Shown here: piece after piece, positions 1 to 64,000 of the stretch
Numbering within the stretch: position 1 is the stretch's first letter
Layout: the number at the start of each line of letters is the position of its first letter
Sequence record: NC_047838.1
Direction: 5' to 3' (one strand)
Length of the DNA stretch: 64,000 nt
The notes under the pieces: generated by a model
What the model was told of the DNA's origin: nothing
Databases searched by the model: none
Seen by the model: the letters and a program-made list of their open reading frames with translations, nothing else
Program-made: the position numbers and the translations under genes

Positions 1-1
1 T

Positions 2-355
2 GTGGGTGACTCTGAGATTAACGTAAAGACTCCGGCATACGCTCATCATAGTGAGATCAGAAAGATCATACGCAAGCATTTTAAGAAAGCAGACATTCAC
101 AGATGCGGTTTTCTTTCACTTCCTATTGATGAGATTGTAGGAGCACATATTGACGAGGGTACATATTACCTGACAAGGAATCGCTATCATCTTTCTATAC
201 TCGGACGCTATCAGTATTTTTGCGGGAAAGAAAGTGTGATTGTGGAACCAGGAACTCTTCTGTGGTTCAACAATAAATTACCTCATGGCACCGTTAACAT
301 CGGTGATGAGACACGCATAACATTTGTATTTGATATCCCTCATGGACAAAGTTGA
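2..355 (+). CDS. Asp/Asn beta-hydroxylase-like 2OG-Fe(II) oxygenase (5' truncated by window)
   Basis: HxD (AHID) plus distal His (PHGTVN) and RITFVFD strand of a double-stranded beta-helix dioxygenase. Confidence 0.7.
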   Translation: MGDSEINVKTPAYAHHSEIRKIIRKHFKKADIHRCGFLSLPIDEIVGAHIDEGTYYLTRNRYHLSILGRYQYFCGKESVIVEPGTLLWFNNKLPHGTVNIGDETRITFVFDIPHGQS

Positions 356-1718
356 AATCCTTATCCTAAGAAACCTACTCTTTAATGAGGAATATCTTCG
401 TAAGGTTGTTCCTTTTATCAAGGCAGAATATTTTGAGGAGATAACTCAGAAAGTAATCTTTGAAGAGATTTGGAACTTCGTTCAAGAATATAATCAAGCA
501 ACGACAAAGGAAGTTCTCTGTATTGAGATTGAGAAACGTAGCGATATTACCGATGCTTCGTTTAAAGAAATCACGCAACTGATTAGTTACTTGGAAGATG
601 TTCCAACAGACTATGATTGGTTGCTAGATACCACAGAGAAGTGGTGCCGTGATCGTGCTATCTATCTGGCACTAATGGAATCCATCGCTCTTGCAGATGG
701 AAAGGATAAAGAAAAGGATCGTGATGCGATCCCCAGCATTCTGTCAGATGCTCTGGCAGTTTCATTTGACACCCATGTGGGTCATGATTACTTACTCGAT
801 TATGAGGCGAGATATGAATCCTACCATCGCAAAGAAGACAAGATCGAATTCGACCTTGAGTTTTTCAATAAGATTACGAAAGGTGGTCTCCCGAACAAAA
901 CGCTTAATATTGCTCTTGCTGGCACTGGGGTCGGGAAATCTCTGTTTATGTGTCACGTCGCATCTGGAGCTCTCCTCGACGGAAAAAACGTATTATATAT
1001 CACGATGGAAATGGCTGAGGAAAAGATTGCAGAGAGAATTGATGCTAATCTTCTCAACGTCCCTATCCAGGAGATAACAGAACTTCCTAAGGTGATGTTT
1101 GAGGATAAGGTGACAAAGTTAGCACAGAAAACTCAAGGCACTCTTATAATTAAAGAGTATCCAACGGCATCTGCACATGCTGGACACTTTAGGGCACTTC
1201 TTAATGAACTTGCACTTAAGAAGTCATTTAGACCTGATATTATTTTCATCGATTACCTTAATATATGTGCTTCCAGCAGGTATCGCGGAAACAGCACTGT
1301 CAATTCATATAGTTATATCAAAGCTATTGCTGAAGAGCTTAGAGGACTGGCTGTTGAAGCAAACGTCCCTATCGTATCTGCCACGCAGACCACTCGTTCT
1401 GGTTATGGTAGCTCTGATGTTGAGCTTACTGATACTAGTGAGTCCTTTGGTCTCCCTGCTACTGCTGATCTTATGTTTGCCCTTATTTCTACAGAAGAGC
1501 TTGAGGGGTTGGGACAAATTATGGTGAAGCAGTTGAAGAATCGTTATAATGATTTGTCGGTGTTCAAGCGTTTTGTGGTTGGCATCGACCGTGCCAAGAT
1601 GCGACTCTATGATTGTGAACAGACAGCACAGAATGATATTCTTGACAGCGGTCAGGATGAAGAGTATAATTATGAAGAATCAAAACCAAAGAAATCGTTT
1701 GAGGGGTTCAAGTTTTGA
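342..1718 (+). CDS. gp41: T4-like replicative DNA helicase
   Basis: Walker A AGTGVGKS, ITMEMAEEKIAERIDAN, IFIDYLNI, ATQTTRSG, KQLKNRYND; start moved to ATG 342. Confidence 0.97.
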   Translation: MDKVEILILRNLLFNEEYLRKVVPFIKAEYFEEITQKVIFEEIWNFVQEYNQATTKEVLCIEIEKRSDITDASFKEITQLISYLEDVPTDYDWLLDTTEKWCRDRAIYLALMESIALADGKDKEKDRDAIPSILSDALAVSFDTHVGHDYLLDYEARYESYHRKEDKIEFDLEFFNKITKGGLPNKTLNIALAGTGVGKSLFMCHVASGALLDGKNVLYITMEMAEEKIAERIDANLLNVPIQEITELPKVMFEDKVTKLAQKTQGTLIIKEYPTASAHAGHFRALLNELALKKSFRPDIIFIDYLNICASSRYRGNSTVNSYSYIKAIAEELRGLAVEANVPIVSATQTTRSGYGSSDVELTDTSESFGLPATADLMFALISTEELEGLGQIMVKQLKNRYNDLSVFKRFVVGIDRAKMRLYDCEQTAQNDILDSGQDEEYNYEESKPKKSFEGFKF

Positions 1719-2029
1719 ACGGATACTATTCAGTTTTCAATCCCCGTGGAGAGAAAATCGCTGACTGCGGTATCGAAAGAGATGCAGTCAATCTTATTGG
1801 TATGAGAAACCGTCGATGGGATGGTCATTACTACCAATTCAATCCTCTTCCTGGCGAGATCGTTGAAACCAAACTTCTTGAAAGACCTAAACTTCCTACT
1901 AAAGACATCGTAGTCAACATGGATGGTGGAGTCGGTGGATCATGGAGAGAGGTTGAGACCATCGAAATCAAAGGACAAAAATTACATCTACAGCAATCAG
2001 ATTTACCCAAAGCAAATTATGACCGTTGA
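1715..2029 (+). CDS. hypothetical protein
   Basis: 104 aa ORF overlapping the gp41 stop and the mazG start. Confidence 0.6.
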   Translation: MNGYYSVFNPRGEKIADCGIERDAVNLIGMRNRRWDGHYYQFNPLPGEIVETKLLERPKLPTKDIVVNMDGGVGGSWREVETIEIKGQKLHLQQSDLPKANYDR

Positions 2030-2423
2030 CACCGCTAAATATCTTGAGTTCGTTGAAGGAGTGACCAGTCCTCCTAGTCTTGACTGGCCTGTGCTTGCTG
2101 CTCGACTGAGTGAACTAGAAGTTAATGACTGCAACGTCACTCAACTGATGACTGCTGCACTTGGTTTGACTGCTGAGTCTGGTGAGTTTACTGAAGTTGT
2201 GAAGAAGATCTTCCTGCAGGGTAAACCCTACACCGAAGAGAATATCTTCCACATGAAGCGTGAACTGGGTGATATCTGCTGGTATCTTGCTCAGGCATGT
2301 ATGGCACTCGACACCACCTTTGATGAAGTCATCGAGATGAATGTTGAGAAACTTCAGTCTCGCTATCCTGGTGGTAGTTTTGATGTTCACAAGTCTGAGA
2401 ATCGTCAAGACGGTGACGTTTGA
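2019..2423 (+). CDS. mazG: MazG-like nucleotide pyrophosphohydrolase
   Basis: LGLTAESGEFTEVVKK and KRELGDICWY motifs; NVEKLQSRYP; start at ATG 2019. Confidence 0.9.
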   Translation: MTVDTAKYLEFVEGVTSPPSLDWPVLAARLSELEVNDCNVTQLMTAALGLTAESGEFTEVVKKIFLQGKPYTEENIFHMKRELGDICWYLAQACMALDTTFDEVIEMNVEKLQSRYPGGSFDVHKSENRQDGDV

Positions 2424-2437
2424 CCCTTCGGGGTTGC

Positions 2438-2510
2438 GGGGTTATAGCTCAGTTGGTAGAGCGCCTGCTTTGCAAGCAGGATGTCAGCGGTTCGAGTCCG
2501 CTTAACTCCA
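2438..2510 (+). tRNA. tRNA-Ala(UGC)
   Basis: GGGGTTA/TAACTCC acceptor stem, CCTGC-TTTGCAA-GCAGG anticodon arm, TTCGAGT T-loop; CCA not encoded. Confidence 0.96.
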
Positions 2511-2516
2511 TAAATA
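2509..2516 (+). promoter_or_regulatory. T4-type late promoter candidate CATAAATA
   Basis: One mismatch to TATAAATA; overlaps the tRNA 3' end, 14 nt before the ATG at 2530. Confidence 0.55.
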
Positions 2517-2529
2517 TCTAAAAAGGGTA

Positions 2530-3828
2530 ATGGCGAAAAGTCTCCTTGATACAGATTTATATACTAAAACAGTCACGGTTATCAACGACAACCTTTATGA
2601 TCTGGGTATGTCAATTGATACTAAAAGAACTGAAGGATCATACATCTTTGTTATGTGTGATGAGGATAGACTCGAAACTCAAGAGTCTTTGGAGATGGAA
2701 ATTGAGAGAGTTTCTGGACTTCGTTGCAGCAGAAAATATGTCAAGTCAAAATCATCAACAGATTTAACGCAGGTTGAGGGGTTTGGAAAAAAATTAAATA
2801 TTGTTTTTAAAAACACCAGGGGTGGGATGCAGGAAACCACCCTCAATTCTACTATTACTGAATTGTTTCCAGCTATTGCTTTTGAAGCAGGTATTAGTAC
2901 AGATCTTGATCCGGCTATATTTTATAATAAACTTGTAGAGGCAAACGATCCAAAATTTGGTGCGTATAAAAATAAGAGTGCATATGATGCGGGCAAACCA
3001 TTTTTAGATAAAGCACCAACTTCCTCTAAATTTGAGGAGAAAACAACAAACGCTCAAGCAATTACAGAGTGGTTGATTGGTGAGAACAAAAGAAAAAAAA
3101 TTAAAAAAGTTGTCTGGGGATATCGCAATAATTTAAAACCAGATGGAGTTGCACCCAATCACAAGGGAGATATTTTTGCTGTTTTTGATGATGGTAATAT
3201 TTTAGGAATCTCCTTGAAGGCAGGTGGAGCAAAAACTGCTGAACCACAATTTAACAGTTACGTAAGACCTATCTTTACTTCTTTTGGAATGCTTAATGAC
3301 TATGCAAAACTTGAGAAACAATCTTACGAGACTTTCTACAAAGGTATCCCTGGGATTACGCCTGAGAATACTTATGGAAAGCAACAAATGACAAAAGTCA
3401 TAGGTGCCTTTGAAAAAAATAATTTAAAACAATATGAAATGCTATATGATGCACAACTTGAATTTGTGAGAGAGTATATTTGTGACATGATGAACAAATA
3501 TCCTGCCAAAGCAAAGAATTGGTTGTTGCGTGAAGTTGCAGCAGAACAAGAAGGTGTTCCCTTGATTGTTTTGAAAGCAGCAGGTAAGACAACTAAGATT
3601 GTTGACGACGAGAATGTAATTAAGGATTGTGTTCAGACATCTAAAAAAGCAAATGGAATAAAAGCATACCCTTCAAAAACATCAAAACAAAATTGGCATA
3701 TTGATTTAACGTGTAGAACTCATACTACAACCTTGAATTTTTCTATTAGAACAAACAAAACTGGGATCAGTCATAAATTGGGTCAGTATATCAATCTCGC
3801 AGTTAAGTTTAACGGAATCGCTAAATAA
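2530..3828 (+). CDS. hypothetical protein, possible PD-(D/E)XK nuclease fold
   Basis: KGDIFAVFDDGNILGISLKAG resembles the D..(S/E)xK active site of restriction-like nucleases; visibly AT-rich. Confidence 0.5.
   Translation: MAKSLLDTDLYTKTVTVINDNLYDLGMSIDTKRTEGSYIFVMCDEDRLETQESLEMEIERVSGLRCSRKYVKSKSSTDLTQVEGFGKKLNIVFKNTRGGMQETTLNSTITELFPAIAFEAGISTDLDPAIFYNKLVEANDPKFGAYKNKSAYDAGKPFLDKAPTSSKFEEKTTNAQAITEWLIGENKRKKIKKVVWGYRNNLKPDGVAPNHKGDIFAVFDDGNILGISLKAGGAKTAEPQFNSYVRPIFTSFGMLNDYAKLEKQSYETFYKGIPGITPENTYGKQQMTKVIGAFEKNNLKQYEMLYDAQLEFVREYICDMMNKYPAKAKNWLLREVAAEQEGVPLIVLKAAGKTTKIVDDENVIKDCVQTSKKANGIKAYPSKTSKQNWHIDLTCRTHTTTLNFSIRTNKTGISHKLGQYINLAVKFNGIAK
3821..3827 (+). promoter_or_regulatory. late promoter candidate CTAAATA
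   Basis: TAAATA core upstream of the ATG at 3851. Confidence 0.55.
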
Positions 3829-3850
3829 TGTATAAGGATTATCAATATAA

Positions 3851-5086
3851 ATGAAAAGTTTATTTCAGTTCCTAAATGAGGCGCAATCACAAGCGTCGAT
3901 GCAGGCGAAAAAACTGAATTTGAAAAGCGATGGCCATGGAGGTTGGTTAGACTCCAAGGGTAAATTTGTTGCGACTACAGAAGATGGTAAGTTAAAGTTT
4001 TTAGATAAGAAACAAGCAAAAGCACAAGATGAACCAAGTGCAAAACCAAAAGCAACTCAAGCAGAACCTGAAGCAAAGACTAAGAAACCTGCAACTCAAG
4101 AGACTGGCACGAAGAAAGCAGAAGCAGGTGATGGAGATCAAACTTCTGGGGAGACAACAGAAACCCTGACCGTTGCATTCGGTCGTTTTAATCCACCGAC
4201 TGTAGGACATGGTAAGTTACTTGCCGCGGCCAAGAAAGCGTCGGCAGGTGAAGACATGAAGATCTATCCTTCACGTTCACAGGATGCTAAGAAGAATCCT
4301 CTTGATCCTGACATGAAGGTTTCGTTTATGAAGAAAATGTTCCCTGATTATGCAGAGAACATTATTAATGATGATGAGATGAAGTCTATCTTCAACGTTC
4401 TCACCACGGCAGATGAGCAAGGGTATCGCAACGTCAACATCATCGTAGGTTCAGACCGTCAATCTGAGTTTGAAAATCTGGCAACCAAATATAATGGTGA
4501 CCTGTATAACTTTGAGAACATCCGTGTTATCTCTGCTGGTGTGAGAGATGCGGATGCTGAAGGTGTTGAGGGAATGTCAGCATCTAAGATGAGAAAGGCA
4601 GTCATGGATGATGACTTTAAAGCATTCCGTAGTGGCACACCAAAAGAATTGGATGATGGCGACACTCAGGCATTATTTGATGCAGTCCGTGCTGGCATGG
4701 GTATCAAGAAAAAGAAAGCAGAAGTTGCTGAGATGTGGCAGATTGCTCCCAAGTATGATCAAAGAGGTCTGCGCGAGCAGTATGTGAACGGACTAATCTA
4801 TCGTCTTGGTGATATTGTAGAAAGTCTGCATACAGGATTGGTTGGTACGATTATCCGCAGAGGAACTAATCACCTGATCTGTGTCACGAAAGAGGACTAT
4901 ATGTTTAAGTCCTGGATCCGTGATGTCATGGAATACACTGAGAAGAAAATGGAACGTCGTATGAGAGTTCCTGGAAAACCAAACACACTCGAAGGAACTG
5001 GTGGTTATACGAAGAATGCTATGGCAGCAACTGGCACATCTAGTATCAAGAATTTCATAAATAAGTATAAGATTAAAAAGTCATAG
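3851..5086 (+). CDS. cytidylyltransferase/NMNAT-like nucleotidyltransferase with N-terminal low-complexity region
   Basis: AFGRFNPPTVGHGKLL (T/HxGH), IIVGSDR, SASKMR motifs; N-terminus MKSLFQFLNEA. Confidence 0.8.
   Translation: MKSLFQFLNEAQSQASMQAKKLNLKSDGHGGWLDSKGKFVATTEDGKLKFLDKKQAKAQDEPSAKPKATQAEPEAKTKKPATQETGTKKAEAGDGDQTSGETTETLTVAFGRFNPPTVGHGKLLAAAKKASAGEDMKIYPSRSQDAKKNPLDPDMKVSFMKKMFPDYAENIINDDEMKSIFNVLTTADEQGYRNVNIIVGSDRQSEFENLATKYNGDLYNFENIRVISAGVRDADAEGVEGMSASKMRKAVMDDDFKAFRSGTPKELDDGDTQALFDAVRAGMGIKKKKAEVAEMWQIAPKYDQRGLREQYVNGLIYRLGDIVESLHTGLVGTIIRRGTNHLICVTKEDYMFKSWIRDVMEYTEKKMERRMRVPGKPNTLEGTGGYTKNAMAATGTSSIKNFINKYKIKKS
5056..5063 (+). promoter_or_regulatory. late promoter candidate CATAAATA
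   Basis: 30 nt upstream of the ATG at 5094. Confidence 0.55.
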
Positions 5087-5093
5087 AATTACC

Positions 5094-6698
5094 ATGTCTA
5101 ATGGAATCGGTAAAAATCCTTTAAACGATATTTCAAAGGTATACTTAGATCAAATCGTTGAGAAGAAGAAAGACGATACCTATCTTGAACCTGACATGAA
5201 GAAGCGTCAGGCAAATAATGAGAAGGCACGCAAAGAACTTGCCAAGGGTCCTCAAATGAAGAACCCCCATTTTGAATCTGCTGAGAAGAGTGGTTGGGAT
5301 GCTGTCAATTCCCTCGCAGATGTATATAAGAATATGAATGAAGAAGAAGTTGATGAAGCGATGAGTTCATATGATAGAAATCGTAAGAGAGCAGCACAGA
5401 GAGCAGCAGACAGAAATGCTGCCAGAGCAGCAGGTAAGACAGGTGTAGTTCCTGGAGTTGGATATGTGTCTCCTAGAAAGGAGAAAGAATCATATGTTGA
5501 TTCTGCAGGCACAACCAGACATAAGTCAGGCGCAAAGATGGAAGCACTTGATCCTGTCGGTAAGGAAGACGGTGATGTTAATAATGATGGTAAGAAAGAC
5601 AGCACCGATTCTTACCTGATGAAGCGCCGCAAGGCAATTGGTAATGCGATGAAAAAGAAACTCAAAGAGTCAAGATCACTCTCTGAGGTTATGACTGATG
5701 AGGTTGATGAAAAACCCATCAAAGAAAAGAACGTAAAGAATAAGATCAAAATTAGTCCTAAACTGGGTGAAGCAGTTGAGGACCTTGGTGGTGAACTGCT
5801 TGAAATGACTGAAGTTGATGAAGCAGTCTACGGTGGCACTCCTAAAGAGGAACCAAAAGACAAGCGCATGGTTGTCACTAATGCTGATAAGAAAGGAAAC
5901 ACACCTGCTTATCGTGCATTCAAAGCAGGTGACAAGCGTTACAAGGCTGCTGATCACATGAAAGAAGAGCAGGTTGATGAAGAGAAGAAACCTTTACCCA
6001 AGACAAAGATGTTCCGCAAAGCGGGCAACTTAGGACGTGATGCAATTAGCACTCCTATCGATCCTGAGAAACGTCAGAAGGCATACGATCGTTCTAAGAA
6101 GATTATCAAAACTTTGAACCAGAATGAGGATGTAAGCCTGGGAAAGTCACCAGAAACCTCAGAAATTCCTGAGGAGATGTCTCCACAGGAGATTCAACTT
6201 CAAAAGAAAAAAGCAACCATCGATAAGATGATTGCTCAAAGAAGAAAGACTGAACTTGCAAAAGGTAATGCTCCTACCAAAACCATGGGTGAAGGCAAGG
6301 GAGATCCTTGCTGGGACACTCACAAGCAAGTTGGTATGAAGAAGAAAGGAAACCGTATGGTTCCTAATTGTGTTCCCAAGAATGAGGAAGTAGAACTTGA
6401 TGAACGTACCCGTTTCGCAAAAGAAACAGGTAAAGATTTCAAGACTGGTAATCCATCTGAAAAGGGTGGCACCAGAACTGGCAAGTCTGCTTTTGATAAA
6501 GTAAGTCGCGATATGCGTAAGACTGGTGGTGTAATGTCCTCCAGAGGCAAAGGTATTCAACCTCAAGGTAAGAAGAAGGTCAAAGGTGCTAAGGGTTACA
6601 AAGGTGTAACTCCTGTAGATAAGATTAGGAACAGACTTGCTCAAAAGAGAGCAGCAAAACCTAACCCCTATAGAGCAAGAGCAGGTGAGTCCGACTGA
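5094..6698 (+). CDS. modular K/E-rich protein, probable head-internal protein
   Basis: Basic modules separated by acidic VDE/LKE/MGE/LDE sites; late promoter. Confidence 0.6.
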   Translation: MSNGIGKNPLNDISKVYLDQIVEKKKDDTYLEPDMKKRQANNEKARKELAKGPQMKNPHFESAEKSGWDAVNSLADVYKNMNEEEVDEAMSSYDRNRKRAAQRAADRNAARAAGKTGVVPGVGYVSPRKEKESYVDSAGTTRHKSGAKMEALDPVGKEDGDVNNDGKKDSTDSYLMKRRKAIGNAMKKKLKESRSLSEVMTDEVDEKPIKEKNVKNKIKISPKLGEAVEDLGGELLEMTEVDEAVYGGTPKEEPKDKRMVVTNADKKGNTPAYRAFKAGDKRYKAADHMKEEQVDEEKKPLPKTKMFRKAGNLGRDAISTPIDPEKRQKAYDRSKKIIKTLNQNEDVSLGKSPETSEIPEEMSPQEIQLQKKKATIDKMIAQRRKTELAKGNAPTKTMGEGKGDPCWDTHKQVGMKKKGNRMVPNCVPKNEEVELDERTRFAKETGKDFKTGNPSEKGGTRTGKSAFDKVSRDMRKTGGVMSSRGKGIQPQGKKKVKGAKGYKGVTPVDKIRNRLAQKRAAKPNPYRARAGESD

Positions 6699-7162
6699 TG
6701 CCTGCTCTCTCTAAAAAACAACAGCGATTCTTTGGAATCGTTCGTGCGATTCAAAAAGGAGAACAAGCACCTACCACTCCTGAAACTGCTAAGGCAGCAA
6801 GGGATATGAAGAAGGGTGATGTAAAAGATTTTGCATCAACCAAACATAAAGGTTTGCCTGAGAAAAAGGTCAAGAAAGAAGAGACTGATTACAAGTCAAG
6901 AGATAAAATTATGAAGAAAGCAAATCCTCTTCATAAACATCTTTACAAGAACCTTCATAAGAAGGATAAGACTGGTGATGTAAATGAAGAAAGTAAGTAT
7001 GATAGGTATGATACTGAAAAGAAAAAGTTTGCCAAGACCGACAAACGAATGAAGTTTGGTAAGTTCTATGACAAGGCAAAGGAGGCAAAGAATCGTCTTC
7101 GTCCTGGTGAAGTGAAACGTTACGACAAAAAACTTGGTAAGTACGTTTCTAATAAAGATTGA
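6698..7162 (+). CDS. DUF3008-like basic protein
   Basis: MPALSKKQQRFFG...DFASTKHKGLPEK pattern; TGATG coupling to the previous gene. Confidence 0.6.
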   Translation: MPALSKKQQRFFGIVRAIQKGEQAPTTPETAKAARDMKKGDVKDFASTKHKGLPEKKVKKEETDYKSRDKIMKKANPLHKHLYKNLHKKDKTGDVNEESKYDRYDTEKKKFAKTDKRMKFGKFYDKAKEAKNRLRPGEVKRYDKKLGKYVSNKD

Positions 7163-7192
7163 CGATATATATAATAGTTACTGAGGTTCATC

Positions 7193-7396
7193 ATGCTCGC
7201 ATTCCTTTTACCTTTAGCATCTAAGATTATTTCTGATGCAGTTGCCAAGATTCCAGAGAACGAGGAACTTGGAGAGAAGTTAGTTGAGATCTGCTTAGTC
7301 ATCTTAGGCAAGGCAGTTAAGCTTACAAAAACCGATATGGACGACCAATTATTGGAGGTCGTAACCAAAGCAATCGCTGCCCGTGAGGGTGAGTGA
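7193..7396 (+). CDS. hypothetical protein
   Basis: 67 aa helical ORF with GAGG RBS. Confidence 0.7.
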   Translation: MLAFLLPLASKIISDAVAKIPENEELGEKLVEICLVILGKAVKLTKTDMDDQLLEVVTKAIAAREGE

Positions 7397-7399
7397 TTT

Positions 7400-7407
7400 T
7401 ATAAATA
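7400..7407 (+). promoter_or_regulatory. T4 late promoter TATAAATA
   Basis: Exact consensus, 32 nt before the ATG at 7440. Confidence 0.8.
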
Positions 7408-7439
7408 TCTAATATCAAGTAAATTTTAGAGAGAAAGAC

Positions 7440-8243
7440 ATGGCACTCTGGGGAAATACCGATGCAATTAGTGTGAAGAGTGGTGGCACCGTTGCTATTA
7501 ATTATGCTACAGGGGCTGTAACTGGTGCTGGCACTAGTTTTGGTGTGAGTGGTTTTGCTGATGTTGGCGACATCCTGAGAGTTGGAACTCGTGTAGGAAC
7601 TGGTACATATTTTGGTGATGCTGTAATCGTTGCTGTTGCAAGCACAATTTCTTGCACCATCGGATCCACGATTGGTCTGCTTCATGCTGGTCCTAATGCA
7701 CACACTTCAACTGGTGCAACTACCTTCCAGGTAAGCAGACTTCCAAAATACACCACCACGCAGCCTCGCTTCAGTCAGGACACTGACTTTAATAAAGCGG
7801 ATGCTACCACAGCAACCGTAACAACTGCATCTGCAACTGGTGTAGCTGGTGTTGGAACAGATATTATTCCTGTTTCAGTATTAGGTGTTGTCAATACTAA
7901 TAGCGATACTCTCGTAAATGACAGCAACAACATTAAGATTTCCTCAGTTAATGCAACACAAGTAAGTCTTGCATCAACAATCTCTGCTGGAATCTCTACT
8001 GGAGACACCTTGACCTTCCAGAGAACTGCTGGTGGATATGAAGCAAATGTCTATGCTGTTGCTGAAGGTGGTAAGGAGTCTGCTGCTGGTGGACAGTACC
8101 AGGTTGACCATGCTGGTTGGGTTGGTGTTACCACATACGTTGACAACCATGGCAACCTGAGAGTCAAGAAAGAGACTCTCGTCGCGATGTCTGGTATTAC
8201 TACGGGCAACGTACCTCTCTATGATTCTGATCCCCTTGCATGA
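7440..8243 (+). CDS. probable virion structural protein (G/T/A/V-rich, beta-rich)
   Basis: MALWGNTD start, HAGWVGVTTY...KKETLVAMS end; exact late promoter. Confidence 0.6.
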   Translation: MALWGNTDAISVKSGGTVAINYATGAVTGAGTSFGVSGFADVGDILRVGTRVGTGTYFGDAVIVAVASTISCTIGSTIGLLHAGPNAHTSTGATTFQVSRLPKYTTTQPRFSQDTDFNKADATTATVTTASATGVAGVGTDIIPVSVLGVVNTNSDTLVNDSNNIKISSVNATQVSLASTISAGISTGDTLTFQRTAGGYEANVYAVAEGGKESAAGGQYQVDHAGWVGVTTYVDNHGNLRVKKETLVAMSGITTGNVPLYDSDPLA

Positions 8244-8250
8244 TGACTGA

Positions 8251-8643
8251 ATGATCTTTAATGAATTGAATGAGGATAACTTCCTCCTCTTCGCTATTAA
8301 AAATTATGAAAATCCTCAGGCAGTTACCAAAGAGGATTTTGATAAAGATCTAAATCACTTTAAGTATATCAAACGATTACTGAAGCGATATAAGAATACG
8401 GGTCAACTTAAGACTCATCTTCTTTTAAACCACTTTATCATTCTTTATAATATTTTTGGTGAAGCAACAACACCCATGTTGTTCTTTAAAATTGAAGAGG
8501 ATTTGTGGTCTTCCATGAAAAGTTTTATCATTTTTCTTGGAAGATTTCCTGAATATCCTCACTCATCGATTCATGATATCCAGGTCGATATGTTTTGTTT
8601 ATCGGAACTCTACAAGATCTATAATGAAAAAGAGTCCTCTTGA
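8251..8643 (+). CDS. conserved T4-like hypothetical protein
   Basis: FAIKNYENPQ...LLLNHFIILYNIFG pattern recalled from myoviruses upstream of primase. Confidence 0.7.
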   Translation: MIFNELNEDNFLLFAIKNYENPQAVTKEDFDKDLNHFKYIKRLLKRYKNTGQLKTHLLLNHFIILYNIFGEATTPMLFFKIEEDLWSSMKSFIIFLGRFPEYPHSSIHDIQVDMFCLSELYKIYNEKESS

Positions 8644-8836
8644 TAAGATTATTCAGATGATTCGTGAGGATGCTCCCACGAATGCGATGGCACATGGGAA
8701 GATTGCAGGGTCAGTAGAGGCTGGAGATGATCCTCCAGTAAGAAAGAAAAAGAAAAAGAATTATGCATATGGTGGTCACGGCAGCAGGAGAGTCTGGTTA
8801 GATTACTTCAGAAAGCAAAATGGCAGAGCAAATTAA
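8624..8836 (+). CDS. small basic hypothetical protein
   Basis: MKKSPLDKIIQMIREDAPTNA; start at ATG 8624. Confidence 0.6.
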   Translation: MKKSPLDKIIQMIREDAPTNAMAHGKIAGSVEAGDDPPVRKKKKKNYAYGGHGSRRVWLDYFRKQNGRAN

Positions 8837-9221
8837 ACTTGCGGTCCTAGAAGAGAAACTTCAAAACTTTGAGACATTAGTCTCTAGGTTGGACTCTGCT
8901 ATTGAAAAAATTGCTGAGGTAAATAATAACGTGAGTAGGATGCTTGCCGTTCATGAGGAAAGAATTACGAAGCAAGAGGAAATCGACGCGGTGTTGTTTG
9001 ATAAAATCGACAAACTCCGTGATAAAATGGACAGCGATCATGACATCGTTACTCAACGATTATCATTATTGGAACGGAAACTTTGGATTGGCATCGGAAT
9101 ACTGGGAGCAGTTGTAGCACTTACCAATCCTCAAGCAATCAAGACTCTCAGACCCTTGTTATCCTCTGCTGAAAGTGCTATAGTGGCACCAGCAGTTGCT
9201 TTTGTGGATGGATCATATTGA
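8820..9221 (+). CDS. coiled-coil protein with C-terminal TM segment
   Basis: Heptad pattern followed by LWIGIGILGAVVAL. Confidence 0.65.
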   Translation: MAEQIKLAVLEEKLQNFETLVSRLDSAIEKIAEVNNNVSRMLAVHEERITKQEEIDAVLFDKIDKLRDKMDSDHDIVTQRLSLLERKLWIGIGILGAVVALTNPQAIKTLRPLLSSAESAIVAPAVAFVDGSY

Positions 9222-10176
9222 CTCCAAGTTTATTGGACTCGTATCTTCACGGTTAGAAAAATTCAAGAGGGTAAAGGCGAATCTGTATAACTTTCGCTGC
9301 CCCATCTGTGGAGACTCTAAGAAGAACAAGAGTAAGACTAGAGGTTATTTGTATGCCGTGAAGGCAAACACTAACTTTAAGTGCCACAACTGTGGTGCTT
9401 CGATGTCACTTAACAACTTCTTGAAAGAAGTGGATCCTGTTATCCATAAGCAATATACTATGGAGAAGTTCAAGCAGGGACATACTGGTAGAAACTTTGT
9501 TACTGAAGAACCTGTCTTCAAGTTTGAGGCACCTAAATTTAAGAAGAAACTGAAACTTCCTAAGGCATCTGAGCATCCTAGATCTGCCGGATATCTAACG
9601 GCACGGAAACTCAATCCCGATGATTTCTACTATGCCAAACACTTTAAGAAGTTTGCCAACAGTCTCAAACCAACCTTTGATAGTGAGGAGCATGATGAAG
9701 AACGCATCATTATTCCTCTTTATTATGAAAAGAACTTAATTGGATTCCAGGGAAGATCCCTAGGTCCGAGCAAGGTTAAATACATTACCGTGATGCTTGA
9801 TGATGACGCACCAAAAATCTACGGATTGGATAACATCAGAAGAGATGCTCCAGTCTACGTTACAGAAGGACCTTTCGACAGCACGTTCATTTGCAACGCG
9901 ATTGCTATGTGCGGAGCTGACGCTGATGTTGGTCGTTGGGGGATTAGCAATCCTGTGTGGATCTATGATAACGAACCACGCAATAGAGAGATCACCAACC
10001 GTATCTCCAAAACAATTGATGCAGGTTACTCTGTAGTTATCTGGCCAAATGGCATAGATGATAAGGACATAAATGATATGGTGATGTCTGGACTGGACGT
10101 GCAGTCTGTGGTAGAATCAAACACTTATAGTGGATTAGAAGCAAAACTTAAATTCAACACTTGGAAGAAGATATGA
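9208..10176 (+). CDS. gp61: T4-like DNA primase
   Basis: Zn finger CPICGDS...CHNCG; TOPRIM VTEGPFDS and YDNEPRN. Confidence 0.96.
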   Translation: MDHIDSKFIGLVSSRLEKFKRVKANLYNFRCPICGDSKKNKSKTRGYLYAVKANTNFKCHNCGASMSLNNFLKEVDPVIHKQYTMEKFKQGHTGRNFVTEEPVFKFEAPKFKKKLKLPKASEHPRSAGYLTARKLNPDDFYYAKHFKKFANSLKPTFDSEEHDEERIIIPLYYEKNLIGFQGRSLGPSKVKYITVMLDDDAPKIYGLDNIRRDAPVYVTEGPFDSTFICNAIAMCGADADVGRWGISNPVWIYDNEPRNREITNRISKTIDAGYSVVIWPNGIDDKDINDMVMSGLDVQSVVESNTYSGLEAKLKFNTWKKI

Positions 10177-12470
10177 GTAACGGTATTAAAGTTCAGAAGA
10201 GAGATGGGCGAATTGAGTCTCTTGACCTAGACAAGATGCATTTGATGGTTGACGAGGCAACCAAGGGTCTTGCAGGGGTGTCTGCGAGTCAAGTTGAGAT
10301 GAAGTCGGGTATCCAGTTTTATGATGGCATCACCACCGCAGAGATTCAAGAAATTCTGATTAAGGCAGCAAGTGATCTGATTGATTTAGATCACCCGAAC
10401 TATCAGTTTGTAGCAGCACGTCTGCTTCTCTTTAGTCTCCGTAAGAGTCTCTACGGAAAGATGAGAGAACTTCCTCATCTTGAGAATCACATCTATAGTT
10501 GTACAAATATTGATGTGTATGACAAAGAGATCTTCGTCAAGTATTCAAAGGAAGAGATTGATAAGGCAAACGGATATATTGATCATCACCGTGATTTCTT
10601 GTTCACCTATGCTGGTTTGAGGCAGGTTGCGGATAAATACCTAGTACAGGACAGGAGCAGTGGCGGAGTCTATGAGACTCCTCAGTTCATGTACATGATG
10701 ATTGCTCTCACTATCTTCCAAGAATATCCTAAAGACACTAGGATGTCTTACGTTAAGAGGTACTATGACGCAATCTCCAGACACCGACTCAACATTCCCA
10801 CACCTATCATGGCAGGAGTGCGAACTCCACTTCGACAGTTTGCTAGCTGTGTTCTTGTTGATGTTGATGACACCCTCGATTCTATCTTTAGCTCTGATAT
10901 GGCAATTGGCCGCTACGTTGCACAAAGGGCGGGAATCGGTATCAACGCAGGTAGAATCCGTGGCATCAACAGTAAAATCAGAGGTGGAGAAGTCCAGCAC
11001 ACTGGCGTTGTTCCGTTTCTCAAAAAATTTGAATCGACTGTCAGATGCTGTACGCAAAATGGCATCAGAGGTGGATCAGCTACGGTTCACTTTCCAATCT
11101 GGCACCAAGAAATCGAAGACATCATCGTACTCAAGAACAACAAAGGAACCGAAGACAACCGCGTAAGAAAACTTGACTACTCTATCCAGATTACAAAACT
11201 TTTCTACGAACGTTTCATCCAAGATGCGGAGATTAGCTTATTCTCACCGCATGACACGCCGGGTCTCTATGATGCTTTTGGGACTGATCGTTTTGACGAC
11301 TTATATGTTAGTTACGAACGAGATGAGTCTATTCCTAGAAAAACTATCGGGGCACAAAAATTGATCCTTGATCTTCTCAAGGAGAGAGCAGAGACTGGTC
11401 GAATCTATATCATGAACCTTGACCACTGCAATACTCACTCTTCCTTCAAAGACAAGGTAGAGATGTCTAATCTTTGTCAAGAAATTACTCTGCCAACTTA
11501 TCCTCTTCAGCATATTGATGATGAGTTTGGTGAGATTGCTCTGTGTATTCTGTCTGCCATCAACGTTGGTAAGGTCAAGTCTGATGAGGAGTTGGAAGAT
11601 CTCTGTGATCTTTCTGTACGTTCCCTTGATGAATTGATTGATTATCAGGAGTATCCAGTCAAGGCAGCAGAGGTCGCTACAAAGGCACGTAGGTCCCTTG
11701 GAATTGGTTTTATTGGTTTGGCACACTATCTTGCTAAACTTGGATTTAAATATGGATCTCAAGAGGCATGGGATGCTGTTCATGGTCTCTCAGAATCATT
11801 CCAATTCTACCTCCTTAAGTCATCAAACAAACTTGCTCAGGAGAAAGGACACTGCTCTAACTTTGGTCGCACTAAGTATGCAGATGGTATCCTGCCGATT
11901 GATACATACAAGAAGGATGTAGATGAAATCAGCACTCAGGAGTATCAGCATGATTGGGAGTCTCTTAGAGCATCTATCTTGGAGACAGGACTGCGACACA
12001 GCACTCTGTCCGCACAAATGCCTTCAGAGAGTAGTTCCGTTGTGTCAAACGCAACCAACGGAATCGAACCACCGCGTGGATTTTTGTCCATTAAGAAATC
12101 AAAGAAAGGACCTCTTAAGCAGGTTGTTCCGTCTTATACAACGTTGAAAAATAACTACACACTTTTGTGGGACATGCCTGATAACACAGGTTACATAAAT
12201 GTGGTGGCAGTTATGCAAAAATTCTTTGATCAAGCCATATCTGGTAACTGGTCGTATAATCCCGAACACTTTGATGATAATGAGGTCCCTGTTTCTGTGA
12301 TGGCAAATGATCTGCTGACTACATATAAGTATGGTTGGAAGACTTCATACTATCAAAATACAAATGACCTCAAGAGTGATGAGGTTGAGGAGGAGAAGTC
12401 TGACTTAAATAATCTGTTAAACGAATTAGAACAAGCCGAGGAGGGAGAGTGTGAATCCTGTGCAGTTTAA
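10173..12470 (+). CDS. nrdA: class Ia ribonucleotide reductase alpha subunit
   Basis: ATP cone, PTPIMAG, SCVL, SNLCQEI, C-terminal CESC; uninterrupted. Confidence 0.98.
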   Translation: MSNGIKVQKRDGRIESLDLDKMHLMVDEATKGLAGVSASQVEMKSGIQFYDGITTAEIQEILIKAASDLIDLDHPNYQFVAARLLLFSLRKSLYGKMRELPHLENHIYSCTNIDVYDKEIFVKYSKEEIDKANGYIDHHRDFLFTYAGLRQVADKYLVQDRSSGGVYETPQFMYMMIALTIFQEYPKDTRMSYVKRYYDAISRHRLNIPTPIMAGVRTPLRQFASCVLVDVDDTLDSIFSSDMAIGRYVAQRAGIGINAGRIRGINSKIRGGEVQHTGVVPFLKKFESTVRCCTQNGIRGGSATVHFPIWHQEIEDIIVLKNNKGTEDNRVRKLDYSIQITKLFYERFIQDAEISLFSPHDTPGLYDAFGTDRFDDLYVSYERDESIPRKTIGAQKLILDLLKERAETGRIYIMNLDHCNTHSSFKDKVEMSNLCQEITLPTYPLQHIDDEFGEIALCILSAINVGKVKSDEELEDLCDLSVRSLDELIDYQEYPVKAAEVATKARRSLGIGFIGLAHYLAKLGFKYGSQEAWDAVHGLSESFQFYLLKSSNKLAQEKGHCSNFGRTKYADGILPIDTYKKDVDEISTQEYQHDWESLRASILETGLRHSTLSAQMPSESSSVVSNATNGIEPPRGFLSIKKSKKGPLKQVVPSYTTLKNNYTLLWDMPDNTGYINVVAVMQKFFDQAISGNWSYNPEHFDDNEVPVSVMANDLLTTYKYGWKTSYYQNTNDLKSDEVEEEKSDLNNLLNELEQAEEGECESCAV

Positions 12471-13641
12471 GGTGTCGTCAGTGGAAGATGTGAAAACTAA
12501 AGTTAAAGGCATGACTGTCTTTAACACCGAACAAGTTAATACTAAAAAGCAACCGATGTTCTTCGGTAAACCTCTGGGAGTCCAGAGATACGATTCATAC
12601 AAATACCCAGTATTCGATAAACTTACAACGCAACAATTAGGATACTTCTGGAGACCAGAAGAAGTTTCACTACAGAAAGACCGTGGGGATTATCAAACAC
12701 TTCGCCCAGAACAAAAGCATATCTATACCTCTAACCTCAAGTACCAGATTATGCTTGACTCCATTCAAGGGCGTGGTCCTGGGATGGCTTTTATTCCTTA
12801 CTGTAGCTTACCTGAACTAGAGGCATGTATGGAGGTCTGGGGATTCATGGAGATGATCCATAGTCGCTCCTACACATACATTATCAAGAACATCTACAGC
12901 GACCCCTCAGAGGTCTTTGATAAGATTGTCACCGATGACCGTATCCTAGAGCGTGCTAGCAGCGTCACACAGGGGTATGACGACTTTATTCAGAGTGCTC
13001 ATCAATATGATGGTAGCACCATGTGGGAACTTGCCACGGAGGGACATATTGGAGGTCAATATGATCGCCGTGAGGTGAAGCGTAAACTTTATAGAGCAGT
13101 TGCAAATGTCAACATCCTGGAAGGAATACGGTTTTATGTTTCTTTTGCTTGCAGTTTTGCTTTTGGTGAACTTAAACTCATGGAGGGTTCTGCAAAAATT
13201 ATCTCCCTTATTGCTAGAGATGAGAATCAACACCTCGCCATCACCCAAAACATTCTGAACAAGTGGAGATCAGGTGATGATCCTGAGATGAAGCAGATCA
13301 TGAAAGAAGAGGAGGAGTGGACTCTCAAAGCATTTGATAATGCAGTCAACGAAGAGAAACGTTGGGCAGACTATCTGTTCAGAGATGGATCGATGATTGG
13401 TTTGAATGACAAGTTGCTTCAGCAATATGTTGAGTGGATTGCTAATCGTCGTCTGAAAGCGATTGGTCTGAAACCACAGTATGATATTGCAGCAAGTAAC
13501 AACCCTCTGCCCTGGACGCAGCATTGGATCTCTTCTAAGGGTCTTCAGGTAGCACCACAGGAGACTGAGGTAGAGTCCTACGTTGTCGGTGGTATCAAGC
13601 AAGATGTGAAAAAGGACACATTTAGTGGTTTTAAGCTCTGA
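12451..13641 (+). CDS. nrdB: class Ia ribonucleotide reductase beta subunit
   Basis: FWRPEEV, EMIHSRSY, LEGIRFY, DENQH, PQETEVESY. Confidence 0.98.
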   Translation: MNPVQFKVSSVEDVKTKVKGMTVFNTEQVNTKKQPMFFGKPLGVQRYDSYKYPVFDKLTTQQLGYFWRPEEVSLQKDRGDYQTLRPEQKHIYTSNLKYQIMLDSIQGRGPGMAFIPYCSLPELEACMEVWGFMEMIHSRSYTYIIKNIYSDPSEVFDKIVTDDRILERASSVTQGYDDFIQSAHQYDGSTMWELATEGHIGGQYDRREVKRKLYRAVANVNILEGIRFYVSFACSFAFGELKLMEGSAKIISLIARDENQHLAITQNILNKWRSGDDPEMKQIMKEEEEWTLKAFDNAVNEEKRWADYLFRDGSMIGLNDKLLQQYVEWIANRRLKAIGLKPQYDIAASNNPLPWTQHWISSKGLQVAPQETEVESYVVGGIKQDVKKDTFSGFKL

Positions 13642-13679
13642 TTGTTGCTTAAATAGGGAGGAGTGATTCTCCTCCCATC

Positions 13680-13835
13680 GTGCCTAGAAATATGTTGACT
13701 AAAGACGAGATCAAGGTTAGAGTCTTGAAGTTGAAAAACGAATTGATTCATGAACAAGAACCTGTGATGTACAAAGATCTTGCTCATAAATACCTCAATA
13801 AGGTATTAGACATTCTGGATGAGTATCGAAGTTGA
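13680..13835 (+). CDS. small hypothetical protein (51 aa, not in ORF track)
   Basis: GTG start; MPRNMLTKDEIKVRVLKLKNE...; follows TTAAATA at 13649. Confidence 0.55.
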   Translation: MPRNMLTKDEIKVRVLKLKNELIHEQEPVMYKDLAHKYLNKVLDILDEYRS

Positions 13836-14262
13836 TTATGAAAACCCCTGGATATTTGAAGGAACCCCTTTTTTATCTGAGAATATTGACGATAACTTCG
13901 GTTTTGTCTATCTCATTACAAATCTCACAAACAATCGCCAGTACATCGGTAGAAAATACTTTTGGAAGTTCCGAACTCCAAAAGGTAAAAAACGAAAAGT
14001 AAAATCCGAATCTGATTGGAAAAACTATTATGGGTCTTGTCCAGAACTTAAAGAAGACATTGAACGAATGGGGCGACAGAATTTTAGTCGCACTATCCTC
14101 TCAGTACATAAAACATCTGGCAAAACAAACTTTGAAGAAACAAGACAACTCTTCGTCAACGGGGTACTCACCGAGACCCTTGACAGCGGAGTCCCAAGAT
14201 ACTACAATGGAAACATCCTCAACAGATATTTCCGAAAAGACTACTATGAAGGAGACGGTTGA
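13819..14262 (+). CDS. GIY-YIG endonuclease
   Basis: GFVYLITNLTNNRQYIGRK motif; late E and YYNGNI Asn. Confidence 0.85.
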   Translation: MSIEVDYENPWIFEGTPFLSENIDDNFGFVYLITNLTNNRQYIGRKYFWKFRTPKGKKRKVKSESDWKNYYGSCPELKEDIERMGRQNFSRTILSVHKTSGKTNFEETRQLFVNGVLTETLDSGVPRYYNGNILNRYFRKDYYEGDG

Positions 14263-14473
14263 CATCGTTAATCACATTCGTGAATGGGCAGTTGATCAAG
14301 TAGAATCTAAGGATGACTTTGATGAAATTGCAGATAGGTTTGCACTCATCGAAGAATACAAGGAATGGTTCAACCTTGAAGACGACCTTGAAATTGTAAG
14401 TCTTGACCAAATCAAAGAAGACGAGTATAATGACTTTGTTGATTACATGAATGACGGCATGGAACGCGGTTGA
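14246..14473 (+). CDS. acidic hypothetical protein
   Basis: Start moved to ATG 14246 (MKETVDIVNHIREWA). Confidence 0.6.
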   Translation: MKETVDIVNHIREWAVDQVESKDDFDEIADRFALIEEYKEWFNLEDDLEIVSLDQIKEDEYNDFVDYMNDGMERG

Positions 14474-14482
14474 TTCTTATTT

Positions 14483-14556
<74 letters not shown>

Positions 14557-14608
14557 CTGGGCATCAGGAGAGACCACCACCACCTCCTCTCCTGTGTAAG
14601 ACCCGCTT

Positions 14609-14679
14609 GCGAGTGTGGTGTAGCGGTAACATGCGAGCCTTCCAAGCTCTTGTCACGGGTTCGATCCCCGTCACTCGCT
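14609..14679 (+). tRNA. tRNA-Gly(UCC)
   Basis: GCGAGTG/CACTCGC acceptor; loop CTTCCAA; TTCGATC T-loop. Confidence 0.95.
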
Positions 14680-14805
14680 TAACGGATTAGCGACATCCGT
14701 GCTCACATCTCCGAGAGAAAAAAGAATCGGAACAACAACCCATGTGAGAGAGGGGTGGGATCCCCCTTGGTGCTACCGCTGCTGACGAGTAGCGGTTATT
14801 CTCAA
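14680..14805 (+). ncRNA. candidate structured ncRNA (four hairpins) between tRNA-Gly and tRNA-Asn
   Basis: ACGGAT/ATCCGT, CTCACAT/ATGTGAG with inner TCCGA/TCGGA, AGGGG/CCCCT, ACCGCTGCT/AGTAGCGGT. Confidence 0.45.
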
Positions 14806-14878
14806 TCCTCTATAGCTCAGTTGGTAGAGCAGGTGACTGTTAATCACCCTGTCCCTGGTTCGAGTCCAGGTGGAGGAG
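14806..14878 (+). tRNA. tRNA-Asn(GUU)
   Basis: TCCTCTA/TGGAGGA acceptor; GGTGA-CTGTTAA-TCACC. Confidence 0.96.
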
Positions 14879-14881
14879 TAC

Positions 14882-14953
14882 GGGAGTTTGGCGCAGCGGT
14901 AGCGCATCTGCTTTACACGCAGCTGGTCACTGGTTCGATCCCAGTAACTCCCA
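14882..14953 (+). tRNA. tRNA-Val(UAC)
   Basis: GGGAGTT/AACTCCC acceptor; loop TTTACAC. Confidence 0.94.
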
Positions 14954-14977
14954 TTCCCTCTAAGAGGTCTATGAAAA

Positions 14978-15226
14978 ATGATTACCGTAAGATGCAAAGA
15001 ATGTGGAAAGGAATTGACTTCCACTAGTAAGGTTCAATTCTGTGGTTGCCCCAACCAAGTAAGAGTTGTGGACAACAAAGTTGGTGCTGTTGACTTGGAT
15101 AAAGTCGTAATGGTATCTAACAACGTAGAGAATAAGATTAACAGTCATTTCTCTAGATCAGAACTCCTCTATCAAGAGGAGAGACGTAGGCGCAAAGTTC
15201 GTAGACTGGACTTTGAAGTCAAATAA
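14978..15226 (+). CDS. small Zn-binding hypothetical protein
   Basis: CKEC...CGC motif. Confidence 0.7.
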   Translation: MITVRCKECGKELTSTSKVQFCGCPNQVRVVDNKVGAVDLDKVVMVSNNVENKINSHFSRSELLYQEERRRRKVRRLDFEVK

Positions 15227-15313
15227 GGAAGAGTGGTCGAGTGGTTTATGGCACTGGTCTTGAAAACCAGCGAGGGTGCAAGTCCTCCGTGGGTTCAAAT
15301 CCCACCTCTTCCG
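15227..15313 (+). tRNA. tRNA-Ser(UGA)
   Basis: GGAAGAG/CTCTTCC acceptor; CTGGT-CTTGAAA-ACCAG; long variable arm. Confidence 0.96.
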
Positions 15314-15389
15314 TTATAATTTCCTAATATTTAATATTTTTGTAACAGTCTGATACACTAGATAGGTTGTAGGCAATCTTTCTACCACC

Positions 15390-15545
15390 ATGCATCCCGA
15401 CGAGTTACAAAACTGGCAGATTATCAAAGAGAAATTTGAGGAAAACGGCACAACAGACAACTACTTTTACAAGCGAGCTTGTGCTATAGTAAGCGGGCAA
15501 CCGGACCCGATGAGTAATTTACCAAATGTCTCACAGGATGGATGA
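15390..15545 (+). CDS. small hypothetical protein (51 aa, not in ORF track)
   Basis: MHPDELQNWQIIKEKFEENG...YFYKRACAIVSG. Confidence 0.55.
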   Translation: MHPDELQNWQIIKEKFEENGTTDNYFYKRACAIVSGQPDPMSNLPNVSQDG

Positions 15546-15708
15546 GATCAAACCTGAGCACTACCTTACTAAAAAAGAGTGCCAGGAGATGATCGACAAA
15601 GCAATTGACAAACACAATAAAACTGCTACAGTTATAAGTGCCATCCTCGGCGGTATCCTCCTTGCGTTTTATTCGCATGGTGTGCTATCATTAGTAGGTC
15701 GAGTGTAG
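15526..15708 (+). CDS. small membrane protein
   Basis: ECQEMIDKAIDKHN followed by one hydrophobic segment. Confidence 0.65.
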   Translation: MSHRMDEIKPEHYLTKKECQEMIDKAIDKHNKTATVISAILGGILLAFYSHGVLSLVGRV

Positions 15709-15759
15709 GCTGCGGTAACCCCCTTGGTAGTTCAGGGTTAGCGGCGACAGGAACTACCA
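15709..15759 (+). ncRNA. candidate H-type pseudoknot directly 5' of tRNA-Pro
   Basis: Stem GCTGC-TAACCC/GGGTTA-GCGGC; loop TGGTAGTTC (15725-15733) perfectly complementary to GAACTACCA (15751-15759). Confidence 0.55.
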
Positions 15760-15762
15760 CCA

Positions 15763-15836
15763 CGGGGTGTAGCTCAGTTTGGTAGAGCACTCGCTTTGGG
15801 AGCGAGTGGCCGAAGGTTCAAATCCTTTCACCCCGA
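15763..15836 (+). tRNA. tRNA-Pro(UGG)
   Basis: CGGGGTG/CACCCCG acceptor; CTCGC-TTTGGGA-GCGAG. Confidence 0.96.
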
Positions 15837-15857
15837 TTGCTTATACATAATGGCAAG

Positions 15858-16028
15858 ATGCAATTTTTTTCTGTGGAATACTGGCAGGAGAACTGGGAAA
15901 CTCTCATGGAGAGAGTGGAGAATGGGGAAACAATTGGTGTAGAGAATGAGAACGGAGATAGAGCAGTAATGGTTCCAGCGGATGATGAAATCATACGCTT
16001 ATACACAGATCACGAAGAAGGATCGTAG
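15858..16028 (+). CDS. small acidic protein resembling the Phd/YefM antitoxin N-domain
   Basis: NWETLMERVENGETIGV...AVMVP; start at ATG 15858. Confidence 0.5.
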   Translation: MQFFSVEYWQENWETLMERVENGETIGVENENGDRAVMVPADDEIIRLYTDHEEGS

Positions 16029-16101
16029 GGGGGTTTAGCAATCTGGTGAATGCAGCAAACTCATAATTTGCCTAAGGTGAGTTCGATCCTCACAACCCCT
16101 A
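16029..16101 (+). tRNA. tRNA with CAU anticodon (elongator Met or Ile2)
   Basis: GGGGGTT/AACCCCT acceptor; GCAAA-CTCATAA-TTTGC lacks the initiator 3 G:C pairs. Confidence 0.88.
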
Positions 16102-16130
16102 TTGACGGTTCTCCGTCATTCCCTTATAAT
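16102..16130 (+). promoter_or_regulatory. sigma70-type early promoter
   Basis: TTGACG-17 nt-TATAAT. Confidence 0.8.
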
Positions 16131-16152
16131 ACTAAGGTCAACAAGCAAGAAA

Positions 16153-16365
16153 ATGACACTGACTAGTAAGTTCAAGAAAGACATTCAAACCCTCCGTGGT
16201 GCTGTAAACGGTGAGTTTTTCCTTGATGTGAAGAATCCGAAACTTCTCAAAAAGGTTCGTCGTTATTATGAGAATAACGGAGTTGTATTTTCTGGCGATG
16301 CTCTTGACGACTATGATATTCTAATGGAGCAAATCGCAATTGATCTTGAAGCAGTAGAGGCATGA
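16153..16365 (+). CDS. hypothetical protein
   Basis: Start moved to ATG 16153, downstream of the promoter. Confidence 0.7.
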   Translation: MTLTSKFKKDIQTLRGAVNGEFFLDVKNPKLLKKVRRYYENNGVVFSGDALDDYDILMEQIAIDLEAVEA

Positions 16366-16595
16366 AAATTCTTCTAGAGCGTTTCCCTTATCGTTATGTT
16401 GAGTCTGGCACACTTGAAAATGGTATGCCAGACTATCGCATTCAAAAAGCACATGAGTATACCAAGCGATACTCTGACATGTATCTTCTTGACAATCAGA
16501 TGCAACTTCTGACTGCCATGGATGATTTTGAATACACCAAATGGTTGGACCCTGCAGGTGTTCCTTGCTACATCAAAGACTCGGTAAGTCGTTAA
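16362..16595 (+). CDS. hypothetical protein
   Basis: ATGA-coupled 77 aa ORF. Confidence 0.7.
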   Translation: MKILLERFPYRYVESGTLENGMPDYRIQKAHEYTKRYSDMYLLDNQMQLLTAMDDFEYTKWLDPAGVPCYIKDSVSR

Positions 16596-16667
16596 ACTAG
16601 CCCTGGTCGGGATACCCCCAAGTCACGGATGGACTATAACAGAACTGGTGGAGTCATTAGACCCTCT
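16596..16667 (+). ncRNA. candidate structured RNA, possibly the 5' part of a manA-class motif
   Basis: GGG-ATA-CCC, AGTC/GACT and GTC/GAC hairpins plus a TGGTG motif; resemblance to manA is from memory only. Confidence 0.35.
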
Positions 16668-16672
16668 AAAAA

Positions 16673-16679
16673 CTAAATA
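16673..16679 (+). promoter_or_regulatory. late promoter candidate CTAAATA
   Basis: 25 nt before the ATG at 16705. Confidence 0.6.
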
Positions 16680-16704
16680 ATACAAGAGTAAATTCTTTAG
16701 TAAA

Positions 16705-16905
16705 ATGGCAACAAAAGGAACGGCAGCAAAGTCTGCAAGTGGTGCATCGATGTCTAAGTATGATGTCGAAGTAGAGGCACGACTTAATCAAATTGAAGCG
16801 AGACTCGCAGAGATGGAAGTTAAACTTTATGAAGGTTCTGACGACTCTGTGAAAGCACAGTTGGAAGATCTTATTAAAAGACTACAGCGCAAAATGAGTT
16901 TCTGA
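16705..16905 (+). CDS. small coiled-coil hypothetical protein
   Basis: MATKGTAAKSASGASMSKYDVEVEARL. Confidence 0.7.
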   Translation: MATKGTAAKSASGASMSKYDVEVEARLNQIEARLAEMEVKLYEGSDDSVKAQLEDLIKRLQRKMSF

Positions 16906-17000
16906 TGGTTTCTTGCTTTACCTAAGAGCAAGTGGTGCGGATGGAGGTAACACTCCCGCCCTGTTTCTTGCTTCAGGTTAAAGAGCAAGTGGCGTGCATG
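16906..17000 (+). ncRNA. wcaG-class RNA motif
   Basis: Two repeats of GTTTCTTGCTT..AAGAGCAAG-TGGYG flanking a GCGG..GGAG/CTCC-CGC hairpin; upstream of a nucleotide-sugar epimerase, the known wcaG RNA context. Confidence 0.7.
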
Positions 17001-17012
17001 AAAGACCTTACG

Positions 17013-17041
17013 AGGGGTGGTTGTGTAAACCGCCCCTTTTT
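17013..17041 (+). terminator. intrinsic terminator, overlapped by a possible TTGTGT-17-TATGAT promoter (17021-17049)
   Basis: AGGGGTGGTT/AACCGCCCCT stem followed by a short T run. Confidence 0.55.
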
Positions 17042-17075
17042 GCTATGATATATAAGGAGGAAAATTACTATTATT

Positions 17076-18161
17076 ATGTCTCAGTATAAGAAGACAGCAC
17101 TTGTTCTTGGTGCTGGTGGATTTATTGGAAGTCATATGGTCAAACGCCTACGCGCTGAGGGATATTGGGTGCGCGGTGTGGACCTTAAGGATACTGAGTT
17201 TTCATCGACTCAAGCACATGAATTTGTCACCGGTGATCTACGTGATGTGAGGTTTGTTCGTGAGTGTATCCAGTTCAAAGGATACCCTGGCAACTTTAAT
17301 GCAAACGTACCTTATCAGTATGTTGAACCTTTTGATGAGATCTATCAGTTTGCTGCTGATATGGGTGGAGCAGGATTTGTCTTTACTGGAGAGAATGATG
17401 CAGAGATTATGCATAACTCCTGTACTATTAACTTGAATGTTCTTGAGGAAGTTCGTAAACTGAACGAGACCTTCGATGGTGTTGTAAAAGAATGGACGGA
17501 AGCAAATCGTCCTAAGTTGGATCAACCCACCAAGATCTTCTACTCTGGATCTGCTTGCATGTATCCTGAGTATAATCAACTTGACCCTGATAACCCTGAT
17601 TGCCGTGAAGAATCAGCATACCCAGCAGCACCAGACTCAGAGTATGGGTGGGAGAAACTCTTCAGTGAGCGGTTGTATCTCGCTTATAATAGGAATCATG
17701 GCATTCCTATTTGTATTGCTCGCTACCACAATATCTTCGGACCAGAAGGAACCTGGGAGGGAGGAAGAGAGAAAGCGCCAGCTGCAATCTGCCGCAAGGT
17801 CGCTTATCTCCCGGAGTCGGGTGGAGCAATCGAGGTGTGGGGAGATGGTCTACAGACTCGTTCCTTCCTGTTCATTGATGAATGCATCGAAGCGACTTGG
17901 AGACTAATGCAGTCTGACTTCCAAGGACCTGTGAATATTGGTTCTGAAGAGATGGTTACAATCAATCAACTCGTGGATACCGTTGCTAAAGTTTCTGGTA
18001 AGGATGTGAACAAGATTCATATCGATGGTCCTCTTGGAGTCCGTGGTCGTAACTCTAACAACGATCTGATTCGTGAGAATCTTGGATGGGATTATCAGAT
18101 GACTCTTGAGGAGGGCATCGCTAAAACTTATGCATGGATTGAGGAGCAAACTAAACAGTGA
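17076..18161 (+). CDS. NAD-dependent epimerase, GDP-mannose 3,5-epimerase-like
   Basis: GAGGFIGSH, AADMGGAGF, SGSACMYP, YGWEK, GREKAPAA. Confidence 0.85.
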   Translation: MSQYKKTALVLGAGGFIGSHMVKRLRAEGYWVRGVDLKDTEFSSTQAHEFVTGDLRDVRFVRECIQFKGYPGNFNANVPYQYVEPFDEIYQFAADMGGAGFVFTGENDAEIMHNSCTINLNVLEEVRKLNETFDGVVKEWTEANRPKLDQPTKIFYSGSACMYPEYNQLDPDNPDCREESAYPAAPDSEYGWEKLFSERLYLAYNRNHGIPICIARYHNIFGPEGTWEGGREKAPAAICRKVAYLPESGGAIEVWGDGLQTRSFLFIDECIEATWRLMQSDFQGPVNIGSEEMVTINQLVDTVAKVSGKDVNKIHIDGPLGVRGRNSNNDLIRENLGWDYQMTLEEGIAKTYAWIEEQTKQ

Positions 18162-18964
18162 TTGGATTTAATTATCTTGGCAAACTGGGGCAACTTGGAA
18201 ATCAAATGTTCCAGGTTGCTGCCCTGAAAGGTATTGCTGCCAATCGTGGTTTTAACTTTTGCTTTCCAAACCATGATGAAGTTTTTGATGATGGTATCGG
18301 AAACAAACTGCACATCGAATTGTTCAAACCATTCAAGTTGTCTCGCACCAGTCAACTGAATCTTCAGGCAATTGATCCTGACAGACCTGTAGTTCAGGAG
18401 CAAGGATTTCAATTCAACGAAACTCTGTTTAATGAGTGTCCTGACTGGGTGAGTCTGTATGGATTCTTCCAGACTGAAAAATACTTCAAGCATATTGAAG
18501 ATGAGATCCGTGAGGACTTCTCATTTAAGGATGAGATTGAGGGACCATGTAAGGAGATGATTGAAGCAGTTGAAGAACCGATTGGTCTTCACATTCGTAG
18601 AGGAGATTTTCTTACGAATAACGCTAATCACAACAATCTGACCCTTGAATACTATGCTGAAGCATTAGATAAATTTAAGTCAGATAGAAATGTGATTATT
18701 TTTTCTGATGATACTGAGTGGTGTAAGCAACAGGAACTGTTCTCTGGCGATAGATTCCTTGTCTCAGAAAGTGGCAACCCATATGTTGATCTCTGTCTGA
18801 TGAGCATGTGCTCTGACTTTATTATTGCCAACAGCACGTTCTCCTGGTGGGGTGCATGGTTGGCGAATAGAGGTACAGTCATCGCTCCTAAGAAATGGTT
18901 CGGACCTAATAACGCACACCTAGATACTAGTGACTTATATCCTGAGAGTTGGACTGTGATATGA
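18158..18964 (+). CDS. GT11 alpha-1,2-fucosyltransferase-like
   Basis: GQLGNQMFQ, HIRRGDF, IFSDD, ANSTFSWWGAWL. Confidence 0.9.
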   Translation: MIGFNYLGKLGQLGNQMFQVAALKGIAANRGFNFCFPNHDEVFDDGIGNKLHIELFKPFKLSRTSQLNLQAIDPDRPVVQEQGFQFNETLFNECPDWVSLYGFFQTEKYFKHIEDEIREDFSFKDEIEGPCKEMIEAVEEPIGLHIRRGDFLTNNANHNNLTLEYYAEALDKFKSDRNVIIFSDDTEWCKQQELFSGDRFLVSESGNPYVDLCLMSMCSDFIIANSTFSWWGAWLANRGTVIAPKKWFGPNNAHLDTSDLYPESWTVI

Positions 18965-19677
18965 AACTTGCCGTTGTTTTTATTGGCACAGGTGACTATA
19001 TTAACTTCTTACCTTCATATTATGAGGCATGTGAAGAGTTTCTAGTCCCTAATACTGAGAAGACATACTTTGTTTTTACTGATGGTGACATCGGTGATCC
19101 TCCAGAGAATGTGAAACTGTATGAGCAAGAGCATCTGCCTTGGCCATATATCACTCTGGAGCGTTTTAAGTATATCTTAAAAGCAGAGTCTGACCTAGCA
19201 GAATTTGATTATGTTCTCTTCCTAGATGCAGACACCCGTGTGGTTGAGACTGTGACTGAGGAAGAATTGTTCACCGACAAGAAATATATTGGTGTTCATC
19301 ACCCCTGCCATTTCTTGGGTATGCCACCTCATGACAACCCTCCTGGTGCCTTTGAGACACGCTTTGAATCTGCTGCTGGTATTTCAGGTGATGATGACAC
19401 CTCAATTTACTTCCAGGGGTGTCTGTGGGGAGGTAAGATGCCCTATGTTCTTGATATGATTAGGGAGTTGGCACAGAGAACTCAGTTTGATTTAAATCGT
19501 GATGTCATCGCACAGTGGCATGATGAGAGTCAGATGAATAAATTCTTTTGTGAACGCAGAGAAGACGTTCATGTGATGGGACCAGAATATGCATACCCAG
19601 AATGCTTTGGAGCATACTGCACCTTTGAACCCAAAATCGTGCATCTAGCAAAGGACAATTCAAAGTATCAGCAGTAA
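18961..19677 (+). CDS. GT6 family glycosyltransferase
   Basis: FIGTGDY, WPYITLERF, FLDAD, WHDESQMNK. Confidence 0.85.
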   Translation: MKLAVVFIGTGDYINFLPSYYEACEEFLVPNTEKTYFVFTDGDIGDPPENVKLYEQEHLPWPYITLERFKYILKAESDLAEFDYVLFLDADTRVVETVTEEELFTDKKYIGVHHPCHFLGMPPHDNPPGAFETRFESAAGISGDDDTSIYFQGCLWGGKMPYVLDMIRELAQRTQFDLNRDVIAQWHDESQMNKFFCERREDVHVMGPEYAYPECFGAYCTFEPKIVHLAKDNSKYQQ

Positions 19678-20357
19678 TGTTTAACAGGTATGTAAATAAA
19701 GCAGACTTGCTTATCTACAGTAAGTTTATTTTAGATAATCAGTATCCTGATAGATACAGGATGAAGAACGATCAAGAGCAGCACCTTTATAAGACACCTG
19801 ATTGTTATTCAAAGTGGGCGTCTATCCTGATGATGTTTAATGAGATTAAAAAGGATGGTATAAAGGTTGTCGATCTGGGTGTAGGTGAGGGACCAGTTCC
19901 ACATATTATCTGTGACCAAGGATATGATGTCACAGGTGTTGATAATATGAGAATAGATCATCCATTTAAGACTAGTCTGGTACAGATGATTTTAAGAGAT
20001 GCCATCGAATTTCTTACAGATATTGAGGAAGAATCAGTTGATGTATTTACTGACAGTTGCTCTGTAACTCACTTTGATTTTGGTGGTGGACAAAATCCTG
20101 GATGGAAAAATGTGTTATCTAGTGTGTATCAAAAATTAAAACCAGGTGGATACTTTCTAATCGCTAGTGATTGTCATGCTCTACCTGAGAGAAAAACAAA
20201 CGGAGAGTTTTTGTTAGGAGAGGAAATTGCTGCTACTGCAAAGGAGTGTGGATTTACGTTGACCACAGAGTTTAATAATGATAAGATGGATATAATTTAT
20301 AGAAACGCTGGTCGAGAAACAGACTTATCCGTTGCAACCTTTATGTTAAAAAAATGA
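19677..20357 (+). CDS. class I SAM-dependent methyltransferase
   Basis: VVDLGVGEG motif I; LKPGGY. Confidence 0.8.
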   Translation: MFNRYVNKADLLIYSKFILDNQYPDRYRMKNDQEQHLYKTPDCYSKWASILMMFNEIKKDGIKVVDLGVGEGPVPHIICDQGYDVTGVDNMRIDHPFKTSLVQMILRDAIEFLTDIEEESVDVFTDSCSVTHFDFGGGQNPGWKNVLSSVYQKLKPGGYFLIASDCHALPERKTNGEFLLGEEIAATAKECGFTLTTEFNNDKMDIIYRNAGRETDLSVATFMLKK

Positions 20358-20890
20358 TTAAACTTGTTATTCTTGATGTCGATGGTGTAATGACTGACGG
20401 CAAGAAGTATTATGATCGTGACGGTAATGTCGTGATGAAAAACTTCTGTGATAAAGACTGGACTGCAGTCAAACGCTTTCGTGCGATTGGAATCCCTGTT
20501 GTATTTTTGACAGGCGACCCCTTCAACGCCAAAATTCTAAGTAATAGAAACTTACCATACGTTGTCAATCGTGGTGAAGGATTTCATAGAGATAAGGTAA
20601 ATTTCCTTGATGAGATTCTTCTTGACTACAATTGTGGAGCAGAGGATGTTGTTTATCTGGGTGACGATCTGTTTGATTATGGTATAATGGAGGCAGTAGG
20701 ACACCCTTACTCCATGGCAGACTCTCCTGCTATGCTTCAGAACATTTCTGTGCCTCTTGCCTGCAAGGGTGGAGAGAATGCTATCATGTATCTGTACGAA
20801 GATCTGGAGGAACTGGAGATTATTCCTCGTATTCCTTATGATGTTGTCATGGAAAAAATCTACGAACTTGATTTGAAGGAAAAATTCTGA
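20354..20890 (+). CDS. KdsC-like HAD phosphatase
   Basis: ILDVDGVMTDG, LTG, YLGDDLFD. Confidence 0.8.
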   Translation: MIKLVILDVDGVMTDGKKYYDRDGNVVMKNFCDKDWTAVKRFRAIGIPVVFLTGDPFNAKILSNRNLPYVVNRGEGFHRDKVNFLDEILLDYNCGAEDVVYLGDDLFDYGIMEAVGHPYSMADSPAMLQNISVPLACKGGENAIMYLYEDLEELEIIPRIPYDVVMEKIYELDLKEKF

Positions 20891-21561
20891 TGAAAGATAT
20901 TTCTCTTTATGGTCACTTGACGATTGATACGATTGTCGATGGTGTTAAAGAAAGAAAGACTCTGGGTTCTATGGCAAACGTCTGGAAAGCGTTGCTAGAA
21001 CTAGATGCGACCCTTGATATTGGTCTCTCACCTATTGATGTGGGTCAAGCGTTGATCTATATCGATAAACCTGCTGCTCAACGGTACTCAAAGGTGCAGT
21101 TGAGTCTGGTAGAACATCAGGCAAAGATCTACTCATCGAAGATTCATCACCTGATTTACCTTAATGAGTTGACTCGGACTGATTTCATCCCTGCTCTGGA
21201 CGGTATTATCACCGCAGACATCTGTCCTGGTAGGTCTGTCAATAAAGAGTTACTCAAGCATGTAGACTATCTGTTTATTTCTGATGAGGATATTGATGGT
21301 GACTTGTCTGACTACACAGAGGTAACAAGAGGATGGGTAATTCTGCATAGTGCCTCTGGTAGTGTGGTCTCAAACGGTGAGAAGGAGTTTTTCTACAAGT
21401 TGCCAGAGGATTTGATGCTCAGGGATGTGAATGTCCTTGGTGCAGGTGATACATTTGCCTCTTGTTTCTTGCATAAATTACTACAGAATGAAGGAGATAT
21501 CCACAACTGGATTGAATTTGCTCATTTAAAGACGACTGAAATCATTAGGAATTCAATATGA
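20890..21561 (+). CDS. PfkB family sugar kinase
   Basis: NVLGAGDTFASCF anion-hole motif. Confidence 0.75.
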   Translation: MKDISLYGHLTIDTIVDGVKERKTLGSMANVWKALLELDATLDIGLSPIDVGQALIYIDKPAAQRYSKVQLSLVEHQAKIYSSKIHHLIYLNELTRTDFIPALDGIITADICPGRSVNKELLKHVDYLFISDEDIDGDLSDYTEVTRGWVILHSASGSVVSNGEKEFFYKLPEDLMLRDVNVLGAGDTFASCFLHKLLQNEGDIHNWIEFAHLKTTEIIRNSI

Positions 21562-22715
21562 AACCAAATATCCTTGTCCCTATGGCAGGACTTGGGAGCC
21601 GCTTCATCAAAGAAGGGTTCAAGGTTCCCAAGCAGTTAATTAATATCAAAGATAAACATCTGATTGACATCTCTCTTGATTGTTTGGATTATGAGGGATG
21701 CAATCTTATTTTTGTGGTTCGTGATGAGACAGTCTATAATCACCACATGGACGAACTTCTGCGTAAGAAGTTTGGTGACGACATCAAAGTAGTTATTCTC
21801 GATAAACTAACAGATGGATCGGTTTCTAGTTGTCTTTACGCCGAAGAATATATTGACAACGATGCTCCTCTTATTATTCATACTCTGGATATTGAGTTTA
21901 GACCCGTTTTTAATCCTCATGTTATGACAGAGATGGATGCTGATGGACTGATCCTCACATTCAAATCAAACTCTGCAAACTACAGTTATGCTAAGGTCGG
22001 TGACGATGGATTTGTCACGGAGACTGCAGAGAAGAAAGCAATTAGCAATAATGCCTGTGTAGGAATCTATGGATTCAAGAAAGGATCTGACTTCTGCAAG
22101 TATGCACGAGACATGATCAACCGTGACCTACGCACTAAGAATGAGTTTTATATCTCTCCACTTTACAATCTTTTGATTGAAGACAACAAACAGATCAAGA
22201 CACGATCTGTAGATAAAATGCATGTCTTTGGAACTCCTGATGAATATCACTTCTACAAAGATAATGTCACTCGTCGTATTGGTGATAAACCTATTGCCAT
22301 TTGTTCTGATCATTCTGGCTTTGAGGCAAAAGAAATCTTCAAAGAAGTTCTAGACAAGCATGGTCTGGAGTATATTGACTTTGGAACTGTGTTGAATCGT
22401 GATTGTGACTACCGTGATTACATCGCATCAGCAGTCAAATCTATCGGTGAGCGTGATTGTGACTATGGATTTGGGTTTTGTCGCACAGGTCAAGGTGTGA
22501 ATATCTGTGCAAACAAGTACAAAGGTATTAGATCTGCTCTGATTTATGATAATTTTGCTATGGAAATGTCAATCCGACACAACTGTGCAAACTTTTTTGC
22601 TATCCCAGCAAAGGATGCAGACTATGATGTATTAGATAAGTATCTTGAGATCTGTTCCTCCAATACCTTTGATGGTGGTCGTCATCAGATTCGTATTCAG
22701 GAGTTGGAGAAGTGA
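21558..22715 (+). CDS. sugar-phosphate nucleotidyltransferase fused to an RpiB-family isomerase
   Basis: N-terminal VPMAGLGSRF...FGTPDE; C-terminal (from about 22290) SDHSG, FCRTGQG, ANKYKGIR, RHNCAN, GGRH. Confidence 0.85.
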   Translation: MKPNILVPMAGLGSRFIKEGFKVPKQLINIKDKHLIDISLDCLDYEGCNLIFVVRDETVYNHHMDELLRKKFGDDIKVVILDKLTDGSVSSCLYAEEYIDNDAPLIIHTLDIEFRPVFNPHVMTEMDADGLILTFKSNSANYSYAKVGDDGFVTETAEKKAISNNACVGIYGFKKGSDFCKYARDMINRDLRTKNEFYISPLYNLLIEDNKQIKTRSVDKMHVFGTPDEYHFYKDNVTRRIGDKPIAICSDHSGFEAKEIFKEVLDKHGLEYIDFGTVLNRDCDYRDYIASAVKSIGERDCDYGFGFCRTGQGVNICANKYKGIRSALIYDNFAMEMSIRHNCANFFAIPAKDADYDVLDKYLEICSSNTFDGGRHQIRIQELEK

Positions 22716-23032
22716 TTGAAGCAAATATTCAAGACTTTCATGGGGGATGGTTCGTAGGAGACTTCGATCCATCCCTTTTCAAGAACCCATTTTTTGAGGT
22801 TGCACACCATAAACATGAGAAAGGATGTGAAACATTCCCTCATTTTCACAAAGTCACTAATGAGTTGAACTATATTGTGAGTGGTGAACTCATGGTTTCT
22901 GGTAAACATTTGAAAGCAGGAGACATGTGGATCTATGAACCGAATGAAGTCTCTGATGTTGAGTTCCTTGAGGACTCTGAATTGATTATTGTAAGGTGGC
23001 CATCTATTCCCTCTGATAAGTATCCAGCATGA
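22712..23032 (+). CDS. cupin-domain protein
   Basis: GGWFVGDFDP...HFHKVTNELNYIVSG. Confidence 0.75.
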   Translation: MIEANIQDFHGGWFVGDFDPSLFKNPFFEVAHHKHEKGCETFPHFHKVTNELNYIVSGELMVSGKHLKAGDMWIYEPNEVSDVEFLEDSELIIVRWPSIPSDKYPA

Positions 23033-23781
23033 AACTAGCACTTTGTTTTTCGGGGCAACCCAGGTTCACAGAGGAGTGTTCTGGTAGCATTCTTGCTAAT
23101 GTTATCCAAAATCATGACGTTGATGTCTTCGCACACCTGTGGTTTGACGAAGATTTGCAGACAAAACCCTATAAATTTGGTGGAACTGGTGCATGGGAGG
23201 CACAGAGAATCCAAGAGAATGCTATTGAGACCTTCCAAAAGATCTACCAACCTGTCAGTCTGGCAGTAGAAAAGAGCAAATTCTTTGGTGATCCTGACCT
23301 TGATGCTGACTTTGAGGCATCAGAAGCAAAGTATTGGCCAGGTGGTATTGAAGAGCAACCAGACTTTCAGAAGAGACAAATCAACAACAGTCTCTCATAT
23401 TTCTACAGTCTCTGTGAGGCAAATAGATTAAGAAAACTGTATGAATATGATAATAAGATAAAATATGATTATGTAATTAGATGTAGAACCGATAGCGTGG
23501 TGCAAGTTCCCATCCCATATGAGAAATTTGACCCTAATGCAATCCATTTTACGTCACTTCAAGCACCTCCACCGTTCCTGAATGACTGGTTTAACTTCGG
23601 TGGACCCGAAGCGATGGAGTCATTTATGGGTGTATTCCCTCTCCTTCGCAGTTTGATCCGCTCAACTAAGGAGAGACGTGAGGGAACATGGTGCATCGAA
23701 CTAATTCATGTGGAGTTGCTAGATAGAATGGGCATCCCCATGCAGAGGCATCCAATCCCCGTCACACTTCCAAGATTCTGA
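23029..23781 (+). CDS. putative glycosyltransferase (paralog of 27869)
   Basis: ALCFSGQPRF, YDYVIRCRTD, DWF motifs. Confidence 0.6.
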   Translation: MKLALCFSGQPRFTEECSGSILANVIQNHDVDVFAHLWFDEDLQTKPYKFGGTGAWEAQRIQENAIETFQKIYQPVSLAVEKSKFFGDPDLDADFEASEAKYWPGGIEEQPDFQKRQINNSLSYFYSLCEANRLRKLYEYDNKIKYDYVIRCRTDSVVQVPIPYEKFDPNAIHFTSLQAPPPFLNDWFNFGGPEAMESFMGVFPLLRSLIRSTKERREGTWCIELIHVELLDRMGIPMQRHPIPVTLPRF

Positions 23782-23782
23782 T

Positions 23783-25357
23783 ATGAAAGTTGTAATTCCC
23801 ATGTCTGGGATGAGTCGTAGATTCTCAGTAGCAGGTTATAAAGATCCAAAATACCTTTTAGAGATTGATGGCATGACTGTCATCGAACATATTGTCAATC
23901 TGTATCCAAAAGACTCAGAGTTTGTATTCATTATTAATGACAAACATGAGAAAGAGACTGAAGTAGTTGAAGTTTTGAACCGTATTACAGATGATCCGAC
24001 CATCATTACCATCAATCAACATAAGAAAGGACCAGTTCATACGGTATTAGAGGCAGAGAGATTTATCGATGATGATGAACCTGTCATCGTTAATTACTGT
24101 GACTTCTCTATGAAGTGGGACTACGATGACTTTGTTTCTCACGTCGAAGACACCGAGTGTGATGGGTCTGTGATCTCATATACTGGATTCCACCCTCACA
24201 TGCTGGGTAGTGATAACTATGCTTTCTGTAGATTAAGAGAAGGATCATATCAGATCGAAGAGATTAGAGAGAAGCAACCATTTACTGACAACAAGATGTC
24301 AGAGTATGCCTCTACTGGCACTTACTATTTCAAGAAAGGTAAGTATATCAAGCATTATTTTCAGCAATTGATTGATGAAGAAATCAGTTGTAAGGATGAA
24401 TATTATGTCAGTCTTGTTTACAACTTGATGATTAAGGATGGACTTTATAACACCGTATATGAGGTCCCAAACATGCTTCAGTGGGGAACACCACTAGATG
24501 TGAAGATGTATCAGCAGTGGTCAAATTACTATGCTGACAATATGAATGGCATCAAACTTCTTAAAATTAAGGGATGCACCACCGTCATTCCCATGGCAGG
24601 TGCAGGTAGTAGATTCTCAAAAGAAGGATACGGAGTTCCCAAACCATTTCTTGAAGTGAATGGTGGATATATGATCAATCAGGCACTCCGATGCCTTCCT
24701 GAAACTGATAATAAGATCTTTGCATGTCTCAGATCTCATATGAGTATGCTGCCCCTAGAGGACTTTGAAAACGTTGTTTGGATTGATGAGGTCACAGAGG
24801 GACAAGCTTGCACCACAGAATTATTGGTTGACAAAGTGAACGAGGGTGATTCAATTCTACTCTCTGCATGTGATAATGGTGCTCTCTATGACTCAGATAA
24901 GTTTGCAGACCTTATTGAGAATGTTGAGAATGATATTGTAGTCTGGAGTTATAGAAATAATTACACAGCACACCACAATCCCAACATGTATTCGTGGTTA
25001 GATGTGGATGATGATGGAAATGTTAACAAGGTAAATGTCAAGAAATTCCCATATGGATCAAACCCTGTAGATGAATATGCTATAGTAGGGACTATGTTCT
25101 TTAGAAATAAAGAAGTTTATAAAAAATCTCTTGAACGACTGTATGAAATCGATGAGAGAGTTAACGGTGAGTTCTATGTAGATACACTATTGAACACCGC
25201 AATAGAACTTGGATACAAGGTCAAGAATTTTGAGATTGATCACTATATTTGTTGGGGAACACCTAACGATTTAAAGACTTATAGATACTGGCAAAGATTT
25301 TTTACATCTGTAGATTGGCACCCTTATGACTACTATAAAGATTTCTTCACAGATTAG
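23783..25357 (+). CDS. tandem double sugar-phosphate nucleotidyltransferase
   Basis: Two domains, IPMSGMSRRF..WGTPLD and (from about 24578) IPMAGAGSRF..WGTPND. Confidence 0.8.
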   Translation: MKVVIPMSGMSRRFSVAGYKDPKYLLEIDGMTVIEHIVNLYPKDSEFVFIINDKHEKETEVVEVLNRITDDPTIITINQHKKGPVHTVLEAERFIDDDEPVIVNYCDFSMKWDYDDFVSHVEDTECDGSVISYTGFHPHMLGSDNYAFCRLREGSYQIEEIREKQPFTDNKMSEYASTGTYYFKKGKYIKHYFQQLIDEEISCKDEYYVSLVYNLMIKDGLYNTVYEVPNMLQWGTPLDVKMYQQWSNYYADNMNGIKLLKIKGCTTVIPMAGAGSRFSKEGYGVPKPFLEVNGGYMINQALRCLPETDNKIFACLRSHMSMLPLEDFENVVWIDEVTEGQACTTELLVDKVNEGDSILLSACDNGALYDSDKFADLIENVENDIVVWSYRNNYTAHHNPNMYSWLDVDDDGNVNKVNVKKFPYGSNPVDEYAIVGTMFFRNKEVYKKSLERLYEIDERVNGEFYVDTLLNTAIELGYKVKNFEIDHYICWGTPNDLKTYRYWQRFFTSVDWHPYDYYKDFFTD

Positions 25358-26438
25358 ATACTGGGACCAAAGTCCAACTAGAAGAATCACACCTACGGAC
25401 AGGAATGGTAGGACAATTGAGGTAGCATATTTTCATCTCGCTCAATTCACAGGATATTCTAAACATTATCCTCTTCCACTTCTTTACTCTTATAAGAATA
25501 AAAAACTCTCTCTACCTTTGAGAGAAAAGTTCATGTCTTTGGACAGAGGAACAGTCTATGAAGCAAGTGATATGTTTTTTGAGGATGAACTTCCTGAGGT
25601 GCAAAAGACAGTAGACATTCCCGTGTTTTACTTCGTGTATAACATGGCAAACTATTACCATTTTATCTACGATACACTGCCATATCTGTACTCTTACTTT
25701 AATGAGAAGAAGATTCACCCTGACATGAAACTCCTTGTCAGTCCGCCTGAGGGTCAGGATGATCTGTATCCTTTCGTATGGGACTCTTTGAACATGCTGG
25801 GGATTACGAAAGATGATGTGGTGTTTCTTGACCCAGAAGTGATGTATAACCGTGTATGTGTGTCATCTTCTCTGACACATAATGGTCTCTCTAACTGTCC
25901 ACCCCATGACGGTGTGTTTGAGATTTTGAATAGTTTGAAGAGTGACTATATTGGTCCAGAAAAGATTTATATCTCACGTCGCACCTGGGTTCACAATAAA
26001 AAAGACAACATCGGAACGGACTATACAGAACGTCGTCGCTGTGTAAATGAAGATCAGATGGCACAGATCTTTAAACTGTATGGATTTAAAGAAATTTTCT
26101 GTGAGAACTTGACAATGGAGGAGAAGATTGGTATGTTTAGGACTGCAAAATATGTCGCAGGTCCTATAGGTGGTGGGATGTGCAATCTTATTTTCTCTCC
26201 TTCAGAGACCAAAGTTATGTCAATCAATAGTCCTACATTCATGGATGTGAACTTGAGATTCGCATACTCTATGGTTCATACCGATCTCTTTAACTTTGAA
26301 CATACAGAGTTTGTGGATAGGCAGGAGGAGAGTGTTGAGAGTGAGGGATCTCTATCTATTACTGGGGGTCTTAATTCACCTTGGCAAGTTGATCTAAATA
26401 AACTATCCAAAATTCTTGATAAATGGATTCAATCATAG
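25326..26438 (+). CDS. GT61/DUF563-like glycosyltransferase
   Basis: NYYHF, IYISRR, RRCVNE, GPIGGGMCNLIF. Confidence 0.75.
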   Translation: MTTIKISSQIRYWDQSPTRRITPTDRNGRTIEVAYFHLAQFTGYSKHYPLPLLYSYKNKKLSLPLREKFMSLDRGTVYEASDMFFEDELPEVQKTVDIPVFYFVYNMANYYHFIYDTLPYLYSYFNEKKIHPDMKLLVSPPEGQDDLYPFVWDSLNMLGITKDDVVFLDPEVMYNRVCVSSSLTHNGLSNCPPHDGVFEILNSLKSDYIGPEKIYISRRTWVHNKKDNIGTDYTERRRCVNEDQMAQIFKLYGFKEIFCENLTMEEKIGMFRTAKYVAGPIGGGMCNLIFSPSETKVMSINSPTFMDVNLRFAYSMVHTDLFNFEHTEFVDRQEESVESEGSLSITGGLNSPWQVDLNKLSKILDKWIQS

Positions 26439-27085
26439 AGTTAGCAAGGACGTTAGGTCCATATGCTATATGCGGGGAGGGTAACGTCTCCGTGAAGGAT
26501 GATGACTGTTTCTGGGTGAAAGCAAGTGGTACATCACTTGACACTCTTGAGAAGAAAGATCTTGTCGCGTGCAAGATGAGTGGTGTGCCTTTTGATTCTC
26601 TGGGCATCAAACCAAGTATTGAAACTTCTTTTCATGCATGGTTGCAGCGTGAGTTTGATGCTATCAAGTATGTGGCACACACTCATCCTCCCAAGACGAT
26701 GCAGGTTGTGTGTTCAGAGCAGATTTACTCGTTTGCTGAGCATAGATTGTTTCCTGATCAGGTGGTGAGGAACGGTGCAAAGTCTTGCGTCGTGCCATAT
26801 GCCATGCCAGGTAAACCACTTTTAGAAGAAATTAAGAAGAGTGTTCTTGCATTTATAGAGGTTGAGGAATATTTTCCTAAATTGATCTTACTGCAGAATC
26901 ATGGTATAATTGTAGCGTCTACCTCACACAAAGAGTGTATTGCATCTACTCTGATGTGTGAAAAATCTGCAGAGATCTTTATTGGTGCAAAGGTTCTGGG
27001 TCAAACTAGATTCCTTTCTGCTGAAGAGGTTGAAGAAATTGACAAGTGTCCAAGCGAAGAAAGAAGGAGAATGATGTATCGATGA
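26423..27085 (+). CDS. class II aldolase/adducin family protein
   Basis: GEGNVS, PSIETSFH, AHTHP, LQNHG. Confidence 0.88.
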   Translation: MDSIIELARTLGPYAICGEGNVSVKDDDCFWVKASGTSLDTLEKKDLVACKMSGVPFDSLGIKPSIETSFHAWLQREFDAIKYVAHTHPPKTMQVVCSEQIYSFAEHRLFPDQVVRNGAKSCVVPYAMPGKPLLEEIKKSVLAFIEVEEYFPKLILLQNHGIIVASTSHKECIASTLMCEKSAEIFIGAKVLGQTRFLSAEEVEEIDKCPSEERRRMMYR

Positions 27086-27390
27086 TAATCTACGTTGATA
27101 TTGACGAGACCATTTGTCATAGAGAAACTTCTACTGACTTTGGAGTGACGCATGACTATACGAAAGCAAAACCCATTCAAGAAAACATAGATAAGATTAA
27201 TAAGTTGTATGATGATGGTCATACAATTGTCTATTGGACTGCACGAGGCAGTAGAAAACAGATTGACTGGACTGAACTTACTAAGAATCAATTGGAAGAG
27301 TGGGGTGCCAAGTATAATGAACTGAGAACTGACAAACCTTTCTATGATCTTTTTGTTGAAGATAAATCATGTGTGATCGAACAACTTTAA
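27082..27390 (+). CDS. small HAD-like phosphatase (capsule biosynthesis type)
   Basis: YVDIDETIC, WTARG, KPFYDLFVEDK; start at 27082. Confidence 0.75.
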   Translation: MIIYVDIDETICHRETSTDFGVTHDYTKAKPIQENIDKINKLYDDGHTIVYWTARGSRKQIDWTELTKNQLEEWGAKYNELRTDKPFYDLFVEDKSCVIEQL

Positions 27391-27872
27391 AAATTATTTC
27401 TCACCGAGGTAATATTAAAGGACCTCAACCAGACAAAGAAAATAGACCTAGTTACATCGATTGTGCTATTGGTAATGGATATCAGGTAGAGATTGATGTC
27501 AATCTACGTGATGGTGAACTGTGGTTAGGTCATGATGAACCTCAGTATAAGATCAATCATAAGTGGATTGATGAGAGAGCAGATTATCTGTGGTTGCACT
27601 GCAAGGACTTTGATGCGGCTAGAGAGTGCTGGCAATATCAAGCATTCTGTCACTCTGGTGATCCATTCGTTTACACCTCTAACGGTAAGATCTGGTTGCA
27701 TGGTGAGAATGACAACCTATATACCCTTGACGACATGACTATTATTCCAGTCATTAACGAAGAGGATTCAAAGTCCTTTGGCACTATGTTGCTGAGAGGG
27801 TCTACACAATTTTTTGGAATGCCTTTTGGTGTTTGTACTGACTACCCTGCCATTATTGGAGAATATGTATGA
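27369..27872 (+). CDS. glycerophosphodiester phosphodiesterase-like protein
   Basis: IISHRG, EN, VEIDV, LGHD, VCTD. Confidence 0.7.
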   Translation: MCDRTTLKIISHRGNIKGPQPDKENRPSYIDCAIGNGYQVEIDVNLRDGELWLGHDEPQYKINHKWIDERADYLWLHCKDFDAARECWQYQAFCHSGDPFVYTSNGKIWLHGENDNLYTLDDMTIIPVINEEDSKSFGTMLLRGSTQFFGMPFGVCTDYPAIIGEYV

Positions 27873-28624
27873 GTAAGAAATTTGCGGTTTGTTTTTCTGG
27901 GTATCCTAGATTCGTTAGACAACAATTTAAGAGCATCAAAGAGAACTTCTTAGATGGTCTGGGTGACTATGATGTCTACGCTAAGTTCCAATGGAAAGAC
28001 GATTACGAAAATATTCAGATTCATCATGAGTATGATGATAAGTTTGAGGTCAACGAACTTGAGGACTTCAAAGAACTGTATGCAGACAAACTGAAGAAGA
28101 TTGAGGTTATTGAACCATACAAGTTTGACTTAGAGTTTAGTGACCAGAGTGCTGAAGGAGATATGTTCCTGTCCAAAGAGCAGGCAAAGGATGTTGGATA
28201 TCGAATGAAGTGCCAGTTCCAAGGTATTGCTGACTGTATTGACATCATCGACAATATCGAGGACTATGATTATGTTGTCCGCATGAGGACTGATGTGACC
28301 TTCATGTCTGAGATTGAGATGAAGGACCTTGAGACTGATGTCATCATGAATCAGGATGGTTTTGTTGCTGGTCGTGATCGTCCCTGGTCTGATTGGTTCT
28401 TCATCTCTCCGGTCAAGGATGTTCAGTTCTTTCATGATATGGCAAAGATTGAGGAGCACTTTAGTGGGGGTGTCAGACACACCCATAACGTCCTTGCAGA
28501 GGTCGGACGTAAGTATGGCATGGAATACTTTGAGTTCTATGTTAGAACTCCCACAGCAACTGGTGGTGATATTGGCACACCGTTTAAGAAACAAACTAAC
28601 AAGTATACTGTTATTGCACGATGA
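27869..28624 (+). CDS. putative glycosyltransferase (paralog of 23029)
   Basis: AVCFSGYPRF, YDYVVRMRTD, SDWF. Confidence 0.6.
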   Translation: MSKKFAVCFSGYPRFVRQQFKSIKENFLDGLGDYDVYAKFQWKDDYENIQIHHEYDDKFEVNELEDFKELYADKLKKIEVIEPYKFDLEFSDQSAEGDMFLSKEQAKDVGYRMKCQFQGIADCIDIIDNIEDYDYVVRMRTDVTFMSEIEMKDLETDVIMNQDGFVAGRDRPWSDWFFISPVKDVQFFHDMAKIEEHFSGGVRHTHNVLAEVGRKYGMEYFEFYVRTPTATGGDIGTPFKKQTNKYTVIAR

Positions 28625-29637
28625 CTACAGTTTTTGCCAAGGCACCGTTGCGTTTAGCGATGGCAGGTGGCGGAACTGATCTTCTGCCATACTGGAGACA
28701 TTATGGTGGTGTGGTATTGAATGGGACGATTGACCAGTATGCTTACTGTAAGATTGAACCATACCATGAGTGGTTGTTTAAGAGTGTTGATCTTGAAGAG
28801 GAGGAGGGGTATTTTCCTCTAGGTGATCAGTATGTTGACACAAAATTAAAACTGCTGATCAATACATATCAATACCTTACAAAGGGTATTGATAGGCATC
28901 CTGTTAAGATCACAACATTTGTTGAGGCACCTCCTGGTAGTGGTCTTGGTAGTTCTAGTGCTCTTGTAGTAGCACTTATCTCTGCTATTGCTGAGTATTA
29001 CAGCATCCCTCTAGGCGAATATGATGTTGCAGAGTATGCTGTAGAGATTGAAAGAAATATTTGTAACCTTCCAGGTGGTAAGCAGGATCAATTTGCTGCT
29101 GCATTTGGTGGGTTTAACTTTATTGAGTTCTTGCCTGACGGTAGGACAATTGTGAATCCTTTGAGACTTAATCCAAAGACTCAGAACATGCTTGAGTTGA
29201 GCACGGTCTTGTATTACGTCGGCAAACCAAGGATGGACGAGAGAGTTATTGAGAATACTTCACTTAATCTCCTCAATAACGATGAAGCAACTCTACAAGC
29301 AACACATAGAATCAAATCTGCTGCCATAGAATACAAGAGAAGTCTTCTTCTAGGTGATGTTGATAAGATCTGTGAGACCATGAACACCTATTGGAAGAAC
29401 AAAATTCAGACTAATGAGAAGGTTGTCTCTCCTGAGTTGCTAGATAGTTATGAGTTTGCTCTTAAGAACGGAGCGAAAGCTGCTAAGATATCTGGTGCTG
29501 GTGGCGGTGGTCACATGATTCTCTTCACAGATTTTGAGAGGAGACATCAACTTATTTCTGCTCTGAAAAAGAGAAAGAAGGGAAGAGTGGTGCCATTTAA
29601 GTTCGTCAAACATGGGGTTGATGTATGGAGACCGTAG
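28621..29637 (+). CDS. hddA: D-glycero-alpha-D-manno-heptose 7-phosphate kinase-like GHMP kinase
   Basis: KAPLRLAMAGGGTD, PPGSGLGSSS, GGKQDQ, GAGGGG. Confidence 0.88.
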   Translation: MTTVFAKAPLRLAMAGGGTDLLPYWRHYGGVVLNGTIDQYAYCKIEPYHEWLFKSVDLEEEEGYFPLGDQYVDTKLKLLINTYQYLTKGIDRHPVKITTFVEAPPGSGLGSSSALVVALISAIAEYYSIPLGEYDVAEYAVEIERNICNLPGGKQDQFAAAFGGFNFIEFLPDGRTIVNPLRLNPKTQNMLELSTVLYYVGKPRMDERVIENTSLNLLNNDEATLQATHRIKSAAIEYKRSLLLGDVDKICETMNTYWKNKIQTNEKVVSPELLDSYEFALKNGAKAAKISGAGGGGHMILFTDFERRHQLISALKKRKKGRVVPFKFVKHGVDVWRP

Positions 29638-29975
29638 AACTTCATCCAAAAGGATGGGGATACGAAAAATGGATTGTCAATACTGATGAGTATTGTGGCA
29701 AACTTCTCTTCTTTGAAGAAGGAAAGAGGTGTTCGTGGCACTATCATAAACTGAAAGATGAAACTTTCTATCTTCAGTCTGGTAAGATGTTGCTTTATTA
29801 TGGAGACTCTGACGATCTGAACTTAGCAAAGGACCGTATCTTAGAACCAGGAGACAAGTTTCATATCTACCGTGGATTGAGACATCAGATGGTTGCAGTT
29901 GAACCGTCTGAACTTTTTGAATTTTCAACACAACATTTTGAAGATGATAGTTACAGAGTTATCAAAGGGGACTAA
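29625..29975 (+). CDS. cupin protein (sugar isomerase/epimerase-like)
   Basis: KGWGYEKW, SWHYHKLKDETF, GLRHQM. Confidence 0.75.
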   Translation: METVELHPKGWGYEKWIVNTDEYCGKLLFFEEGKRCSWHYHKLKDETFYLQSGKMLLYYGDSDDLNLAKDRILEPGDKFHIYRGLRHQMVAVEPSELFEFSTQHFEDDSYRVIKGD

Positions 29976-30594
29976 GTTATATCTGCTGGTAGGTGGTCGT
30001 GGAACTAGATTAGCGTCTGTAACTAACGGTAAACCTAAACCTCTTGTAGATATTCAAGAGCAATCATTCCTTGATATTGTTTTAGACAACTTATCTGGGT
30101 TTGATGTCACCTTGATATGCTCTGATTTAAACTACGAATACTTTAAAACTTACCGTAGGTCTGGTTATGAAGTATTCAACGAAGGCATTCCCTCAGGAAC
30201 TGGTGGATTTTTACGGAAAGTAAATCTACCAGATTCTTTTTATGTGATGAATGGTGACACCTTTTTCTCTGGTGATTTGAACCTGGATTGTGATGAGTCA
30301 ACTATCTTTGTTGCTGAAGAAGATGTGACTCATGACGTTGGATACATCCAAGGAGAGGATGGAAAGGTGAAATGTTTTGTAGAAAAGAATCCTGATGCAT
30401 CTGGTAAGGAACTTGTGAGTCTTGGTATCTACAAATTGTTTAAGAAAGATATAGATATTCCGAATAAGTTGCCCGTCAGTATGGAATATGATATACTACC
30501 AAAGATGGAACTATGTTACAAAATTCTAAAGACTAGAAGGTTCGACATCGGAACTCCTGAAAGATTACAAACATTCAAAGACTGGGTATGTTAA
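29944..30594 (+). CDS. hddC: heptose-1-phosphate guanylyltransferase-like nucleotidyltransferase
   Basis: LVGGRGTRL, PKPL, GTGG, NGDTF, FDIGTPE; start at ATG 29944. Confidence 0.75.
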   Translation: MIVTELSKGTKLYLLVGGRGTRLASVTNGKPKPLVDIQEQSFLDIVLDNLSGFDVTLICSDLNYEYFKTYRRSGYEVFNEGIPSGTGGFLRKVNLPDSFYVMNGDTFFSGDLNLDCDESTIFVAEEDVTHDVGYIQGEDGKVKCFVEKNPDASGKELVSLGIYKLFKKDIDIPNKLPVSMEYDILPKMELCYKILKTRRFDIGTPERLQTFKDWVC

Positions 30595-31406
30595 AGATTA
30601 TTGGTGCCACCGGTAATGTTGGCAAAAGACTTTTAGAAAAATCTCTTGATGTTTGGCATGATGATGTAGAAGCGATTGCTACACGTCTTGATAAAGATGA
30701 ATTGGAATATGATTTTGACTCTCTTAATCATGAAGATGTGATTGCTTTTTGTGCAGCAATCTCTGAACCGACTGTTTGTGCTAATAATCCTGAACTGGCT
30801 AGGAAAGTCAACGTAACTAAAACGATTGAGTTTATTGAAAAGTCAACTCAGAGGGGAGCAAGAGTTGTGTTTCTCTCAAGTGATGCGGTGTATGGTAATA
30901 TTGATAATCAATTTGATGAGCAGTGGCATAAAGATCCGATTGGTGTCTATGGTGAGATGAAGTCTGAAGTTGAGGAATATTTCAGAGGAAGTCCTGATGT
31001 CAAAGTGCTTAGGTCATCGTTCAACTTCTTCAAAGAGGATAGATTTACATCGTATCTGCAGAAGTGTGCATTAAATCATGAGGTTGCGGAGGTATTCTCT
31101 CCTTTTGAAAGATCTATTATTCATCGTGATGATACAGTTGATGCTATACTAAGTCTTTCTAGAAACTGGGAGGGTCCTCAGTTCATCAATTGTGGTGGTC
31201 CTCATACTATTTGTAGGTCTGAGTTTGCTCAAATTTTGAAGGAAGAGGTGTTCCCTTCTCTTCAAATTGAGATTGTCAGACCACCTGAAAAATTCTATCA
31301 AGACAGACCTGGCACGGTATCGATGATCTCAAATCCTCTTGTTAATGTGCTTGGCAGACCACAAAGAACGTTGAGAGAGGCAATTCGCATGGAGTTTGAC
31401 GTATGA
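30588..31406 (+). CDS. extended SDR reductase (RmlD-like)
   Basis: GATGNVG, SSDAVY, YGEMK. Confidence 0.75.
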   Translation: MLKIIGATGNVGKRLLEKSLDVWHDDVEAIATRLDKDELEYDFDSLNHEDVIAFCAAISEPTVCANNPELARKVNVTKTIEFIEKSTQRGARVVFLSSDAVYGNIDNQFDEQWHKDPIGVYGEMKSEVEEYFRGSPDVKVLRSSFNFFKEDRFTSYLQKCALNHEVAEVFSPFERSIIHRDDTVDAILSLSRNWEGPQFINCGGPHTICRSEFAQILKEEVFPSLQIEIVRPPEKFYQDRPGTVSMISNPLVNVLGRPQRTLREAIRMEFDV

Positions 31407-32422
31407 AAAGAGTATTGATCACCGGAATCACAGGTCAAGTTGGTTCTCAATTAGCAGATTATATTCTCAATAACACCGATTACGAAGTAGTTGGTATGAT
31501 GCGGTGGCAAGAACCACTTGATAACATCTATCACCTGACTGATCGTATCAATAAGAAAGACAGAATCAGCATTTACTATGCTGATTTGAATGATGGCATG
31601 TCCATCAGGAGAATGATTGAGGAGATTAGACCCGACTATATCTCTCATCTTGCTGCACAGTCATATCCAAAGACATCGTTTGATATTCCTATCGAAACTC
31701 TGCAAACAAACATCATCGGCACCGCTAATTTGCTTGAGGCAATCCGTCAGACACCAAAGTATGACCCTGTGGTGCATGTTTGCTCGTCATCTGAGGTCTA
31801 TGGTAAGACACCGACAGGAGTTGTGCTTAATGAAGACACTCAAATGCATGGAGCAAGTCCATATAGTATCAGCAAAATTGGAACAGATCACCTAGGAAAA
31901 TTCTATGGTGAGGCATATGGTCTGAAAACATTTATGACTCGTATGGGAACTCATACTGGACCTAGAAGGAGTGATGTTTTCTTTGAGAGCACGGTAGCAA
32001 AACAGATTGCTTTGATTGAAGCAGGTTATCAAGAACCTTATGTGTACGTTGGCAACTTGTCCAGCACTAGAACATTTCAAGATGCACGAGATGCGGTAAG
32101 AGCTTACTACCTGTTGCTTGAAGCAAGTGCTGAGGGTAGGATTGCACCAGGAGAACACTTTAATATCGCTGGTGACGAGGCATATAACCTGGAGGATGTT
32201 GTTAACCTGTTGCTGAGTTTTAGCACAAAGAGAGGTATTACAGTCAAAACTGATGTAAATCGTCTGAGACCTATCGATGCAGACTATCAGATGTTTGACA
32301 ACGCTAAAATTAAAAGTGTGATTGATTGGAAACCTGAGATTCCTACCAGACAAATGTTTCTTGATCTTTTAGTCCACTGGAGAGAGCAGATTAAGGGTGG
32401 TCGTGTGCCCCTGAATCGTTGA
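31403..32422 (+). CDS. gmd: GDP-sugar 4,6-dehydratase (Gmd/DmhA-like)
   Basis: TGITGQVG, HLAAQS, SSSEVYG, YSISK, RTFQDARD. Confidence 0.85.
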   Translation: MKRVLITGITGQVGSQLADYILNNTDYEVVGMMRWQEPLDNIYHLTDRINKKDRISIYYADLNDGMSIRRMIEEIRPDYISHLAAQSYPKTSFDIPIETLQTNIIGTANLLEAIRQTPKYDPVVHVCSSSEVYGKTPTGVVLNEDTQMHGASPYSISKIGTDHLGKFYGEAYGLKTFMTRMGTHTGPRRSDVFFESTVAKQIALIEAGYQEPYVYVGNLSSTRTFQDARDAVRAYYLLLEASAEGRIAPGEHFNIAGDEAYNLEDVVNLLLSFSTKRGITVKTDVNRLRPIDADYQMFDNAKIKSVIDWKPEIPTRQMFLDLLVHWREQIKGGRVPLNR

Positions 32423-32447
32423 CTTGAGAGACAATATATACTATGAT
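32419..32447 (+). promoter_or_regulatory. sigma70-type early promoter inside the glycan island
   Basis: TTGACT-17 nt-TATGAT. Confidence 0.7.
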
Positions 32448-32467
32448 TGAAGAAACATATTGTCTGT

Positions 32468-33439
32468 ATGAAAATTGTTATCTGGGGTCATCCCCTTGGG
32501 ACGCATACTCATTCATATTCTAATCACGGATATTACCGAGCATTTAAACAACTAGGACATGATGTCCACTGGTTCCCTGATGAAGAACCACCAGAGGACT
32601 TTGACTTCTCCAACACCATCTTTATTGGTGAGGGAGATAGTGGTGCAAAACATATTCCCATCAACGACACTAGCACATACTTCATGATGTACCTTCCTGA
32701 TCCCAGGAGGTTTGATGGTGTCAAGAATCTAATCGATGTTCGTCTGACTGCAAAGAACTGTAAGGATCACATCTACGACTTCTCATTTGACGCGAGCAAG
32801 TGTAAGTCCATGGGTCCTAGCGTGTGGTTTGAACCTAAGAAAGAAGGTCTCATTCACTTCAAGAACGACTATGTAGACGCAGAGATTCCTGATACAAACA
32901 AGATGTATATCAGTTGGGCAACGGATCTGCTGCCTGATGAGATTGACTTTGATGAGATGTATCGTGAGCGTGAGAAAGCTATCTGGTTCTGTGGAACAAT
33001 CTCACCTCATGGTCAAGCAGAGAACTGGTCTAACTGGGAACCATTTATTGAGCAGTGTTCTAGTCATGGCTTAGATTTTCATTATAACGATGTGTGGCAG
33101 AATCCTTTGTCATTTGCTGATGTAATGGATCTGACCCGTCGATCTATGCTTGGTATCGATATTCGTGGTAAGTGGCACGTAGAGACCCGTGTGGTGACCT
33201 GTCGTGTGTTTAAGAACATCAGTTATGGTCATCTCGGCATGACTAACTCAGAGCAGATCTATCAAGAGATGGATGGCAATATGATTTACAATCCTGATCC
33301 TGCTCAACTATTCCATGATGGAATGAAGAATCGAACCAACTTTGATTTGATTCGTAAAGGTATGCAGTATGTCAAAGAGAATCACACATACATCAATCGT
33401 GCTACCTCCCTGTTGAAAGTATTTGAAGAAGTATCATGA
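32468..33439 (+). CDS. putative glycosyltransferase (GT-B like)
   Basis: HTHSY...RVFKNISYGHLG...HTYINR; start at ATG 32468. Confidence 0.6.
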   Translation: MKIVIWGHPLGTHTHSYSNHGYYRAFKQLGHDVHWFPDEEPPEDFDFSNTIFIGEGDSGAKHIPINDTSTYFMMYLPDPRRFDGVKNLIDVRLTAKNCKDHIYDFSFDASKCKSMGPSVWFEPKKEGLIHFKNDYVDAEIPDTNKMYISWATDLLPDEIDFDEMYREREKAIWFCGTISPHGQAENWSNWEPFIEQCSSHGLDFHYNDVWQNPLSFADVMDLTRRSMLGIDIRGKWHVETRVVTCRVFKNISYGHLGMTNSEQIYQEMDGNMIYNPDPAQLFHDGMKNRTNFDLIRKGMQYVKENHTYINRATSLLKVFEEVS

Positions 33440-34242
33440 ATAAAGCAACTATTGTCTCTGCTCTCTTTAATATTGAGAGAGAGGTTATGGATGGTAGACC
33501 TTGGGAGGAGTATCTTAAATGGTTTGACATCTTTCTGAAACTTAAGACACCGATGGTTCTCTTTGTCACAGAGGACCTTGTGGAGTTTATTGACGAAAGA
33601 CGTAAGGATATTCCAACTAAAGTCATCGTTCAGAAGACAGAAGACATCCCATACTTCTATCTTCATGACCAGATTCAAGAGATTCTTGACTCTGAAGAAT
33701 ACAAAGAGAAGATCTCTGATCCTGATAGGATTGAGTGTAATCATGCTATGTATTCTGTTATTCAGTATTCCAAATTCCCTTGGATGAAGAAAGCAGCAGA
33801 ACTGAATCCACATGACTCTGATGTATTCTTCTGGTTGGATGCTGGTGGATCTAGATTCTTCGGTGACTTTGACCTGAACAAAGAGTTCCCAGGTAAACCC
33901 GCATATGAATCCCTGGAGGAGATGGGTGAAAGTTTCTTGATTCAGATGAATTGTGATTACTACCCTGATCTATTTCAGAAGAAAGAACTCACCCTGTCAT
34001 ACCTCTTTGACAATAGATCATATGTTCTGGGTTCTCTGTTTGGTGGACATAAGAACTCTGTTGCAAAGGTGTGTGATATGGTAGAGGACATTCTGTTGAA
34101 CAGAATGATCAAGAAAGGTAATGTAAATAACGAACAGATTGCTCTAGGATACTTGGTTAAGAAGCATCCTGATGAGTTTTCTGTGTACTCCAGGACGAAT
34201 GGAGAGCACATGGACATCTTTAACGTATTAGCAAGCGAATGA
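33436..34242 (+). CDS. HtrL/YibB-like putative glycosyltransferase
   Basis: YSKF, FFWLDAG, LFGG, NNEQ. Confidence 0.65.
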   Translation: MNKATIVSALFNIEREVMDGRPWEEYLKWFDIFLKLKTPMVLFVTEDLVEFIDERRKDIPTKVIVQKTEDIPYFYLHDQIQEILDSEEYKEKISDPDRIECNHAMYSVIQYSKFPWMKKAAELNPHDSDVFFWLDAGGSRFFGDFDLNKEFPGKPAYESLEEMGESFLIQMNCDYYPDLFQKKELTLSYLFDNRSYVLGSLFGGHKNSVAKVCDMVEDILLNRMIKKGNVNNEQIALGYLVKKHPDEFSVYSRTNGEHMDIFNVLASE

Positions 34243-35192
34243 AAGTAGCAATTGTTGGACCTGGCATCATGCCTATCCCACCTACAGGATGGGGTGCAGT
34301 TGAGATTCTGATCTGGGATCAGAAACTTGCTCTTGAGAAACTGGGTCATGAAGTTCAGATTGTAAATACACCTAACCCTGTTGAAATTATTCAACAGATC
34401 AACGCATATCGACCCGACTTTGTTCATGTTCAGTATGATGACTTTGTTGAGGTTGTTCCCTACATTCAGTATCCTTGTGCGATTACCAGTCACTTTGGAT
34501 ATCTAGAGCAACCAAGTAGGTGGGATTACTATGGTCCTAGGGTAGCAAAGAAATTTGTAGAACTTAAACCAAATGTATTCTGTTTGTCTCAGGGCATTAA
34601 GGATACTTACAATAGTATGATGGGATTTAAAGATGAGAATCTTTTTGTCACACCTAACGGAGTCAACCTCACTAACTTCAAAGTTTCTGACAATCCTGAG
34701 TGTCCTGACAAGTCTATCTACCTTGCTAAGATTGACTATCGTAAGCGTCAGCACATGTTCCAGAGTATTGAGAGTCTGTATTTTGCTGGCAATAATGCAG
34801 ACCCCCGCTTTGATGTAAACACCAGATACCTGGGTGAGTGGTCCAAGGATCACCTCTATAACAACCTGACAGAGTTTGGCAACCTAATCCTACTGAGTGA
34901 TGGTGAAGCACATCCTCTGGTCTGTCTTGAGGCATTTGCTGCAGGTCTTGGTGTGGTTGTAAGTGAGTGGGCTGCTGCCAACCTAGATACTAGTAAGGGA
35001 TTTATCACAGTCATACCCGAATCGAAGATTAGCGATATCGAGTTTGTAGAATCGGAGATTATTAAGAACAGAGAATACTCTGCAGCAAATCGGGAAGAGA
35101 TTCTTGACTATGCAAAAGAGTTTGAATGGTCTAGAATAGTTGATGAATACTATGTGCCCGCGATGAACAAGATTATTGAGAGATATCAATGA
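34239..35192 (+). CDS. GT4-like glycosyltransferase
   Basis: PPTGWGAVE, TPNG, EAHPLVCLEAFAAG. Confidence 0.8.
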   Translation: MKVAIVGPGIMPIPPTGWGAVEILIWDQKLALEKLGHEVQIVNTPNPVEIIQQINAYRPDFVHVQYDDFVEVVPYIQYPCAITSHFGYLEQPSRWDYYGPRVAKKFVELKPNVFCLSQGIKDTYNSMMGFKDENLFVTPNGVNLTNFKVSDNPECPDKSIYLAKIDYRKRQHMFQSIESLYFAGNNADPRFDVNTRYLGEWSKDHLYNNLTEFGNLILLSDGEAHPLVCLEAFAAGLGVVVSEWAAANLDTSKGFITVIPESKISDIEFVESEIIKNREYSAANREEILDYAKEFEWSRIVDEYYVPAMNKIIERYQ

Positions 35193-36763
35193 AGAATCTG
35201 GTTAGTATTTTTGCAGGTCATGATGCAAACATTTCTTTCTATAGTGCAAAGGAAGATAAGTATTACACAATTGAGATTGAGAGACTTGTAAAGAAGAGAT
35301 ATTTTCGTCTGCATGTAGATAATGACGAGCAGACTGTTCGTGATATTCTTTTCGAGTGTAGAAATATTGCTGCCACAGAGTGGGGTATCACTAACGACTA
35401 TGAGACAGTTCTCGTCTCATCTGATGGTTGGATTAGTCCACCATCCATCATCAAAGAGGTGTTCAACACAGAGTCTGTGAAGACTGTTGCCCGACACCAT
35501 GAGACCCATGCTGCTGCAGCATTCTACAAGTCCCCATTTGATGAGGCACTTATCATCTCCTACGATGGTGGTGGCGATGATGGATTCTTTAACGTCTATC
35601 GTGGAGGACCTGATGGTATTGAAAGTTTTGAAAGCATTCAGGCAGACTTTGGTGGTGCCTATCTTTTGTGTGGATCTCTAATTCGTGAGGTAGCAGAGAA
35701 GAGTAGACATCAACTTGCTCTGTCTGGAAAGTTGATGGGTCTCTGTGCATATGGAAACGTCGTAGAGGAATACATTCCTGCATTTGAGAAGTTCTTCTTT
35801 GACAAGGACTACAAGAGACTTGCAGAGGAAACTGGTCTGCCTCTAAAGAATGTTGATGATCCATGGGCAAATCCTCTGGAGAACTGGGTCTTTGAGGGTC
35901 AGCAAGGATACGATATTGCTGCTACGGCACAGCAGGCATTTGAGAATGCATTCTTTACTGTCTTGCAGAGATACGAACCCGATCTTCCCCTGGTCCTTAC
36001 AGGTGGATGTGCCCTTAATGTGCTGGTAAATGAGAAGATCAAACAGGTAAGCACGCGACCTTTGTATGTCCCACCTGATCCCCATGATGGTAGTCTTTCT
36101 TTAGGACACCTGTTCTTGTATAAGAAACCAACCAAGAAAGTAGACATTACATATGCTGGTCTGCCTCTGGTTGACCGACATAGACTGAAGCGTGAGATCA
36201 AAAACTATAATGCCAAGAAGATTACCAAGGCAGATGCTGCTGAACTTCTGAAGCAAGGCAACATTATTGGATTTGTGTATGGAGATTCTGAGGTAGGACC
36301 ACGCGCACTAGGTAATCGTTCTATTGTATGTGACCCTAACATCAAGGAGATGAAGGACATCTTGAATGCTAAGGTCAAGTTCCGTGAATGGTATCGTCCC
36401 TTTGCTCCTTTCTGTAAGAAGGAAGAAGCACACAGATACTTTGACTCACCTAACTTTGAGAACCTTGAGTACATGAGCTATGCTCCTAAGGTTCGTGAAG
36501 AATATATTGAGAAACTGCCATCCATCACTCATGCTGACAATACTGCTAGACTGCAGACTGTCACAGAAGAGTCACACGCACACTTCTATGAGTTGCTTAC
36601 AGAGTTTGGTAAGATCTCAGAGACTAACGTGCTGCTGAATACTTCATTCAACATCAGAGGATTCCCTGTTCTCTCTTCAATTGAGGATGCTTTGTATGCT
36701 CTAAATAACACGCAAATGGATTATGTGGTGATTGAAGATTATCTTTTTGGTAAAGCAGAATGA
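35189..36763 (+). CDS. NodU/CmcH-family carbamoyltransferase
   Basis: GHDA, HHETHAA, DGGGD, GKLMGL, GPRALGNRS, REWYRPFAP, LNTSFN. Confidence 0.92.
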   Translation: MKNLVSIFAGHDANISFYSAKEDKYYTIEIERLVKKRYFRLHVDNDEQTVRDILFECRNIAATEWGITNDYETVLVSSDGWISPPSIIKEVFNTESVKTVARHHETHAAAAFYKSPFDEALIISYDGGGDDGFFNVYRGGPDGIESFESIQADFGGAYLLCGSLIREVAEKSRHQLALSGKLMGLCAYGNVVEEYIPAFEKFFFDKDYKRLAEETGLPLKNVDDPWANPLENWVFEGQQGYDIAATAQQAFENAFFTVLQRYEPDLPLVLTGGCALNVLVNEKIKQVSTRPLYVPPDPHDGSLSLGHLFLYKKPTKKVDITYAGLPLVDRHRLKREIKNYNAKKITKADAAELLKQGNIIGFVYGDSEVGPRALGNRSIVCDPNIKEMKDILNAKVKFREWYRPFAPFCKKEEAHRYFDSPNFENLEYMSYAPKVREEYIEKLPSITHADNTARLQTVTEESHAHFYELLTEFGKISETNVLLNTSFNIRGFPVLSSIEDALYALNNTQMDYVVIEDYLFGKAE

Positions 36764-37617
36764 AATTTGAATTAGGAGATTATACGATTGAGTGTGACAT
36801 AGATCCTACTCAAGAGAACAACGCTAGTGATGAGAGAGTTCCGATTGAGAGTATCGGATTCATCTATAACTGTCTTTTCAAACAGAAGAGAGCATTTGAG
36901 CACTCTGTAGAAGCAATCAGGGAGGTTTATCCTGATGCAAAGATCTATGCTGTCTCTGATGGTGGTCTTGACTACTCATACATGGAGGATGAGAACTTTA
37001 AGTTCTCCATGGAAGAAGATACCGTGTCTGATCTGAAGAAGGTTGGAGGTGAAAACTTCTTAAGTGAAGAGTGTCAGATGTATATTAAGAGAGGCATGGC
37101 AGCAACTCTTGATCGCCTGGAGCGTGGTATCGAATACTGTGGTAATCCAGAGTGGATCTGCATGACAGAACCTGATGTATTGATCCGTGGTAAGTTGACT
37201 GCTCCCGTTAATGGAAAACTCCTTGGATCACGTATCAATTGTGGGTGGAGAACACCAAAAGCACTTGAGCAATTCATGGGTCTCAACGAAGTGATTGCTG
37301 AAGTCGAGGGATCTATTCCAGTTCTGAGATGGGGTGCTGTTCCTGTAGTATTTCATACAGAAACTTTTCTGAAAGCACTTAAAATATACAAAGAAAACTT
37401 TAATATTGTAGACAAGTTCTCTGAGAAACATTACTCACCAGGCACCTTTGACTTGTTTATTGGTCTGGTCTTTGCTTTAATTGGTGAACCAGAAGTCTTT
37501 AACTCTGAGGTAACTGAGTGTCTTAGAAACCCTGGATGGCAGACATCAGGTCATCCAATTGTCCATCAATACAGAGAATATTACGAACAAAGCGATTTTT
37601 ACGGAGTACCAGCATGA
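36760..37617 (+). CDS. hypothetical protein, possible glycosyltransferase
   Basis: In the glycan operon; EPDV motif in a GT-A-like position. Confidence 0.5.
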   Translation: MKFELGDYTIECDIDPTQENNASDERVPIESIGFIYNCLFKQKRAFEHSVEAIREVYPDAKIYAVSDGGLDYSYMEDENFKFSMEEDTVSDLKKVGGENFLSEECQMYIKRGMAATLDRLERGIEYCGNPEWICMTEPDVLIRGKLTAPVNGKLLGSRINCGWRTPKALEQFMGLNEVIAEVEGSIPVLRWGAVPVVFHTETFLKALKIYKENFNIVDKFSEKHYSPGTFDLFIGLVFALIGEPEVFNSEVTECLRNPGWQTSGHPIVHQYREYYEQSDFYGVPA

Positions 37618-38354
37618 ACAGGATTGAAGATTACGCAGCACTAAAGAACAGAATCAACAAGTGGTTGGTTGATTATTTTGATAAAAGCAAGTCGGGGTGC
37701 TTTGTTGTAGGTGTGTCTGGTGGTATTGATTCTGCAGTTGTATCCACGCTGGCTGCTGAGACTGGTAAGCAGGTGTATGCCTTGAACATGCCTATTCATC
37801 AGAAACCAGAGCAAGAAGGACTATCTGCTGCCCATATCGAATGGTTGGAGGAGAAATATCCTAACGTAACTGGTATGAGATTTGATTTGACTGGACTCTT
37901 TGAGTCATTCAAAGATACGATAGGTAAGATTAACGAGACCAATCACTCTCTTGCTAACACCAGATCACGTCTGCGGATGGTGACCCTATATCAAATCGCA
38001 GGAAGATATGGTGGTCTTGTGGTTGGTACAGGAAATAAGGTTGAGGATTACGGTGTAGGATTCTATACTAAATATGGTGACGGTGGAGTTGACATCGCTC
38101 CTATCGCAGACCTTTATAAAACTGAAGTATGGGAACTTGGAAAATTCTTGGGAGTTGACTCAAGGATTATTGAAGCAAAACCAACTGATGGATTATGGGA
38201 TGATGGTAGAAATGATGAAGACCAACTAGGTGCTTCTTACGAAGACCTAGAGTATGCCATGGAGCATGGCACCGGACCTGCTGTTAGAGTCTTGCATGAC
38301 TTTCACGCGCAGAACAAACATAAGATGCAACCAATCCCTACATTCAAACTATGA
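37614..38354 (+). CDS. nadE: NH3-dependent NAD+ synthetase
   Basis: SGGIDS, RLRM, GTGNK.E...GFYTKYGDG, KTEV, PTDGL..DEDQLG; start at ATG 37614. Confidence 0.9.
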   Translation: MNRIEDYAALKNRINKWLVDYFDKSKSGCFVVGVSGGIDSAVVSTLAAETGKQVYALNMPIHQKPEQEGLSAAHIEWLEEKYPNVTGMRFDLTGLFESFKDTIGKINETNHSLANTRSRLRMVTLYQIAGRYGGLVVGTGNKVEDYGVGFYTKYGDGGVDIAPIADLYKTEVWELGKFLGVDSRIIEAKPTDGLWDDGRNDEDQLGASYEDLEYAMEHGTGPAVRVLHDFHAQNKHKMQPIPTFKL

Positions 38355-39130
38355 CGGCAACGATTGAAGATGTAAAAGAGTATTGGAATAGACAACCATG
38401 TAATGTCAAACATTCCAAGAAAGAAGTTGGCACAAGAGAATACTTTGAAGAAGTAGAAAGAAAAAGATACACCGCAGAACCACACATTCCTAGATTTGCT
38501 AACTTTCCTGCATGGAAGGGTAAGAAAGTTCTAGAGATTGGATGTGGTCTTGCGACTGAGGGTATCAACTTTGCTCATGATGGTGCTGATTATACAGCAA
38601 CTGATCTCTCTGCTGAGTCACTTGATCTTGCTAAAAAAAGATTTGAAGTCTATAATAGGGAAGGTAAATTTTATCAAGGGAATGCAGAAGAATTAGATTC
38701 TTTTCTTCCTAGACAAAAATTTGATTTGATTTATTCCTTTGGTGTCATTCACCATAGTCCTAATCCAAGTAAGATCTTTGACCAGATCTATGAATACATG
38801 GATGAGAACAGTGTTTTGAAAATTATGCTGTATGCAAAGGACTCATGGAAAGGTTACATGATTGAGGCAGGGCACGATCAACCAGAAGCACAGTATGGTT
38901 GCCCTATCGCCAACATGTATACTAATGATGAGGTCAAAGAACTGATGCGACATGGATTTGATATCTTGTCAATTGAACAAGATCATATCTTTCCATATCA
39001 AATCGAACCATACAAGCGAGGTGAGTTTGTAAAAGAACCCTGGTTTGAAGCCATGCCCGATGATATATTCAACGCAGTGAAGAAGAAACTTGGTTGGCAT
39101 TTACTTATTACAGCACGGAGATCACGATGA
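38351..39130 (+). CDS. class I SAM-dependent methyltransferase
   Basis: VLEIGCG, YSFGVIHH. Confidence 0.85.
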   Translation: MTATIEDVKEYWNRQPCNVKHSKKEVGTREYFEEVERKRYTAEPHIPRFANFPAWKGKKVLEIGCGLATEGINFAHDGADYTATDLSAESLDLAKKRFEVYNREGKFYQGNAEELDSFLPRQKFDLIYSFGVIHHSPNPSKIFDQIYEYMDENSVLKIMLYAKDSWKGYMIEAGHDQPEAQYGCPIANMYTNDEVKELMRHGFDILSIEQDHIFPYQIEPYKRGEFVKEPWFEAMPDDIFNAVKKKLGWHLLITARRSR

Positions 39131-40365
39131 CTAGAAGACTGTCTACAAAAGTTGCGATGATCGGTGTAGGCAAGTTAGGTCAAGCCTGCGCCGAAGTGAT
39201 GGCAGAAACATATCCTGTAGTTGGATATGATGTTATGCCAAGAGAACCCAGAAACTTCAGGATGGTTGATACTGTCCAGGAAGCAGTAGAGTTTGCAGAT
39301 ATCGTTTTCATCGCTGCTCCTACTCCTCATGACCCTCTGTATGATGGTCGCCAACCAACTGCACACCTACCCAATAAAGACTTTGACTACACAATTGTCA
39401 AAGAGATTATTGGTAATGTGAATCAGTATGCAGACAAGTCTAAACTTGTGGTGCTGATTTCTACAGTTCTTCCTGGCACTACACGTCGTGAACTGGAACC
39501 TCTGATCACTAATGCACGTTTTGTGTATAATCCTTACCTGATTGCCATGGGCACCGTGGGTTGGGACTTCTCTAATCCAGAGATGGTGATGATTGGAACT
39601 GAAGATGGATCAGAGACTGGTGATGCCAGAGAACTGATTAACTTCTATCGTCCTATGATGATCAACGATCCACGCTATGTGGTCGGCACCTGGGATGAGT
39701 GTGAATGTATTAAGATCTTCTACAATACCTTTATCTCTGCCAAACTCAGTCTGGTCAATATGATCCAGGACGTTGCAGAGAAGCAAGGTAATATCAACGT
39801 TGATGTGGTCACAGATGCTCTGAAGAACTCTAATCAGCGTATCATGGGTCCTCGCTACATGAAGGCAGGCATGGGTGATGGAGGTGCCTGTCACCCTAGA
39901 GATAACATCGCCCTGCGTTGGATGTCTGATAACCTTGAACTGGGTTATGACATCTTTGATGCGATCATGGAGGCAAGAGAGATTCAAGCAAAGAACCTTG
40001 CAAAGAAACTCCTTGAACCTGGTCTACCTGTAGTCATCATCGGTAAGGCATATAAACCACACGTTCACTATGTGGATGGTTCATATAGTATTCTGGTTGG
40101 ACACTATGTTGAAGAACTTGGTGGCACCGTGTATTATGATGATGACTACACAGGTGACAAACCTCCTGCAGATCTGGGTGCTGCATCCTATCTGCTAGGA
40201 CATGATCCAGAGTCTGCTTTCCTTGGTTGTCTTGATCCTGACCCTGACAAGGAAGAGTCTTCTATCTTCCCTGCGGGATCTGTGGTTATTGACCCCTGGA
40301 GAAAGTGCCCTGACATTCCAGGATGCACCGTAGTTCACTATGGCAATACTCGATTGAAGAAATGA
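39127..40365 (+). CDS. ugd: UDP-glucose/GDP-mannose 6-dehydrogenase family
   Basis: GVGKLG, PTP, STVLPGT, KIFYN, GGACHPRD; start at ATG 39127. Confidence 0.88.
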   Translation: MTRRLSTKVAMIGVGKLGQACAEVMAETYPVVGYDVMPREPRNFRMVDTVQEAVEFADIVFIAAPTPHDPLYDGRQPTAHLPNKDFDYTIVKEIIGNVNQYADKSKLVVLISTVLPGTTRRELEPLITNARFVYNPYLIAMGTVGWDFSNPEMVMIGTEDGSETGDARELINFYRPMMINDPRYVVGTWDECECIKIFYNTFISAKLSLVNMIQDVAEKQGNINVDVVTDALKNSNQRIMGPRYMKAGMGDGGACHPRDNIALRWMSDNLELGYDIFDAIMEAREIQAKNLAKKLLEPGLPVVIIGKAYKPHVHYVDGSYSILVGHYVEELGGTVYYDDDYTGDKPPADLGAASYLLGHDPESAFLGCLDPDPDKEESSIFPAGSVVIDPWRKCPDIPGCTVVHYGNTRLKK

Positions 40366-41198
40366 CCGAACTTGATAGGAACAAATCTGCATACAAGTTG
40401 CAGAACTTTGGTCCCGTATACTGCATCAACCTGGATGATCAGGAAGATCGATGGGAGTATATGGAGAATCAATTTAAATATTGGGAGGTCACAGATTATC
40501 ATCGCATCTCTGCTTATGATGGTAGAGACGATGACCTGAGTGATATTCTGACAGGTAGATATCCTACTAATATGTTGACGGGTGAGATTGGTTGCACAAC
40601 CTCTCACCTTCGTGCCATGAAGCACTTTCTTGAAACATCTGATTCGCCTTATGCAATCATGATGGAGGACGATTGTGATCTGGATATTGTTAGGTTCTGG
40701 AACTTTACCTGGGATGACCTGTATGCACAGTTTCCATATGACTGGGATGTGGTTCAACTTGCGATCATCTGCACGGGAGATCTGCATGTCAAACTACACA
40801 AGAGATTTGTAAATGATTTCTCTACTGCTTGCTATGTCATCAGCAGGTATCATGCCGAGAAACTTGTGCGTCTCCACTGCCGTGGTGAGAAATATAAACT
40901 GGATCAAGGCGTCAAACCCAGACCAGTTGCTGATGATCTGATTTATAATTCAGGTAATACGTTTGCTATCCCTCTCTTGATGTATAAGATTGAGCTAGGA
41001 TCTAGCATTCATGAGGATCATATTGATGCTTTCCATAGGGGTAATCATGAGGCACTATGGAACTACTGGTCTCAACATGGAGCAAATGTTGACATCGCAG
41101 ACTACATGAACTATGATCCTTACCTCGGTCGAATCACCGAGAACTCTGCTGCTCAACGAGCAAAAGAGGCACAAGAGGCGGAAAACCCATCCGCTTGA
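40362..41198 (+). CDS. GT25 family glycosyltransferase
   Basis: YCINLD, RISAYDG, GEIGCTTSH, MEDD; start at ATG 40362. Confidence 0.85.
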   Translation: MTELDRNKSAYKLQNFGPVYCINLDDQEDRWEYMENQFKYWEVTDYHRISAYDGRDDDLSDILTGRYPTNMLTGEIGCTTSHLRAMKHFLETSDSPYAIMMEDDCDLDIVRFWNFTWDDLYAQFPYDWDVVQLAIICTGDLHVKLHKRFVNDFSTACYVISRYHAEKLVRLHCRGEKYKLDQGVKPRPVADDLIYNSGNTFAIPLLMYKIELGSSIHEDHIDAFHRGNHEALWNYWSQHGANVDIADYMNYDPYLGRITENSAAQRAKEAQEAENPSA

Positions 41199-41228
41199 CA
41201 GAAAGTTAAGAAACTGTTAGTATAAATA
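41195..41228 (+). promoter_or_regulatory. overlapping early and late promoter
   Basis: TTGACA-17-TAGTAT with TATAAATA at 41221-41228. Confidence 0.75.
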
Positions 41229-41330
41229 CTTAACCTTTTGTCTTAATATAACAAAAGGTAACGGGGAGTTGTCGATTCCCCTTTCATCTGCGGGTAACCA
41301 TTCCGCAAGTAAACAACGAGGTAAAAACAA

Positions 41331-41696
41331 ATGATCAAATCTGTATTCGCGGCTACTGCTGCTCTGTCCATGTCCGCAGGCGCTGCCCTTGCAGGTCCCT
41401 ACGTCAACGTAGAAGCAAATGCTGGTTGGGTTGGAGATGACTACACTTCAACGACCACAGATATCCACGTAGGCTACGAGGGAGAAGTTGGTGCTGCTTC
41501 ATACTACGTCCAGGCTGGCCCTGCGATCGTGGCTGTTGACGGCGTTGACACCGAAACTCAGTTCTCTGGTAAAGCAGGTCTGGGTATCCCCGTTTCGGAT
41601 GCACTTAGTGCATATGGCGAGGTTTCCTTCCTGACTGCTGATGACGACGATGACTTCGGCGTTGGTGGTAAACTGGGTGTCAAGTACAACTTCTGA
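41331..41696 (+). CDS. small outer-membrane beta-barrel-like protein 1
   Basis: Signal peptide ending ALA-GPY, amphipathic strands, C-terminal GVKYNF. Confidence 0.7.
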   Translation: MIKSVFAATAALSMSAGAALAGPYVNVEANAGWVGDDYTSTTTDIHVGYEGEVGAASYYVQAGPAIVAVDGVDTETQFSGKAGLGIPVSDALSAYGEVSFLTADDDDDFGVGGKLGVKYNF

Positions 41697-41730
41697 GTTG
41701 TAGAGTAGACATATAAACATCTAGATGTAC

Positions 41731-41760
41731 GGGGTTCCTGACGAGGGACCCCATTTTTTT
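41731..41760 (+). terminator. intrinsic terminator
   Basis: GGGGTTCCT-GACG-AGGGACCCC followed by T7. Confidence 0.85.
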
Positions 41761-41892
41761 ATGCTTGGTTTTAGAGAGAGTAAAATTTGGGTTAAACTGT
41801 GCAATATAGTAAGGTTTACCTTTTCTTAAATACAGGATTCATTTATCCTGTTAAAATGTATGGGTAAACTTAAGCAATTTACGCACAAAGAA

Positions 41893-42261
41893 ATGAAAGC
41901 ATTCGCAGTTGCCCTGCTCGGATTGGCGGTTACCGCCCCAGCAATGGCAGGTCCATATGTATCCACCAAGTCCGAGTTCAAGGGCGATGAAGATGGATAT
42001 AGTAAAACAGTTCACCAATCGCGTATTGGTTACGGAACCAAACTTAGTAATGGCATCAAACCCTATGTTGAAGTCGGTGCAGGTCTCTCTGCTGCCGATG
42101 GTGTAGAGGTCTTTGACGGTGATCGTTTCACCGTTGCAGAAGTCGGAGCATCAATCCCCATTACTGAATCTTTCTCTGCAAAGGCAAAGTTCGAGCACAA
42201 GTGGGGCGAAGACGATGCCCGTGATTGGAAGTTTGAAGTCGGTACGAAGTATAAGTTCTGA
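41893..42261 (+). CDS. small outer-membrane beta-barrel-like protein 2
   Basis: Signal peptide ending AMA-GPY, C-terminal GTKYKF; start at ATG 41893. Confidence 0.7.
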   Translation: MKAFAVALLGLAVTAPAMAGPYVSTKSEFKGDEDGYSKTVHQSRIGYGTKLSNGIKPYVEVGAGLSAADGVEVFDGDRFTVAEVGASIPITESFSAKAKFEHKWGEDDARDWKFEVGTKYKF

Positions 42262-42272
42262 GGAATTGAAAA

Positions 42273-43268
42273 ATGAAACGTTCACTTCTCCTTGCGGCAG
42301 GTTTAACTGCTGCTATCAGTATTCCCGCAGTTGCACAGGCTTTCTGGTGGGGTGGGGACAAGAAGGCAGACGCCCCTGTTGCCTTCAAACTCAACGGGGC
42401 AGGTGCGACCTTCCCTGCTCCTTTGTATAACTCCTGGTTCCAATCTTTTGCTAAAGAAACTGGAAATAAAGTGAACTACCAAGCAGTTGGTAGTGGTGCT
42501 GGAGTACGTCAGTATAATGCTAAGACTGTTGACTTTGGTGCCTCTGATGGTGCTGTGTCAGATGCTAAGCAGAAACTGCCGATGATTCACGTCCCTATGA
42601 CTGGTGGTGCTATTGTTCCTGCTTACAACTATCCTGGTTGTGATGCCAAGATGACTCAGACTCAACTCGCTGATGTCTTCCTTGGCAAGATTACCAACTG
42701 GTCTGAGTTTGGTTGTGCCGACAAGAACATCTTGACTGTTCATCGTTCTGATGGTTCTGGCACTACTAAAGGTTTCACCAATTCTCTGTCTGCGTTTTCT
42801 CCTGAGTGGAAAAAGACCATAGGAACTGGTAAGTCAGTTCAGTGGCCTGTTGGTGTTGGCGGCAAAGGTAACTCCGGTGTTGCTGGTACTATCAAGAACC
42901 AGATCGGCGCTATCGGTTATCTGAACTATGGTTATGTGAACGGTGGTAAGTTCCAACAGGTTGCTCTGCAAAACAAGGCAGGTAACTTTGTGAAAGCAAA
43001 CAGCGAAACCTCCGCTGCTGGACTTGCCAAGATCGTCCTAGACGATAAACTTCGTGGGGCAGATCCAAATCCTGCAGGTGCGAATGCTTACCCAATCGTA
43101 TCTCTGACTTGGATCCTTGCCTATCCTGAATCCAAAACTGGAGTAAAGGAAACTCTTCGTTATATGTTGAGTGAAAAAGCACAATCGGTTTCAGATTCTC
43201 TGGGATATGTACCTCTTCCAGAGTCTCTTCGACAGAAATCTCTTGCTGCTGTAGACTCAATTAATTGA
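42273..43268 (+). CDS. pstS: phosphate ABC transporter substrate-binding protein
   Basis: GAGATFP, GSGAG, DFGASD, RSDGSGTT, YPI motifs; signal peptide. Confidence 0.96.
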   Translation: MKRSLLLAAGLTAAISIPAVAQAFWWGGDKKADAPVAFKLNGAGATFPAPLYNSWFQSFAKETGNKVNYQAVGSGAGVRQYNAKTVDFGASDGAVSDAKQKLPMIHVPMTGGAIVPAYNYPGCDAKMTQTQLADVFLGKITNWSEFGCADKNILTVHRSDGSGTTKGFTNSLSAFSPEWKKTIGTGKSVQWPVGVGGKGNSGVAGTIKNQIGAIGYLNYGYVNGGKFQQVALQNKAGNFVKANSETSAAGLAKIVLDDKLRGADPNPAGANAYPIVSLTWILAYPESKTGVKETLRYMLSEKAQSVSDSLGYVPLPESLRQKSLAAVDSIN

Positions 43269-43289
43269 TATAAGTATAAATCACTACAG

Positions 43290-43316
43290 AGGAACCCTTG
43301 ACAGGGTTCCTTTTTT
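43290..43316 (+). terminator. intrinsic terminator whose loop holds the -35 of the hli promoter
   Basis: AGGAACCCT-TGAC-AGGGTTCCT followed by a T run. Confidence 0.8.
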
Positions 43317-43326
43317 ACTATATAAT
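43298..43326 (+). promoter_or_regulatory. sigma70-type early promoter for the hli cluster
   Basis: TTGACA-17-TATAAT. Confidence 0.85.
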
Positions 43327-43352
43327 ATGTAAAGATTTGCAACATAAAGTAA

Positions 43353-43556
43353 ATGACTGTAACGACGAACGAATTTGGTCAACAGAATCTGTTCGCCAAA
43401 GAACCCCAGATGGTAGTAGAATCTTACAACCGTAAGGGGCTTGAATCGCCACAACAATACGCAGAGACCTATAATGGTCGTTGGGCTATGATGGGAATCG
43501 TCTCTGGTTTCATCTCATATGCCTTCACCGGTAACTTCTTCTTCGGCATCTTCTGA
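43353..43556 (+). CDS. hli: high-light inducible protein
   Basis: AETYNGRWAMMG chlorophyll-binding motif. Confidence 0.9.
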   Translation: MTVTTNEFGQQNLFAKEPQMVVESYNRKGLESPQQYAETYNGRWAMMGIVSGFISYAFTGNFFFGIF

Positions 43557-43642
43557 TGACGGAGACTGTATTTACGGTTACTTCAATTGCCTTCCTAGTT
43601 CTGCTAGGATATTCTGTACAACAACTTGCTGAAACTTATTGA
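43556..43642 (+). CDS. 28-aa single-TM peptide (not in ORF track)
   Basis: MTETVFTVTSIAFLVLLGYSVQQLAETY; TGATG-coupled on both sides. Confidence 0.55.
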   Translation: MTETVFTVTSIAFLVLLGYSVQQLAETY

Positions 43643-43866
43643 TGGAAAACTCCCTTCTTGAAATTCTTACTTATTATGTGATTGGAGGTGCCCTTTTGAT
43701 TGGTGCCCCAGGAGTATTCTTCTTTGTTGTATTCATGTCTGCCCTTCAAAATACCAAGGGTCGCATGGTTGGTTACAAAGACCACAAAACATATGGTGAT
43801 TCTTCTATCTACGAGAACACACCTTCCGACAATAGTAAATTTTACCTTACACTAGAAAATGTTTAA
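43642..43866 (+). CDS. small membrane protein
   Basis: Long hydrophobic N-terminal half. Confidence 0.65.
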   Translation: MENSLLEILTYYVIGGALLIGAPGVFFFVVFMSALQNTKGRMVGYKDHKTYGDSSIYENTPSDNSKFYLTLENV

Positions 43867-43969
43867 CGAAAAAGCAGAAAAACTGAATGGACGCGCAGCG
43901 ATGGTCGGTTTCGTCGCCGCTGTTGGATCCTATCTCGCAACAGGTCAAGTCATCCCAGGTTTGTGGTGA
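43859..43969 (+). CDS. hli: high-light inducible protein, 36 aa (not in ORF track)
   Basis: MFNEKAEKLNGRAAMVGF...TGQVIPGLW. Confidence 0.92.
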   Translation: MFNEKAEKLNGRAAMVGFVAAVGSYLATGQVIPGLW

Positions 43970-44106
43970 GCGACATGTTACTCATAGCAACTTCCATGAT
44001 AGGAGGGTTTATCTTTGCTGCCCTATTGACTGATGGAAATGTTGATGATGATGACAACGGTCCAGACGGTGGTCTTATGACCCCTGCATACGTCCCAAAC
44101 TCTTGA
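43966..44106 (+). CDS. 46-aa TM peptide with acidic tail (not in ORF track)
   Basis: GTGA overlap; DDDDNGPDGGLMTP. Confidence 0.55.
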   Translation: MSDMLLIATSMIGGFIFAALLTDGNVDDDDNGPDGGLMTPAYVPNS

Positions 44107-44131
44107 CAAGAAAAATTTAATATTCTATAAT
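44103..44131 (+). promoter_or_regulatory. sigma70-type early promoter
   Basis: TTGACA-17-TATAAT. Confidence 0.85.
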
Positions 44132-44134
44132 ACG

Positions 44135-44157
44135 GGAGCAAACATGCTCCTTTTTTT
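44135..44157 (+). terminator. intrinsic terminator of the hli cluster
   Basis: GGAGCA-AACA-TGCTCC followed by T7. Confidence 0.75.
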
Positions 44158-44553
44158 ATGCTCGCTACAATTCTTGCACTAACGGCAATCGATTATGATC
44201 ACCTAGCAAGGACCATTCAAGTTGAAGCAGCGAAGGGAACGATGGATGAGTATTGCGTGGCAGTATCGGTCTTGAATCGTGTTCGCTCACCACGTTTTCC
44301 TAACACGGTCGCTAGTGTTGTGTATTCTCCTGGACAATATGAGGGTTTCAGCAAATGGCGACCGGTTGCTAATCCTGACCTTGTAAATAGACTTAAGTCC
44401 GTAGAGGGTCGCAAGAACCTTCTAAAGGCATACAGCATCATCGGGGATCGAACTGACTTCAAAGGTCAGAGTCAACTCAAATACAGGGTTGCATCTGAAG
44501 ACCCGATGTGTCATACTAAAGGAAACTTCTATCACCACTTCTGGCAGACATGA
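44158..44553 (+). CDS. SleB/Hydrolase_2 cell wall hydrolase
   Basis: IQVEA, VLNRVRSPRFPNTVASVVYSPGQYEGF. Confidence 0.85.
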   Translation: MLATILALTAIDYDHLARTIQVEAAKGTMDEYCVAVSVLNRVRSPRFPNTVASVVYSPGQYEGFSKWRPVANPDLVNRLKSVEGRKNLLKAYSIIGDRTDFKGQSQLKYRVASEDPMCHTKGNFYHHFWQT

Positions 44554-44945
44554 TTACCACTCTCACAGACGCTCTCAGAGGCATTCTAGGTCTCAATAAA
44601 CCTATTGATGAAGAGAAAGTTGAATGTGCTATTGATGAGGATGTCGTAGAGTGTTCTGAAATGGATGCTCCTTCATATACAGGTATTCCAGCACCTGTAT
44701 ATCTAAAAGATGATGAGTGGTTTGGTCCTGCTTCTGAATACACAGAGAAGCAAAAAGATTATATGGTACAGGAAACTGAAATCAAACGCCAAGAGTTTGA
44801 AAAAAGTTTTTCTGTAGAACCTGAAGATATTCATCAGGTAATGTACGAGATGGCAACCAATAGTGGTGCTACTACGGTTCAACTTGATCCTATTGGTGGA
44901 TCAGAAAACTTCCAAGGAGGATCTGAGAACTTCCATGAACGATGA
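44550..44945 (+). CDS. acidic hypothetical protein
   Basis: ATGA-coupled ORF. Confidence 0.65.
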   Translation: MITTLTDALRGILGLNKPIDEEKVECAIDEDVVECSEMDAPSYTGIPAPVYLKDDEWFGPASEYTEKQKDYMVQETEIKRQEFEKSFSVEPEDIHQVMYEMATNSGATTVQLDPIGGSENFQGGSENFHER

Positions 44946-45156
44946 TTGGCGATATAGTGACGATAAATTAAAACTTCGTCAGCAAGCACTTACCATTCTT
45001 CTTGCAAAGTATGGAAGTGAACTTGACAGCACTAGAAAATCAAAGTATACTAGTCAATCTATATACGAATGTGCCCATGACTGGGTATCTCAAGGTAATG
45101 TAAATTGTAATGGCATTACCGCATACTACGAGGCTTACTATGCAAAAGGTAATTAA
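44935..45156 (+). CDS. hypothetical protein
   Basis: MNDDWRYSDD...YECAHDWVSQG; start at 44935. Confidence 0.65.
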   Translation: MNDDWRYSDDKLKLRQQALTILLAKYGSELDSTRKSKYTSQSIYECAHDWVSQGNVNCNGITAYYEAYYAKGN

Positions 45157-45382
45157 TGTTTTAGCAGTTCTATCGTTCTTAGGAACTGCTGGTATCATCG
45201 GTGGAGGAACAGTTGTTTATCTCCGTCGTGATGCTATCGCTGAAAGTGTCAAAGAGCGTGTTGCTAAAGCGGCAACAGAGGCGATTGCAGGAGCACTTCC
45301 TGGTATGCTAGACGCTGCTATGCCCGAACTTCCTGCTGCTACTGGCGGCGCTATCCCTTCTACAACTGGTCTTCCTTTCTGA
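45140..45382 (+). CDS. membrane-anchored hypothetical protein
   Basis: N-terminal TM segment; start at 45140. Confidence 0.65.
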   Translation: MQKVINVLAVLSFLGTAGIIGGGTVVYLRRDAIAESVKERVAKAATEAIAGALPGMLDAAMPELPAATGGAIPSTTGLPF

Positions 45383-45383
45383 T

Positions 45384-46061
45384 ATGAAAAAACTTATGAT
45401 GGCACTGGCAGCAGCACTTATGACTGCTCCAGTTATGGCAGACCCAATCACAGAAGATGAGTTCTTCACCCCTCATGCTCAGGGGTGCATGTTGCTCCAA
45501 GAATGCACCGATCATGTTCAAGAACTTAAAACAGTTTCTGACCTCAACAAGCATGAGGAACTGGCTGATATTGATTACGGTATTGTTGCTGATGAGTTTA
45601 ACTCTCTCGTCCGATCACTTAATAAGGTCGGAGCTAAGGTTTTTCTAGCAGATATGCGATACTTCCCGGTTGGTCATCGTGGAGTATATCATACTGTAGG
45701 TAACAACTTCTTTCTGAATGTGGCACATATGCATCGTCCTGGCACTATGATGTCAGTTATGCGTCATGAAGGATGGCACGCTGCTCAGGATTGCATGGCA
45801 GGAACAATCGAGAACAACTTTATCGCTATCATTCATGATCAAGAGGATGTACCTCGCATGTATCAGGCAATCGCAAAGAGTGCTTATCAGTCTCAACCAA
45901 AGGCAATTCCTTGGGAGAAAGAAGCATACTGGGCAGGTCATACTGAGGGCATGACTGCGGCAGCACTTGAGTCCTGTGCTGCAGGAACCATGTGGACTGA
46001 TTTTGATCCCACACCCATGACTCGTGAATGGTTGGTTGAAAACGGATTCCTTTCTAAATAG
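45384..46061 (+). CDS. secreted HExxH zinc metallopeptidase-like protein
   Basis: Signal peptide; RHEGWHAAQDC and downstream WEKEA. Confidence 0.65.
   Translation: MKKLMMALAAALMTAPVMADPITEDEFFTPHAQGCMLLQECTDHVQELKTVSDLNKHEELADIDYGIVADEFNSLVRSLNKVGAKVFLADMRYFPVGHRGVYHTVGNNFFLNVAHMHRPGTMMSVMRHEGWHAAQDCMAGTIENNFIAIIHDQEDVPRMYQAIAKSAYQSQPKAIPWEKEAYWAGHTEGMTAAALESCAAGTMWTDFDPTPMTREWLVENGFLSK
46054..46060 (+). promoter_or_regulatory. late promoter candidate CTAAATA
   Basis: 22 nt before the ATG at 46083. Confidence 0.55.
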
Positions 46062-46082
46062 AGTTGCCTTTGCTGGTGACTC

Positions 46083-46538
46083 ATGCCCGAAGAAGTAAAG
46101 AAGGAAGAACCTAAAAAGAAAGGTCCTTTTGGCAGACTGAAAGATAAAGTTGAGGATGCTGATGAACAGATGGCAGTCATCAGCACCTTAGTAAGACTAG
46201 GTATTCTAGTTTGGTCTGGTGGTATTCTTACTCTTAACTATGTGACCATTCCTGGTTTGCCGCAGCAGAAGATCGATCCGACCTTCATAGCCAGCGTGTT
46301 CACTGGGGTTTTAGCTACGTTCGGGGTTCAGACGGCGAAGAAGTCTGGTGATGGCACGATGAAGATGAATGGTGCTAATGGTGTCGCTGCTGCTGGTGGA
46401 CCTGGTGCGATCACCAAGGCAGACCTTGAAAGACTGATCGCTGCTGCTAAGGAAACTGCACCTGCACAGACCATCAGAGTCGAGCAAGGACCAATCAAAA
46501 TCGTAACCGATTCAGAACAACCTCCATACAAAATGTGA
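46083..46538 (+). CDS. two-TM membrane protein
   Basis: LGILVWSGGILTL and FIASVFTGVLATFGV segments. Confidence 0.65.
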   Translation: MPEEVKKEEPKKKGPFGRLKDKVEDADEQMAVISTLVRLGILVWSGGILTLNYVTIPGLPQQKIDPTFIASVFTGVLATFGVQTAKKSGDGTMKMNGANGVAAAGGPGAITKADLERLIAAAKETAPAQTIRVEQGPIKIVTDSEQPPYKM

Positions 46539-46539
46539 T

Positions 46540-47118
46540 ATGAAACCTTACCTCAAGTGGACTGCCATTAGTCTTGGCAGCGTAGTAGCGATTGCACACA
46601 TCGGTGTGCTGGGACATTTGGTTAGGAGAGAACCTGATAGGATTCAGGTCCCGACCATCAACATCCCACGCGGTACTCCATATTCCTCTTACAAAATAGA
46701 GGCGGGTAAGGACGGATATACAATTGAATACAAAGCAAACGATCCTGCTATTCTCGAATCCCAGAGATCATTACATCTTGATCAAGATAAGAAAGGACTC
46801 TTTGGCGGAAAAACTGAGCAGAGAAGAGAGTGGAGACGTGATCAATATACTGCCGAAGGTGTGAGGAACATAGGAGGTGCCGGAACGCTGGCAAGCGAGG
46901 GAAAGTCTGCGAAAGACGTAGAGTGCATCGTGGCGGACGCTGGAGCACGGTCACAAGGTGCGATGGCGGGTAGTGCTGTTGCTACGGGTGTTCTTGTCCC
47001 TGCAGTTGTAAACGTCCCATACATCGGATGGTTGGCAGCAGGTTGGGCAGCATTACTTGGTCAGAATATTGGATCTGCAGCAGGATCTCAGGTCAATTCT
47101 ATGATTAGTGATTGCTGA
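46540..47118 (+). CDS. signal-anchored protein with glycine-zipper-like C-terminus
   Basis: GAMAGSAVATG...GWLAAGWAALLGQNIGSAAG. Confidence 0.6.
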   Translation: MKPYLKWTAISLGSVVAIAHIGVLGHLVRREPDRIQVPTINIPRGTPYSSYKIEAGKDGYTIEYKANDPAILESQRSLHLDQDKKGLFGGKTEQRREWRRDQYTAEGVRNIGGAGTLASEGKSAKDVECIVADAGARSQGAMAGSAVATGVLVPAVVNVPYIGWLAAGWAALLGQNIGSAAGSQVNSMISDC

Positions 47119-47175
47119 CATTTCGGTTTATACACTAAGCAATATTAACTAGATAGTGTAGTTGCACGAACACGT

Positions 47176-47499
47176 ATGAAGTTCTTTTTTGCGCTTCTCG
47201 CTACATTATTTCTTGCTGCTCCAGCATGGGCAGTAGACGTACAAATGGGATCAAATGGTAATCTAGTTTTTGACCCAGAAGAAGTAACTATATCCGCAGG
47301 TGAATCTGTTCACTTTGTTAACAACATGCTTCCACCACATAATGTAATCGTGGAAGATCGTCCAGACTTAGGTCATGAAGCCCTGGCAATGTTACCAGGT
47401 GAAGAGTTTGATGTTGCATTCCCTGAAGCAGGTGACTACACTTATTGGTGTGGTCCTCATAAAGGAGCAGGCATGATTGGAACAGTACATGTAGAATGA
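47176..47499 (+). CDS. petE: plastocyanin
   Basis: PPHNV and YWCGPHKGAGM copper ligands; signal peptide. Confidence 0.96.
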   Translation: MKFFFALLATLFLAAPAWAVDVQMGSNGNLVFDPEEVTISAGESVHFVNNMLPPHNVIVEDRPDLGHEALAMLPGEEFDVAFPEAGDYTYWCGPHKGAGMIGTVHVE

Positions 47500-48002
47500 T
47501 GAAAAAATTCAATGAGGTTACACTAAACATTACTGTAGCGATCATTGGTTTCTTATATCAAGGCAGAGACTATCAACGTTTTTGGGTGCTTGAAGAAATT
47601 GCTAGGGCACCCTACTTTGCTTTTCTCAGCGTGTTGCATTTAAGAGAATCCATGGGGCTACGTGGTCCAGAACACATTTATCTGATGGAGGAACATTTTG
47701 CTCAAACTCTTAACGAGACAGAACATCTGGAATACATGGAAAGTAGGGGTGGCAATTCTTATTGGGTGGATCGCTTTTTCGCCCGACACCTTGTACTTAT
47801 CTACTATTGGGTCAACGTGGTTTATTATTGGGTGGCTCCTCGCGCTGCTTACCATCTCTCCTACGAAGTAGAGATTCATGCAGCAGAGACATATGCCAAG
47901 TATCTTGCTTTGAATGGTCCTGATGATAAGATCCTTGAGATCTTGAACGATGAACTAGAGCATTCAAGAGAACTACATAAAGCAATTGAGATTATCAAAT
48001 GA
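47496..48002 (+). CDS. ptox: plastoquinol terminal oxidase
   Basis: LEEIARAPY, NETEHL, EIHAAETY, DELEH di-iron motifs. Confidence 0.93.
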   Translation: MMKKFNEVTLNITVAIIGFLYQGRDYQRFWVLEEIARAPYFAFLSVLHLRESMGLRGPEHIYLMEEHFAQTLNETEHLEYMESRGGNSYWVDRFFARHLVLIYYWVNVVYYWVAPRAAYHLSYEVEIHAAETYAKYLALNGPDDKILEILNDELEHSRELHKAIEIIK

Positions 48003-48082
48003 GCACTTTGTTTGCATTTGCATTTATTTTGTTGCTAGTTTCTGGGATGCACCTATCATGGCCAGGTAGATACCGAGGTTAA
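47999..48082 (+). CDS. 27-aa hydrophobic peptide (not in ORF track)
   Basis: ATGA overlap with the PTOX stop; MSTLFAFAFILLLVSGMHLSWPGRYRG. Confidence 0.4.
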   Translation: MSTLFAFAFILLLVSGMHLSWPGRYRG

Positions 48083-48083
48083 C

Positions 48084-48317
48084 ATGGATGACAAAGAAAA
48101 GGAGAAACAAAAAAGAATAAAAGAGGTAGCAAGGCATCTTCATCCCCATGATGATGAACCTGATCCTACTGCTTACATGGGGAACTACAATTTTCCTCAA
48201 ATGCTTTTTGCTTTCTGCCTTGGTTTTGTCACCATGTTTGTATTATCAGTAAATGAAATCAACAACTTTAAGGGATGTCCACTCCCAGAATATTTTCAAA
48301 AAGAGGTAAAAGGATGA
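48084..48317 (+). CDS. small membrane protein
   Basis: HPHDDEPDP...PQMLFAFCLG. Confidence 0.65.
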   Translation: MDDKEKEKQKRIKEVARHLHPHDDEPDPTAYMGNYNFPQMLFAFCLGFVTMFVLSVNEINNFKGCPLPEYFQKEVKG

Positions 48318-49351
48318 AGGTAGGAATAATTGGTCTTGGTCGCATGGGGGAGGGTATGTCCCGCCGCATGATGAAAGAAGGTATCGAAGTCTGGGGTTAC
48401 AGGAGGAACTATGAAAAAGCTCAAGAAGCGTATGAAGCAGGTTATGTTAGTGGAGTTGCCGCTTCTCTGGAAAGCCTTGTTCAAGTAGTACATAATCAGG
48501 AAGGTATGGTTGGTAAAGCACCAGGCATCTTTCAACTTGTCATCCCCGCAGAATTAGTAGAGGACACCCTTAATGAGTTACTACCATTACTTGGCGACGG
48601 GGACATTATTATTGACCATGGCAATAGCAACTTTAAGGATTCTCGCAGGAGAGCAGAAAGGTTGGTTAAGTTGGGCATCCAATATATTGACTGCGGTACT
48701 AGTGGTGGAGTTTACGGTCTGGAGCGTGGATACTGTCTTATGGTTGGTGGTGCAGATAGCGCAGTATCTGTCTGTGCCCCCATTTTCCGCGCACTCGCAC
48801 CTGGCATTACCGCTGCAACCCGCACAGATCCATTCACTCGCGCAACTAGTGCCGAGTATGGGTGGTTACACTGTGGAGGACCTGGTGCAGGTCATTTTGT
48901 AAAGATGGTCCATAACGGAGTTGAGTATGGCATCATGCAAGCGTATGCCGAAGGGTTTAATATTCTCCATCATGGTAATCTTGGTTCCCAATATGTTAAG
49001 GAAGGGGATGCTGAGGTTGCTCCGATGGAGAATCCAGAAGATTATCAATATGATATTGACTGTGCTGAAGTGGCTGAGCTTTGGCGTCGTGGTTCTGTTG
49101 TTGGTAGCTGGTTACTTGACCTTACCGCTGATGTATTCCGCAGTGATCATGAACTTAGCAAATTCGATGGAGGAGTATCAGACTCTGGTGAAGGTCGTTG
49201 GACACTTCACGCTGCTGTGGATCTTGGTGTACCCACACCTGTTATATCTGCCGCACTATTTGAACGATTCAACTCAAGGAGATTAGGAGAATTCGGAAAC
49301 AAAATTCTAAACGGGATGAGGTACATGTTCGGAGGTCATCATGTTCGGTGA
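48314..49351 (+). CDS. gnd: 6-phosphogluconate dehydrogenase
   Basis: GLGRMG, DCGTSGG, HFVKMVHNGVEYG, DSGEGRW; start at 48314. Confidence 0.96.
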   Translation: MKVGIIGLGRMGEGMSRRMMKEGIEVWGYRRNYEKAQEAYEAGYVSGVAASLESLVQVVHNQEGMVGKAPGIFQLVIPAELVEDTLNELLPLLGDGDIIIDHGNSNFKDSRRRAERLVKLGIQYIDCGTSGGVYGLERGYCLMVGGADSAVSVCAPIFRALAPGITAATRTDPFTRATSAEYGWLHCGGPGAGHFVKMVHNGVEYGIMQAYAEGFNILHHGNLGSQYVKEGDAEVAPMENPEDYQYDIDCAEVAELWRRGSVVGSWLLDLTADVFRSDHELSKFDGGVSDSGEGRWTLHAAVDLGVPTPVISAALFERFNSRRLGEFGNKILNGMRYMFGGHHVR

Positions 49352-49469
49352 ATTCCTTTTATGGATCGCCCCGATCTTTGTATGTTCCACCATCGCATTT
49401 GGAAGATATAAAGGAGAAAATAATTATTACGAAACAGAGAATTATAAAGGAAATGGAACTGCCCACTAA
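49341..49469 (+). CDS. 42-aa TM peptide bridging gnd and zwf (not in ORF track)
   Basis: GGAGG RBS; MFGEFLLWIAPIFVC...YKGNGTAH. Confidence 0.55.
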   Translation: MFGEFLLWIAPIFVCSTIAFGRYKGENNYYETENYKGNGTAH

Positions 49470-50784
49470 AACGCTAGTCATTTTTGGTGCTACAGGTGAT
49501 CTGTGTCGCAGAAAGTTAATTCCTGCACTAGAAACTCTTCATAAAAAAGGATTACTTCCTGATAACTTTAAAATTATCGGAGCAGCACGTAGGGAAAACA
49601 CACGTCAGAGTTGGTTAGATAGTCTTGGAAAATATTATGAAGCAGACTTTTCTCTAAAACTTGACTATCATAGATGTGATTTGAGTGATGTGGATTCGCT
49701 GCGTTCGATTCCAGTCTCAGATGACATGACATTCTTTTTATCTGTCCCACCAGACAGATATAGTGACGCAATACAAAATCTCAAATCTGCAGGATTAGTA
49801 GATGACCCAGAAAAGAGTAGAGTTATTATTGAGAAACCTTTTGGGACCGATCTTGAATCTGCTAATCATCTACAATCTGTGGTTGCTGGATGTTTACGCG
49901 AGAAACAAGTATATCGCATTGACCATTATCTCGGTAAAGATACTGTTAATAATATCCTTGCCACCCGTTTTAGCAATACTTTATTGGAACCACTTTGGAA
50001 CAGGAATTACATAGAAGAGGTTCAGATCTTTGCTACTGAAACCATAGGGTGTGAGGGTCGGTCACAGTATTACGATGGCGCAGGTGTCGTCCGTGACATG
50101 TTGCAGAATCACATGCTGCAAATCCTGTCACTTATTGCCATGGATGCACCATGTAGGAATGATGCGAAAGAGATTAGACGTGAGAAGGTGAAGGTTCTGG
50201 CTGCCACCCGGTTAGGTCATAAAGTTGTCTTTGGTCAGTATGAATCATATAAGAGTGAGGAGGGTGTAGATACATTCTCAGAAACTCCAACTTATGTTGC
50301 TGGTGACATCTACATCGATAACTGGAGATGGAAAGGAGTGCCATTCCATTTCATGTCAGGTAAAAAGATGCCTTACACCTGCACAGAAGTTGTTATAAAG
50401 TTGAAGGCACCACCTATTGGATTGTTTGATGGTCATGAATTTAATGACCGTATCGTCATGAGATTTCAACCTAATCCTCACCTTGATATTCGTATTGATA
50501 TGAAGTCTCCTGGGTTGGATGATAAGGTGCAAACTGCAACTCTTACGCATCCATATCCTGAGGGAGCAATTGATGGTTATGTAAAACTATTTTATGATTC
50601 TCTGAATGGTGATCAGTCTCACTTCGTTCATGCAGAGGAGGTTCTTGAGTCTTGGAGGATTGTTGATGACTTGCTATGTGTTGGTGATAAATGTCCTATC
50701 AGAACAGCACCATTTATCTACACAGGAGGTTGGGGTCCAACACACAAAACTCAGTTCATAACCAAATGGGATTATCCAGCATAG
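49453..50784 (+). CDS. zwf: glucose-6-phosphate 1-dehydrogenase
   Basis: GATGDL, EKPFG, RIDHYLGK, DMLQNH; start at 49453. Confidence 0.96.
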   Translation: MELPTKTLVIFGATGDLCRRKLIPALETLHKKGLLPDNFKIIGAARRENTRQSWLDSLGKYYEADFSLKLDYHRCDLSDVDSLRSIPVSDDMTFFLSVPPDRYSDAIQNLKSAGLVDDPEKSRVIIEKPFGTDLESANHLQSVVAGCLREKQVYRIDHYLGKDTVNNILATRFSNTLLEPLWNRNYIEEVQIFATETIGCEGRSQYYDGAGVVRDMLQNHMLQILSLIAMDAPCRNDAKEIRREKVKVLAATRLGHKVVFGQYESYKSEEGVDTFSETPTYVAGDIYIDNWRWKGVPFHFMSGKKMPYTCTEVVIKLKAPPIGLFDGHEFNDRIVMRFQPNPHLDIRIDMKSPGLDDKVQTATLTHPYPEGAIDGYVKLFYDSLNGDQSHFVHAEEVLESWRIVDDLLCVGDKCPIRTAPFIYTGGWGPTHKTQFITKWDYPA

Positions 50785-50787
50785 CCT

Positions 50788-50907
50788 ATGGACAAAGACG
50801 AAAAGCGGGAGTTCTACAAGGGACTCAGAGAAAGGATCAAACAACTTAGAATGGAACACCTTTTTGAAGAACCTTGCCCACTTTACGAGGAAGAAGATGA
50901 TTCATAA
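50788..50907 (+). CDS. 39-aa hypothetical peptide (not in ORF track)
   Basis: MDKDEKREFYKGLRERIKQLRMEHLFEEPCPLYE. Confidence 0.5.
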   Translation: MDKDEKREFYKGLRERIKQLRMEHLFEEPCPLYEEEDDS

Positions 50908-51061
50908 AATAGCACACTTTGCTGCATGGACTTTAAATAATCCATATACACTAGCACCCATGTGCATGGCACTAGTGGTTGTTCCTATTATTGGTATGCA
51001 TTTGGTGCATAAGTATGGATGGGAACACTGGGAACCATTTAATCATGAACCTCATTCTTAG
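50897..51061 (+). CDS. small membrane protein
   Basis: PIIGMHLVHKYGWEHWEPF. Confidence 0.6.
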   Translation: MIHKIAHFAAWTLNNPYTLAPMCMALVVVPIIGMHLVHKYGWEHWEPFNHEPHS

Positions 51062-51242
51062 ACCACTTGCAGATGTAAATGATGTAACTTGGAGTATTAT
51101 CTGGATGTTGGTAATACTCCTTGGTGGAGTTTTATACGTTGTTGTCTATATACTAGGAATTGATGAGCGAGAGTCCCATGGGAGCGATGACACCCCCAAG
51201 TCGGAAGAGTTGTTACAATTTCCGAGTGACGAGCATAGATAG
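51045..51242 (+). CDS. small membrane protein
   Basis: DVTWSIIWMLVILLGGV. Confidence 0.55.
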   Translation: MNLILRPLADVNDVTWSIIWMLVILLGGVLYVVVYILGIDERESHGSDDTPKSEELLQFPSDEHR

Positions 51243-51639
51243 AGTGTTGGACGGGGACACTATCGATGTTACAATCGATCTCGGTTTTGACCTTTATAAA
51301 AAAGAGAGAGTTAGAGTTGCTGGGGTTGATACCCCAGAGAAAAGAACCAGAGACCTTGAAGAGAAGGCACTCGGAATCGACGCGACAAACTGGCTCAAGG
51401 AGAAGTTAGAAGGTGCTATATCTGGCGACGACGAGCTCGCTGTTAGAACTGAGTTGGTTGGTGGCATGGGTAAGTACGGTCGCCTTCTTGGTTGGTTATA
51501 TATCGGAGACGCAGAACTATCTTTGAATGAGCAGATGATTGCTGAAGGATATGCCTGGGAATATGATGGTGGCACTAAGCAAAAGAATTTTGAAGAGTTG
51601 AGAGAGATACGTAGATCATTTGGTACGTTAAGTGAATGA
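51178..51639 (+). CDS. thermonuclease (SNase-like) endonuclease
   Basis: VLDGDTI, RVAGVDTPE, KYGRLLG. Confidence 0.88.
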   Translation: MGAMTPPSRKSCYNFRVTSIDRVLDGDTIDVTIDLGFDLYKKERVRVAGVDTPEKRTRDLEEKALGIDATNWLKEKLEGAISGDDELAVRTELVGGMGKYGRLLGWLYIGDAELSLNEQMIAEGYAWEYDGGTKQKNFEELREIRRSFGTLSE

Positions 51640-51833
51640 TGGACACCAAACATCAGGTCATAAATCTGATAAAGATCGTCATTCTATTTCAGTTAGGTAT
51701 AGTTGGTACAACCATAGTCGGATGCTTTCTTCCTATGGTCAATAAATGTGACTCTGATACTAAACAACATATTGCTAATATGATGACTGTTATAACTACT
51801 TCAACATTTGCATTATACGCTGCAGAGAAATGA
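51636..51833 (+). CDS. small two-TM hypothetical protein
   Basis: 65 aa ORF in an AT-rich stretch. Confidence 0.5.
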   Translation: MMDTKHQVINLIKIVILFQLGIVGTTIVGCFLPMVNKCDSDTKQHIANMMTVITTSTFALYAAEK

Positions 51834-52072
51834 AAGACCTTAAGATCCCATTTGCTATTGTATCTTTTTTACTTGTTCAGGGTGCTGGTGCCGTATGGTG
51901 GGCGTCTCAAGTAGATGGTAGAGTGAAAAACTTGGAGACTCAGAGTCTTAACATCGCAAAAGAAAATCGTAGATATATCAAAGAAGTTGTAATGCCATCC
52001 TATAATATTAGTGATGGGTGGAAAAATCCTTACTATGAAGATTGGTTGAAGTCTGGAGGTTGGAAAGACTAA
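51830..52072 (+). CDS. signal-anchored hypothetical protein
   Basis: N-terminal TM segment then short coiled coil. Confidence 0.55.
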   Translation: MKDLKIPFAIVSFLLVQGAGAVWWASQVDGRVKNLETQSLNIAKENRRYIKEVVMPSYNISDGWKNPYYEDWLKSGGWKD

Positions 52073-52867
52073 ATGCCAATTCCTGATATTCGACTTAATA
52101 ATATTAATATACGTGATGTTGTAATTCCTGATGTGCCAAAGTGGATGTCATCAGATCCACCAGTGGCACTTCCTGTTGTCCCTCCAATTACGATGGAGAT
52201 AGGGACTCCTATTGTTAATATTCCTGGGTGCGTTGAGGCACACAAAGACAATAAGGAAAATGTAAACTTAAAGAATGAAGATGATAAAGGTGTGATGACC
52301 TTGTGTGATGCAGGCACACCATATTACACTGCTCTTGATTATGATAGAAATAAAATAAAACTAGAACAAAAACCACCTGAACCACCTGCATACAAAGCAC
52401 CACCAGCACCAGAGGCACCAGAAACTAAAACACCAGCAGTTCCTAAGACAGAGGCACCCATGCCTGAGTGTCCTACCAGAGAACAGCAATTAAAAAACCC
52501 CATAGGAAAAATCCTAGAGGGTAATAAAAAGATTACTGGTTATGAAATGGTTGGAAAGGAATGTTTGATGGTCACGGAACAACTAAGTATTCCAGATCAG
52601 ATTATTGGAAACATTCCTAACGCTGGTGCCGTCACTACTACAGCATCTATCGCTGTTGTGGCAACGACCTCTGCACTGCTCGCAAAGCCTCTTGCTGATC
52701 TTTTGTTAAAGGTTGTGAAACCGACTGTGAAGAAGGTAATGAAGAAGGTTGCGACCTTACGGGGTAAGAAGATCCCGGTACAATCGAAAGGGGAGCGCCT
52801 AGCTGAGCAGCGTCAGAGGAATCAGGCTGTGAAGGCGTTGAGGTCGGTTCGACCGCTGAAGAAATAG
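52073..52867 (+). CDS. Pro-rich protein with Cys pairs and C-terminal TM/basic tail
   Basis: PGCVEAH, LCDAG, PPEPPAYKAPPAPE, ASIAVVATTSALL. Confidence 0.65.
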   Translation: MPIPDIRLNNINIRDVVIPDVPKWMSSDPPVALPVVPPITMEIGTPIVNIPGCVEAHKDNKENVNLKNEDDKGVMTLCDAGTPYYTALDYDRNKIKLEQKPPEPPAYKAPPAPEAPETKTPAVPKTEAPMPECPTREQQLKNPIGKILEGNKKITGYEMVGKECLMVTEQLSIPDQIIGNIPNAGAVTTTASIAVVATTSALLAKPLADLLLKVVKPTVKKVMKKVATLRGKKIPVQSKGERLAEQRQRNQAVKALRSVRPLKK

Positions 52868-53636
52868 GTGGAATCGTGTGGCGATGTTGTGCCACAGTAT
52901 TTACATTTTGAACCAACACATCAGCACATACTTTCGCATAAGGACTTCTGGGGTGGAAGCGAATTCCTTTTTGCAATAACTCTCCACAATTTTTTAGACG
53001 CGCCAACTCAAAATCCAATCTCTTGTTAGCAAGTAATTGACCCTGTAGTGCAATTTGTGTTTCTGCTGCTTGTTTACAACGCTCTTGCAATCCACCATCA
53101 AGTGGTAAAGATAGTGTTGCAGAGAGTCCAATACTAGTACTGTAGTTTCTTGTCATACCAGTTCTTACTGGTTTCTGCCAGAGTTGTGATCCTGGGTTAT
53201 CGGGAACACCATCTCCTTGCACTTCCATGACTGTGATAGTCATGTCTTGACCATCTTCATATGCTCTGACTACTTCACCATCAGAGTTTGTGTAAGTTCT
53301 ATCGTCATACCACTCTTCCCATGGCCAGTTCTTGACATTCTTGGTGACCTCTACTACACGACCCTCAAAGTCTCTGTTGTCATACTGAGGTTCCATGTAG
53401 AAAGTTTCAAAAGGATCCTTATCATTACGAGCATGTGTAATATATGGAGTGAAGTTAGCAGTTGGACCTTGACAACTGATACCACCACCATATGTGTTGG
53501 TAATATAAGGACCTTGTAAAACCTGAATTGCCTGGTTGGTCACCGAGCCTGAACTGTTTGCGATTGGATTAGCAGTCGCAGAAACACCTCCCACGTCAGC
53601 AGCGTTGACGGGAGATGCGATTAACAACCCGATTAT
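52647..53636 (-). CDS. secreted-type hypothetical protein (start uncertain)
   Basis: ASPVNA/ADVGG signal-like site, CQGP, CK..KNC..VC cysteines; no ATG near the apparent start. Confidence 0.65.
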   Translation of the reverse strand: MIGLLIASPVNAADVGGVSATANPIANSSGSVTNQAIQVLQGPYITNTYGGGISCQGPTANFTPYITHARNDKDPFETFYMEPQYDNRDFEGRVVEVTKNVKNWPWEEWYDDRTYTNSDGEVVRAYEDGQDMTITVMEVQGDGVPDNPGSQLWQKPVRTGMTRNYSTSIGLSATLSLPLDGGLQERCKQAAETQIALQGQLLANKRLDFELARLKNCGELLQKGIRFHPRSPYAKVCADVLVQNVNTVAQHRHTIPPISSAVEPTSTPSQPDSSDAAQLGAPLSIVPGSSYPVRSQPSSLPSSQSVSQPLTKDQQEALRAVQRSLPQQR

Positions 53637-54103
53637 TGGGTAAAGACACTTGTGGTATCTGTTACCGAAGTAACCTCTGTTGTTCTTTGAATCACGGTTT
53701 GGTTTGTCATTCCTGGACCTTGATAGGTCTGTGTAAACTGGAATGCTTCCCCTGGATTTGTTATGGTGAAGTTCGAGTTGGAGAAGTCTAGTCCAGTTGC
53801 TGAACTTGTTACTTGTCCTTCGATTCCTCCTAGAGGAGTCACATTCACGCTGTTCGTTACTGTTGGGGGAAGGAGTGACGCTCCGTTGTTGGACACGTTT
53901 GTCCCCGAAACTGAATATTGCCATCCTGTTGCATAGTCTATAGAGTTAATTGTCTCAGTTTGCTTAGAAGTCGTTTCAGTGTGGCTGGTCATCGAGCCCT
54001 GTGTGAAGTTCGGGACCACCGGGACTGCTCCAGCAGATTGGACCAGTCCGTGAATAACTCCAAGAATCAATCCGAGACCGATTGCTTCTTGTAGTCTAGT
54101 CAT
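53633..54103 (-). CDS. secreted T/S-rich beta protein (paralog of 54103..54597)
   Basis: Signal peptide AGA/VP; QYSVSGTNV, GEAFQFTQTY. Confidence 0.75.
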   Translation of the reverse strand: MTRLQEAIGLGLILGVIHGLVQSAGAVPVVPNFTQGSMTSHTETTSKQTETINSIDYATGWQYSVSGTNVSNNGASLLPPTVTNSVNVTPLGGIEGQVTSSATGLDFSNSNFTITNPGEAFQFTQTYQGPGMTNQTVIQRTTEVTSVTDTTSVFTQ

Positions 54104-54597
54104 CAGTCGATCACCGTGATTTCACTTACGAATTGGCCGACGGCAGTAGATCCAGCTCCACCTGCCGTGATGCTAATTCCACCGTCAGTAGCGATAGTAC
54201 CTGCCAGGTCACCAGCAGTTCCAGAGGCATAAGAAGTCTGACTGGAGAAGTTACCAACAGCACCTACGGAAGCAGCTGAACTTGGAACTGCATCACCTTG
54301 AATGTAAGATGCACTAAAGGAGAACGCTTCTCCGTCAGTTGCTTGTGTCACAGCGATGTTTCCAGGACCATAGATTCCACTAGTTAAAGTTCCGGTAGAA
54401 ATGGTTCCTGCTGTGGTTCCGTCAGTAGTATTTACATTCGATCCAGATACGCTGTATTGGGAACCCAAGCGAGTTGCGGTGGTTCTTGCACTATCTACAG
54501 TTAACTGGACACTAGAACTCATTTTATGAACCAGCCCTCCTGCATTTGCTGCAGGTGCTGCCATCAAAATCATGATTAATGGGAGGAGTCTTCTCAT
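54103..54597 (-). CDS. secreted T/S/G-rich beta protein
   Basis: Signal peptide ANA/GG; QYSVSGSNV, GEAFSFSASY. Confidence 0.75.
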   Translation of the reverse strand: MRRLLPLIMILMAAPAANAGGLVHKMSSSVQLTVDSARTTATRLGSQYSVSGSNVNTTDGTTAGTISTGTLTSGIYGPGNIAVTQATDGEAFSFSASYIQGDAVPSSAASVGAVGNFSSQTSYASGTAGDLAGTIATDGGISITAGGAGSTAVGQFVSEITVID

Positions 54598-54619
54598 TAC
54601 TAATCACTCTTTGGGTGTG

Positions 54620-54630
54620 TATTTATTTAG
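54620..54630 (-). promoter_or_regulatory. double late promoter CTAAATAAATA for the minus-strand operon
   Basis: Reverse complement gives overlapping CTAAATA and ATAAATA 22 nt upstream of the ATG at 54597. Confidence 0.65.
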
Positions 54631-54694
54631 AGGTAGATTTTTTTGAAATTGCAACTGAAATATGATCTGGTACAAGGTGATACCGTTTGAGGGG

Positions 54695-54728
54695 TTGACA
54701 GAATTGTGAAGATCGCTTAATATAAATA
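54695..54728 (+). promoter_or_regulatory. psbA overlapping early and late promoter
   Basis: TTGACA-17-TAATAT with TATAAATA at 54721-54728. Confidence 0.8.
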
Positions 54729-54760
54729 CATGGACGGGTGAGGTTTTCCTCACTATCCAA

Positions 54761-54804
54761 ACACGCCTGACCGAGACTAAACAGCGTGTCTAAAAAACAG
54801 TCTC
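54761..54804 (+). ncRNA. PhotoRC-II-class pseudoknot in the psbA leader
   Basis: ACACGC/GCGTGT crossing GAGACT/AGTCTC; known context upstream of cyanophage psbA. Confidence 0.7.
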
Positions 54805-54882
54805 TCATACCAACTCTGGAGGGTAGAGTTGGAATATTTTACTCAGTACTACCCCGTACTAATACATAACCCTTTTTCAAAA

Positions 54883-55959
54883 ATGGCTTCAACACTTTCA
54901 AGACAACAAACCTCTTCGTGGGATAACTTCTGCGAGTGGGTAACTTCTACCAATAACCGCCTCTATGTCGGTTGGTTCGGCGTTCTGATGATCCCAACTC
55001 TGTTGGCAGCAACCATCTGTTTCGTCGTAGCATTCGTCGCTGCTCCTCCTGTGGACATCGATGGCATCCGTGAACCCGTCGCTGGTTCACTTCTGTACGG
55101 TAACAACATCATCTCTGGTGCAGTTGTTCCCTCTTCCAACGCAATTGGTCTTCACTTCTATCCCATCTGGGAAGCCGCATCGCTTGACGAGTGGCTGTAT
55201 AACGGTGGTCCTTTCCAACTCGTAGTCTTCCACTTCCTCATCGGCATCTATGCCTATATGGGTCGTGAGTGGGAACTTTCCTATCGTTTGGGTATGCGCC
55301 CCTGGATCTGCGTTGCATATAGCGCACCTGTCGCTGCTGCTTCTGCTGTGTTCCTCGTTTATCCTTTCGGTCAAGGATCTTTCTCCGATGCTATGCCTCT
55401 TGGTATCTCTGGTACTTTTAACTATATGCTTGTATTCCAAGCAGAACACAATATCCTTATGCATCCGTTCCACATGCTCGGTGTTGCTGGGGTATTCGGT
55501 GGATCTCTGTTCTCTGCTATGCATGGAAGTCTCGTTACTTCTTCGCTGGTCCGTGAAACCACGGAAACTGAGTCCCAAAACTACGGTTACAAGTTCGGTC
55601 AAGAAGAAGAGACCTATAACATCGTTGCCGCTCACGGTTACTTCGGTCGTCTGATTTTCCAGTATGCATCTTTTAACAATTCTAGAAGTCTGCATTTCTT
55701 CCTCGCTGCGTGGCCAGTCGTGGGAATCTGGTTTACCGCCCTCGGCGTCAGCACCATGGCATTCAACCTCAACGGATTCAACTTCAATCAATCCATTATT
55801 GATGGTCAAGGTCGTGTTCTGAACACCTGGGCAGACGTACTCAACCGCGCTGGTCTGGGTATGGAAGTTATGCACGAGCGCAATGCTCACAACTTCCCAC
55901 TCGACCTCGCTGCTGCTGAGTCCACTCCTGTGGCACTCCAAGCACCTGCAGTTGGTTGA
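54883..55959 (+). CDS. psbA: photosystem II D1 protein
   Basis: [22 protein letters not shown]; uninterrupted; start at ATG 54883. Confidence 0.99.
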
Positions 55960-55978
55960 TAAAACCTGCTAGACTTAC

Positions 55979-56006
55979 AGAGGGTCTACGGACCCTCTAT
56001 TTTTTT
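55979..56006 (+). terminator. intrinsic terminator after psbA
   Basis: AGAGGGTC-TACG-GACCCTCT followed by T7. Confidence 0.85.
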
Positions 56007-56039
56007 ACTCTTTAATGTTAAGTAATATTACTTATTCAC

Positions 56040-57095
56040 ATGGTAGCATCAAATTTAACTCTACAACAGAGGGGATGGTTCGATGTCCTGGATGACTGGC
56101 TTAAACGCGACCGCTTTGTCTTTGTGGGCTGGTCTGGACTACTTCTTTTTCCCACTGCTTATCTTGCAATTGGTGGCTGGCTTACTGGCACAACTTTCGT
56201 TACGAGCTGGTACACCCACGGGTTGGCGTCTAGTTACCTTGAGGGCGCTAATTTTCTTACAGCGGCAGTGTCAACTCCTGCTGACGCTATGGGTCATTCT
56301 CTTCTTTTACTTTGGGGTCCTGAAGCTCAGGGGGACTTTATCCGCTGGTGCCAGCTTGGGGGACTCTGGGCTTTTGTGGCGCTCCACGGAGCCTTCGCTC
56401 TTATCGGTTTTATGCTCAGGCAGTTTGAACTTGCTCGTCTAATCGGTATCCGACCCTATAATGCGATTGCTTTTTCTGGTCCTATTGCTGTATTCGTCTC
56501 TGTATTTCTCATCTACCCTCTCGGACAATCCTCTTGGTTCTTTGCGCCGAGTTTCGGTGTCGCGGCGATTTTCCGCTTCCTTCTCTTCCTCCAGGGCTTT
56601 CATAATTGGACGCTCAATCCCTTCCATATGATGGGAGTGGCAGGAATCTTAGGTGGTGCGTTGCTTTCCGCGATCCATGGTGTTACAGTAGAAAACACTC
56701 TGTATCAAGATGGTGAACAAGCAAATACTTTTAAGGCATTCGACTCAACTCAAGAAGAAGAAACCTACTCTATGGTTACGGCAAACCGTTTCTGGTCTCA
56801 GATCTTCGGTATTGCGTTTAGCAATAAGAGGTGGTTGCATTTCTTTATGCTGTTTGTTCCTGTTATGGGTCTGTGGACAAGTTCCATCGGTATTATTGGT
56901 CTTGCTCTCAACCTTCGTGCTTATGACTTTGTTTCCCAAGAAATCAGAGCATCAGAAGACCCAGAGTTTGAAACCTTCTACACCAAGAACATTCTCTTAA
57001 ACGAAGGTCTTCGTGCCTGGATGGCACCTGTTGACCAACCACACGAACAGTTTGTATTCCCAGAAGAAGTTCTTCCAAGAGGTAACGCACTGTGA
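56040..57095 (+). CDS. psbD: photosystem II D2 protein
   Basis: [16 protein letters not shown]...[11 protein letters not shown]. Confidence 0.99.
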
Positions 57096-57310
57096 ACGGT
57101 TGGCTTGTCTTTGTTTATTTCTCATGCTTTGCTGTCATCGCTGGTGCTGCCTTTGCGATGATGTGGGCGAACATTCAGAACATCAATACGATGATGAATG
57201 CTCCACCAAAACCACGTCATCCAGAGGCACCAGCACCTGGTGAAGAAGTCATGTATGTTGATATGACAAGAGAAAGGTTGGAAGACCTTTACAACGAAGA
57301 CAAAAAATGA
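57092..57310 (+). CDS. DUF2973-like small membrane protein
   Basis: N-terminal TM segment then PRHPEAP. Confidence 0.6.
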
Positions 57311-57315
57311 TATAT

Positions 57316-57341
57316 AAAGGGCGTATCAATCGCCCTTTTTT
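57316..57341 (+). terminator. intrinsic terminator
   Basis: AAAGGGCG/CGCCCTTT followed by a T run. Confidence 0.7.
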
Positions 57342-57342
57342 A

Positions 57343-57987
57343 ATGAAAATTTTTCTAGACACAGCTGATACTAATGTCATCAAAGAATATTTTGAGACAG
57401 GGTTAGTGGATGGTGTGACAACCAACCCTACTCTCATCATGAAAAGTGGTAGAAATCCAGAAGAGGTATATCAGGAGATCAAAGATATCGGAGTAGAAGA
57501 TATCAGTATGGAGGTGATGGGCACCGCTGCTGAGATGTATCATGAAGGACGTAGACTTCACATGAAGTTTGGTGATGTTGCTACCATCAAAGTTCCTTGC
57601 ACCAGAGATGGTCTGAGTGTATGTAAGCAACTGTCTGATGAAGGCATCAAGGTCAATGTCACACTCATCTTCTGTGCCTCTCAAGCAGTCCTAGCAGCGA
57701 AGGCAGGGGCAACATACGTTTCTCCCTTTGTAGGACGCTTGGACGACCAGTCAGTAGCGGGTCTGGAGGTTGTACGATCTATCTCTGAACTGTATCGTAT
57801 CCATGGAATCAGAACTCAGGTTCTGTCTGCCTCTATTCGTAGCGTGCAACGTGCTATCAGGTCATGGTATAATGGTGCTGAGATTTGCACGATGCCACCC
57901 AAAGTATTCGATCAGATGTATGATCACATCCTTACCGACAAAGGTATGGAAATTTTTGAAAACGATTGGAAAGGAGTCCAAAAGTAA
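57343..57987 (+). CDS. talC: transaldolase (TalC/MipB type)
   Basis: FLDTAD, GVTTNPTL, IKVP, VNVTLIF, YVSPFVGRLDD; start at 57343. Confidence 0.96.
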   Translation: MKIFLDTADTNVIKEYFETGLVDGVTTNPTLIMKSGRNPEEVYQEIKDIGVEDISMEVMGTAAEMYHEGRRLHMKFGDVATIKVPCTRDGLSVCKQLSDEGIKVNVTLIFCASQAVLAAKAGATYVSPFVGRLDDQSVAGLEVVRSISELYRIHGIRTQVLSASIRSVQRAIRSWYNGAEICTMPPKVFDQMYDHILTDKGMEIFENDWKGVQK

Positions 57988-58220
57988 TGTTTGAAGTTTA
58001 TTCCCGCGACGGATGTCCCTATTGCACCAAGGTTGTTCAGGTGTTACAGTTAGCGGAGTTGAAATTTGTAGAGCACAAACTCGGTAGAGATTTCACTCGT
58101 GACGAGTTCTATAATCAGTTTGGACCTGGTTCAACTTTCCCCAGGGTTAAATATGAAGATAGACTCCTCGGTGGATGCACCGAAACAGTCCAGTACTTAA
58201 GAGAGCAGAAATTAGTCTAA
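57987..58220 (+). CDS. nrdC: glutaredoxin
   Basis: CPYC, TFP, GGC; start at 57987. Confidence 0.9.
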   Translation: MFEVYSRDGCPYCTKVVQVLQLAELKFVEHKLGRDFTRDEFYNQFGPGSTFPRVKYEDRLLGGCTETVQYLREQKLV

Positions 58221-58579
58221 TGGAACAGAACCTCAGCGACATCTTCGATCTAGTAGAACATGCTATTGATAATGCCTTTGAGGGACAAATGAATTTAAAA
58301 TTCTACGACTACTTAAAAGACAACAAAACTAAAAAACACGAAGTTGATACATTCATCGATAGCACCACCGCTACTGAGCTCAACGATCTTACACAAGAAC
58401 TTGAGGAGTATATAAAAGGTGGTGCCGATAATGAGCACAAACAACTTCGCGAAGGTTACGGTCACATTCCTAAACCTCAAGCAAGAAAAATTAAAAATTA
58501 TTTGTATGGCATCTTAGAAGATGCATGGAGGTATAGTGATGACCGAAAACCCGGACGACGAAAAAAGCATTCTAAATAA
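58220..58579 (+). CDS. conserved hypothetical protein
   Basis: LREGYGHIPKPQARKIK; start at 58220. Confidence 0.7.
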   Translation: MEQNLSDIFDLVEHAIDNAFEGQMNLKFYDYLKDNKTKKHEVDTFIDSTTATELNDLTQELEEYIKGGADNEHKQLREGYGHIPKPQARKIKNYLYGILEDAWRYSDDRKPGRRKKHSK

Positions 58580-58745
58580 ATCAGATCCCCATATTAATCG
58601 TGGGGTAGAGTTGCTTCTACGCAACAGGAGGGCAAAACCAGAACAACCAAAAACTTTTCAGGTAAAGTTTGGTAAGATGGTCGCTCTCTTCAAACGAGAG
58701 ATTGTATTCCACCTGAACTTCTACCTGGACATCAGGAAAAAATAA
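58539..58745 (+). CDS. hypothetical protein
   Basis: INRGVELLLRNRR; start at 58539. Confidence 0.6.
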   Translation: MTENPDDEKSILNKSDPHINRGVELLLRNRRAKPEQPKTFQVKFGKMVALFKREIVFHLNFYLDIRKK

Positions 58746-58760
58746 TCTCTGGAGTAGAAA

Positions 58761-58982
58761 ATGTTAGCAGTAACTCTCACTATTGGAACACTTGTTTCCA
58801 TCACTATGTTTTTTGTTGGAGGTATGGTAGGATGGTTAGCAAAAGAGCACGTCTATCAAACCCAACCCGTTTACACTCATCCAGAGATGTTTGATGCAAA
58901 CGGTAATGTCCTACCTGACGAAATTTTAGCAGTACGATTTGAAAACGATTATGAGTCCTACGAAGACGACGATGAAGGTTAA
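58761..58982 (+). CDS. single-TM hypothetical protein
   Basis: TM segment then HPEMFDANG. Confidence 0.65.
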   Translation: MLAVTLTIGTLVSITMFFVGGMVGWLAKEHVYQTQPVYTHPEMFDANGNVLPDEILAVRFENDYESYEDDDEG

Positions 58983-59424
58983 ACTTCCACCCAACCCTTT
59001 CATTCATGAGATTCTTGAACTCGCTAGTAAGCAACGTTCAAAGGCAAAGAAGATTGAGATTCTGAAAGAGTATGAGACTGATGCTCTGAAGACCATCTTT
59101 ATCTGGAACTTTGATGACACCGTGATTTCTGTTGTCCCAGAGGGTGAGGTTCCATTCAAAAAGAATGAAGTTCCTGTAGGAACGGACCACACTTCTCTGC
59201 GACGTGAACACAAGAATCTCTATCACTTTGTGAAAGGTGGTAATGATACTCTCTCTACCATTCGTAGAGAGACCATGTTCATTCAAATGCTGGAAGGATT
59301 GCACCCCGAAGAAGCACAGATTGTTTGCTTAACAAAAGATAAACAATTGCAATCTAAATACAAGATAACTTATGATATGGTCAAAGAAGCTTATCCAGAT
59401 ATTCAATGGGGAGGTCGCTCATGA
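58972..59424 (+). CDS. conserved T4-like hypothetical protein (DUF6433-like)
   Basis: RRETMFIQMLEGLHPEEA; start at 58972. Confidence 0.7.
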   Translation: MKVKLPPNPFIHEILELASKQRSKAKKIEILKEYETDALKTIFIWNFDDTVISVVPEGEVPFKKNEVPVGTDHTSLRREHKNLYHFVKGGNDTLSTIRRETMFIQMLEGLHPEEAQIVCLTKDKQLQSKYKITYDMVKEAYPDIQWGGRS

Positions 59425-59765
59425 CGGTTGAGGTAGCCGAACAACAGCAAGAGGAAATGGCAAGTCATAGTCAAGATGGTAAACCAGTCAACCAATCAGA
59501 TTATGGATGCCAAATCCTTCTCGAAAAAACCTCTATCGAAGCAGCAAACGACAAATCTTTTCCAACAGATGCTAGATTGATCTGGTATATTGTTGATGGG
59601 GTTGAATACGTGGACCTCACACGTTGTGGTAAGGTCTCTAAAATGTTTGACATGTATTATGATAAGTATGGAAAAGGTAGTGTGCAAAGAATTGATTTTG
59701 GATATGGATCTGTGAATCCAAAACTGTGGGGAGTCAAACCTAAGAAAGACAAGAAGAAAAAATGA
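59421..59765 (+). CDS. hypothetical protein
   Basis: FDMYYDKYG...GSVNPKLWG; start at ATG 59421. Confidence 0.65.
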   Translation: MTVEVAEQQQEEMASHSQDGKPVNQSDYGCQILLEKTSIEAANDKSFPTDARLIWYIVDGVEYVDLTRCGKVSKMFDMYYDKYGKGSVQRIDFGYGSVNPKLWGVKPKKDKKKK

Positions 59766-60040
59766 ACGAAGAGGATCTTAAAGAACAAATTAATTCCTTG
59801 ATCCGCGACGAAATCCAAGACGTTATCAACGATTATGTTGATTCGGTTGAGGAAACAAAGAAAGCAGGTCTCGGATTTGTTTCCGCCGATGACGACCAAA
59901 AATTGAAAGTCAAAGTCTCTCAGAAAGAAATTGATAAGATCATCAAGGAATACAAACGCATTAAGAAAGAAGAGAGGTCTAACCTAACTCATATCAAAAA
60001 GTTAGGATTAGTAGACAAACACGGTAACCCGTTAAAATAA
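59762..60040 (+). CDS. hypothetical protein
   Basis: ATGA-coupled ORF. Confidence 0.65.
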   Translation: MNEEDLKEQINSLIRDEIQDVINDYVDSVEETKKAGLGFVSADDDQKLKVKVSQKEIDKIIKEYKRIKKEERSNLTHIKKLGLVDKHGNPLK

Positions 60041-60049
60041 ATACAACAG

Positions 60050-60078
60050 TTGACTTGTCAACGATATTTTGTTATAGT
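60050..60078 (+). promoter_or_regulatory. sigma70-type early promoter (late ATAAATA at 60037-60043 just upstream)
   Basis: TTGACT-17-TATAGT. Confidence 0.7.
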
Positions 60079-60103
60079 CTCACTATGAAAAACTACTTTC
60101 ACC

Positions 60104-60301
60104 ATGTCTTATAAACCATATTCACCTGAGTGGCATCGTAAGAGGTATCTCAAAGAAGCAATCGACACATACTTCGATGACTACGTGGATAATAAAGTAA
60201 TCTATGAAGATATCATGGATATCCTAGGTGCTAGGATGTCTGCTGCGGTTGATGAGGTTAATAAGGTTCTTGATCTTAAAGACAAACTCAAATTGAACTA
60301 A
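60104..60301 (+). CDS. hypothetical protein
   Basis: MSYKPYSPEWHRKRYLKE. Confidence 0.65.
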   Translation: MSYKPYSPEWHRKRYLKEAIDTYFDDYVDNKVIYEDIMDILGARMSAAVDEVNKVLDLKDKLKLN

Positions 60302-60302
60302 C

Positions 60303-60614
60303 ATGCTCTCCACCCAATACAGACTCAGACTTGAGTCCATTTGCAGATGTATTGCGAACAAAGAAGAGGTTCCCCTAGAGGATATGATCTGGGCAGAAAA
60401 ACTTGCCAAAGCACATACTCTTGCTAGAGATTGGTTAAACAAAGCACGTCGTCAGTCCAAAGGTATTGAGGAAGGTAGTACCGATGATTTTTTGAATAAG
60501 ATGGGACTAGGCGACCCCGACCCATCTAATCATAGAACGGGGTTCGGTGGTGCTGATGAGATCGTTGATTGGTTCCAAAGAGACAAGCCCGATGATTGGA
60601 GGCAACGTGACTGA
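60303..60614 (+). CDS. conserved hypothetical protein
   Basis: MLSTQYRLRLESIC...DDWRQRD. Confidence 0.7.
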   Translation: MLSTQYRLRLESICRCIANKEEVPLEDMIWAEKLAKAHTLARDWLNKARRQSKGIEEGSTDDFLNKMGLGDPDPSNHRTGFGGADEIVDWFQRDKPDDWRQRD

Positions 60615-60750
60615 GAAACAAGTTCCATGGTGGACACTGCATGAAGTTGCAGATGAATTGGGTGCTACGCTGAGACACATCTCATGTGTAGATAGTAATG
60701 GTAGAAGGTATAAACGTGTTGTACTAGAGTATGAAGAGGAGGAAGAATGA
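60607..60750 (+). CDS. small hypothetical protein
   Basis: GTG start at 60607. Confidence 0.5.
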   Translation: MTEKQVPWWTLHEVADELGATLRHISCVDSNGRRYKRVVLEYEEEEE

Positions 60751-60986
60751 AACAAGCACTTGTATACTCAAACGGAAGTCAAGAATGCGAAAGGGCAAAG
60801 ATGGTCCTTGAAGCATGTGGTCAAGAGGTGAGAGAGTTTCTACTTGGTGCTGACTTCAGCGACAGACAGTTTCGTGCTGAGTTTGGTAGTGAAGCAGAGT
60901 ATCCTCAGGTTGCTATTGGACTCAATCATCGTGGCACTTTGAAAGAGACTCTCAAGTTCATGTCTGATACCGGGATGTTTGTATAA
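60747..60986 (+). CDS. glutaredoxin-fold protein
   Basis: SQEC (single Cys), YPQV. Confidence 0.65.
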   Translation: MKQALVYSNGSQECERAKMVLEACGQEVREFLLGADFSDRQFRAEFGSEAEYPQVAIGLNHRGTLKETLKFMSDTGMFV

Positions 60987-60988
60987 AC

Positions 60989-61004
60989 TGTATCACAAGT
61001 TACA
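60989..61004. promoter_or_regulatory. NtcA-binding site
   Basis: TGTA-TCACAAGT-TACA, exact TGTA-N8-TACA, ending 7 nt before a -35 box. Confidence 0.7.
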
Positions 61005-61011
61005 AAACTAC

Positions 61012-61040
61012 TTGACTATATAATCTATGAAGGGTATAAT
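61012..61040 (+). promoter_or_regulatory. sigma70-type early promoter
   Basis: TTGACT-17-TATAAT. Confidence 0.85.
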
Positions 61041-61047
61041 AACCCTA

Positions 61048-61126
61048 CGTTCATCCCACATGGGACGCAAGTAAGTCGCGGAACGGATCGTTCATCCCTT
61101 CGGGGACGCAAACGACTGAAGGAACG
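61048..61126 (+). ncRNA. tandem glutamine-riboswitch-like aptamers (glnA/Downstream-peptide class)
   Basis: Two CGTTC-A-TCCC..GGGA-CGCA..GAACG units (61048-61085, 61089-61126); the second has CTGAAG. Confidence 0.75.
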
Positions 61127-61185
61127 GGAAAACGGATCCACCGAAAGGTGAGAAGGTTAACTTTCCATTCATTCAGGACAATCAA

Positions 61186-61353
61186 ATGAACACACTCAAC
61201 CTCATTCGCAAGCAGATCAACAAAGCATCTGCCCTTCATGACGCTCAGATCACTCATACCGCATACCGTGGTATCGTGACCAAAGTTACGAACGTCAAAC
61301 CAACTGAAGTGCATGGTGAATTCACATACCGTGGACGCACCTACACTAAGTGA
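61186..61353 (+). CDS. DUF4278-like 55-aa peptide (not in ORF track)
   Basis: Two YRG motifs (TAYRGIV, FTYRGRTY); AGGA RBS. Confidence 0.8.
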   Translation: MNTLNLIRKQINKASALHDAQITHTAYRGIVTKVTNVKPTEVHGEFTYRGRTYTK

Positions 61354-61379
61354 TTGACTTACACATTTAATATGATAGA

Positions 61380-61405
61380 ATGGGAGGGAAACCTCCCATT
61401 TTTTT
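61380..61405 (+). terminator. intrinsic terminator
   Basis: ATGGGAGG-GAAA-CCTCCCAT followed by T6. Confidence 0.85.
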
Positions 61406-61573
61406 ATGGATAGAGAGAAACTTAAATTAATTGTGAGGAACTTAAAGTCCCTTGTAGATGTACTTGAGTCAGAGGTATACTCTGATGTTGATGCATACAA
61501 ACAACCAGAAAATATTATCACAGACTACGACGAAGTTTATGACGAAGGAGATGATGACGGATACCCCGATTAA
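61406..61573 (+). CDS. 55-aa hypothetical protein (not in ORF track)
   Basis: MDREKLKLIVRNLKSLVDVLESEVYSD. Confidence 0.6.
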   Translation: MDREKLKLIVRNLKSLVDVLESEVYSDVDAYKQPENIITDYDEVYDEGDDDGYPD

Positions 61574-62198
61574 ATTGATCAGCGTCACTCCTGATGCTGA
61601 GAAACACATGGCTTACTGTGCCCGTGTAAGCAATCCAAACAACCAGGAGAACGAAAAGTTTTCTGGTCTGCTCAAGTATTGTGTGAAGCACCAGCACTGG
61701 AGTATCTTTGAGCAGGCATACATGACCCTGGAAATCAATACCACTAGGGGTGTGGCAGCTCAAGTGCTCCGGCACCGTTCGATGACATATCAAGAATTTT
61801 CACAACGCTATGCTGATTCTTCCCTACTCGCGGAGGAGATCCCTCTACCTGAACTACGCAGACAAGACACCAAGAATCGTCAGAATTCTATTGATGATGT
61901 TGACCCGTTCGTGGTTCAGAAATACGAAATGTTGATGCAGCAACACTTCAAAGAGGCGATGGATCTCTATAAGAAGATGCTTGATGATGGGATCGCAAAG
62001 GAGTGTGCTCGTTTTGTGCTCCCCCTGGCAACGCCCACCAGACTCTACATGACGGGTTCAGTTCGCTCATGGATTCATTACATCGAACTGCGGTCTGCTA
62101 ATGGCACTCAGAAAGAGCATATGGATATTGCTCTAGGTGCTAAGAAAATCTTCTGTGAGCAGTTCCCTGCTGTCGCTGAAGCGATGGAGTGGAATTAA
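61551..62198 (+). CDS. thyX: flavin-dependent thymidylate synthase
   Basis: HWSIFE, QVLRHRSMTYQEFSQRY, KECARFVLP; start at 61551 or 61554. Confidence 0.95.
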   Translation: MMTDTPIKLISVTPDAEKHMAYCARVSNPNNQENEKFSGLLKYCVKHQHWSIFEQAYMTLEINTTRGVAAQVLRHRSMTYQEFSQRYADSSLLAEEIPLPELRRQDTKNRQNSIDDVDPFVVQKYEMLMQQHFKEAMDLYKKMLDDGIAKECARFVLPLATPTRLYMTGSVRSWIHYIELRSANGTQKEHMDIALGAKKIFCEQFPAVAEAMEWN

Positions 62199-62204
62199 TA
62201 AATA
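62198..62204 (+). promoter_or_regulatory. late promoter candidate ATAAATA
   Basis: 21 nt before the ATG at 62226. Confidence 0.55.
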
Positions 62205-62225
62205 CAAGTAAAGGATTGAACGTTT

Positions 62226-62468
62226 ATGCCAACGTACCCCGTTATTAATTTAGAGACGAAAGAAAAGAAGACTCTCAGTATGACCATGAAGGAATATTGT
62301 GAGTGGAAAGAACAGAACCCAGGATGGGACAAGGACTGGCAAGCAGGTGTTGCTGGAGTGGGTGAGGTCGGTGAGATATACGACAAACTTAAAAAATCTC
62401 ACCCAGGTTGGAACGATGTTCTTCATAAGGTATCGAAACAACCTCGCTCCAACGTCCGTCCTATCTGA
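62226..62468 (+). CDS. FmdB-like small protein
   Basis: MPTYP start and GWNDVL end; lacks the usual CxxC. Confidence 0.6.
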   Translation: MPTYPVINLETKEKKTLSMTMKEYCEWKEQNPGWDKDWQAGVAGVGEVGEIYDKLKKSHPGWNDVLHKVSKQPRSNVRPI

Positions 62469-62479
62469 CCTTTTCTTCT

Positions 62480-63235
62480 ATGCCAACTAAAAGAAAGTCC
62501 CAATCACCAGTAGTCCCGTTCGGGATGAGCAACAAGCACATGAAAAGAAAAAAACCAATTAACTCAGACTTGATGAAGAACATCGAGCCTCTGACAGAAA
62601 ATCAGGAAGAACTTTTCCGTTGCTACAAGAACGATCAAAACCTTGTCGCATATGGTTGTGCCGGAACTGGTAAGACTTTCATCACACTCTATAATGCACT
62701 TAGAGATGTGTTAGATGTCAAGACACCCTACGAAAAGATCTACATCGTCAGGTCTCTTGTAGCAACCAGAGAGATTGGTTTCCTTCCTGGAGACCATGAG
62801 GATAAGTCCTCTCTCTATCAGATCCCATATAAGAACATGGTCAAATACATGTTCGAGATGCCTACAGACTCTGACTTTGAGATGCTGTATGGTAATCTCA
62901 AAAACCAGGGAACAATCTCATTCTGGTCTACGTCATTCATTCGTGGCACCACACTTGATAATGCAATCATCATCGTTGACGAATTCCAGAATCTAAACTA
63001 TCATGAACTTGATAGTATTATTACAAGGATCGGACAGAACTCTAAGATTATGTTCTGCGGTGATGCTACACAGACCGACCTTCTCAAGACTAATGAGAAG
63101 AATGGAGTTATTGACTTTATGAAGATCCTTCGTATCATGCCTTCAGTTGATATTGTTGAGTTTGGAGTGGAAGATATTGTTCGCTCTGGATTGGTGAAAG
63201 AATACTTACTCGCTAAGATGGAAATGAATTTATGA
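62480..63235 (+). CDS. phoH: PhoH-like ATPase
   Basis: GCAGTGKT, GFLPG, RGTTL, IVDEFQN, GDATQTD, RSGLV. Confidence 0.95.
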   Translation: MPTKRKSQSPVVPFGMSNKHMKRKKPINSDLMKNIEPLTENQEELFRCYKNDQNLVAYGCAGTGKTFITLYNALRDVLDVKTPYEKIYIVRSLVATREIGFLPGDHEDKSSLYQIPYKNMVKYMFEMPTDSDFEMLYGNLKNQGTISFWSTSFIRGTTLDNAIIIVDEFQNLNYHELDSIITRIGQNSKIMFCGDATQTDLLKTNEKNGVIDFMKILRIMPSVDIVEFGVEDIVRSGLVKEYLLAKMEMNL

Positions 63236-63915
63236 TTTTTGAGCATTGTAATTATCTCGGTGATCTTGAACTAAACAAAAAAGAAACCAACGGCATCCGT
63301 CTCTATAACTTACCTAATGGAGAATGGGTGCCTTCTATCACGTCAGTAACTTCTTTCTACAACAGACAGATCTTTGCTAAGTGGCGTGAGAGAATTGGTG
63401 TCGAAGAAGCAAATAGAATCACTAAGAAAGCAACTGCTCGTGGAACTGATTTCCATGAAGCAGTTGAAGTCTATATGAGGAACAAAGAAATAAACTGGGA
63501 TGAGTTTAGACCTGCAACTCAGTTTATGTTTCATCATGCCAAGCCATATCTGGACAAGATAAATAATGTACACGCTATAGAAAGGACTCTGTACTCAGAG
63601 TATCTTGGACTAGCTGGTAGGGTTGACTGCATAGCGGAATACGAAGGAGAGTTAGCAGTCATCGATTTCAAAACATCTGAAAAGATTAAACCTGAAAAGT
63701 GGTTGGAGAACTATTTCGTTCAAGAAATGTTCTATGCAACTGCTTACTACGAACTCACAGGTATCCCTGTCAAAAAACTTATCACTATCATGGTCACACC
63801 TGGTGGCGATGTCAAAGTGTTTGACAAAAGGAACAAAGGGGACTATATTAAATTGTTAGTTCGTTACATTAAAGAATTTGTATCTCACAATCTTAGGACA
63901 GAGAATGGAGAATGA
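63232..63915 (+). CDS. PD-(D/E)XK exonuclease (ExoA/Cas4-like)
   Basis: PSITSV, RGTDFH, AGRVDC, IDFKTS, Q..Y..AY. Confidence 0.88.
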   Translation: MIFEHCNYLGDLELNKKETNGIRLYNLPNGEWVPSITSVTSFYNRQIFAKWRERIGVEEANRITKKATARGTDFHEAVEVYMRNKEINWDEFRPATQFMFHHAKPYLDKINNVHAIERTLYSEYLGLAGRVDCIAEYEGELAVIDFKTSEKIKPEKWLENYFVQEMFYATAYYELTGIPVKKLITIMVTPGGDVKVFDKRNKGDYIKLLVRYIKEFVSHNLRTENGE

Positions 63916-64000
63916 ACTAGAAAAAGTATTAGAATCTAAATTCTTTTGCCCTTCTCGATTTGCACAGGAGATCGAATCTCTTGTAATTAAAAACGCAGAC
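63905..64000 (+). CDS. gp33: late-promoter transcription coactivator (3' truncated by window)
   Basis: MENELEKVLESKFFCPSRFAQEIESLV; usual position after the exonuclease. Confidence 0.75.
   Translation, partial: MENELEKVLESKFFCPSRFAQEIESLVIKNAD

Follow-up and report, generated by a model that had tools for sequence, protein, structure and literature searches.

The window analyzed here, the last 64 kb of the genome of Synechococcus phage Bellamy (a T4-like cyanomyovirus; NC_047838.1), carries two adjacent, lysine-rich open reading frames of interest, RefSeq genes 171 and 172. Gene 171 (5094-6698, plus strand) encodes a 534-aa protein with a pI of 9.6 and 22% Lys plus Arg. Gene 172 (6698-7162, plus strand), which starts at an ATGA overlap with gene 171, encodes a 154-aa protein with a pI of 10.0 and 30% Lys plus Arg. 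A first-pass annotation had read these ORFs as probable late polyproteins that a phage protease cuts into injected peptides. Both ORFs exist as it claimed, and all of the motifs it listed are present: QIVE23, EVDE88/A, KME150/A, LKE192/S, LGE226/A, EVDE243/A, QVDE296, MGE400/G, and ELDE437/R in gene 171, VNE97/E in gene 172, and MIRE/D at the start of the ORF at 8624.

Gene 171 is a candidate polyprotein substrate of the gp21 prohead protease, made up of short modules in series and containing 16 hydrophobic-x-Glu sites, and all of its parts lie on the plus strand. Residues 1-23 (5094-5162) form a leader that ends I-V-E and resembles the T4 capsid-targeting sequence at three of four key positions (Tyr, Ile, and Glu, not Phe); its Tyr17 is at least 90% conserved. 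Residues 24-61 (5163-5276) are a basic module (pI 9.6) that S-RIM2 phages carry as a separate piece at 87% identity, followed by an acidic spacer ending in an E-E-V-D-E linker (residues 62-88, 5277-5357) and a basic, Arg-rich module (pI 10.5) whose N-terminal helix is predicted with confidence (residues 89-150, 5358-5543). The best-conserved module, with nearly invariant columns, spans residues 151-192 (5544-5669) and is predicted to be a single Ca-binding loop-helix repeat of the dockerin/F-hand type. Residues 151-207 alone (5544-5714 of the window) score 32.8 bits against Pfam Dockerin_1 (PF00404; cut-off 22.9), with the best stretch covering only profile positions 2-23 of 57, and we read the module as a putative Ca-binding loop-helix rather than a full dockerin. 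Three different metatranscriptome joints fall at 5541, by the start of this module.

The next segment (residues 193-243, 5670-5822) is an invariant core that is nevertheless predicted to be disordered (pLDDT below 50). It holds the top junction motifs and a cluster of hydrophobic-x-Glu sites at E198, E206, E211, E226, E237, E240, and E243, of which E198, E211, and E226 are invariant and E237 and E240 nearly so. It is followed by a small, confident hairpin-plus-helices module (pLDDT 75-93) ending Q-V-D-E (residues 244-296, 5823-5981), a basic helical module that also ends some cytidylyltransferase-annotated proteins of PHROG 764 (residues 297-360, 5982-6173), a basic helix module ending in a conserved K-x-M-G-E junction (residues 361-400, 6174-6293), and a two-Cys module ending in an E-E-V-E-L-D-E linker (residues 401-437, 6294-6404). 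The very basic C-terminal module (net +20, pI 11.1; residues 438-534, 6405-6695) also occurs in S-SCSM1 ORF92 and PHROG 11470. The modules had been described as basic, which fits the predicted pieces with pI 9-11 but not all pieces, as short acidic spacers (pI about 4.1) alternate with them. The proposed yield of about 10 peptides is plausible, with about nine basic pieces and four acidic spacers from gene 171 and two pieces from gene 172, a count that depends on the analyst's choice of sites.

Gene 172 is simpler, with a DUF3008-like module ending G-D-V-N-E (residues 1-97) and a variable basic tail (residues 98-154). Residues 3-57 match Pfam DUF3008 (PF11450) over the full profile length at 19.7 bits, below the cut-off of 24, and the protein matches PHROG 30268 at 8.9e-22; by sequence comparison the first module is likely a distant relative of DUF3008. 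Only one conserved site is present, and hydrophobic-x-Glu is not enriched in gene 172 alone (2 vs 1.3). Elsewhere in the genome, gene 123 has modules and linkers in common with genes 171 and 172. No leader like the T4 capsid-targeting sequence is recognizable in gene 172 or gene 123. Pfam scans of the whole proteins and of single modules returned nothing beyond the half-dockerin repeat and the sub-threshold DUF3008 match, and an ESM Atlas search returned viral hypothetical look-alikes only.

The density of potential cut sites in gene 171 exceeds chance, with 16 [LIVM]-x-E occurrences compared to 7.8 +/- 2.4 in shuffled sequences (P about 0.002). The z-score of 2.9 is modest and ranks second among the 220 ORFs of Bellamy, alongside the gp22 scaffold (25 vs 14.4 expected), and the folded neighbor encoded by gene 170 shows no excess (5 vs 5.4). 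The T4 substrates gp22, gp21, and gp68 likewise have a roughly twofold excess. AlphaFold2, run on gene 171 with a 23-sequence alignment, predicted isolated short helices and no globular fold (pTM 0.20), and 11 of the 16 sites are in segments where pLDDT is under 50.

The sites also coincide with the edges of the modules. Across 65 related proteins, 14.7% of 794 homology break-points end exactly in hydrophobic-x-Glu compared to a 2.7% background (5.4-fold), where the junction counts come from related sequences and the events are thus not independent. Conservation of Glu sites at module borders, on which the first-pass annotation had staked its reading, is found at the exact border position.

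These borders bear directly on whether the proteins are cut at all. Genes 171 and 172 could instead encode long, flexible, multi-module DNA-binding proteins, head-internal or DNA-associated, which are uncut internally (losing at most a leader) and in which the acidic stretches serve as linkers or charge-balancing spacers. Isolated helices are what AlphaFold2 would be expected to return for a disordered, DNA-coating protein, acidic linkers between basic modules may have a non-proteolytic reason, and the commonest linker is a longer acidic run than the minimal three-residue site. If the linkers were simply acidic, however, both Asp and Glu would be expected where modules end, whereas only Glu is enriched at the last position before a break (3.1-fold, with Asp at 0.71-fold) and hydrophobic-x-Asp is not (0.92-fold). 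This enrichment of Glu and not Asp fits data from T4, in which processing is blocked by a P1 Asp (PMC9026906). The P1 Glu and a hydrophobic P3 are also retained where the junction context is not acidic (K-A-M-G-E, K-L-G-E, and K-K-L-K-E). Moreover, modules that directly follow the initiator Met in one phage directly follow Glu when they are internal elsewhere (12 of 14 cases for one module), and this exact coincidence of free-standing ORF starts with internal module starts is also seen for the first gene 123 module and, in S-PM2 p146, for the DUF3008 module. We consider uncut proteins a serious but unlikely explanation.

The junctions might also reflect recombination microhomologies, or chance in Lys/Glu-rich disordered proteins that are cytoplasmic and merely co-purify with virions. 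DNA at the junctions is GA-rich, and illegitimate recombination could be favored by short repeats. The linker codons nevertheless show many synonymous variants, with 34 distinct 9-mers at 89 sites, indicating that the peptide rather than the DNA is conserved, and because of this variation we judge DNA microhomology unlikely as the sole cause of the junctions. Conservation of both the late-promoter motif and the leader resembling the T4 capsid-targeting sequence also argues against this explanation, as does the agreement of three independent virion proteomes, which span the whole neighboring gene run. Taken as a whole, it appears very improbable.

A suitable protease is encoded by Bellamy. The T4-type gp21 (record positions 116507-116950, annotated as head maturation protease) matches Peptidase_S77 (PF03420) at 119.3 bits. 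Bellamy gp23 has an L-N-E57 that aligns with the L-T-E site of T4 gp23, where the maturation cut falls after Glu65. One feature counts against gp21 as the enzyme, namely that P3 is Val or Met at many junctions but Leu or Ile at the T4 sites examined.

Published mass spectrometry places counterparts of these proteins, identified by position, in the virions of three other cyanomyoviruses (S-SM1, S-SCSM1, and S-CREM2), which supports a predicted virion location for the gene 171 and 172 products. Purified S-SM1 virions contained SSM1_191 and SSM1_192, the counterparts of genes 171 and 172, with 10 and 7 peptide counts, and the neighboring cytidylyltransferase with 25 (Sullivan 2010, PMC3037559). 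In S-SCSM1, ORF92 and ORF93 both carry virion-protein annotations; gene 171 is matched by ORF92 with an E value of 1e-42, and ORF93, a stand-alone DUF3008-type protein, is 63% identical to the first module of gene 172. S-CREM2 ORF154-156 and ORF160 were also found in virions (PMC10665884). The authors of two of the virion papers cautioned that abundant non-structural proteins may co-purify, a caveat that would favor the cytoplasmic reading of these proteins, and the Syn9 and S-PM2 virion studies did not report counterparts of genes 171 and 172. Detection of this kind carries no size information, a point in favor of uncut proteins, and the published data list proteins rather than termini or masses, with no peptide-level MS data found in the supplements of the S-SCSM1 and S-CREM2 papers.

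Presence in virions also bears on another possibility, that the two gene products are accessory parts of the prohead core or scaffold in the manner of T4 gp22, gp67, and gp68 and, as such, would be chopped by gp21, mostly expelled during maturation, and serve assembly rather than delivery. These T4 proteins are cut into short fragments (PMC5694885), and gene 171, as a candidate substrate, shares their multi-site pattern, with an about twofold excess of hydrophobic-x-Glu and a site density equal to that of the gp22 scaffold. A very basic tail is also found in T4 gp68, and the four acidic pieces of gene 171 resemble the fragments that leave T4 heads (PMC5694885). The T4 proteins, however, are largely acidic, conserved in position and content, and mostly expelled, whereas genes 171 and 172 are basic, and their counterparts stay in mature, CsCl-purified virions at counts similar to those of portal or neck proteins. 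The slot they occupy is hypervariable in content, measuring 1.5-3.3 kb in 36 loci, which is not what a conserved assembly factor would show, and Bellamy already has its own gp22 and two small ORFs at the position of T4 genes 67/68. A scaffolding role is thus improbable.

The neighboring genes give further context. Gene 170 (3851-5086, plus strand), a cytidylyltransferase/NMNAT-like gene (PHROG 395 at 1.5e-102), is the upstream anchor of the variable slot, and its orthologs were detected in S-SM1, S-CREM2, and S-SCSM1 virions. Its first 10 codons (3851-3880, plus strand) encode a leader like the T4 capsid-targeting sequence, matching in type at all four key positions and conserved in all relatives, Syn9 and S-SM1 included; the reference for both the gene 170 and gene 171 comparisons was the leader of T4 ipII/ipIII (NC_000866). 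Downstream, gene 174 (7440-8243, plus strand) is the counterpart of virion protein S-SCSM1 ORF95, and SSM1_195 (T4-GC425), its S-SM1 counterpart by position, was detected in virions. Within the replication module, the run around genes 171 and 172 forms an island of virion proteins. The closely spaced genes 169-172 begin with gene 169, which showed no detectable similarity to the counterpart regions in seven comparison loci.

The first-pass annotation had called the ORFs late, which stands at the level of the motif only. The gene 171 ATG is preceded, at a distance of 31 nt, by a late-promoter-like CATAAATA (5056-5063, plus strand), which sits within the 3' end of gene 170 and is conserved in relatives, 26 of 27 related loci having NATAAATA 24-34 nt ahead of the counterpart ORF. 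The genome-wide NATAAATA map places a second CATAAATA (2510-2517, plus strand; record position 143439) 14 nt upstream of gene 169, and NATAAATA also precedes the Bellamy portal and scaffold genes, among others. A canonical TATAAATA late-promoter motif (7400-7407, plus strand) lies 33 nt upstream of gene 174. Exact TATAAATA is not over-represented in the window (3 vs 2.1 expected), such that only the relaxed NATAAATA map with its positions is informative. Late expression of gene 171 is accordingly a prediction from promoter motifs. Sea-water RNA-library contigs, which derive from relatives and cannot give timing, starts, or levels, cover genes 171 and 172 and bridge the 170/171 and 171/172 borders.

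Because of their layout of modules and sites and the detection of their counterparts in three phages' virions, genes 171 and 172 are probably the cyanophage version of the injected internal proteins of T4. T4 IPI, IPII, and IPIII are small, basic, late, head-internal proteins with a leader that ends in hydrophobic-x-Glu and is removed by gp21, and they are injected with the DNA; processed IPI* blocks a host restriction enzyme, and T4-type internal proteins occupy hypervariable loci with little in common beyond the leader (PMC3012670, PMC9026906). Gene 171 likewise has a putative leader ending in hydrophobic-x-Glu, a hypervariable slot, and a late-promoter motif. The gene 171 leader differs in having 23 residues, 13 of them extra at the front, and gene 172 has none. 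T4 internal proteins are also made as one protein per gene with one cut, whereas gene 171 has up to about 12 candidate cuts and many modules from one ORF, and cleavage is known for the T4 proteins but predicted from sequence for genes 171 and 172. BLASTP against five T4 proteins (IPII, IPIII, gp22, gp67, and gp68) indicated no homology (best E value, 0.074), and there was no Pfam match to T4 internal proteins.

On balance we lean toward genes 171 and 172, probably together with the adjoining gene 170 and gene 123 elsewhere, encoding head-packaged proteins of the T4 internal-protein type that are built as polyproteins and processed by gp21. Genes 171 and 172 would be made late from NATAAATA promoters, and the gene 171 product would enter the prohead core via its N-terminal leader. 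The gp21 protease would then cut after the Glu of hydrophobic-x-Glu sites at module borders, yielding about nine basic peptides of 20-97 residues and short acidic spacers. The spacers would probably leave the head, and the basic peptides would remain with the DNA and enter the cell alongside it, where a DNA-condensing or anti-host role may be envisaged. We rate genes 171 and 172 as falling within the known theme of T4-type internal proteins and gp21 substrates, with the shuffled-polyprotein arrangement as the new element.

Related strategies occur in other viruses. Adenovirus pVII and pX/Mu core precursors are basic, DNA-condensing peptides released inside the capsid by a viral protease; unlike Bellamy, adenovirus infects eukaryotes, its cysteine protease is unrelated, and there is no shuffling of modules. 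In the giant phages phiKZ, 201phi2-1, and SPN3US, a gp21-related protease processes many head-internal proteins after Glu, in some cases at multiple sites of a single protein, and these proteins are delivered into the host (PMC5694885). Their motif is Ala/Ser/Gly-x-Glu rather than the hydrophobic-x-Glu of Bellamy, and the substrates, from a different phage lineage, are large folded proteins with propeptides and not strings of 20-100-residue modules.

Since each module closes with a cut site of the same type, recombination can add, remove, or reorder modules and leave processing intact, which would explain the great variability of the slot between phages. As a more tentative extension, which is possible but which we would not yet bet on, these loci may be "plug-and-play" polyprotein cassettes of cyanomyoviruses in which the gp21 cut site acts as universal punctuation and recombination at the gene 171/172 and gene 123 slots generates combinations of injected anti-defense or host-takeover peptides. 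Any small module between two sites would then be packaged automatically, freed inside the head, and carried into the cell with the DNA. To our knowledge, such generation of injected peptide combinations has not been described for any phage, and no equivalents of the T4 injected internal proteins have so far been named in T4-like cyanophages, which rank among the most abundant marine viruses and for which the first minutes of infection are poorly understood. If protease-released peptide sets are indeed encoded here, this would account for a hypervariable and so far unannotated virion-protein block of most cyanomyoviruses and provide a catalog of dozens of candidate injected peptides for testing against cyanobacterial defenses, and cut sites doubling as recombination-tolerant module borders would represent a simple evolutionary design principle. 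Comparison of module order across cyanomyoviruses, which the first-pass annotation had suggested as a check for shuffling, shows that modules are shuffled in both presence and order between phages. Each recurrent Glu-ending motif precedes at least 8-12 different downstream modules, and the two-Cys module precedes the Ca-binding module in S-PM2 p145 but follows it in Bellamy.

The window is identical to the final 64,000 bases of Synechococcus phage Bellamy (NC_047838, Kyanoviridae), and its positions equal NC_047838 record positions minus 140,930. The two candidate polyproteins are RefSeq genes 171 (window 5094-6698, 534 aa) and 172 (window 6698-7162, 154 aa), the latter starting at an ATGA overlap. 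They are flanked on one side by the cytidylyltransferase/NMNAT-like gene 170 (window 3851-5086) and on the other by gene 173, a conserved gene of 67 aa, and the whole block lies in the replication module, between mazG/gp41 and gp61/nrdA, outside the structural module. The most likely reading, which we hold with moderate confidence, is that genes 171 and 172 are a cyanophage analogue of the T4 internal proteins, built as shuffled polyproteins in which sites for the gp21 prohead protease serve as punctuation between modules.

A PHROG scan matched gene 171 to ten different families and gene 172 to five, each match being short; the cytidylyltransferase annotation of some of the families reflects fusions of the modules to that enzyme elsewhere. 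Through the cytidylyltransferase, 80 related loci were collected, 36 of which have a complete slot, the variable stretch between that gene and the conserved 67-aa gene. Across these 36 loci, the enzyme and the 67-aa gene lie 1,457 to 3,267 bp apart; the slot holds a large ORF (292-794 aa), and in most cases one or several small ORFs (60-286 aa) come after it. Aligning 32 large slot ORFs of about 500 residues each takes 1,834 columns because modules come and go as blocks, and discrete pieces (e.g., residues 24-62, 114-152, 152-186, and 299-343) are matched across 353 phage records. Module order differs as well: S-PM2 p145 has the two-Cys module ahead of the Ca-binding one, whereas Bellamy has it behind. 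These presence/absence blocks and the change in order bear out the shuffling among cyanomyoviruses that the first-pass annotation, made from the sequence alone, had proposed looking for. Judging by sequence, the second slot ORF of S-CREM2, virion protein ORF156 (L090:2513-3226), seems to be a folded protein and not a string of peptides; it may be of the nucleotidyltransferase type, and the slot may carry enzymes as well.

Both Bellamy proteins have few hydrophobic residues, with a pI of 9.6 and 22% Lys+Arg in gene 171 and a pI of 10.0 and 30% Lys+Arg in gene 172. The hydrophobic-x-Glu motifs listed earlier were all found in the sequences, and gene 171 contains 16 [LIVM]-x-E sites against 7.8 +/- 2.4 expected from composition-preserving shuffles (P about 0.002), the second-ranking excess among 220 Bellamy ORFs. 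The gp22 scaffold of Bellamy ranks third (25 against 14.4 expected) and its gp21 falls within the top fifteen. This roughly twofold excess in gene 171 is like that of the multi-site gp21 substrates of T4, namely, gp22 (21 against 11.1), gp21 (11 against 4.2), and gp68 (6 against 2.8). Shuffles gave no excess for the folded neighbor gene 170 (5 against 5.4 expected) or for gene 172 by itself.

Conservation of the Glu sites at module borders, on which the polyprotein idea had been staked, is seen both in break-point statistics and in shared Glu-ending motifs. An acidic linker ending in V-D-E or L-D-E stands before at least 12 unrelated downstream sequences, and K-A-M-G-E and, in the small slot ORF, G-D-V-N-E each stand before at least 8. 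Break-points were defined independently of the motif, as the end of an ungapped match beyond which two proteins diverge. Unique junction 8-mers end exactly in [LIVM]-x-E in 82 of 518 cases (a second count gave 117 of 794), or about 15% against a background of 2.7%. The enrichment is specific to Glu, as other residues after hydrophobic-x gave 0.92x (Asp), 0.88x (Gln), and 1.5x (Lys). The nominal binomial P of 4e-49 overstates independence because the sequences are related, and the Glu-versus-Asp contrast is more robust. Modules that directly follow the initiator Met in one phage lie directly behind Glu when internal in another. One Trp-containing module does so in 12 of 14 contexts, the DUF3008 module follows L-H-E in S-PM2 p146, and the module that opens Bellamy gene 123 follows G-D-V-N-E-E in small ORFs of other phages. 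Sea-water metatranscriptome contigs, which represent natural variants, have joints from three different upstream points that all land on the Glu150/Ala151 border at 5541. The linker codons vary synonymously (34 distinct 9-mers at 89 sites), which argues for selection on the peptide and not on a DNA recombination signal.

AlphaFold2 gave no globular fold for gene 171 (23-sequence alignment, pTM 0.20, mean pLDDT 57.9), and the model consists of separate helices plus a single small hairpin module with locally high confidence, with low-confidence segments between them; 11 of the 16 sites are in segments whose pLDDT is under 50. The invariant stretch at residues 196-243 combines predicted disorder with a cluster of sites. 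The main rival reading, which we consider less likely, is an uncut, flexible, DNA-associated protein with acidic linkers. Multi-site cleavage has indirect support only, from several independent lines of sequence evidence. Under the polyprotein reading, hypothetical cuts at twelve conserved border sites would yield four acidic pieces (14-27 residues, pI 4.1-4.8) and a two-Cys piece that is close to neutral, the others being basic, 20-97 residues long, with a pI of 9-11.1. The modules, described earlier as basic, are not all so. In T4, core fragments and propeptides exit the head (PMC5694885), and basic internal proteins remain with the DNA (PMC3012670). Injection of the products of genes 171 and 172 is an inference, as is any function for them. 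The best-conserved module of gene 171, residues 151-192 (window 5544-5669), appears to be one dockerin/EF-hand-like Ca-binding loop plus helix (D-x-N-x-D-G-x-x-D); residues 151-207 scanned alone exceed the Pfam Dockerin_1 cut-off, a match to a single Ca-binding loop-helix repeat only.

Bellamy encodes a gp21-type protease (PF03420, 119 bits), and L-N-E57 of its gp23 aligns with the L-T-E site of T4, where T4 gp23 is cleaved after Glu65. The T4 capsid-targeting leader, taken from the T4 genome record, served for comparison; its positions 4 and 7 act in targeting and 8 and 10 in processing, and no cut is made when position 10 is Asp (PMC9026906). In gene 170, residues 1-10 agree in type with all four key positions, and this leader is conserved in all relatives, including Syn9 and S-SM1. 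RefSeq starts gene 170 at the ATG at 3899, 16 codons downstream of the ORF start at 3851, and thus leaves the leader out (window 3851-3898); the annotation probably places the start too far downstream, given that every relative keeps the added residues. Gene 171 has a leader of 23 residues that agrees with that of T4 at three of the four positions, with Tyr17 at least 90% conserved, and gene 172 has no leader of this type. The late-promoter-like motif NATAAATA occurs 48 times genome-wide, 35 of them no more than 80 nt ahead of an ORF on the same strand, including those for the portal, the scaffold, other large ORFs, and genes 169, 171 (motif at window 5056-5063), and 174. In 26 of 27 distinct loci, a copy precedes the large slot ORF by 24-34 nt, also at loci where the coding sequence that it overlaps is different.

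Published proteomics of counterparts in S-SM1, S-SCSM1, and S-CREM2, rather than of Bellamy's own virions, makes virion association well supported. Purified S-SM1 virions contained the cytidylyltransferase T4-GC190 with 25 counts, the next two ORFs, SSM1_191 with 10 (1,422 bp) and SSM1_192 with 7 (489 bp), and products of other genes in that run (Sullivan et al. 2010, PMC3037559). The S-SCSM1 GenBank record labels ORFs 90-93, 95, and 97 as virion proteins (PMC9602691); ORF92 matches gene 171 (E 1e-42), with the leader, Ca-binding module, and C-terminal module in common, and ORF93 (69 aa) has 63% identity to the first module of gene 172. The S-CREM2 virion contains cytidylyltransferase ORF154 and the following two ORFs (PMC10665884). 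The authors of both the S-SCSM1 and S-CREM2 papers cautioned that co-purification is possible (PMC9602691, PMC10665884). Virion studies of Syn9 and S-PM2 did not report these proteins, and small Lys-rich peptides could easily be overlooked on gels and after trypsin. Our literature search turned up no description of polyproteins, internal proteins, or capsid-targeting leaders for any cyanomyovirus. The proteins as such are on record already, as virion or hypothetical proteins.

Gene 123 (record 107172-109028, outside the window; L088:3173-5029) is a second basic modular protein of Bellamy (618 aa, pI 9.6). Its neighbors are the large-terminase gene on one side and, on the other, the tail-fiber gene that comes after the small-terminase gene. 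The protein carries acidic linkers of the E-E-V-E-L-x-D-E type, as in genes 171 and 172, includes DUF192 and DUF6321 domains, and has modules in common with slot ORFs of other phages and with the S-CREM2 virion protein ORF160.

The DNA-replication module encloses genes 169-177 (window 2530-10176), which stand between mazG/gp41 and gp61. Where proteomics is available for relatives, genes 170-172 and 174 have virion proteins as counterparts, and the stretch looks like a virion-protein island with its own NATAAATA motifs. Within it, gene 176 (window 8624-8836) is a basic 70-aa ORF beginning M-I-R-E/D, whose counterpart, by position alone, is S-SCSM1 ORF97 (61 aa), an annotated virion protein.

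Follow-up and report, generated by a model that had tools for sequence, protein, structure and literature searches.

Long runs of glycan genes in marine T4-like cyanophages raise the question of what these viruses glycosylate. Such clusters, recognised since 2005, make up 10-25% of the genome in some of the ocean's most abundant viruses, and selection conserves them strongly. If the target is the cell surface, infected cells look different to other phages and to grazers, with consequences for how fast a major primary producer dies; if the virion is the target, a self-made glycan coat would no longer be peculiar to giant viruses but would extend to tailed phages. A sequence-only reading of one such locus placed it among LPS-like islands of large cyanomyoviruses with no established product, in agreement with the literature (PMC1079782, PMC3037559, PMC7824862).

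The window (the whole 64-kb stretch of DNA analysed) matches positions 140931-204930 of Synechococcus phage Bellamy (MF351863.1 / NC_047838.1) at 100% identity and is the final part of the genome of this lytic marine T4-like cyanophage of the Kyanoviridae. Positions 17076-41198 of the window hold 29 ORFs, all on the + strand (GenBank genes 200-228; 11.8% of the genome). The ORF and GenBank gene layout bears out the description of a single run of overlapping co-directional genes of about 24 kb: junctions overlap or abut, except for one 1-nt gap and one gap of 24-45 nt at 32423. Some 38 kb separate the cluster from the capsid genes; it sits amid host-like auxiliary genes, with no structural genes adjoining, and its immediate neighbours encode envelope-directed proteins with signal peptides. 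The same slot, 3' of nrdB and tRNAs and 5' of Phage_OMP/DUF680 genes, pstS and hli, is used in SynMITS9220M01, S-SM2, P-TIM68, S-SSM7 and Sf-CH8, and across these cyanophages the ends of the cluster are conserved and its middle is modular, as in bacterial O-antigen and capsule loci. The features are as follows.

17012..17049, +, terminator hairpin (17012-17038) and sigma70-type promoter
17076..18161, +, extended SDR sugar-nucleotide epimerase, kin of GDP-fucose synthase and GDP-mannose 3,5-epimerase (Pfam Epimerase, 1.6e-36)
18158..18964, +, GT11, alpha-1,2-fucosyltransferase family (Pfam, 2.8e-32)
18961..19677, +, GT6, minimal cyanophage/Parachlamydia type (Pfam, 2.3e-19; NCBIfam Gltr_6, 4.8e-55; PMC3516806)
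19677..20357, +, SAM methyltransferase (Pfam Methyltransf_23/11)
20354..20890, +, KdsC-like HAD sugar-phosphate phosphatase (NCBIfam TIGR01670, 5.6e-22)
20890..21561, +, PfkB-like sugar kinase, a weak match (Pfam PfkB, 5.9e-05, under the curated cutoff)
21558..22715, +, fusion of sugar-phosphate nucleotidyltransferase and RpiB/LacAB sugar-phosphate isomerase (profile matches)
22712..23032, +, small cupin (Pfam Cupin_2, 8e-05; phrog_24762)
23029..23781, +, DUF7796 protein, paralogue a, candidate transferase (profile matches)
23783..25357, +, double nucleotidyltransferase with two NTP_transf_3/IspD-like domains (profile matches)
25326..26438, +, GT61 (Pfam, 1e-16)
26492..27085, +, class II aldolase/ribulose-5-phosphate 4-epimerase family (Pfam, 4.2e-26; NCBIfam NF005123, 4.3e-19)
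27082..27390, +, small HAD phosphatase with DxDxT motif, candidate for the GmhB role (profile matches)
27369..27872, +, 167-aa protein with HRG...E.D...HD motif (no Pfam hit)
27869..28624, +, DUF7796 protein, paralogue b (phrog_13607, 1e-64)
28621..29637, +, HddA-type D-glycero-D-manno-heptose 7-phosphate kinase (NCBIfam NF049969, 7.2e-83, full length)
29625..29975, +, cupin, candidate keto-sugar epimerase or sugar isomerase (profile matches)
29944..30594, +, HddC-type heptose-1-phosphate guanylyltransferase (NCBIfam NF049965, 5.3e-17)
30588..31406, +, RmlD-like 4-keto reductase, C4-reductase role (assigned by family only)
31403..32422, +, heptose 4,6-dehydratase (PDB 7us5, E 8e-168, 561 bits, full length, ~73% identity)
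32419..32447, +, internal sigma70-type promoter TTGACT-17-TATGAT (10/12 matches) in the sole real intergenic gap
32468..33439, +, GT-B fold glycosyltransferase of an unnamed family (AF2 pLDDT 92.3; Foldseek)
33436..34242, +, HtrL/YibB family protein (Pfam, 3.3e-19; TIGR02192, 1.8e-22)
34239..35192, +, GT4 (Pfam Glyco_transf_4, 1.3e-09)
35189..36763, +, NodU/NolO-type O-carbamoyltransferase (Pfam Carbam_trans_C, 2.9e-59; NodU, 1.3e-42)
36760..37617, +, retaining GT-A fold transferase resembling LgtC, GT6 and Stealth enzymes (AF2 pLDDT 92.7)
37614..38354, +, NadE-like PP-loop amidoligase, annotated NAD synthetase (Pfam NAD_synthase, 4.2e-47; TIGR00552)
38351..39130, +, SAM methyltransferase (Pfam, 9e-16)
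39127..40365, +, UDP-glucose/GDP-mannose-type nucleotide-sugar 6-dehydrogenase (TIGR03026, 3.1e-37)
40362..41198, +, GT25, conserved 3' end of the cluster (Pfam, 1.9e-10)

The epimerase at 17076..18161 is the conserved 5' end (78-86% amino acid identity in 3 phages); it has a partial GDP-L-fucose synthase match in NCBIfam (1e-23), and its S-SCSM1 homologue is annotated as GDP-mannose 3,5-epimerase (PMC9602691). The PfkB-like kinase is 89% identical in amino acids to its SynMITS9220M01 counterpart, and the GT25 family was found in 99 phage records, all of cyanophages or marine viruses. The GenBank name 'phosphoheptose isomerase' for 27082..27390 is probably a misnomer, and 'cysteine dioxygenase' for 29625..29975 is unsupported. 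The motif of 27369..27872, in our reading, resembles that of glycerophosphodiester phosphodiesterases.

These 29 genes encode a self-contained, entirely cytoplasmic pathway in which several activated sugars are made, joined, and then decorated with methyl and carbamoyl groups. Its four nucleotidyltransferase domains (one in the N-terminal half of 21558-22715, two in 23783-25357 and one in 29944-30594) were confirmed, and Pfam and NCBIfam likewise identified the kinases, phosphatases, epimerases and tailoring enzymes that had been noticed, with a tally of 2 kinases, 2 HAD phosphatases, 5 SDR/dehydrogenase enzymes, 2 methyltransferases and 1 carbamoyltransferase. Where at least 9 glycosyltransferases had been claimed, 8 were verified, 6 by Pfam (GT11, GT6, GT61, HtrL_YibB, GT4, GT25) and 2 by predicted fold (GT-B at 32468-33439 and GT-A at 36760-37617; AlphaFold pLDDT 92-93 and Foldseek); a ninth is unproven, with the two DUF7796 proteins as candidates. 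The GT-A protein, of a family with ~106 representatives, matched LgtC, BoGT6a and CpsY in Foldseek (E ~1e-06). The GT-B protein has no Pfam, NCBIfam, PHROG or PDB sequence matches; every top Foldseek hit of its predicted model is a GT-B transferase. It has 723 metagenomic relatives, its gene is present in 7 phage genomes, and a Chlamydiales homologue sits in a cellular glycan island. Its best viral fold matches are giant-virus multidomain glycosyltransferases, one of them named GT25; much lower in that ranking (rank 48, TM 0.32) comes a weak match to a giant-virus protein whose name refers to DUF7796.

The GT-B protein has T4 beta-glucosyltransferase among its PDB fold hits, and its S-SCSM1 homologue is annotated as a DNA beta-glucosyltransferase. 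Phage transferases can decorate 5hmC with mono- to trisaccharides, heptose among their sugars (bioRxiv 10.1101/2023.12.21.572611); the glycan might sit on hydroxymethylated phage DNA bases and serve restriction evasion. However, the T4 enzyme matches no better than lipid- or protein-directed GT-B enzymes (TM 0.44-0.50) and is missing from the top 50 viral fold hits, the cellular homologue belongs to a glycan island, and 8-10 transferases are far above any known DNA glycan. Nor was a source of hydroxymethyl-pyrimidines found, either a C5-methyltransferase with a TET/JBP enzyme or a ThyA-like hydroxymethylase: the two DNA methyltransferases are of the N6-adenine type, the small 2OG oxygenases resemble P4H and have no TET/JBP match, and the thymidylate synthase is ThyX. 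DNA hypermodification is therefore regarded as highly improbable. The fold neighbours of the GT-B protein also include the small-molecule transferases TreT, BshA and SenB, and secondary-metabolite-like subclusters with carbamoyltransferases have been proposed in related phages by Iyer et al. (PMC7824862). A soluble or secreted glycoconjugate, a small-molecule glycoside or a glycosylated host protein (S-layer, motility) nevertheless seems a rather improbable product, as neither a core scaffold enzyme (NRPS, PKS or similar) nor an exporter is encoded, and the number and families of the transferases fit an oligosaccharide chain.

What that oligosaccharide contains is firmest for one sugar, GDP-6-deoxy-heptose. 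HddA, HddC, the heptose 4,6-dehydratase and the C4-reductase (the last by family only) are all present, and the dehydratase matches 7us5 at 561 bits, against 158 bits for the runner-up PDB hit. HddA phosphorylates a heptose derived from sedoheptulose-7-P, the small HAD dephosphorylates it and HddC activates it with GDP, after which 4,6-dehydration and reduction yield GDP-6-deoxy-heptose. A SIS domain, as in the sedoheptulose-7-P isomerase GmhA, was found by Pfam and NCBIfam in none of the 29 proteins; a host enzyme or a cupin could supply this step. HddA occurs in only 3 phage genomes among 50,697 records, and the four-enzyme module in only 3 sequenced phages. In a second branch, the dehydrogenase and the NadE-like amidoligase may produce a hexuronic acid or its amide; in a third, the RpiB fusion, PfkB, KdsC-like HAD, class II aldolase/epimerase and double nucleotidyltransferase may produce an NDP-pentose, pentitol or ketose. 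The 8-10 soluble glycosyltransferases would then join the activated sugars, GT25, GT11 and GT6 acting in that order to give a putative Gal / alpha-1,2-Fuc (or L-Gal) / alpha-1,3-hexose motif like that of the ABH blood groups, before methyl and carbamoyl groups are added. Because there is no polymerase and there are 8-10 transferases, the product is predicted to be one defined hetero-oligosaccharide, not a polymer.

The NadE-like gene belongs to its family by profile (TIGR00552, 174 bits against a cutoff of 63.65), and lies directly upstream of a nucleotide-sugar dehydrogenase gene in 11 of 11 marine phage genomes. It is not associated with NAD salvage genes, always adjoining a sugar dehydrogenase, and a Pfam scan of three genes of the window (2530-6698) detected no domain of the NAMPT type. 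The pairing suggests uronic-acid amidation; we know of no description of nucleotide-sugar uronate amidation by the NadE family. It also flags a probable mis-annotation that enters counts of "NAD auxiliary metabolic genes" in marine viromes. This pairing and the firm heptose module are the new detail here.

The cluster comprises two sigma70-driven transcription units of 20 and 9 genes. Sigma70-like matches overall are not enriched (37 found against 47 expected; 34 against 26), and the two promoters proposed at about 17021 and 32419 are both supported by conservation across phages. The first, TTGTGT-17-TATGAT, has its -35 element (17021-17026) in the hairpin loop and its -10 element at 17044-17049, a layout common to Bellamy, SynMITS9220M01, S-SM2 and Sf-CH8 with compensatory stem changes; the block of the second is invariant in Bellamy, SynMITS9220M01 and L014, and its flanks vary. 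The late-promoter core ATAAATA is absent from 13793-41221. All testable cluster genes are under purifying selection (dN/dS 0.02-0.27), and the genes are intact in a relative at 84% nucleotide identity, which disfavours a reading of the cluster as stuffer DNA.

As had been noticed, none of the 29 proteins has a signal peptide, or a membrane segment, whereas the secreted neighbours do score signal peptides. The reported lack of a flippase, polymerase and initiating transferase holds across the whole phage genome and extends to a ligase, so that the set defining a Wzx/Wzy or ABC-transporter locus (initiating phosphoglycosyltransferase, flippase or transporter, polymerase, ligase) is absent; psbA and psbD are the only multi-membrane-span ORFs among the annotated Bellamy genes. 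From these facts, which are right, it had been argued that cytoplasmic synthesis favours virion proteins, an inference that is invalid as stated. Cytoplasmic transferases that are soluble or peripheral also build LOS cores, Und-PP-linked O-units and capsules, which the host then exports via MsbA, Wzx or ABC transporters and WaaL; the missing export genes are therefore no pointer to virion proteins.

Direct cytoplasmic protein glycosylation is nevertheless known from chloroviruses, mimivirus fibrils and some mycobacteriophages, and soluble transferases might here build the oligosaccharide directly on structural proteins, such as those of the capsid or fibres. In favour of this, every enzyme is soluble and no membrane component comes from the phage; the lack of a polymerase implies a single decorated oligosaccharide, like chlorovirus capsid glycans; GT61 and GT25 include protein-glycosylating members; the GT-B protein is closest in fold to the giant-virus enzymes; and pelagimyophage genes of this kind lie inside the tail-fibre hypervariable region (PMC7029224). 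However, the cluster is remote from the capsid genes, among host-like auxiliary genes, and has no late promoter, and both leads to a virion target failed: the collagen-like G-X-Y runs of the fibre proteins are poly-glycine and offer no hydroxylysine-type target, and what is called a 'minor coat protein' in the related cluster of S-SSM7 is just a DUF6445 protein. No report of glycosylated cyanophage virions was found in a literature search. Glycosylation of virion proteins is thus possible and somewhat doubtful. Its fullest form, a phage-autonomous system coating the virion with an oligosaccharide of 6-deoxy-heptose, ABH-like motif and NadE-made hexuronamide, as a bacterial-virus counterpart of the chlorovirus and mimivirus machinery with an enzyme recruited from NAD synthesis, is unlikely.

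The host envelope is weakly and tentatively preferred as the target, as in the published reading (PMC1079782, PMC7824862, PMC7029224). At the membrane's inner face, a lipid of the host (lipid A-core or Und-PP-sugar) would serve as acceptor for the oligosaccharide, which the host's machinery would then export, and the cell surface would be repainted during the hours-long latent period, which may block competing phages, stop progeny from re-adsorbing or deter grazers; no sequence result identified an acceptor. Consistent with this are the shared slot, modular middle, signal-peptide neighbours, LPS-type families, purifying selection, sigma70-type promoters without a late-promoter core, and the Chlamydiales homologue in a glycan island. 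HtrL/YibB is a family of the LPS-core locus, and GT25, HtrL/YibB, KdsC-like phosphatase and heptose enzymes are characteristic of loci for LPS, LOS and capsules. Against it, all phage seroconversion systems known to us use membrane proteins, of which this phage has none, and a cell that is infected and not growing adds little new LPS to its envelope. GDP-activated heptose serves capsules, O-antigens and protein glycans, not the inner core; a GT9 heptosyltransferase and a Kdo transferase were not found, the fold neighbours of the GT-B protein are giant-virus enzymes, and no cluster gene was traced to a cyanobacterial origin.

The Bellamy cluster is a member of the known cyanomyovirus "LPS cluster" class (Sullivan 2005, 2010; Iyer 2021), a large sugar-nucleotide and transferase run of a T4-like cyanophage located between nrdB/tRNAs and pstS/hli03. 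It shares the slot near hli03/pstS by tRNAs and the enzyme classes of the P-SSM2, S-SSM7 and S-SM2 clusters, including the recurrent GT25 (T4-GC 266), GT11, cupin (T4-GC 307) and small HAD (T4-GC 306), and the SDR epimerase, GT11, GT25, cupin and small HAD are 54-86% identical in amino acids to those of S-SM2; its middle section differs, with the heptose module and the GT-B gene. The Campylobacter jejuni capsule pathway to GDP-6-deoxy-heptose (PMC10680097; PDB 7us5) likewise uses HddA, HddC, 4,6-dehydratase and C4-reductase, and both clusters have a methyltransferase and a uronic-acid branch, but Bellamy lacks a SIS-type GmhA, KpsMT/KpsCS export genes and polymerising transferases. The ~73% dehydratase identity is not proof of direct transfer, because this family evolves slowly (thousands of proteins at 76-80% identity). 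Giant viruses, with their chlorovirus capsid glycans and mimivirus fibrils, similarly combine their own sugar-nucleotide synthesis, soluble transferases and methyltransferases in the cytoplasm, and the Bellamy GT-B protein has fold-level kinship to their enzymes; unlike them, Bellamy has a bacterial host with its own lipid-linked export routes, and no cyanophage virion glycan has been shown. Seroconversion by temperate phages (gtrABC, O-acetyltransferases, alternative Wzy) is alike in its proposed purpose, a host surface changed to exclude other phages, but it relies on 1-3 membrane proteins that alter an existing O-antigen, whereas Bellamy, a lytic phage, encodes 29 soluble enzymes.

The genome of Synechococcus phage Bellamy (MF351863.1 / NC_047838.1; 204,930 bp; family Kyanoviridae; host WH8109) contains 29 ORFs on the + strand at 17076-41198 (window positions are record positions minus 140,930), which correspond to GenBank genes 200-228 and account for 11.8% of the genome. 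The window is the final 64 kb of this record, and its match to Bellamy is 100% throughout the cluster region. The junctions between these genes overlap or abut, with two exceptions, a gap of 1 nt and a real one at 32423, and sugar-metabolism functions were assigned to 25 of the 29 by Pfam and NCBIfam. The cluster occupies the same genomic slot in six phages, its ends being conserved and its middle modular. PCAW01000016.1, a contig assigned to an archaeal MAG, runs collinear with Bellamy over 24446-41309 (84% nucleotide identity); all 19 genes that it shares with Bellamy are intact, with dN/dS of 0.02-0.27, and similar values were obtained against SynMITS9220M01 and AG-345-E15. The intactness of these genes and their dN/dS argue against the idea, put forward as a possibility in PMC3037559, that the cluster is stuffer DNA, and indicate that the cluster genes are functional. 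The contig itself, 25 kb of the 'Methanobacteriota archaeon NP128' MAG, is a fragment of a Bellamy-like cyanophage and was probably mis-binned, given its identity to and collinearity with Bellamy.

Six transferase families were identified in the cluster by Pfam: GT11, GT6, GT61, HtrL_YibB, GT4 and GT25. Two ORFs without sequence matches have glycosyltransferase folds in predicted models (pLDDT 92-93), a GT-B fold for 32468-33439 and a retaining-type GT-A fold for 36760-37617; sequence searches of the PDB with the unknown cluster ORFs gave no match. Thus, of the at least 9 glycosyltransferases counted in the sequence-only reading, eight are verified (six by Pfam and two by predicted fold), with two DUF7796 paralogues (23029-23781 and 27869-28624) as further candidates, and the four nucleotidyltransferase domains that it listed are all present (Pfam, NCBIfam). 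A relationship of DUF7796 to GT-A enzymes was rejected (hhalign probability 1.4%, with no matches in the PDB or to other Pfam families), as was the identification of the GT-B protein as a DNA beta-glucosyltransferase, the match being no better than to other GT-B enzymes. GT25 is found in 99 phage records, all from cyanophages or marine viruses. GT6 enzymes of the cyanophage clade use Fuc-alpha-1,2-Gal as acceptor (PMC3516806), and GT25, GT11 and GT6 together could assemble an ABH-like trisaccharide.

A pattern-limited genome scan placed the cellular GT-B relatives in environmental Chlamydiales (MAG loci L015-L017; 32-34% identity), echoing the published cyanophage-Parachlamydia link for GT6 (PMC3516806). 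The other matches in cellular genomes were the phage-like contig mentioned above (L014) and a weak match in Xanthobacteraceae (L018; 28% identity). The GT-B homologue of Marine virus AG-345-E15 (L010) has one stop codon inside the tblastn-aligned stretch, either a natural terminator or a break.

No signal peptides were found in the 29 cluster proteins, where the sequence-only reading had seen no obvious ones, and no membrane helices; three secreted proteins encoded just downstream gave clear signal peptides in the same test. Throughout the genome, the only multi-span ORFs matching annotated genes are psbA and psbD. The genes that directly follow the cluster, each encoding a protein with a signal peptide, are:

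41331-41696, Phage_OMP (DUF680) beta-barrel gene
41860-42261, second Phage_OMP (DUF680) beta-barrel gene
42273-43268, pstS

Cytoplasmic synthesis had earlier been taken to favour glycosylation of virion proteins, an argument that does not discriminate between acceptors, because LOS and Und-PP glycans are likewise made in the cytoplasm. A virion protein as acceptor is consistent with the lack of membrane parts and of a polymerase, and with giant-virus proteins being the fold neighbours of the predicted GT-B model, while the LPS-type families of the cluster, its envelope-directed neighbour genes, an architecture like that of O-antigen loci and the location of a cellular GT-B homologue in a Chlamydiales glycan island all point to the host envelope; the sequence does not decide between the two. 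Glycosylation of phage DNA is unlikely, since the DNA methyltransferases of Bellamy are N6-adenine types, its thymidylate synthase is ThyX, and no TET/JBP enzyme was found in it. Two specific acceptors were considered and rejected: collagen hydroxylysine as the target of GT25, because six fibre-region proteins have G-X-Y runs that are poly-glycine rather than collagen, and the S-SSM7 'minor coat protein' adjoining GT25, which is a DUF6445 protein unrelated to Bellamy ORF 27369-27872. A literature search found nothing relevant on cyanophage virion glycans or expression of the cluster.

The cluster gene annotated as NAD synthetase is a member of the NadE family (NCBIfam). Homologues with at least 48% identity occur in 11 genomes of marine phages, including pelagiphage HTVC008M and a 642-kb phage; in all 11 the NadE-like gene is directly upstream of a nucleotide-sugar 6-dehydrogenase gene, and the dehydrogenases so paired are only 26-81% identical to that of Bellamy, where one methyltransferase gene lies between the two. 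We infer that the NadE-like protein may function in ATP-dependent amidation of a uronic acid carboxylate, not in NAD supply. The presence of NAD salvage genes at 2530-6698 was not supported by Pfam, which gave only marginal matches for the three large genes located there, one of them annotated 'cytidyltransferase'. The gene at 13819-14262 is labelled 'NAD synthetase' in GenBank, yet is a SegE GIY-YIG homing endonuclease by Pfam (1.3e-54); genes of similar size that adjoin nrdB in SynMITS9220M01 and P-TIM68 bear the same label.

Neither sigma70 nor terminator motifs are enriched in the cluster region, and the two sigma70-type promoters proposed earlier, at about 17021 and 32419, are both at sites conserved across phages. 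At the first, the loop of a strong terminator hairpin (17012-17038) contains the -35-like hexamer TTGTGT, and TATGAT comes 17 nt after it; three other phages have this layout ahead of the cluster too, with compensatory stem changes. The second, TTGACT-17-TATGAT, lies inside a block that three phages with differing flanks share without change. The late-promoter core ATAAATA is absent between 13793 and 41221. On this promoter evidence, the cluster is probably expressed early or in the middle of infection. A hairpin-forming repeat (TTCTTGCT...AGCAAGTGG) occurs twice at 16908-16997, just upstream of the terminator, and both copies are conserved in SynMITS9220M01; the fold z-score of -3.3 applies to the whole of 16900-17045, terminator hairpin included. 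Beyond the cluster, ATAAATA occurs at 41222, ahead of the first Phage_OMP gene, and in a perfect TTGACA-17-TATAAT promoter near 43288-43326 the -35 hexamer falls within a terminator-like hairpin loop, the same design as ahead of the cluster. A second perfect promoter (44103-44131) is directly followed by a hairpin (44134-44151).

Among the sugar-nucleotide pathways, the firmest module is a predicted GDP-6-deoxy-heptose route at 28621-32422, comprising HddA (7e-83), HddC, an RmlD-like reductase and a dehydratase. No SIS-type isomerase was found in the 29 cluster proteins by Pfam or NCBIfam; for the phosphatase step, a small HAD protein that has a DxDxT motif is a candidate. A second module, at 20354-27085, includes a KdsC-like phosphatase, a PfkB-like kinase, a nucleotidyltransferase-RpiB fusion, a double nucleotidyltransferase and a class II aldolase/epimerase. 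Acquisition of the heptose dehydratase straight from Campylobacter was rejected, its family being approximately 76-80% identical across thousands of proteins. The cluster is a new member of a cyanomyovirus class that has already been described (PMC1079782, PMC3037559, PMC7824862); new here are the heptose module, the pairing of NadE with the dehydrogenase and the assignment of two more transferases. The route predicted for the heptose module is the same as that described for the capsules of Campylobacter (PMC10680097).

What the first reader, a model, noticed from the sequence alone, without database searches (positions are those of the whole stretch)
20354..27872. Unassigned ketose-nucleotide pathway with a nucleotidyltransferase-RpiB fusion
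Seen: KdsC-like HAD, PfkB kinase, NTP-transferase fused to RpiB, cupin, a tandem double NTP-transferase (three IPMxG..SRF domains in all), class II aldolase/epimerase, a second HAD and a GDPD-like protein, interleaved with GTs. I know no named pathway with this combination. Inference: pentose-phosphate intermediates (zwf, gnd and talC are in the same window) are isomerised or condensed and activated to an unusual pentulose, heptulose or alditol-phosphate donor.
Basis: partly seen in the sequence, partly recalled or inferred. Interest (0 to 1): 0.68.

Follow-up and report, generated by a model that had tools for sequence, protein, structure and literature searches.

The report
Cyanophage sugar-nucleotide cassettes with NT-RpiB fusion
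A marine cyanophage carries two compact, intact gene sets that most likely turn pentose phosphates into activated sugars for a phage-made glycan; one of them, built around a nucleotidyltransferase fused to ribose-5-phosphate isomerase B, is a widespread but unstudied cassette, and it puts the "viral rpiB" gene in glycan synthesis rather than nucleotide supply.

Summary
The window is Synechococcus phage Bellamy, a T4-like cyanomyovirus. The stretch lies in a 24-kb island of 29 genes for soluble glycan-building proteins.

It is two separable modules, not one pathway.
- **Module A (20354-23781):** a KdsC-type HAD phosphatase, a compact PfkB-like kinase, the NT-RpiB fusion, a small metal cupin and a GT-A glycosyltransferase (DUF7796/WavE-like). 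The first four genes recur in this order, with the transferase downstream, in 29 viral contigs. At 33-46% identity the cassette also occurs in other phages and in bacterial polysaccharide clusters. A minimal GDPD-fold protein is usually part of it, and in one locus that protein is fused to the HAD.
- **Module B (23783-28624):** a tandem NT, GT61, a class II aldolase/epimerase, an AfhF-type HAD, a GDPD-like protein and a second DUF7796. It recurs without module A in 11 loci, including phage S-SM2.

Module A's parts fit a known scheme: isomerase, anomeric kinase, terminal phosphatase, nucleotidyltransferase. ADP/GDP-heptose and the recently described phage UDP-arabinofuranose pathway use the same scheme with different protein families. 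My best guess for the product is an NDP-pentofuranose (arabinose or ribose). The sugar itself, the cupin's role, the GDPD role and module B's chemistry remain inferred. Verdict: new variant of a known kind.

The parts
17076..41198 (+). Glycan island of phage Bellamy: 29 co-directional, mostly overlapping genes for sugar-nucleotide enzymes, glycosyltransferases, methyl- and carbamoyltransferases. This is the context of the finding.
   Evidence: ORFs; Pfam; RefSeq annotation. No transmembrane segments in any product. Terminator-like hairpins lie at 17012-17038 and 41263-41281.
20354..20890 (+). Module A: KdsC-type (HAD-IIIA) phosphatase, 178 aa. Proposed terminal (C5) phosphatase acting on a sugar 1,n-bisphosphate.
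   Evidence: TIGR01670 E 5.6e-22, 78 bits against a cut-off of 107. D8/D10, K81 and GDDxxD are invariant, as are several Lys/Arg. Present in 28 of 29 fusion loci. dN/dS 0.09-0.16.
20890..21561 (+). Module A: compact PfkB-like kinase, 223 aa. Proposed anomeric (C1) kinase.
   Evidence: PF00294 E 5.9e-5, 23.0 bits against a cut-off of 25.8. G26, N30, D110 and GAGD are invariant; the phage form lacks the insertions of the 273-276 aa bacterial homologues, which carry PF00294. Present in 29 of 29 loci.
21558..22715 (+). Module A: fusion of a sugar-phosphate nucleotidyltransferase (residues ~1-240) with RpiB (residues ~245-385).
   Evidence: PF00483 and PF02502. Nearest solved structures are 4evw for the NT and 1o1x/3ph3 for RpiB, E 5e-25. 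Invariant across 20 fusions at 33-45% identity: P8, G11, D251, H252, C308, H341, R375, R379; at least 90% conserved: R15, K25, D111, E158, K159, N342, H376. At least 45 clusters at 50% identity hold the full-length fusion. It is the only RpiB domain in the phage genome.
22712..23032 (+). Module A: small metal cupin, 106 aa. Proposed second ketol isomerase or epimerase; role inferred only.
   Evidence: Cupin_2 E 8e-5. G-W, H44, H46 and E51 are invariant in phage and bacterial cassette copies. It always follows the fusion gene. PDB profile hits are generic cupins.
23029..23781 (+). Module A: DUF7796/WavE-like glycosyltransferase with a GT-A fold, 250 aa.
   Evidence: AF2 model pLDDT 78, pTM 0.81. 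Foldseek finds GT6/GT8 at E 1e-6. VIA Z 10-11.7 to GT-A transferases. WavE-family genes occupy this position in distant cassettes.
23783..25357 (+). Module B: tandem nucleotidyltransferase, 524 aa, two NT domains of the same 4evw-like family.
   Evidence: Pfam NTP_transf_3/NTP_transferase; 4evw E 3.5e-15. Both domains keep the loop Arg and the Lys; the N-domain loop reads S-G-M-S-R-R. Conserved in 13 loci.
25326..26438 (+). Module B: GT61-family glycosyltransferase, 370 aa.
   Evidence: PF04577 E 1e-16. Present in 12 of 13 module-B loci. GT61 domains are fused to this NT family in other proteins (P0195, P0253).
26423..27085 (+). Module B: class II aldolase/epimerase, 220 aa. The RefSeq start at 26492 is probably too late.
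   Evidence: PF00596 E 4e-26. Best NCBIfam subfamilies: L-ribulose-5-P 4-epimerase, then ribulose-1-P aldolase. Nearest PDB entry is FucA 2opi, E 1.3e-10; the alignment includes the G-N-x-S motif upstream of the RefSeq start. H-x-H, N-H-G and Glu are present.
27082..27390 (+). Module B: small HAD phosphatase, 102 aa, a homologue of the AfhF-type arabinofuranose-1,5-bisphosphate 5-phosphatase of arabinosylating phages.
   Evidence: 9iqw E 4.7e-11. 392 phage records hold a homologue, among them Mosigvirus, Serratia LC53 and Shewanella Thanatos. It is 36% identical to the LC53 protein that follows the A5P isomerase and the NT-kinase gene. AfhF function is taken from PMC13326640.
27369..27872 (+). 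Module B: minimal GDPD-fold protein, 167 aa, with the H-R-G, E-N, E-x-D and H-D motifs.
   Evidence: Family alignment and invariants. AF2 model. GDPD enzymes fill Foldseek ranks 1-16 and VIA ranks 1-21 apart from one beta-glucanase entry, Z 8.6-11.0. It is 53-62% identical to the module-B copies and only 33-45% to the module-A copies.
27869..28624 (+).
   Evidence: Aligns with 23029-23781, sharing the C-x-S-G-x-P-R and Y-D-x-V-x-R-x-R-x-D motifs. A DUF7796-like gene follows the GDPD-like gene in 9 of 13 module-B loci.

Best explanation
The stretch holds two independent sugar-nucleotide supply-and-transfer modules. They sit inside a phage-encoded island whose products are all soluble.

**Module A.** I read it as a non-orthologous version of the route 'isomerase, then anomeric kinase, then terminal phosphatase, then nucleotidyltransferase'.
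1. The RpiB domain interconverts ribose-5-P and ribulose-5-P. These intermediates are plentiful in a host whose pentose phosphate pathway the phage boosts with zwf, gnd and talC.
2. The small metal cupin probably sets the C2 configuration, for example ribulose-5-P to arabinose-5-P.
3. The compact PfkB-like kinase phosphorylates O1.
4. The KdsC-type HAD removes the 5-phosphate.
5. The NT domain makes an NDP-pentofuranose.
6. The GT-A enzyme (DUF7796/WavE-like) transfers the sugar.

What is shown: the domain identities, the intact catalytic residues, the conserved cassette and purifying selection. What is inferred: the order of steps, the regiochemistry, the nucleotide and the sugar.

**Module B.** This is a second activation unit: tandem NT, AfhF-type phosphatase, class II aldolase/epimerase, GT61, GDPD-like protein and a second GT-A enzyme. 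It has no kinase of its own, and I could not assign its product.

**GDPD-fold protein.** It belongs to both modules and its step is unknown.

**Acceptor.** The island encodes no flippase, polymerase or initiating transferase. The acceptor must therefore be a host lipid-linked or envelope precursor, or a phage protein.
For: - **Identity and context.** The window is phage Bellamy, and the island is 29 genes long.
- **Cassette conservation in viruses.** Across 29 viral loci: HAD 28, PfkB 29, cupin 27, GDPD-like 25, DUF7796 26. The gaps fall at contig ends, except the GDPD-like copy missing from the Bellamy-like locus L003.
- **Same cassette in distant settings, at 33-46% identity.** A bacterial 199-kb contig, a Wzx/Wzy cluster and other T4-like phages all carry it.
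- **Catalytic residues.** They are conserved in the NT and RpiB domains of 20 diverse fusions (invariant or >=90%), invariant in the HAD, the PfkB-like kinase and the cupin.
- **NT type.** The NT keeps the E-K pair and belongs to a family that is also fused to HAD_2 and to GT61.
- **Selection.** dN/dS is 0.05-0.2 with saturated dS.
- **Possible transcription.** Contigs from three seawater RNA libraries cover most of 20354-25357 at 95-99% identity.
- **Precedent.** The same four-step logic has been demonstrated for phage UDP-arabinofuranose (He et al. 2026, cited in PMC13326640). The module B HAD is 36% identical to the phosphatase of that pathway in Serratia phage LC53.
- **No alternative isomerase.** The phage genome has no SIS-type isomerase, so the cupins are the only other isomerase candidates.
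- **Transferase fold.** DUF7796 has a GT-A fold.
Against: - **No assay.** Nothing here identifies the sugar, the nucleotide or the order of steps by experiment or by specific homology.
- **Weak family hits.** The kinase, the HAD and the cupin all fall below their family cut-offs. Their nearest named subfamilies do not point to one substrate.
- **Redundant isomerase.** Cells generally already have a ribose-5-phosphate isomerase (cyanobacteria carry rpiA, PMC4022391). A dedicated RpiB therefore hints at a less common substrate, such as allose-6-P/psicose-6-P.
- **No slot for the phosphodiesterase.** The simple four-step scheme has no place for the conserved GDPD-fold protein, yet that protein is fused to the HAD in L036.
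- **Missing kinases.** One phage locus (L053) shows no PfkB-like gene within 21 kb. Module B has no kinase at all in L044 and L046.
- **Ribofuranose precedent.** In bacteria it is known to come from PRPP, not from an NDP-sugar (my own knowledge, Kelly et al. 2022; not checked here).
- **RNA evidence is soft.** The RNA-library contigs do not exclude DNA carry-over.
Confidence: 0.5

Rival explanations
1. The donor is linked through its terminal phosphate. The NT domain would directly nucleotidylate the RpiB product, giving for example CDP-5-ribulose or an NDP-5-pentose. The sugar phosphate would then be transferred as a phosphodiester, teichoic-acid style, and the GDPD-fold enzyme would process that phosphodiester.
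For: - The isomerase and the NT are fused, which suggests consecutive steps.
- A GDPD-fold phosphodiesterase is a core part of both modules.
- A LicD-family gene lies near the GDPD-like gene in bacterial locus L054.
- CDP-6-fructose is a precedent for a ketose nucleotidylated on its terminal phosphate (PMC10918830).
- Module B lacks a kinase.
Against: - No reductase sits in either module, whereas the CDP-ribitol, CDP-arabinitol and CDP-glucitol pathways all have one.
- The conserved kinase and terminal phosphatase would have no job.
- The conserved transferases have GT-A folds, not TagF or LicD folds.
- The NT keeps the E-K pair typical of sugar-1-P enzymes, and its family is fused to HAD_2 mutase/phosphatase domains.
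Confidence: 0.2
2. The logic is the same as in the best explanation, but the sugar is a hexose or heptose. The RpiB domain would work as an allose-6-P/psicose-6-P (or other rare ketose-phosphate) isomerase, and the product would be an NDP-allose, NDP-altrose or similar sugar.
For: - E. coli RpiB also isomerises allose-6-P (cited in PMC4022391).
- Bacteria that carry the cassette generally already have a ribose-5-P isomerase, so a dedicated RpiB suggests an unusual substrate.
- The KdsC-type HAD family normally acts on the exocyclic terminal phosphate of longer sugars.
Against: - The cassette holds no enzyme that would make psicose-6-P from a central metabolite, that is, no ketose 3-epimerase.
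- The RpiB domain is closest to ordinary Cys-type RpiB enzymes and keeps all the ribose-5-P contact residues.
- The phage context, with zwf, gnd and talC, favours pentose phosphates.
Confidence: 0.12
3. The modules feed glycosylation of phage DNA, as in the arabinosyl-hydroxycytosine T-even-like phages, rather than a surface or virion glycan.
For: - Bellamy is a T4-like phage.
- The module B HAD is a homologue of the AfhF phosphatase of DNA-arabinosylating phages.
Against: - The complete Bellamy genome has no ThyA-family gene, so it lacks the 5-hydroxy- or 5-hydroxymethyl-dCMP synthase.
- The island holds about ten glycosyltransferase-like genes, plus methyl- and carbamoyltransferases and a uronic-acid dehydrogenase, which is typical of oligosaccharide assembly.
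- Module A also sits in bacterial Wzx/Wzy polysaccharide clusters.
Confidence: 0.06
4. The RpiB gene is a plain auxiliary metabolic gene that pushes ribulose-5-P towards ribose-5-P for nucleotide synthesis, as proposed for viral rpiB in viromes, and the neighbouring genes are unrelated or are stuffer DNA.
For: - rpiB is enriched in marine viromes on cyanophage scaffolds, and cyanobacteria lack it (PMC4022391). The control genome Synechococcus elongatus has no PF02502 match.
- Sullivan et al. 2010 left open the possibility that cyanophage 'LPS' clusters are stuffer DNA (PMC3037559).
Against: - In this lineage the RpiB is always the C-terminal domain of an NT fusion, inside a fixed cassette.
- The cassette also occurs in bacterial polysaccharide clusters.
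- Every gene in it is under strong purifying selection.
Confidence: 0.05

Closest known systems
Phage UDP-D-arabinofuranose (Afh) pathway of arabinosyl-5-hydroxycytosine phages (HY126, RB69, DLP3, LC53): A5P isomerase, AfhE (NT + kinase), AfhF (HAD)
   Same: It is a phage-encoded route from a pentose-phosphate-pathway intermediate, and it uses the same four chemical steps: isomerase, C1 kinase, C5 phosphatase, nucleotidyltransferase. One enzyme is also a bifunctional fusion. The module B small HAD is a true homologue of AfhF (36% identity).
   Different: - The isomerase is RpiB (plus a cupin), not a SIS-type KdsD.
- The kinase is PfkB-like, not APH/choline-kinase-like.
- The module A phosphatase is KdsC-type.
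- The NT is only about 22% identical and is fused to the isomerase rather than to the kinase.
- There is no hydroxycytosine synthase.
- The product goes to GT-A/GT61 transferases within a large glycan island.
- A GDPD-fold protein is added.
ADP- and GDP-heptose pathways (GmhA, HldE or HddA, GmhB, HldE-C or HddC)
   Same: The logic is the same, and two enzyme superfamilies are shared: a PfkB-type anomeric kinase as in HldE, and a HAD-IIIA terminal phosphatase as in GmhB. The NTP_transferase is of the HddC type.
   Different: No SIS isomerase is present. RpiB stereochemistry does not fit sedoheptulose-7-P. The kinase and phosphatase score far below the HldE and GmhB/KdsC models. A separate GDP-6-deoxyheptose module lies next door at 28621-32422.
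CDP-alditol and CDP-ketose pathways (TarI/TarJ CDP-ribitol, AbpA/AbpB CDP-arabinitol, C. jejuni HS:5 CDP-6-fructose/CDP-6-glucitol)
   Same: They use a pentose- or hexose-phosphate input, and a nucleotidyltransferase acts next to a sugar-phosphate-modifying enzyme.
   Different: Those pathways need a reductase and no kinase or phosphatase (PMC10918830). Here there is no reductase, and there is a conserved kinase and phosphatase.
Viral 'rpiB' auxiliary metabolic gene (Enav et al. 2014, PMC4022391)
   Same: It is probably the same gene family: an RpiB on marine cyanophage scaffolds that is absent from cyanobacterial hosts.
   Different: Here the RpiB is the C-terminal domain of a 385-aa NT fusion inside a glycan cassette. 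Among 50,697 isolate phage records, only Bellamy and SynMITS9220M01 carry the fusion.

Membership tests
RpiB/LacA/LacB sugar-phosphate isomerases (PF02502, TIGR00689) | Family HMM score above the curated cut-off | tested here: met
   PF02502 111.5 bits (cut-off 24.7); TIGR00689 102 bits (cut-off 88.3). The rpiB equivalog TIGR01120 scores 100 bits, below its cut-off of 138.65.
RpiB/LacA/LacB sugar-phosphate isomerases (PF02502, TIGR00689) | Catalytic Asp-His, Cys base in C-x-T/S-G-x-G, His-Asn, and the G-G-R-H-x-x-R phosphate site | tested here: met
   Alignment to 1o1x. D251, H252, C308, H341, R375 and R379 are invariant, and N342 and H376 at least 90% conserved, in 20 fusions.
RpiB/LacA/LacB sugar-phosphate isomerases (PF02502, TIGR00689) | Ribose-5-P/ribulose-5-P isomerase activity | not testable with these tools
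   Needs an enzyme assay; allose-6-P and other substrates remain possible.
Sugar-phosphate nucleotidyltransferases (PF00483) | HMM score above cut-off, G-x-G-x-R loop, catalytic Lys, Asp and the E-K pair | tested here: met
   g206 scores 24.1 bits and g209 26.1 bits (cut-off 21.2). G11 is invariant, and R15, K25, D111, E158 and K159 are at least 90% conserved. Both g209 domains keep the Arg and the Lys.
PfkB carbohydrate kinases (PF00294) | HMM score above the gathering score; the G-G-x-x-N and D-x-x-G-A-G-D signatures | tested here: inconclusive
   23.0 bits against a cut-off of 25.8. GAGD and G..N are invariant, and the bacterial cassette homologues carry PF00294. The phage form is about 50 aa shorter. 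A structure job failed and was not repeated for this protein.
KdsC (Kdo-8-P phosphatase) subfamily, TIGR01670 | Score above the subfamily cut-off | tested here: not met
   78.3 bits against a cut-off of 106.95. The HAD motifs I-IV are intact, so it is a KdsC-like HAD-IIIA phosphatase and is not filed as KdsC.
Afh (UDP-arabinofuranose) pathway | AfhF-type small HAD phosphatase | tested here: met
   g212 is 36% identical (E 1e-15) to the LC53 protein that lies beside the A5P isomerase and the NT-kinase gene. 392 phage records hold a homologue.
Afh (UDP-arabinofuranose) pathway | SIS-type arabinose-5-P isomerase and an AfhE-type NT fused to an APH-like kinase | tested here: not met
   No SIS domain is found in the genome. 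The NT is only 22% identical over 143 residues, and no APH-like kinase domain is present.
Afh (UDP-arabinofuranose) pathway | ThyA-like 5-hydroxy-dCMP synthase providing the DNA acceptor | tested here: not met
   No PF00303 match in the complete 204,930-bp genome.
Glycerophosphodiester phosphodiesterase (GDPD) fold | TIM-barrel GDPD fold with the H-R, E-N, E-x-D and H-D catalytic motifs | tested here: met
   There is no Pfam hit, and hhalign to UgpQ gives only 30% probability. But the motifs are invariant, and the AF2 model matches GDPD enzymes at Foldseek ranks 1-16 and VIA ranks 1-21 apart from one beta-glucanase entry (Z 8.6-11.0, 139-157 residues aligned). At 150-167 aa it is a minimal version; its activity is untested.
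Class II aldolase/epimerase (PF00596) | HMM score above cut-off and the zinc ligands (H-x-H, His) plus the catalytic Glu | tested here: met
   92.4 bits (cut-off 22.2). The motifs are visible in the sequence and in the alignment to 2opi. No equivalog cut-off is reached, so whether it is an aldolase, an epimerase or something else stays open.
GT-A fold glycosyltransferases (DUF7796 / WavE-like) | GT-A fold | tested here: met
   Model pLDDT 78, pTM 0.81. Foldseek finds GT6/GT8 at E 1e-6. VIA Z 10-11.7 over 167-182 residues. Donor and acceptor are unknown.

The most novel reading that the evidence does not exclude
The conserved set of HAD, 4evw-type NT, minimal GDPD-fold protein and GT-A transferase defines a sugar-activation scheme that includes a phosphodiester or cyclic-phosphate step not known in any nucleotide-sugar pathway.

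Two examples of what that step could be:
- The GDPD-fold enzyme opens a pentofuranose 1,2-cyclic phosphate to the 1-phosphate, which the NT then activates. The cyclic phosphate could arise from PRPP or from decay of a labile 1,2-cis NDP-furanose.
- The GDPD-fold enzyme transfers a sugar-1-phosphate onto the acceptor.

If so, abundant marine phages would make and maintain an NDP-pentofuranose donor to remodel the host envelope or glycosylate their own virions. The 'viral rpiB AMG' would then be a glycan gene.
Probability: 0.15. Interest if true: 0.75.

Novelty: new variant of a known kind. Interest (0 to 1): 0.55.

Why it matters
- **Cyanophage 'LPS' islands.** Since 2005-2010 it has been unclear whether they are functional at all (PMC3037559). 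Here one is resolved into conserved, selected cassettes that each yield a testable biochemical prediction.
- **Module A.** It is a widespread unit with no assigned function. The fusion forms at least 45 clusters at 50% identity, has 1,284 word-search relatives (E<=1e-5) in marine metagenomes, the best 120 of them 78-97% identical, and also sits in bacterial O-antigen-type clusters.
- **Non-orthologous replacement.** It would extend the 'kinase plus phosphatase' route to NDP-sugars to a new set of enzyme families.
- **Viral rpiB.** The published reading of rpiB as a nucleotide-supply gene would change to a glycan-synthesis gene.
- **Carbon metabolism.** The phage genes that rewire host carbon flow (zwf, gnd, talC) would be linked to glycan synthesis as well as to dNTP supply.
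- **GDPD-fold protein.** Its tie to the pathway, including one fusion to the HAD, is unexplained and may hide new chemistry.

Tried and rejected
- **Named organisms with the fusion.** The genome-contig scan returned only one misbinned viral contig. So no link to a known glycan structure could be made.
- **Word-based protein searches.** For the fusion and for the aldolase they listed only close marine relatives. The representatives search was needed to see distant ones.
- **PDB sequence searches.** They gave nothing for DUF7796, GT61 or the PfkB-like protein, and only weak hits for the GDPD-like protein.
- **ESM Atlas.** It returned only viral clusters without names.
- **Cupin profile against the PDB.** Only generic cupins came up (quercetinase, small 'M6P isomerase', KdgF), so its function is unassigned.
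- **Literature.** I found no description of the cassette. No paper mentions 9IQW. The wavE search was swamped by the ordinary word 'wave'. The C. jejuni RM1221 lead (xylulose plus 6-deoxy-manno-heptose, recalled from memory) could not be followed, because no paper held the gene content.
- **PfkB-like structure.** I spent the last slot on the GDPD-like protein instead.
- **Rejected readings.**
  - Kdo-type pathway: no KdsA/KdsB.
  - Methionine-salvage-like set: the modules are separable and an NT is present.
  - Stuffer DNA: ruled out by dN/dS.
  - DNA arabinosylation: no ThyA-like gene.

Full report
**Where the window comes from.** The stretch is 100% identical to Synechococcus phage Bellamy (MF351863/NC_047838; 204,930 bp; Kyanoviridae; host WH8109). 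Window position 20354 is record position 161284. Ribonucleotide reductase, a SegE-type homing endonuclease, a tRNA cluster, pstS, hli, psbA/psbD, zwf, gnd and talC surround it. The setting, however, is a T4-like cyanophage and not a cell.

**The island.** From 17076 to 41198 there are 29 co-directional genes, mostly with overlapping stop and start codons. They encode:
- SDR enzymes;
- GT11, GT6, GT61, GT4, GT25 and an HtrL family protein;
- methyltransferases and a carbamoyltransferase;
- a NadE-like enzyme and a UDP-glucose dehydrogenase;
- a GDP-6-deoxyheptose-type set, and the genes of this finding.

None of the 29 products has a transmembrane segment. There is no flippase, polymerase, ligase or initiating phosphoglycosyltransferase. 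Terminator-like hairpins lie just before the first gene and just after the last; hairpin counts in both scans are within chance, so these are leads only. Sullivan et al. 2010 noted such 'LPS clusters' in the larger cyanophage genomes. They left open whether the clusters are functional or stuffer DNA (PMC3037559).

**Checking the observation.** Sequence evidence for the GDPD-like protein was weak. An AlphaFold model built from seven family members (pLDDT 78.6) matches GDPD enzymes first in both structure searches. The VIA Z-score is 8.6-11.0 for the first 21 chains, then drops to 7.7 or lower. The H-R, E-N, E-x-D and H-D motifs are invariant in the family. The two 'unknown' 250-aa proteins are paralogues (DUF7796). 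The model of the first is a GT-A glycosyltransferase fold: Foldseek E 1e-6 to GT6/GT8, and VIA Z 10-11.7.

**Two modules, not one pathway.** The first half of the stretch is 81.7% identical in DNA to phage SynMITS9220M01. The second half is 74.5% identical to S-SM2. Neither phage carries the other half.

*Module A.* I mapped the Bellamy proteins onto 29 IMG/VR contigs that hold the fusion (80-98% identity). The fixed order is HAD, PfkB-like, NT-RpiB, cupin, GDPD-like, sometimes an FkbM methyltransferase, then DUF7796; in two loci (L018, L021) DUF7796 precedes the GDPD-like gene. The counts are HAD 28, PfkB 29, cupin 27, GDPD-like 25 and DUF7796 26 of 29. The gaps fall at contig ends, apart from the missing GDPD-like copy in the Bellamy-like locus L003.

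*Module B.* The genes 23783-27390 occur among those 29 contigs only in the near-identical contig L003. They recur as their own unit in 12 viral contigs, two of them Bellamy-like, and in S-SM2:
- tandem NT, 13 of 13;
- GT61, 12 of 13;
- aldolase, 11 of 13;
- small HAD, 11 of 13;
- GDPD-like, 11 of 13;
- DUF7796-like, 9 of 13.

Bellamy's single GDPD-like gene is of the module B type. It is 53-62% identical to the module B copies and 33-45% identical to the module A copies.

**Module A is an old, widespread cassette.**
- A full HMMER scan of 1.84 billion cluster representatives found the complete NT-RpiB architecture in at least 45 clusters at 50% identity.
- The word search found 1,284 relatives at 90% clustering, and the best 120 are all 78-97% identical marine sequences.
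- I read contexts of members at 33-46% identity:
  - a bacterial 199-kb contig: KdsC-like HAD, PfkB, NT-RpiB, a 105-aa cupin, then a WavE-domain protein and sulfation genes;
  - a Wzx/Wzy-type polysaccharide cluster: HAD, a divergent PfkB-like protein, NT-RpiB, cupin, Wzy, with a GDPD-like gene further on;
  - other T4-like phages.
- In locus L036 the GDPD-like domain is fused to the KdsC-like HAD (hhalign probability 99.1%).
- Among 50,697 isolate phage records, only Bellamy and SynMITS9220M01 have the fusion. Other cyanophages carry a HAD_2-NT version of the same NT family.

**Are the genes functional?**
- The catalytic residues of both fusion domains are invariant or at least 90% conserved across 20 sequences at 33-45% identity. 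The HAD motifs, the kinase motifs and the cupin metal site are conserved too.
- Pairwise dN/dS against relatives is 0.05-0.2 for every gene wherever dS could be estimated; in many pairs it was too saturated to estimate.
- Contigs from three seawater RNA libraries cover most of 20354-25357 at 95-99% identity. This is compatible with transcription, but DNA carry-over is not excluded.

**How module A most likely works.** Its five proteins supply six activities:
- an aldose-ketose isomerase (RpiB);
- a second possible isomerase or epimerase (the metal cupin);
- a PfkB-type kinase;
- a terminal phosphatase;
- a nucleotidyltransferase;
- a GT-A transferase.

The same logic makes ADP- and GDP-heptose. 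It was also recently shown for phage UDP-D-arabinofuranose: ribulose-5-P goes to arabinose-5-P, then to the 1,5-bisphosphate (AfhE kinase domain), then to the 1-phosphate (AfhF HAD), then to UDP-Araf (AfhE NT domain). The source is He et al. 2026, as reported in PMC13326640.

I therefore propose this sequence:
1. RpiB links the ribose-5-P and ribulose-5-P pools.
2. The cupin sets C2.
3. The kinase phosphorylates O1.
4. The HAD removes the 5-phosphate.
5. The NT makes an NDP-pentofuranose.

Ribose-5-P, ribulose-5-P and arabinose-5-P are the only central metabolites that would use both an RpiB and a mannose-type isomerase. The phage has no SIS isomerase. For those two reasons I slightly prefer arabinofuranose to ribofuranose, but this is inference only. 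The nucleotide is unknown.

**What does not fit module A.**
- The GDPD-fold protein is part of the cassette, is once fused to the HAD, and also accompanies the HAD_2-NT version (L051). The four-step scheme has no role for it. It could open a sugar 1,2-cyclic phosphate, or it could act on a phosphodiester product. Neither idea is tested.
- One phage locus (L053) shows no kinase within 21 kb.
- Cells generally already have a ribose-5-P isomerase, so the RpiB may act on a rarer sugar phosphate.

**Module B.**
- Its small HAD is a clear homologue of the AfhF phosphatase. It is 36% identical to the Serratia phage LC53 protein that follows the A5P isomerase and the NT-kinase gene.
- The class II enzyme keeps its zinc and acid/base residues. 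It scores best with the L-ribulose-5-P 4-epimerase and ribulose-1-P aldolase models, but reaches no family cut-off.
- Both NT domains look competent.
- GT61 domains are fused to this NT family elsewhere.
- No kinase belongs to the module. Either it uses an already bisphosphorylated host metabolite, or it runs 'aldolase, phosphatase, nucleotidyltransferase' as in CMP-Kdo synthesis, or it borrows a neighbour's kinase. I could not decide among these.
- In several loci an ADP-heptose-like set sits directly upstream: an SDR, a CTP_transf_like protein, a PfkB, a small HAD and a cupin.

**Comparison with published readings.** Enav et al. 2014 found rpiB enriched in viromes on cyanophage scaffolds. 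They read it as a route to nucleotide precursors and noted that cyanobacteria lack rpiB (PMC4022391). The control genome Synechococcus elongatus indeed has no PF02502 match. In the lineage studied here the RpiB is always a domain of an NT fusion inside a glycan cassette, which argues for a role in glycan synthesis. PHROGs lists all but the two HAD families as unknown, and it names the small HAD family 'phosphoheptose isomerase', which is wrong.

**Verdict.** The finding is real and intact. It is not a described pathway by homology, but it follows a known biochemical scheme. I class it as a new variant of a known kind, with an unexplained GDPD-fold component.

Noticed in passing
window 13819-14262 (+): RefSeq names this gene 'NAD synthetase', but Pfam gives a full-length SegE GIY-YIG homing endonuclease domain (E 1.3e-54). 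Other RefSeq names in the island also look wrong: 21558-22715 is called 'phosphatase', 27082-27390 'phosphoheptose isomerase' and 29625-29975 'cysteine dioxygenase'.
   Followed up: partly
window 26423-26492: The RefSeq start of the class II aldolase gene (GTG at 26492) removes the conserved G-N-x-S phosphate-binding motif. The ORF from ATG 26423 aligns with FucA from residue 15 onward and matches the 224-aa S-SM2 annotation.
   Followed up: partly
window 17076-41198: None of the 29 island proteins has a transmembrane helix. No Wzx, Wzy, ABC transporter, ligase or initiating transferase is encoded. The glycan must therefore be built in the cytoplasm, on a host-supplied carrier or on proteins such as virion components.
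   Followed up: partly
L036:943-1899: In this metagenomic locus a 319-aa protein fuses the minimal GDPD-like domain (hhalign probability 99.1%) to the KdsC-like HAD of the cassette. The fusion links the phosphodiesterase-like protein to the phosphatase step.
   Followed up: yes
L042:5449-8020 (likewise L039-L041, L047, L048): Directly upstream of module B in other cyanophages lies an ADP-heptose-like set: an SDR, a 139-aa CTP_transf_like protein, a 252-aa PfkB, a small HAD, and a cupin 84-89% identical to window 29625-29975. There is no SIS isomerase, and Bellamy has no SIS domain at all.
   Followed up: partly
PHROG phrog_1238; window 27082-27390: The small HAD family is labelled 'phosphoheptose isomerase' in PHROGs and in many phage records. 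It is in fact a HAD phosphatase homologous to AfhF, and 392 phage records hold a homologue.
   Followed up: yes
L053 (T4-like phage contig), 8910-12296: The cassette here reads GDPD-like, HAD, NT-RpiB, cupin, DUF7796, with no detectable PfkB-like gene in the 21-kb locus.
   Followed up: partly
P0181, P0195, P0253; L051: The same NT family occurs fused to a HAD_2 (beta-phosphoglucomutase-like) domain and to GT61 domains. In one T4-like phage the HAD_2-NT gene is followed by FkbM, DUF7796, GDPD-like and DUF7796 genes.
   Followed up: partly
window 17012-17038 and 41263-41281 (+): GC-rich hairpins followed by T-runs bracket the island. Inside it the scan lists further hairpins on the + strand, the longest a 10-pair stem at 29885-29911. 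Hairpin counts in both scans are within chance, so these are leads only.
   Followed up: no
window 20354-25357: Contigs from three seawater RNA libraries (two to three studies) cover most of this stretch at 95-99% identity, and 14 DNA metagenome runs hold more than half of its sampled words. Close relatives of Bellamy are therefore common in coastal and marine samples.
   Followed up: partly
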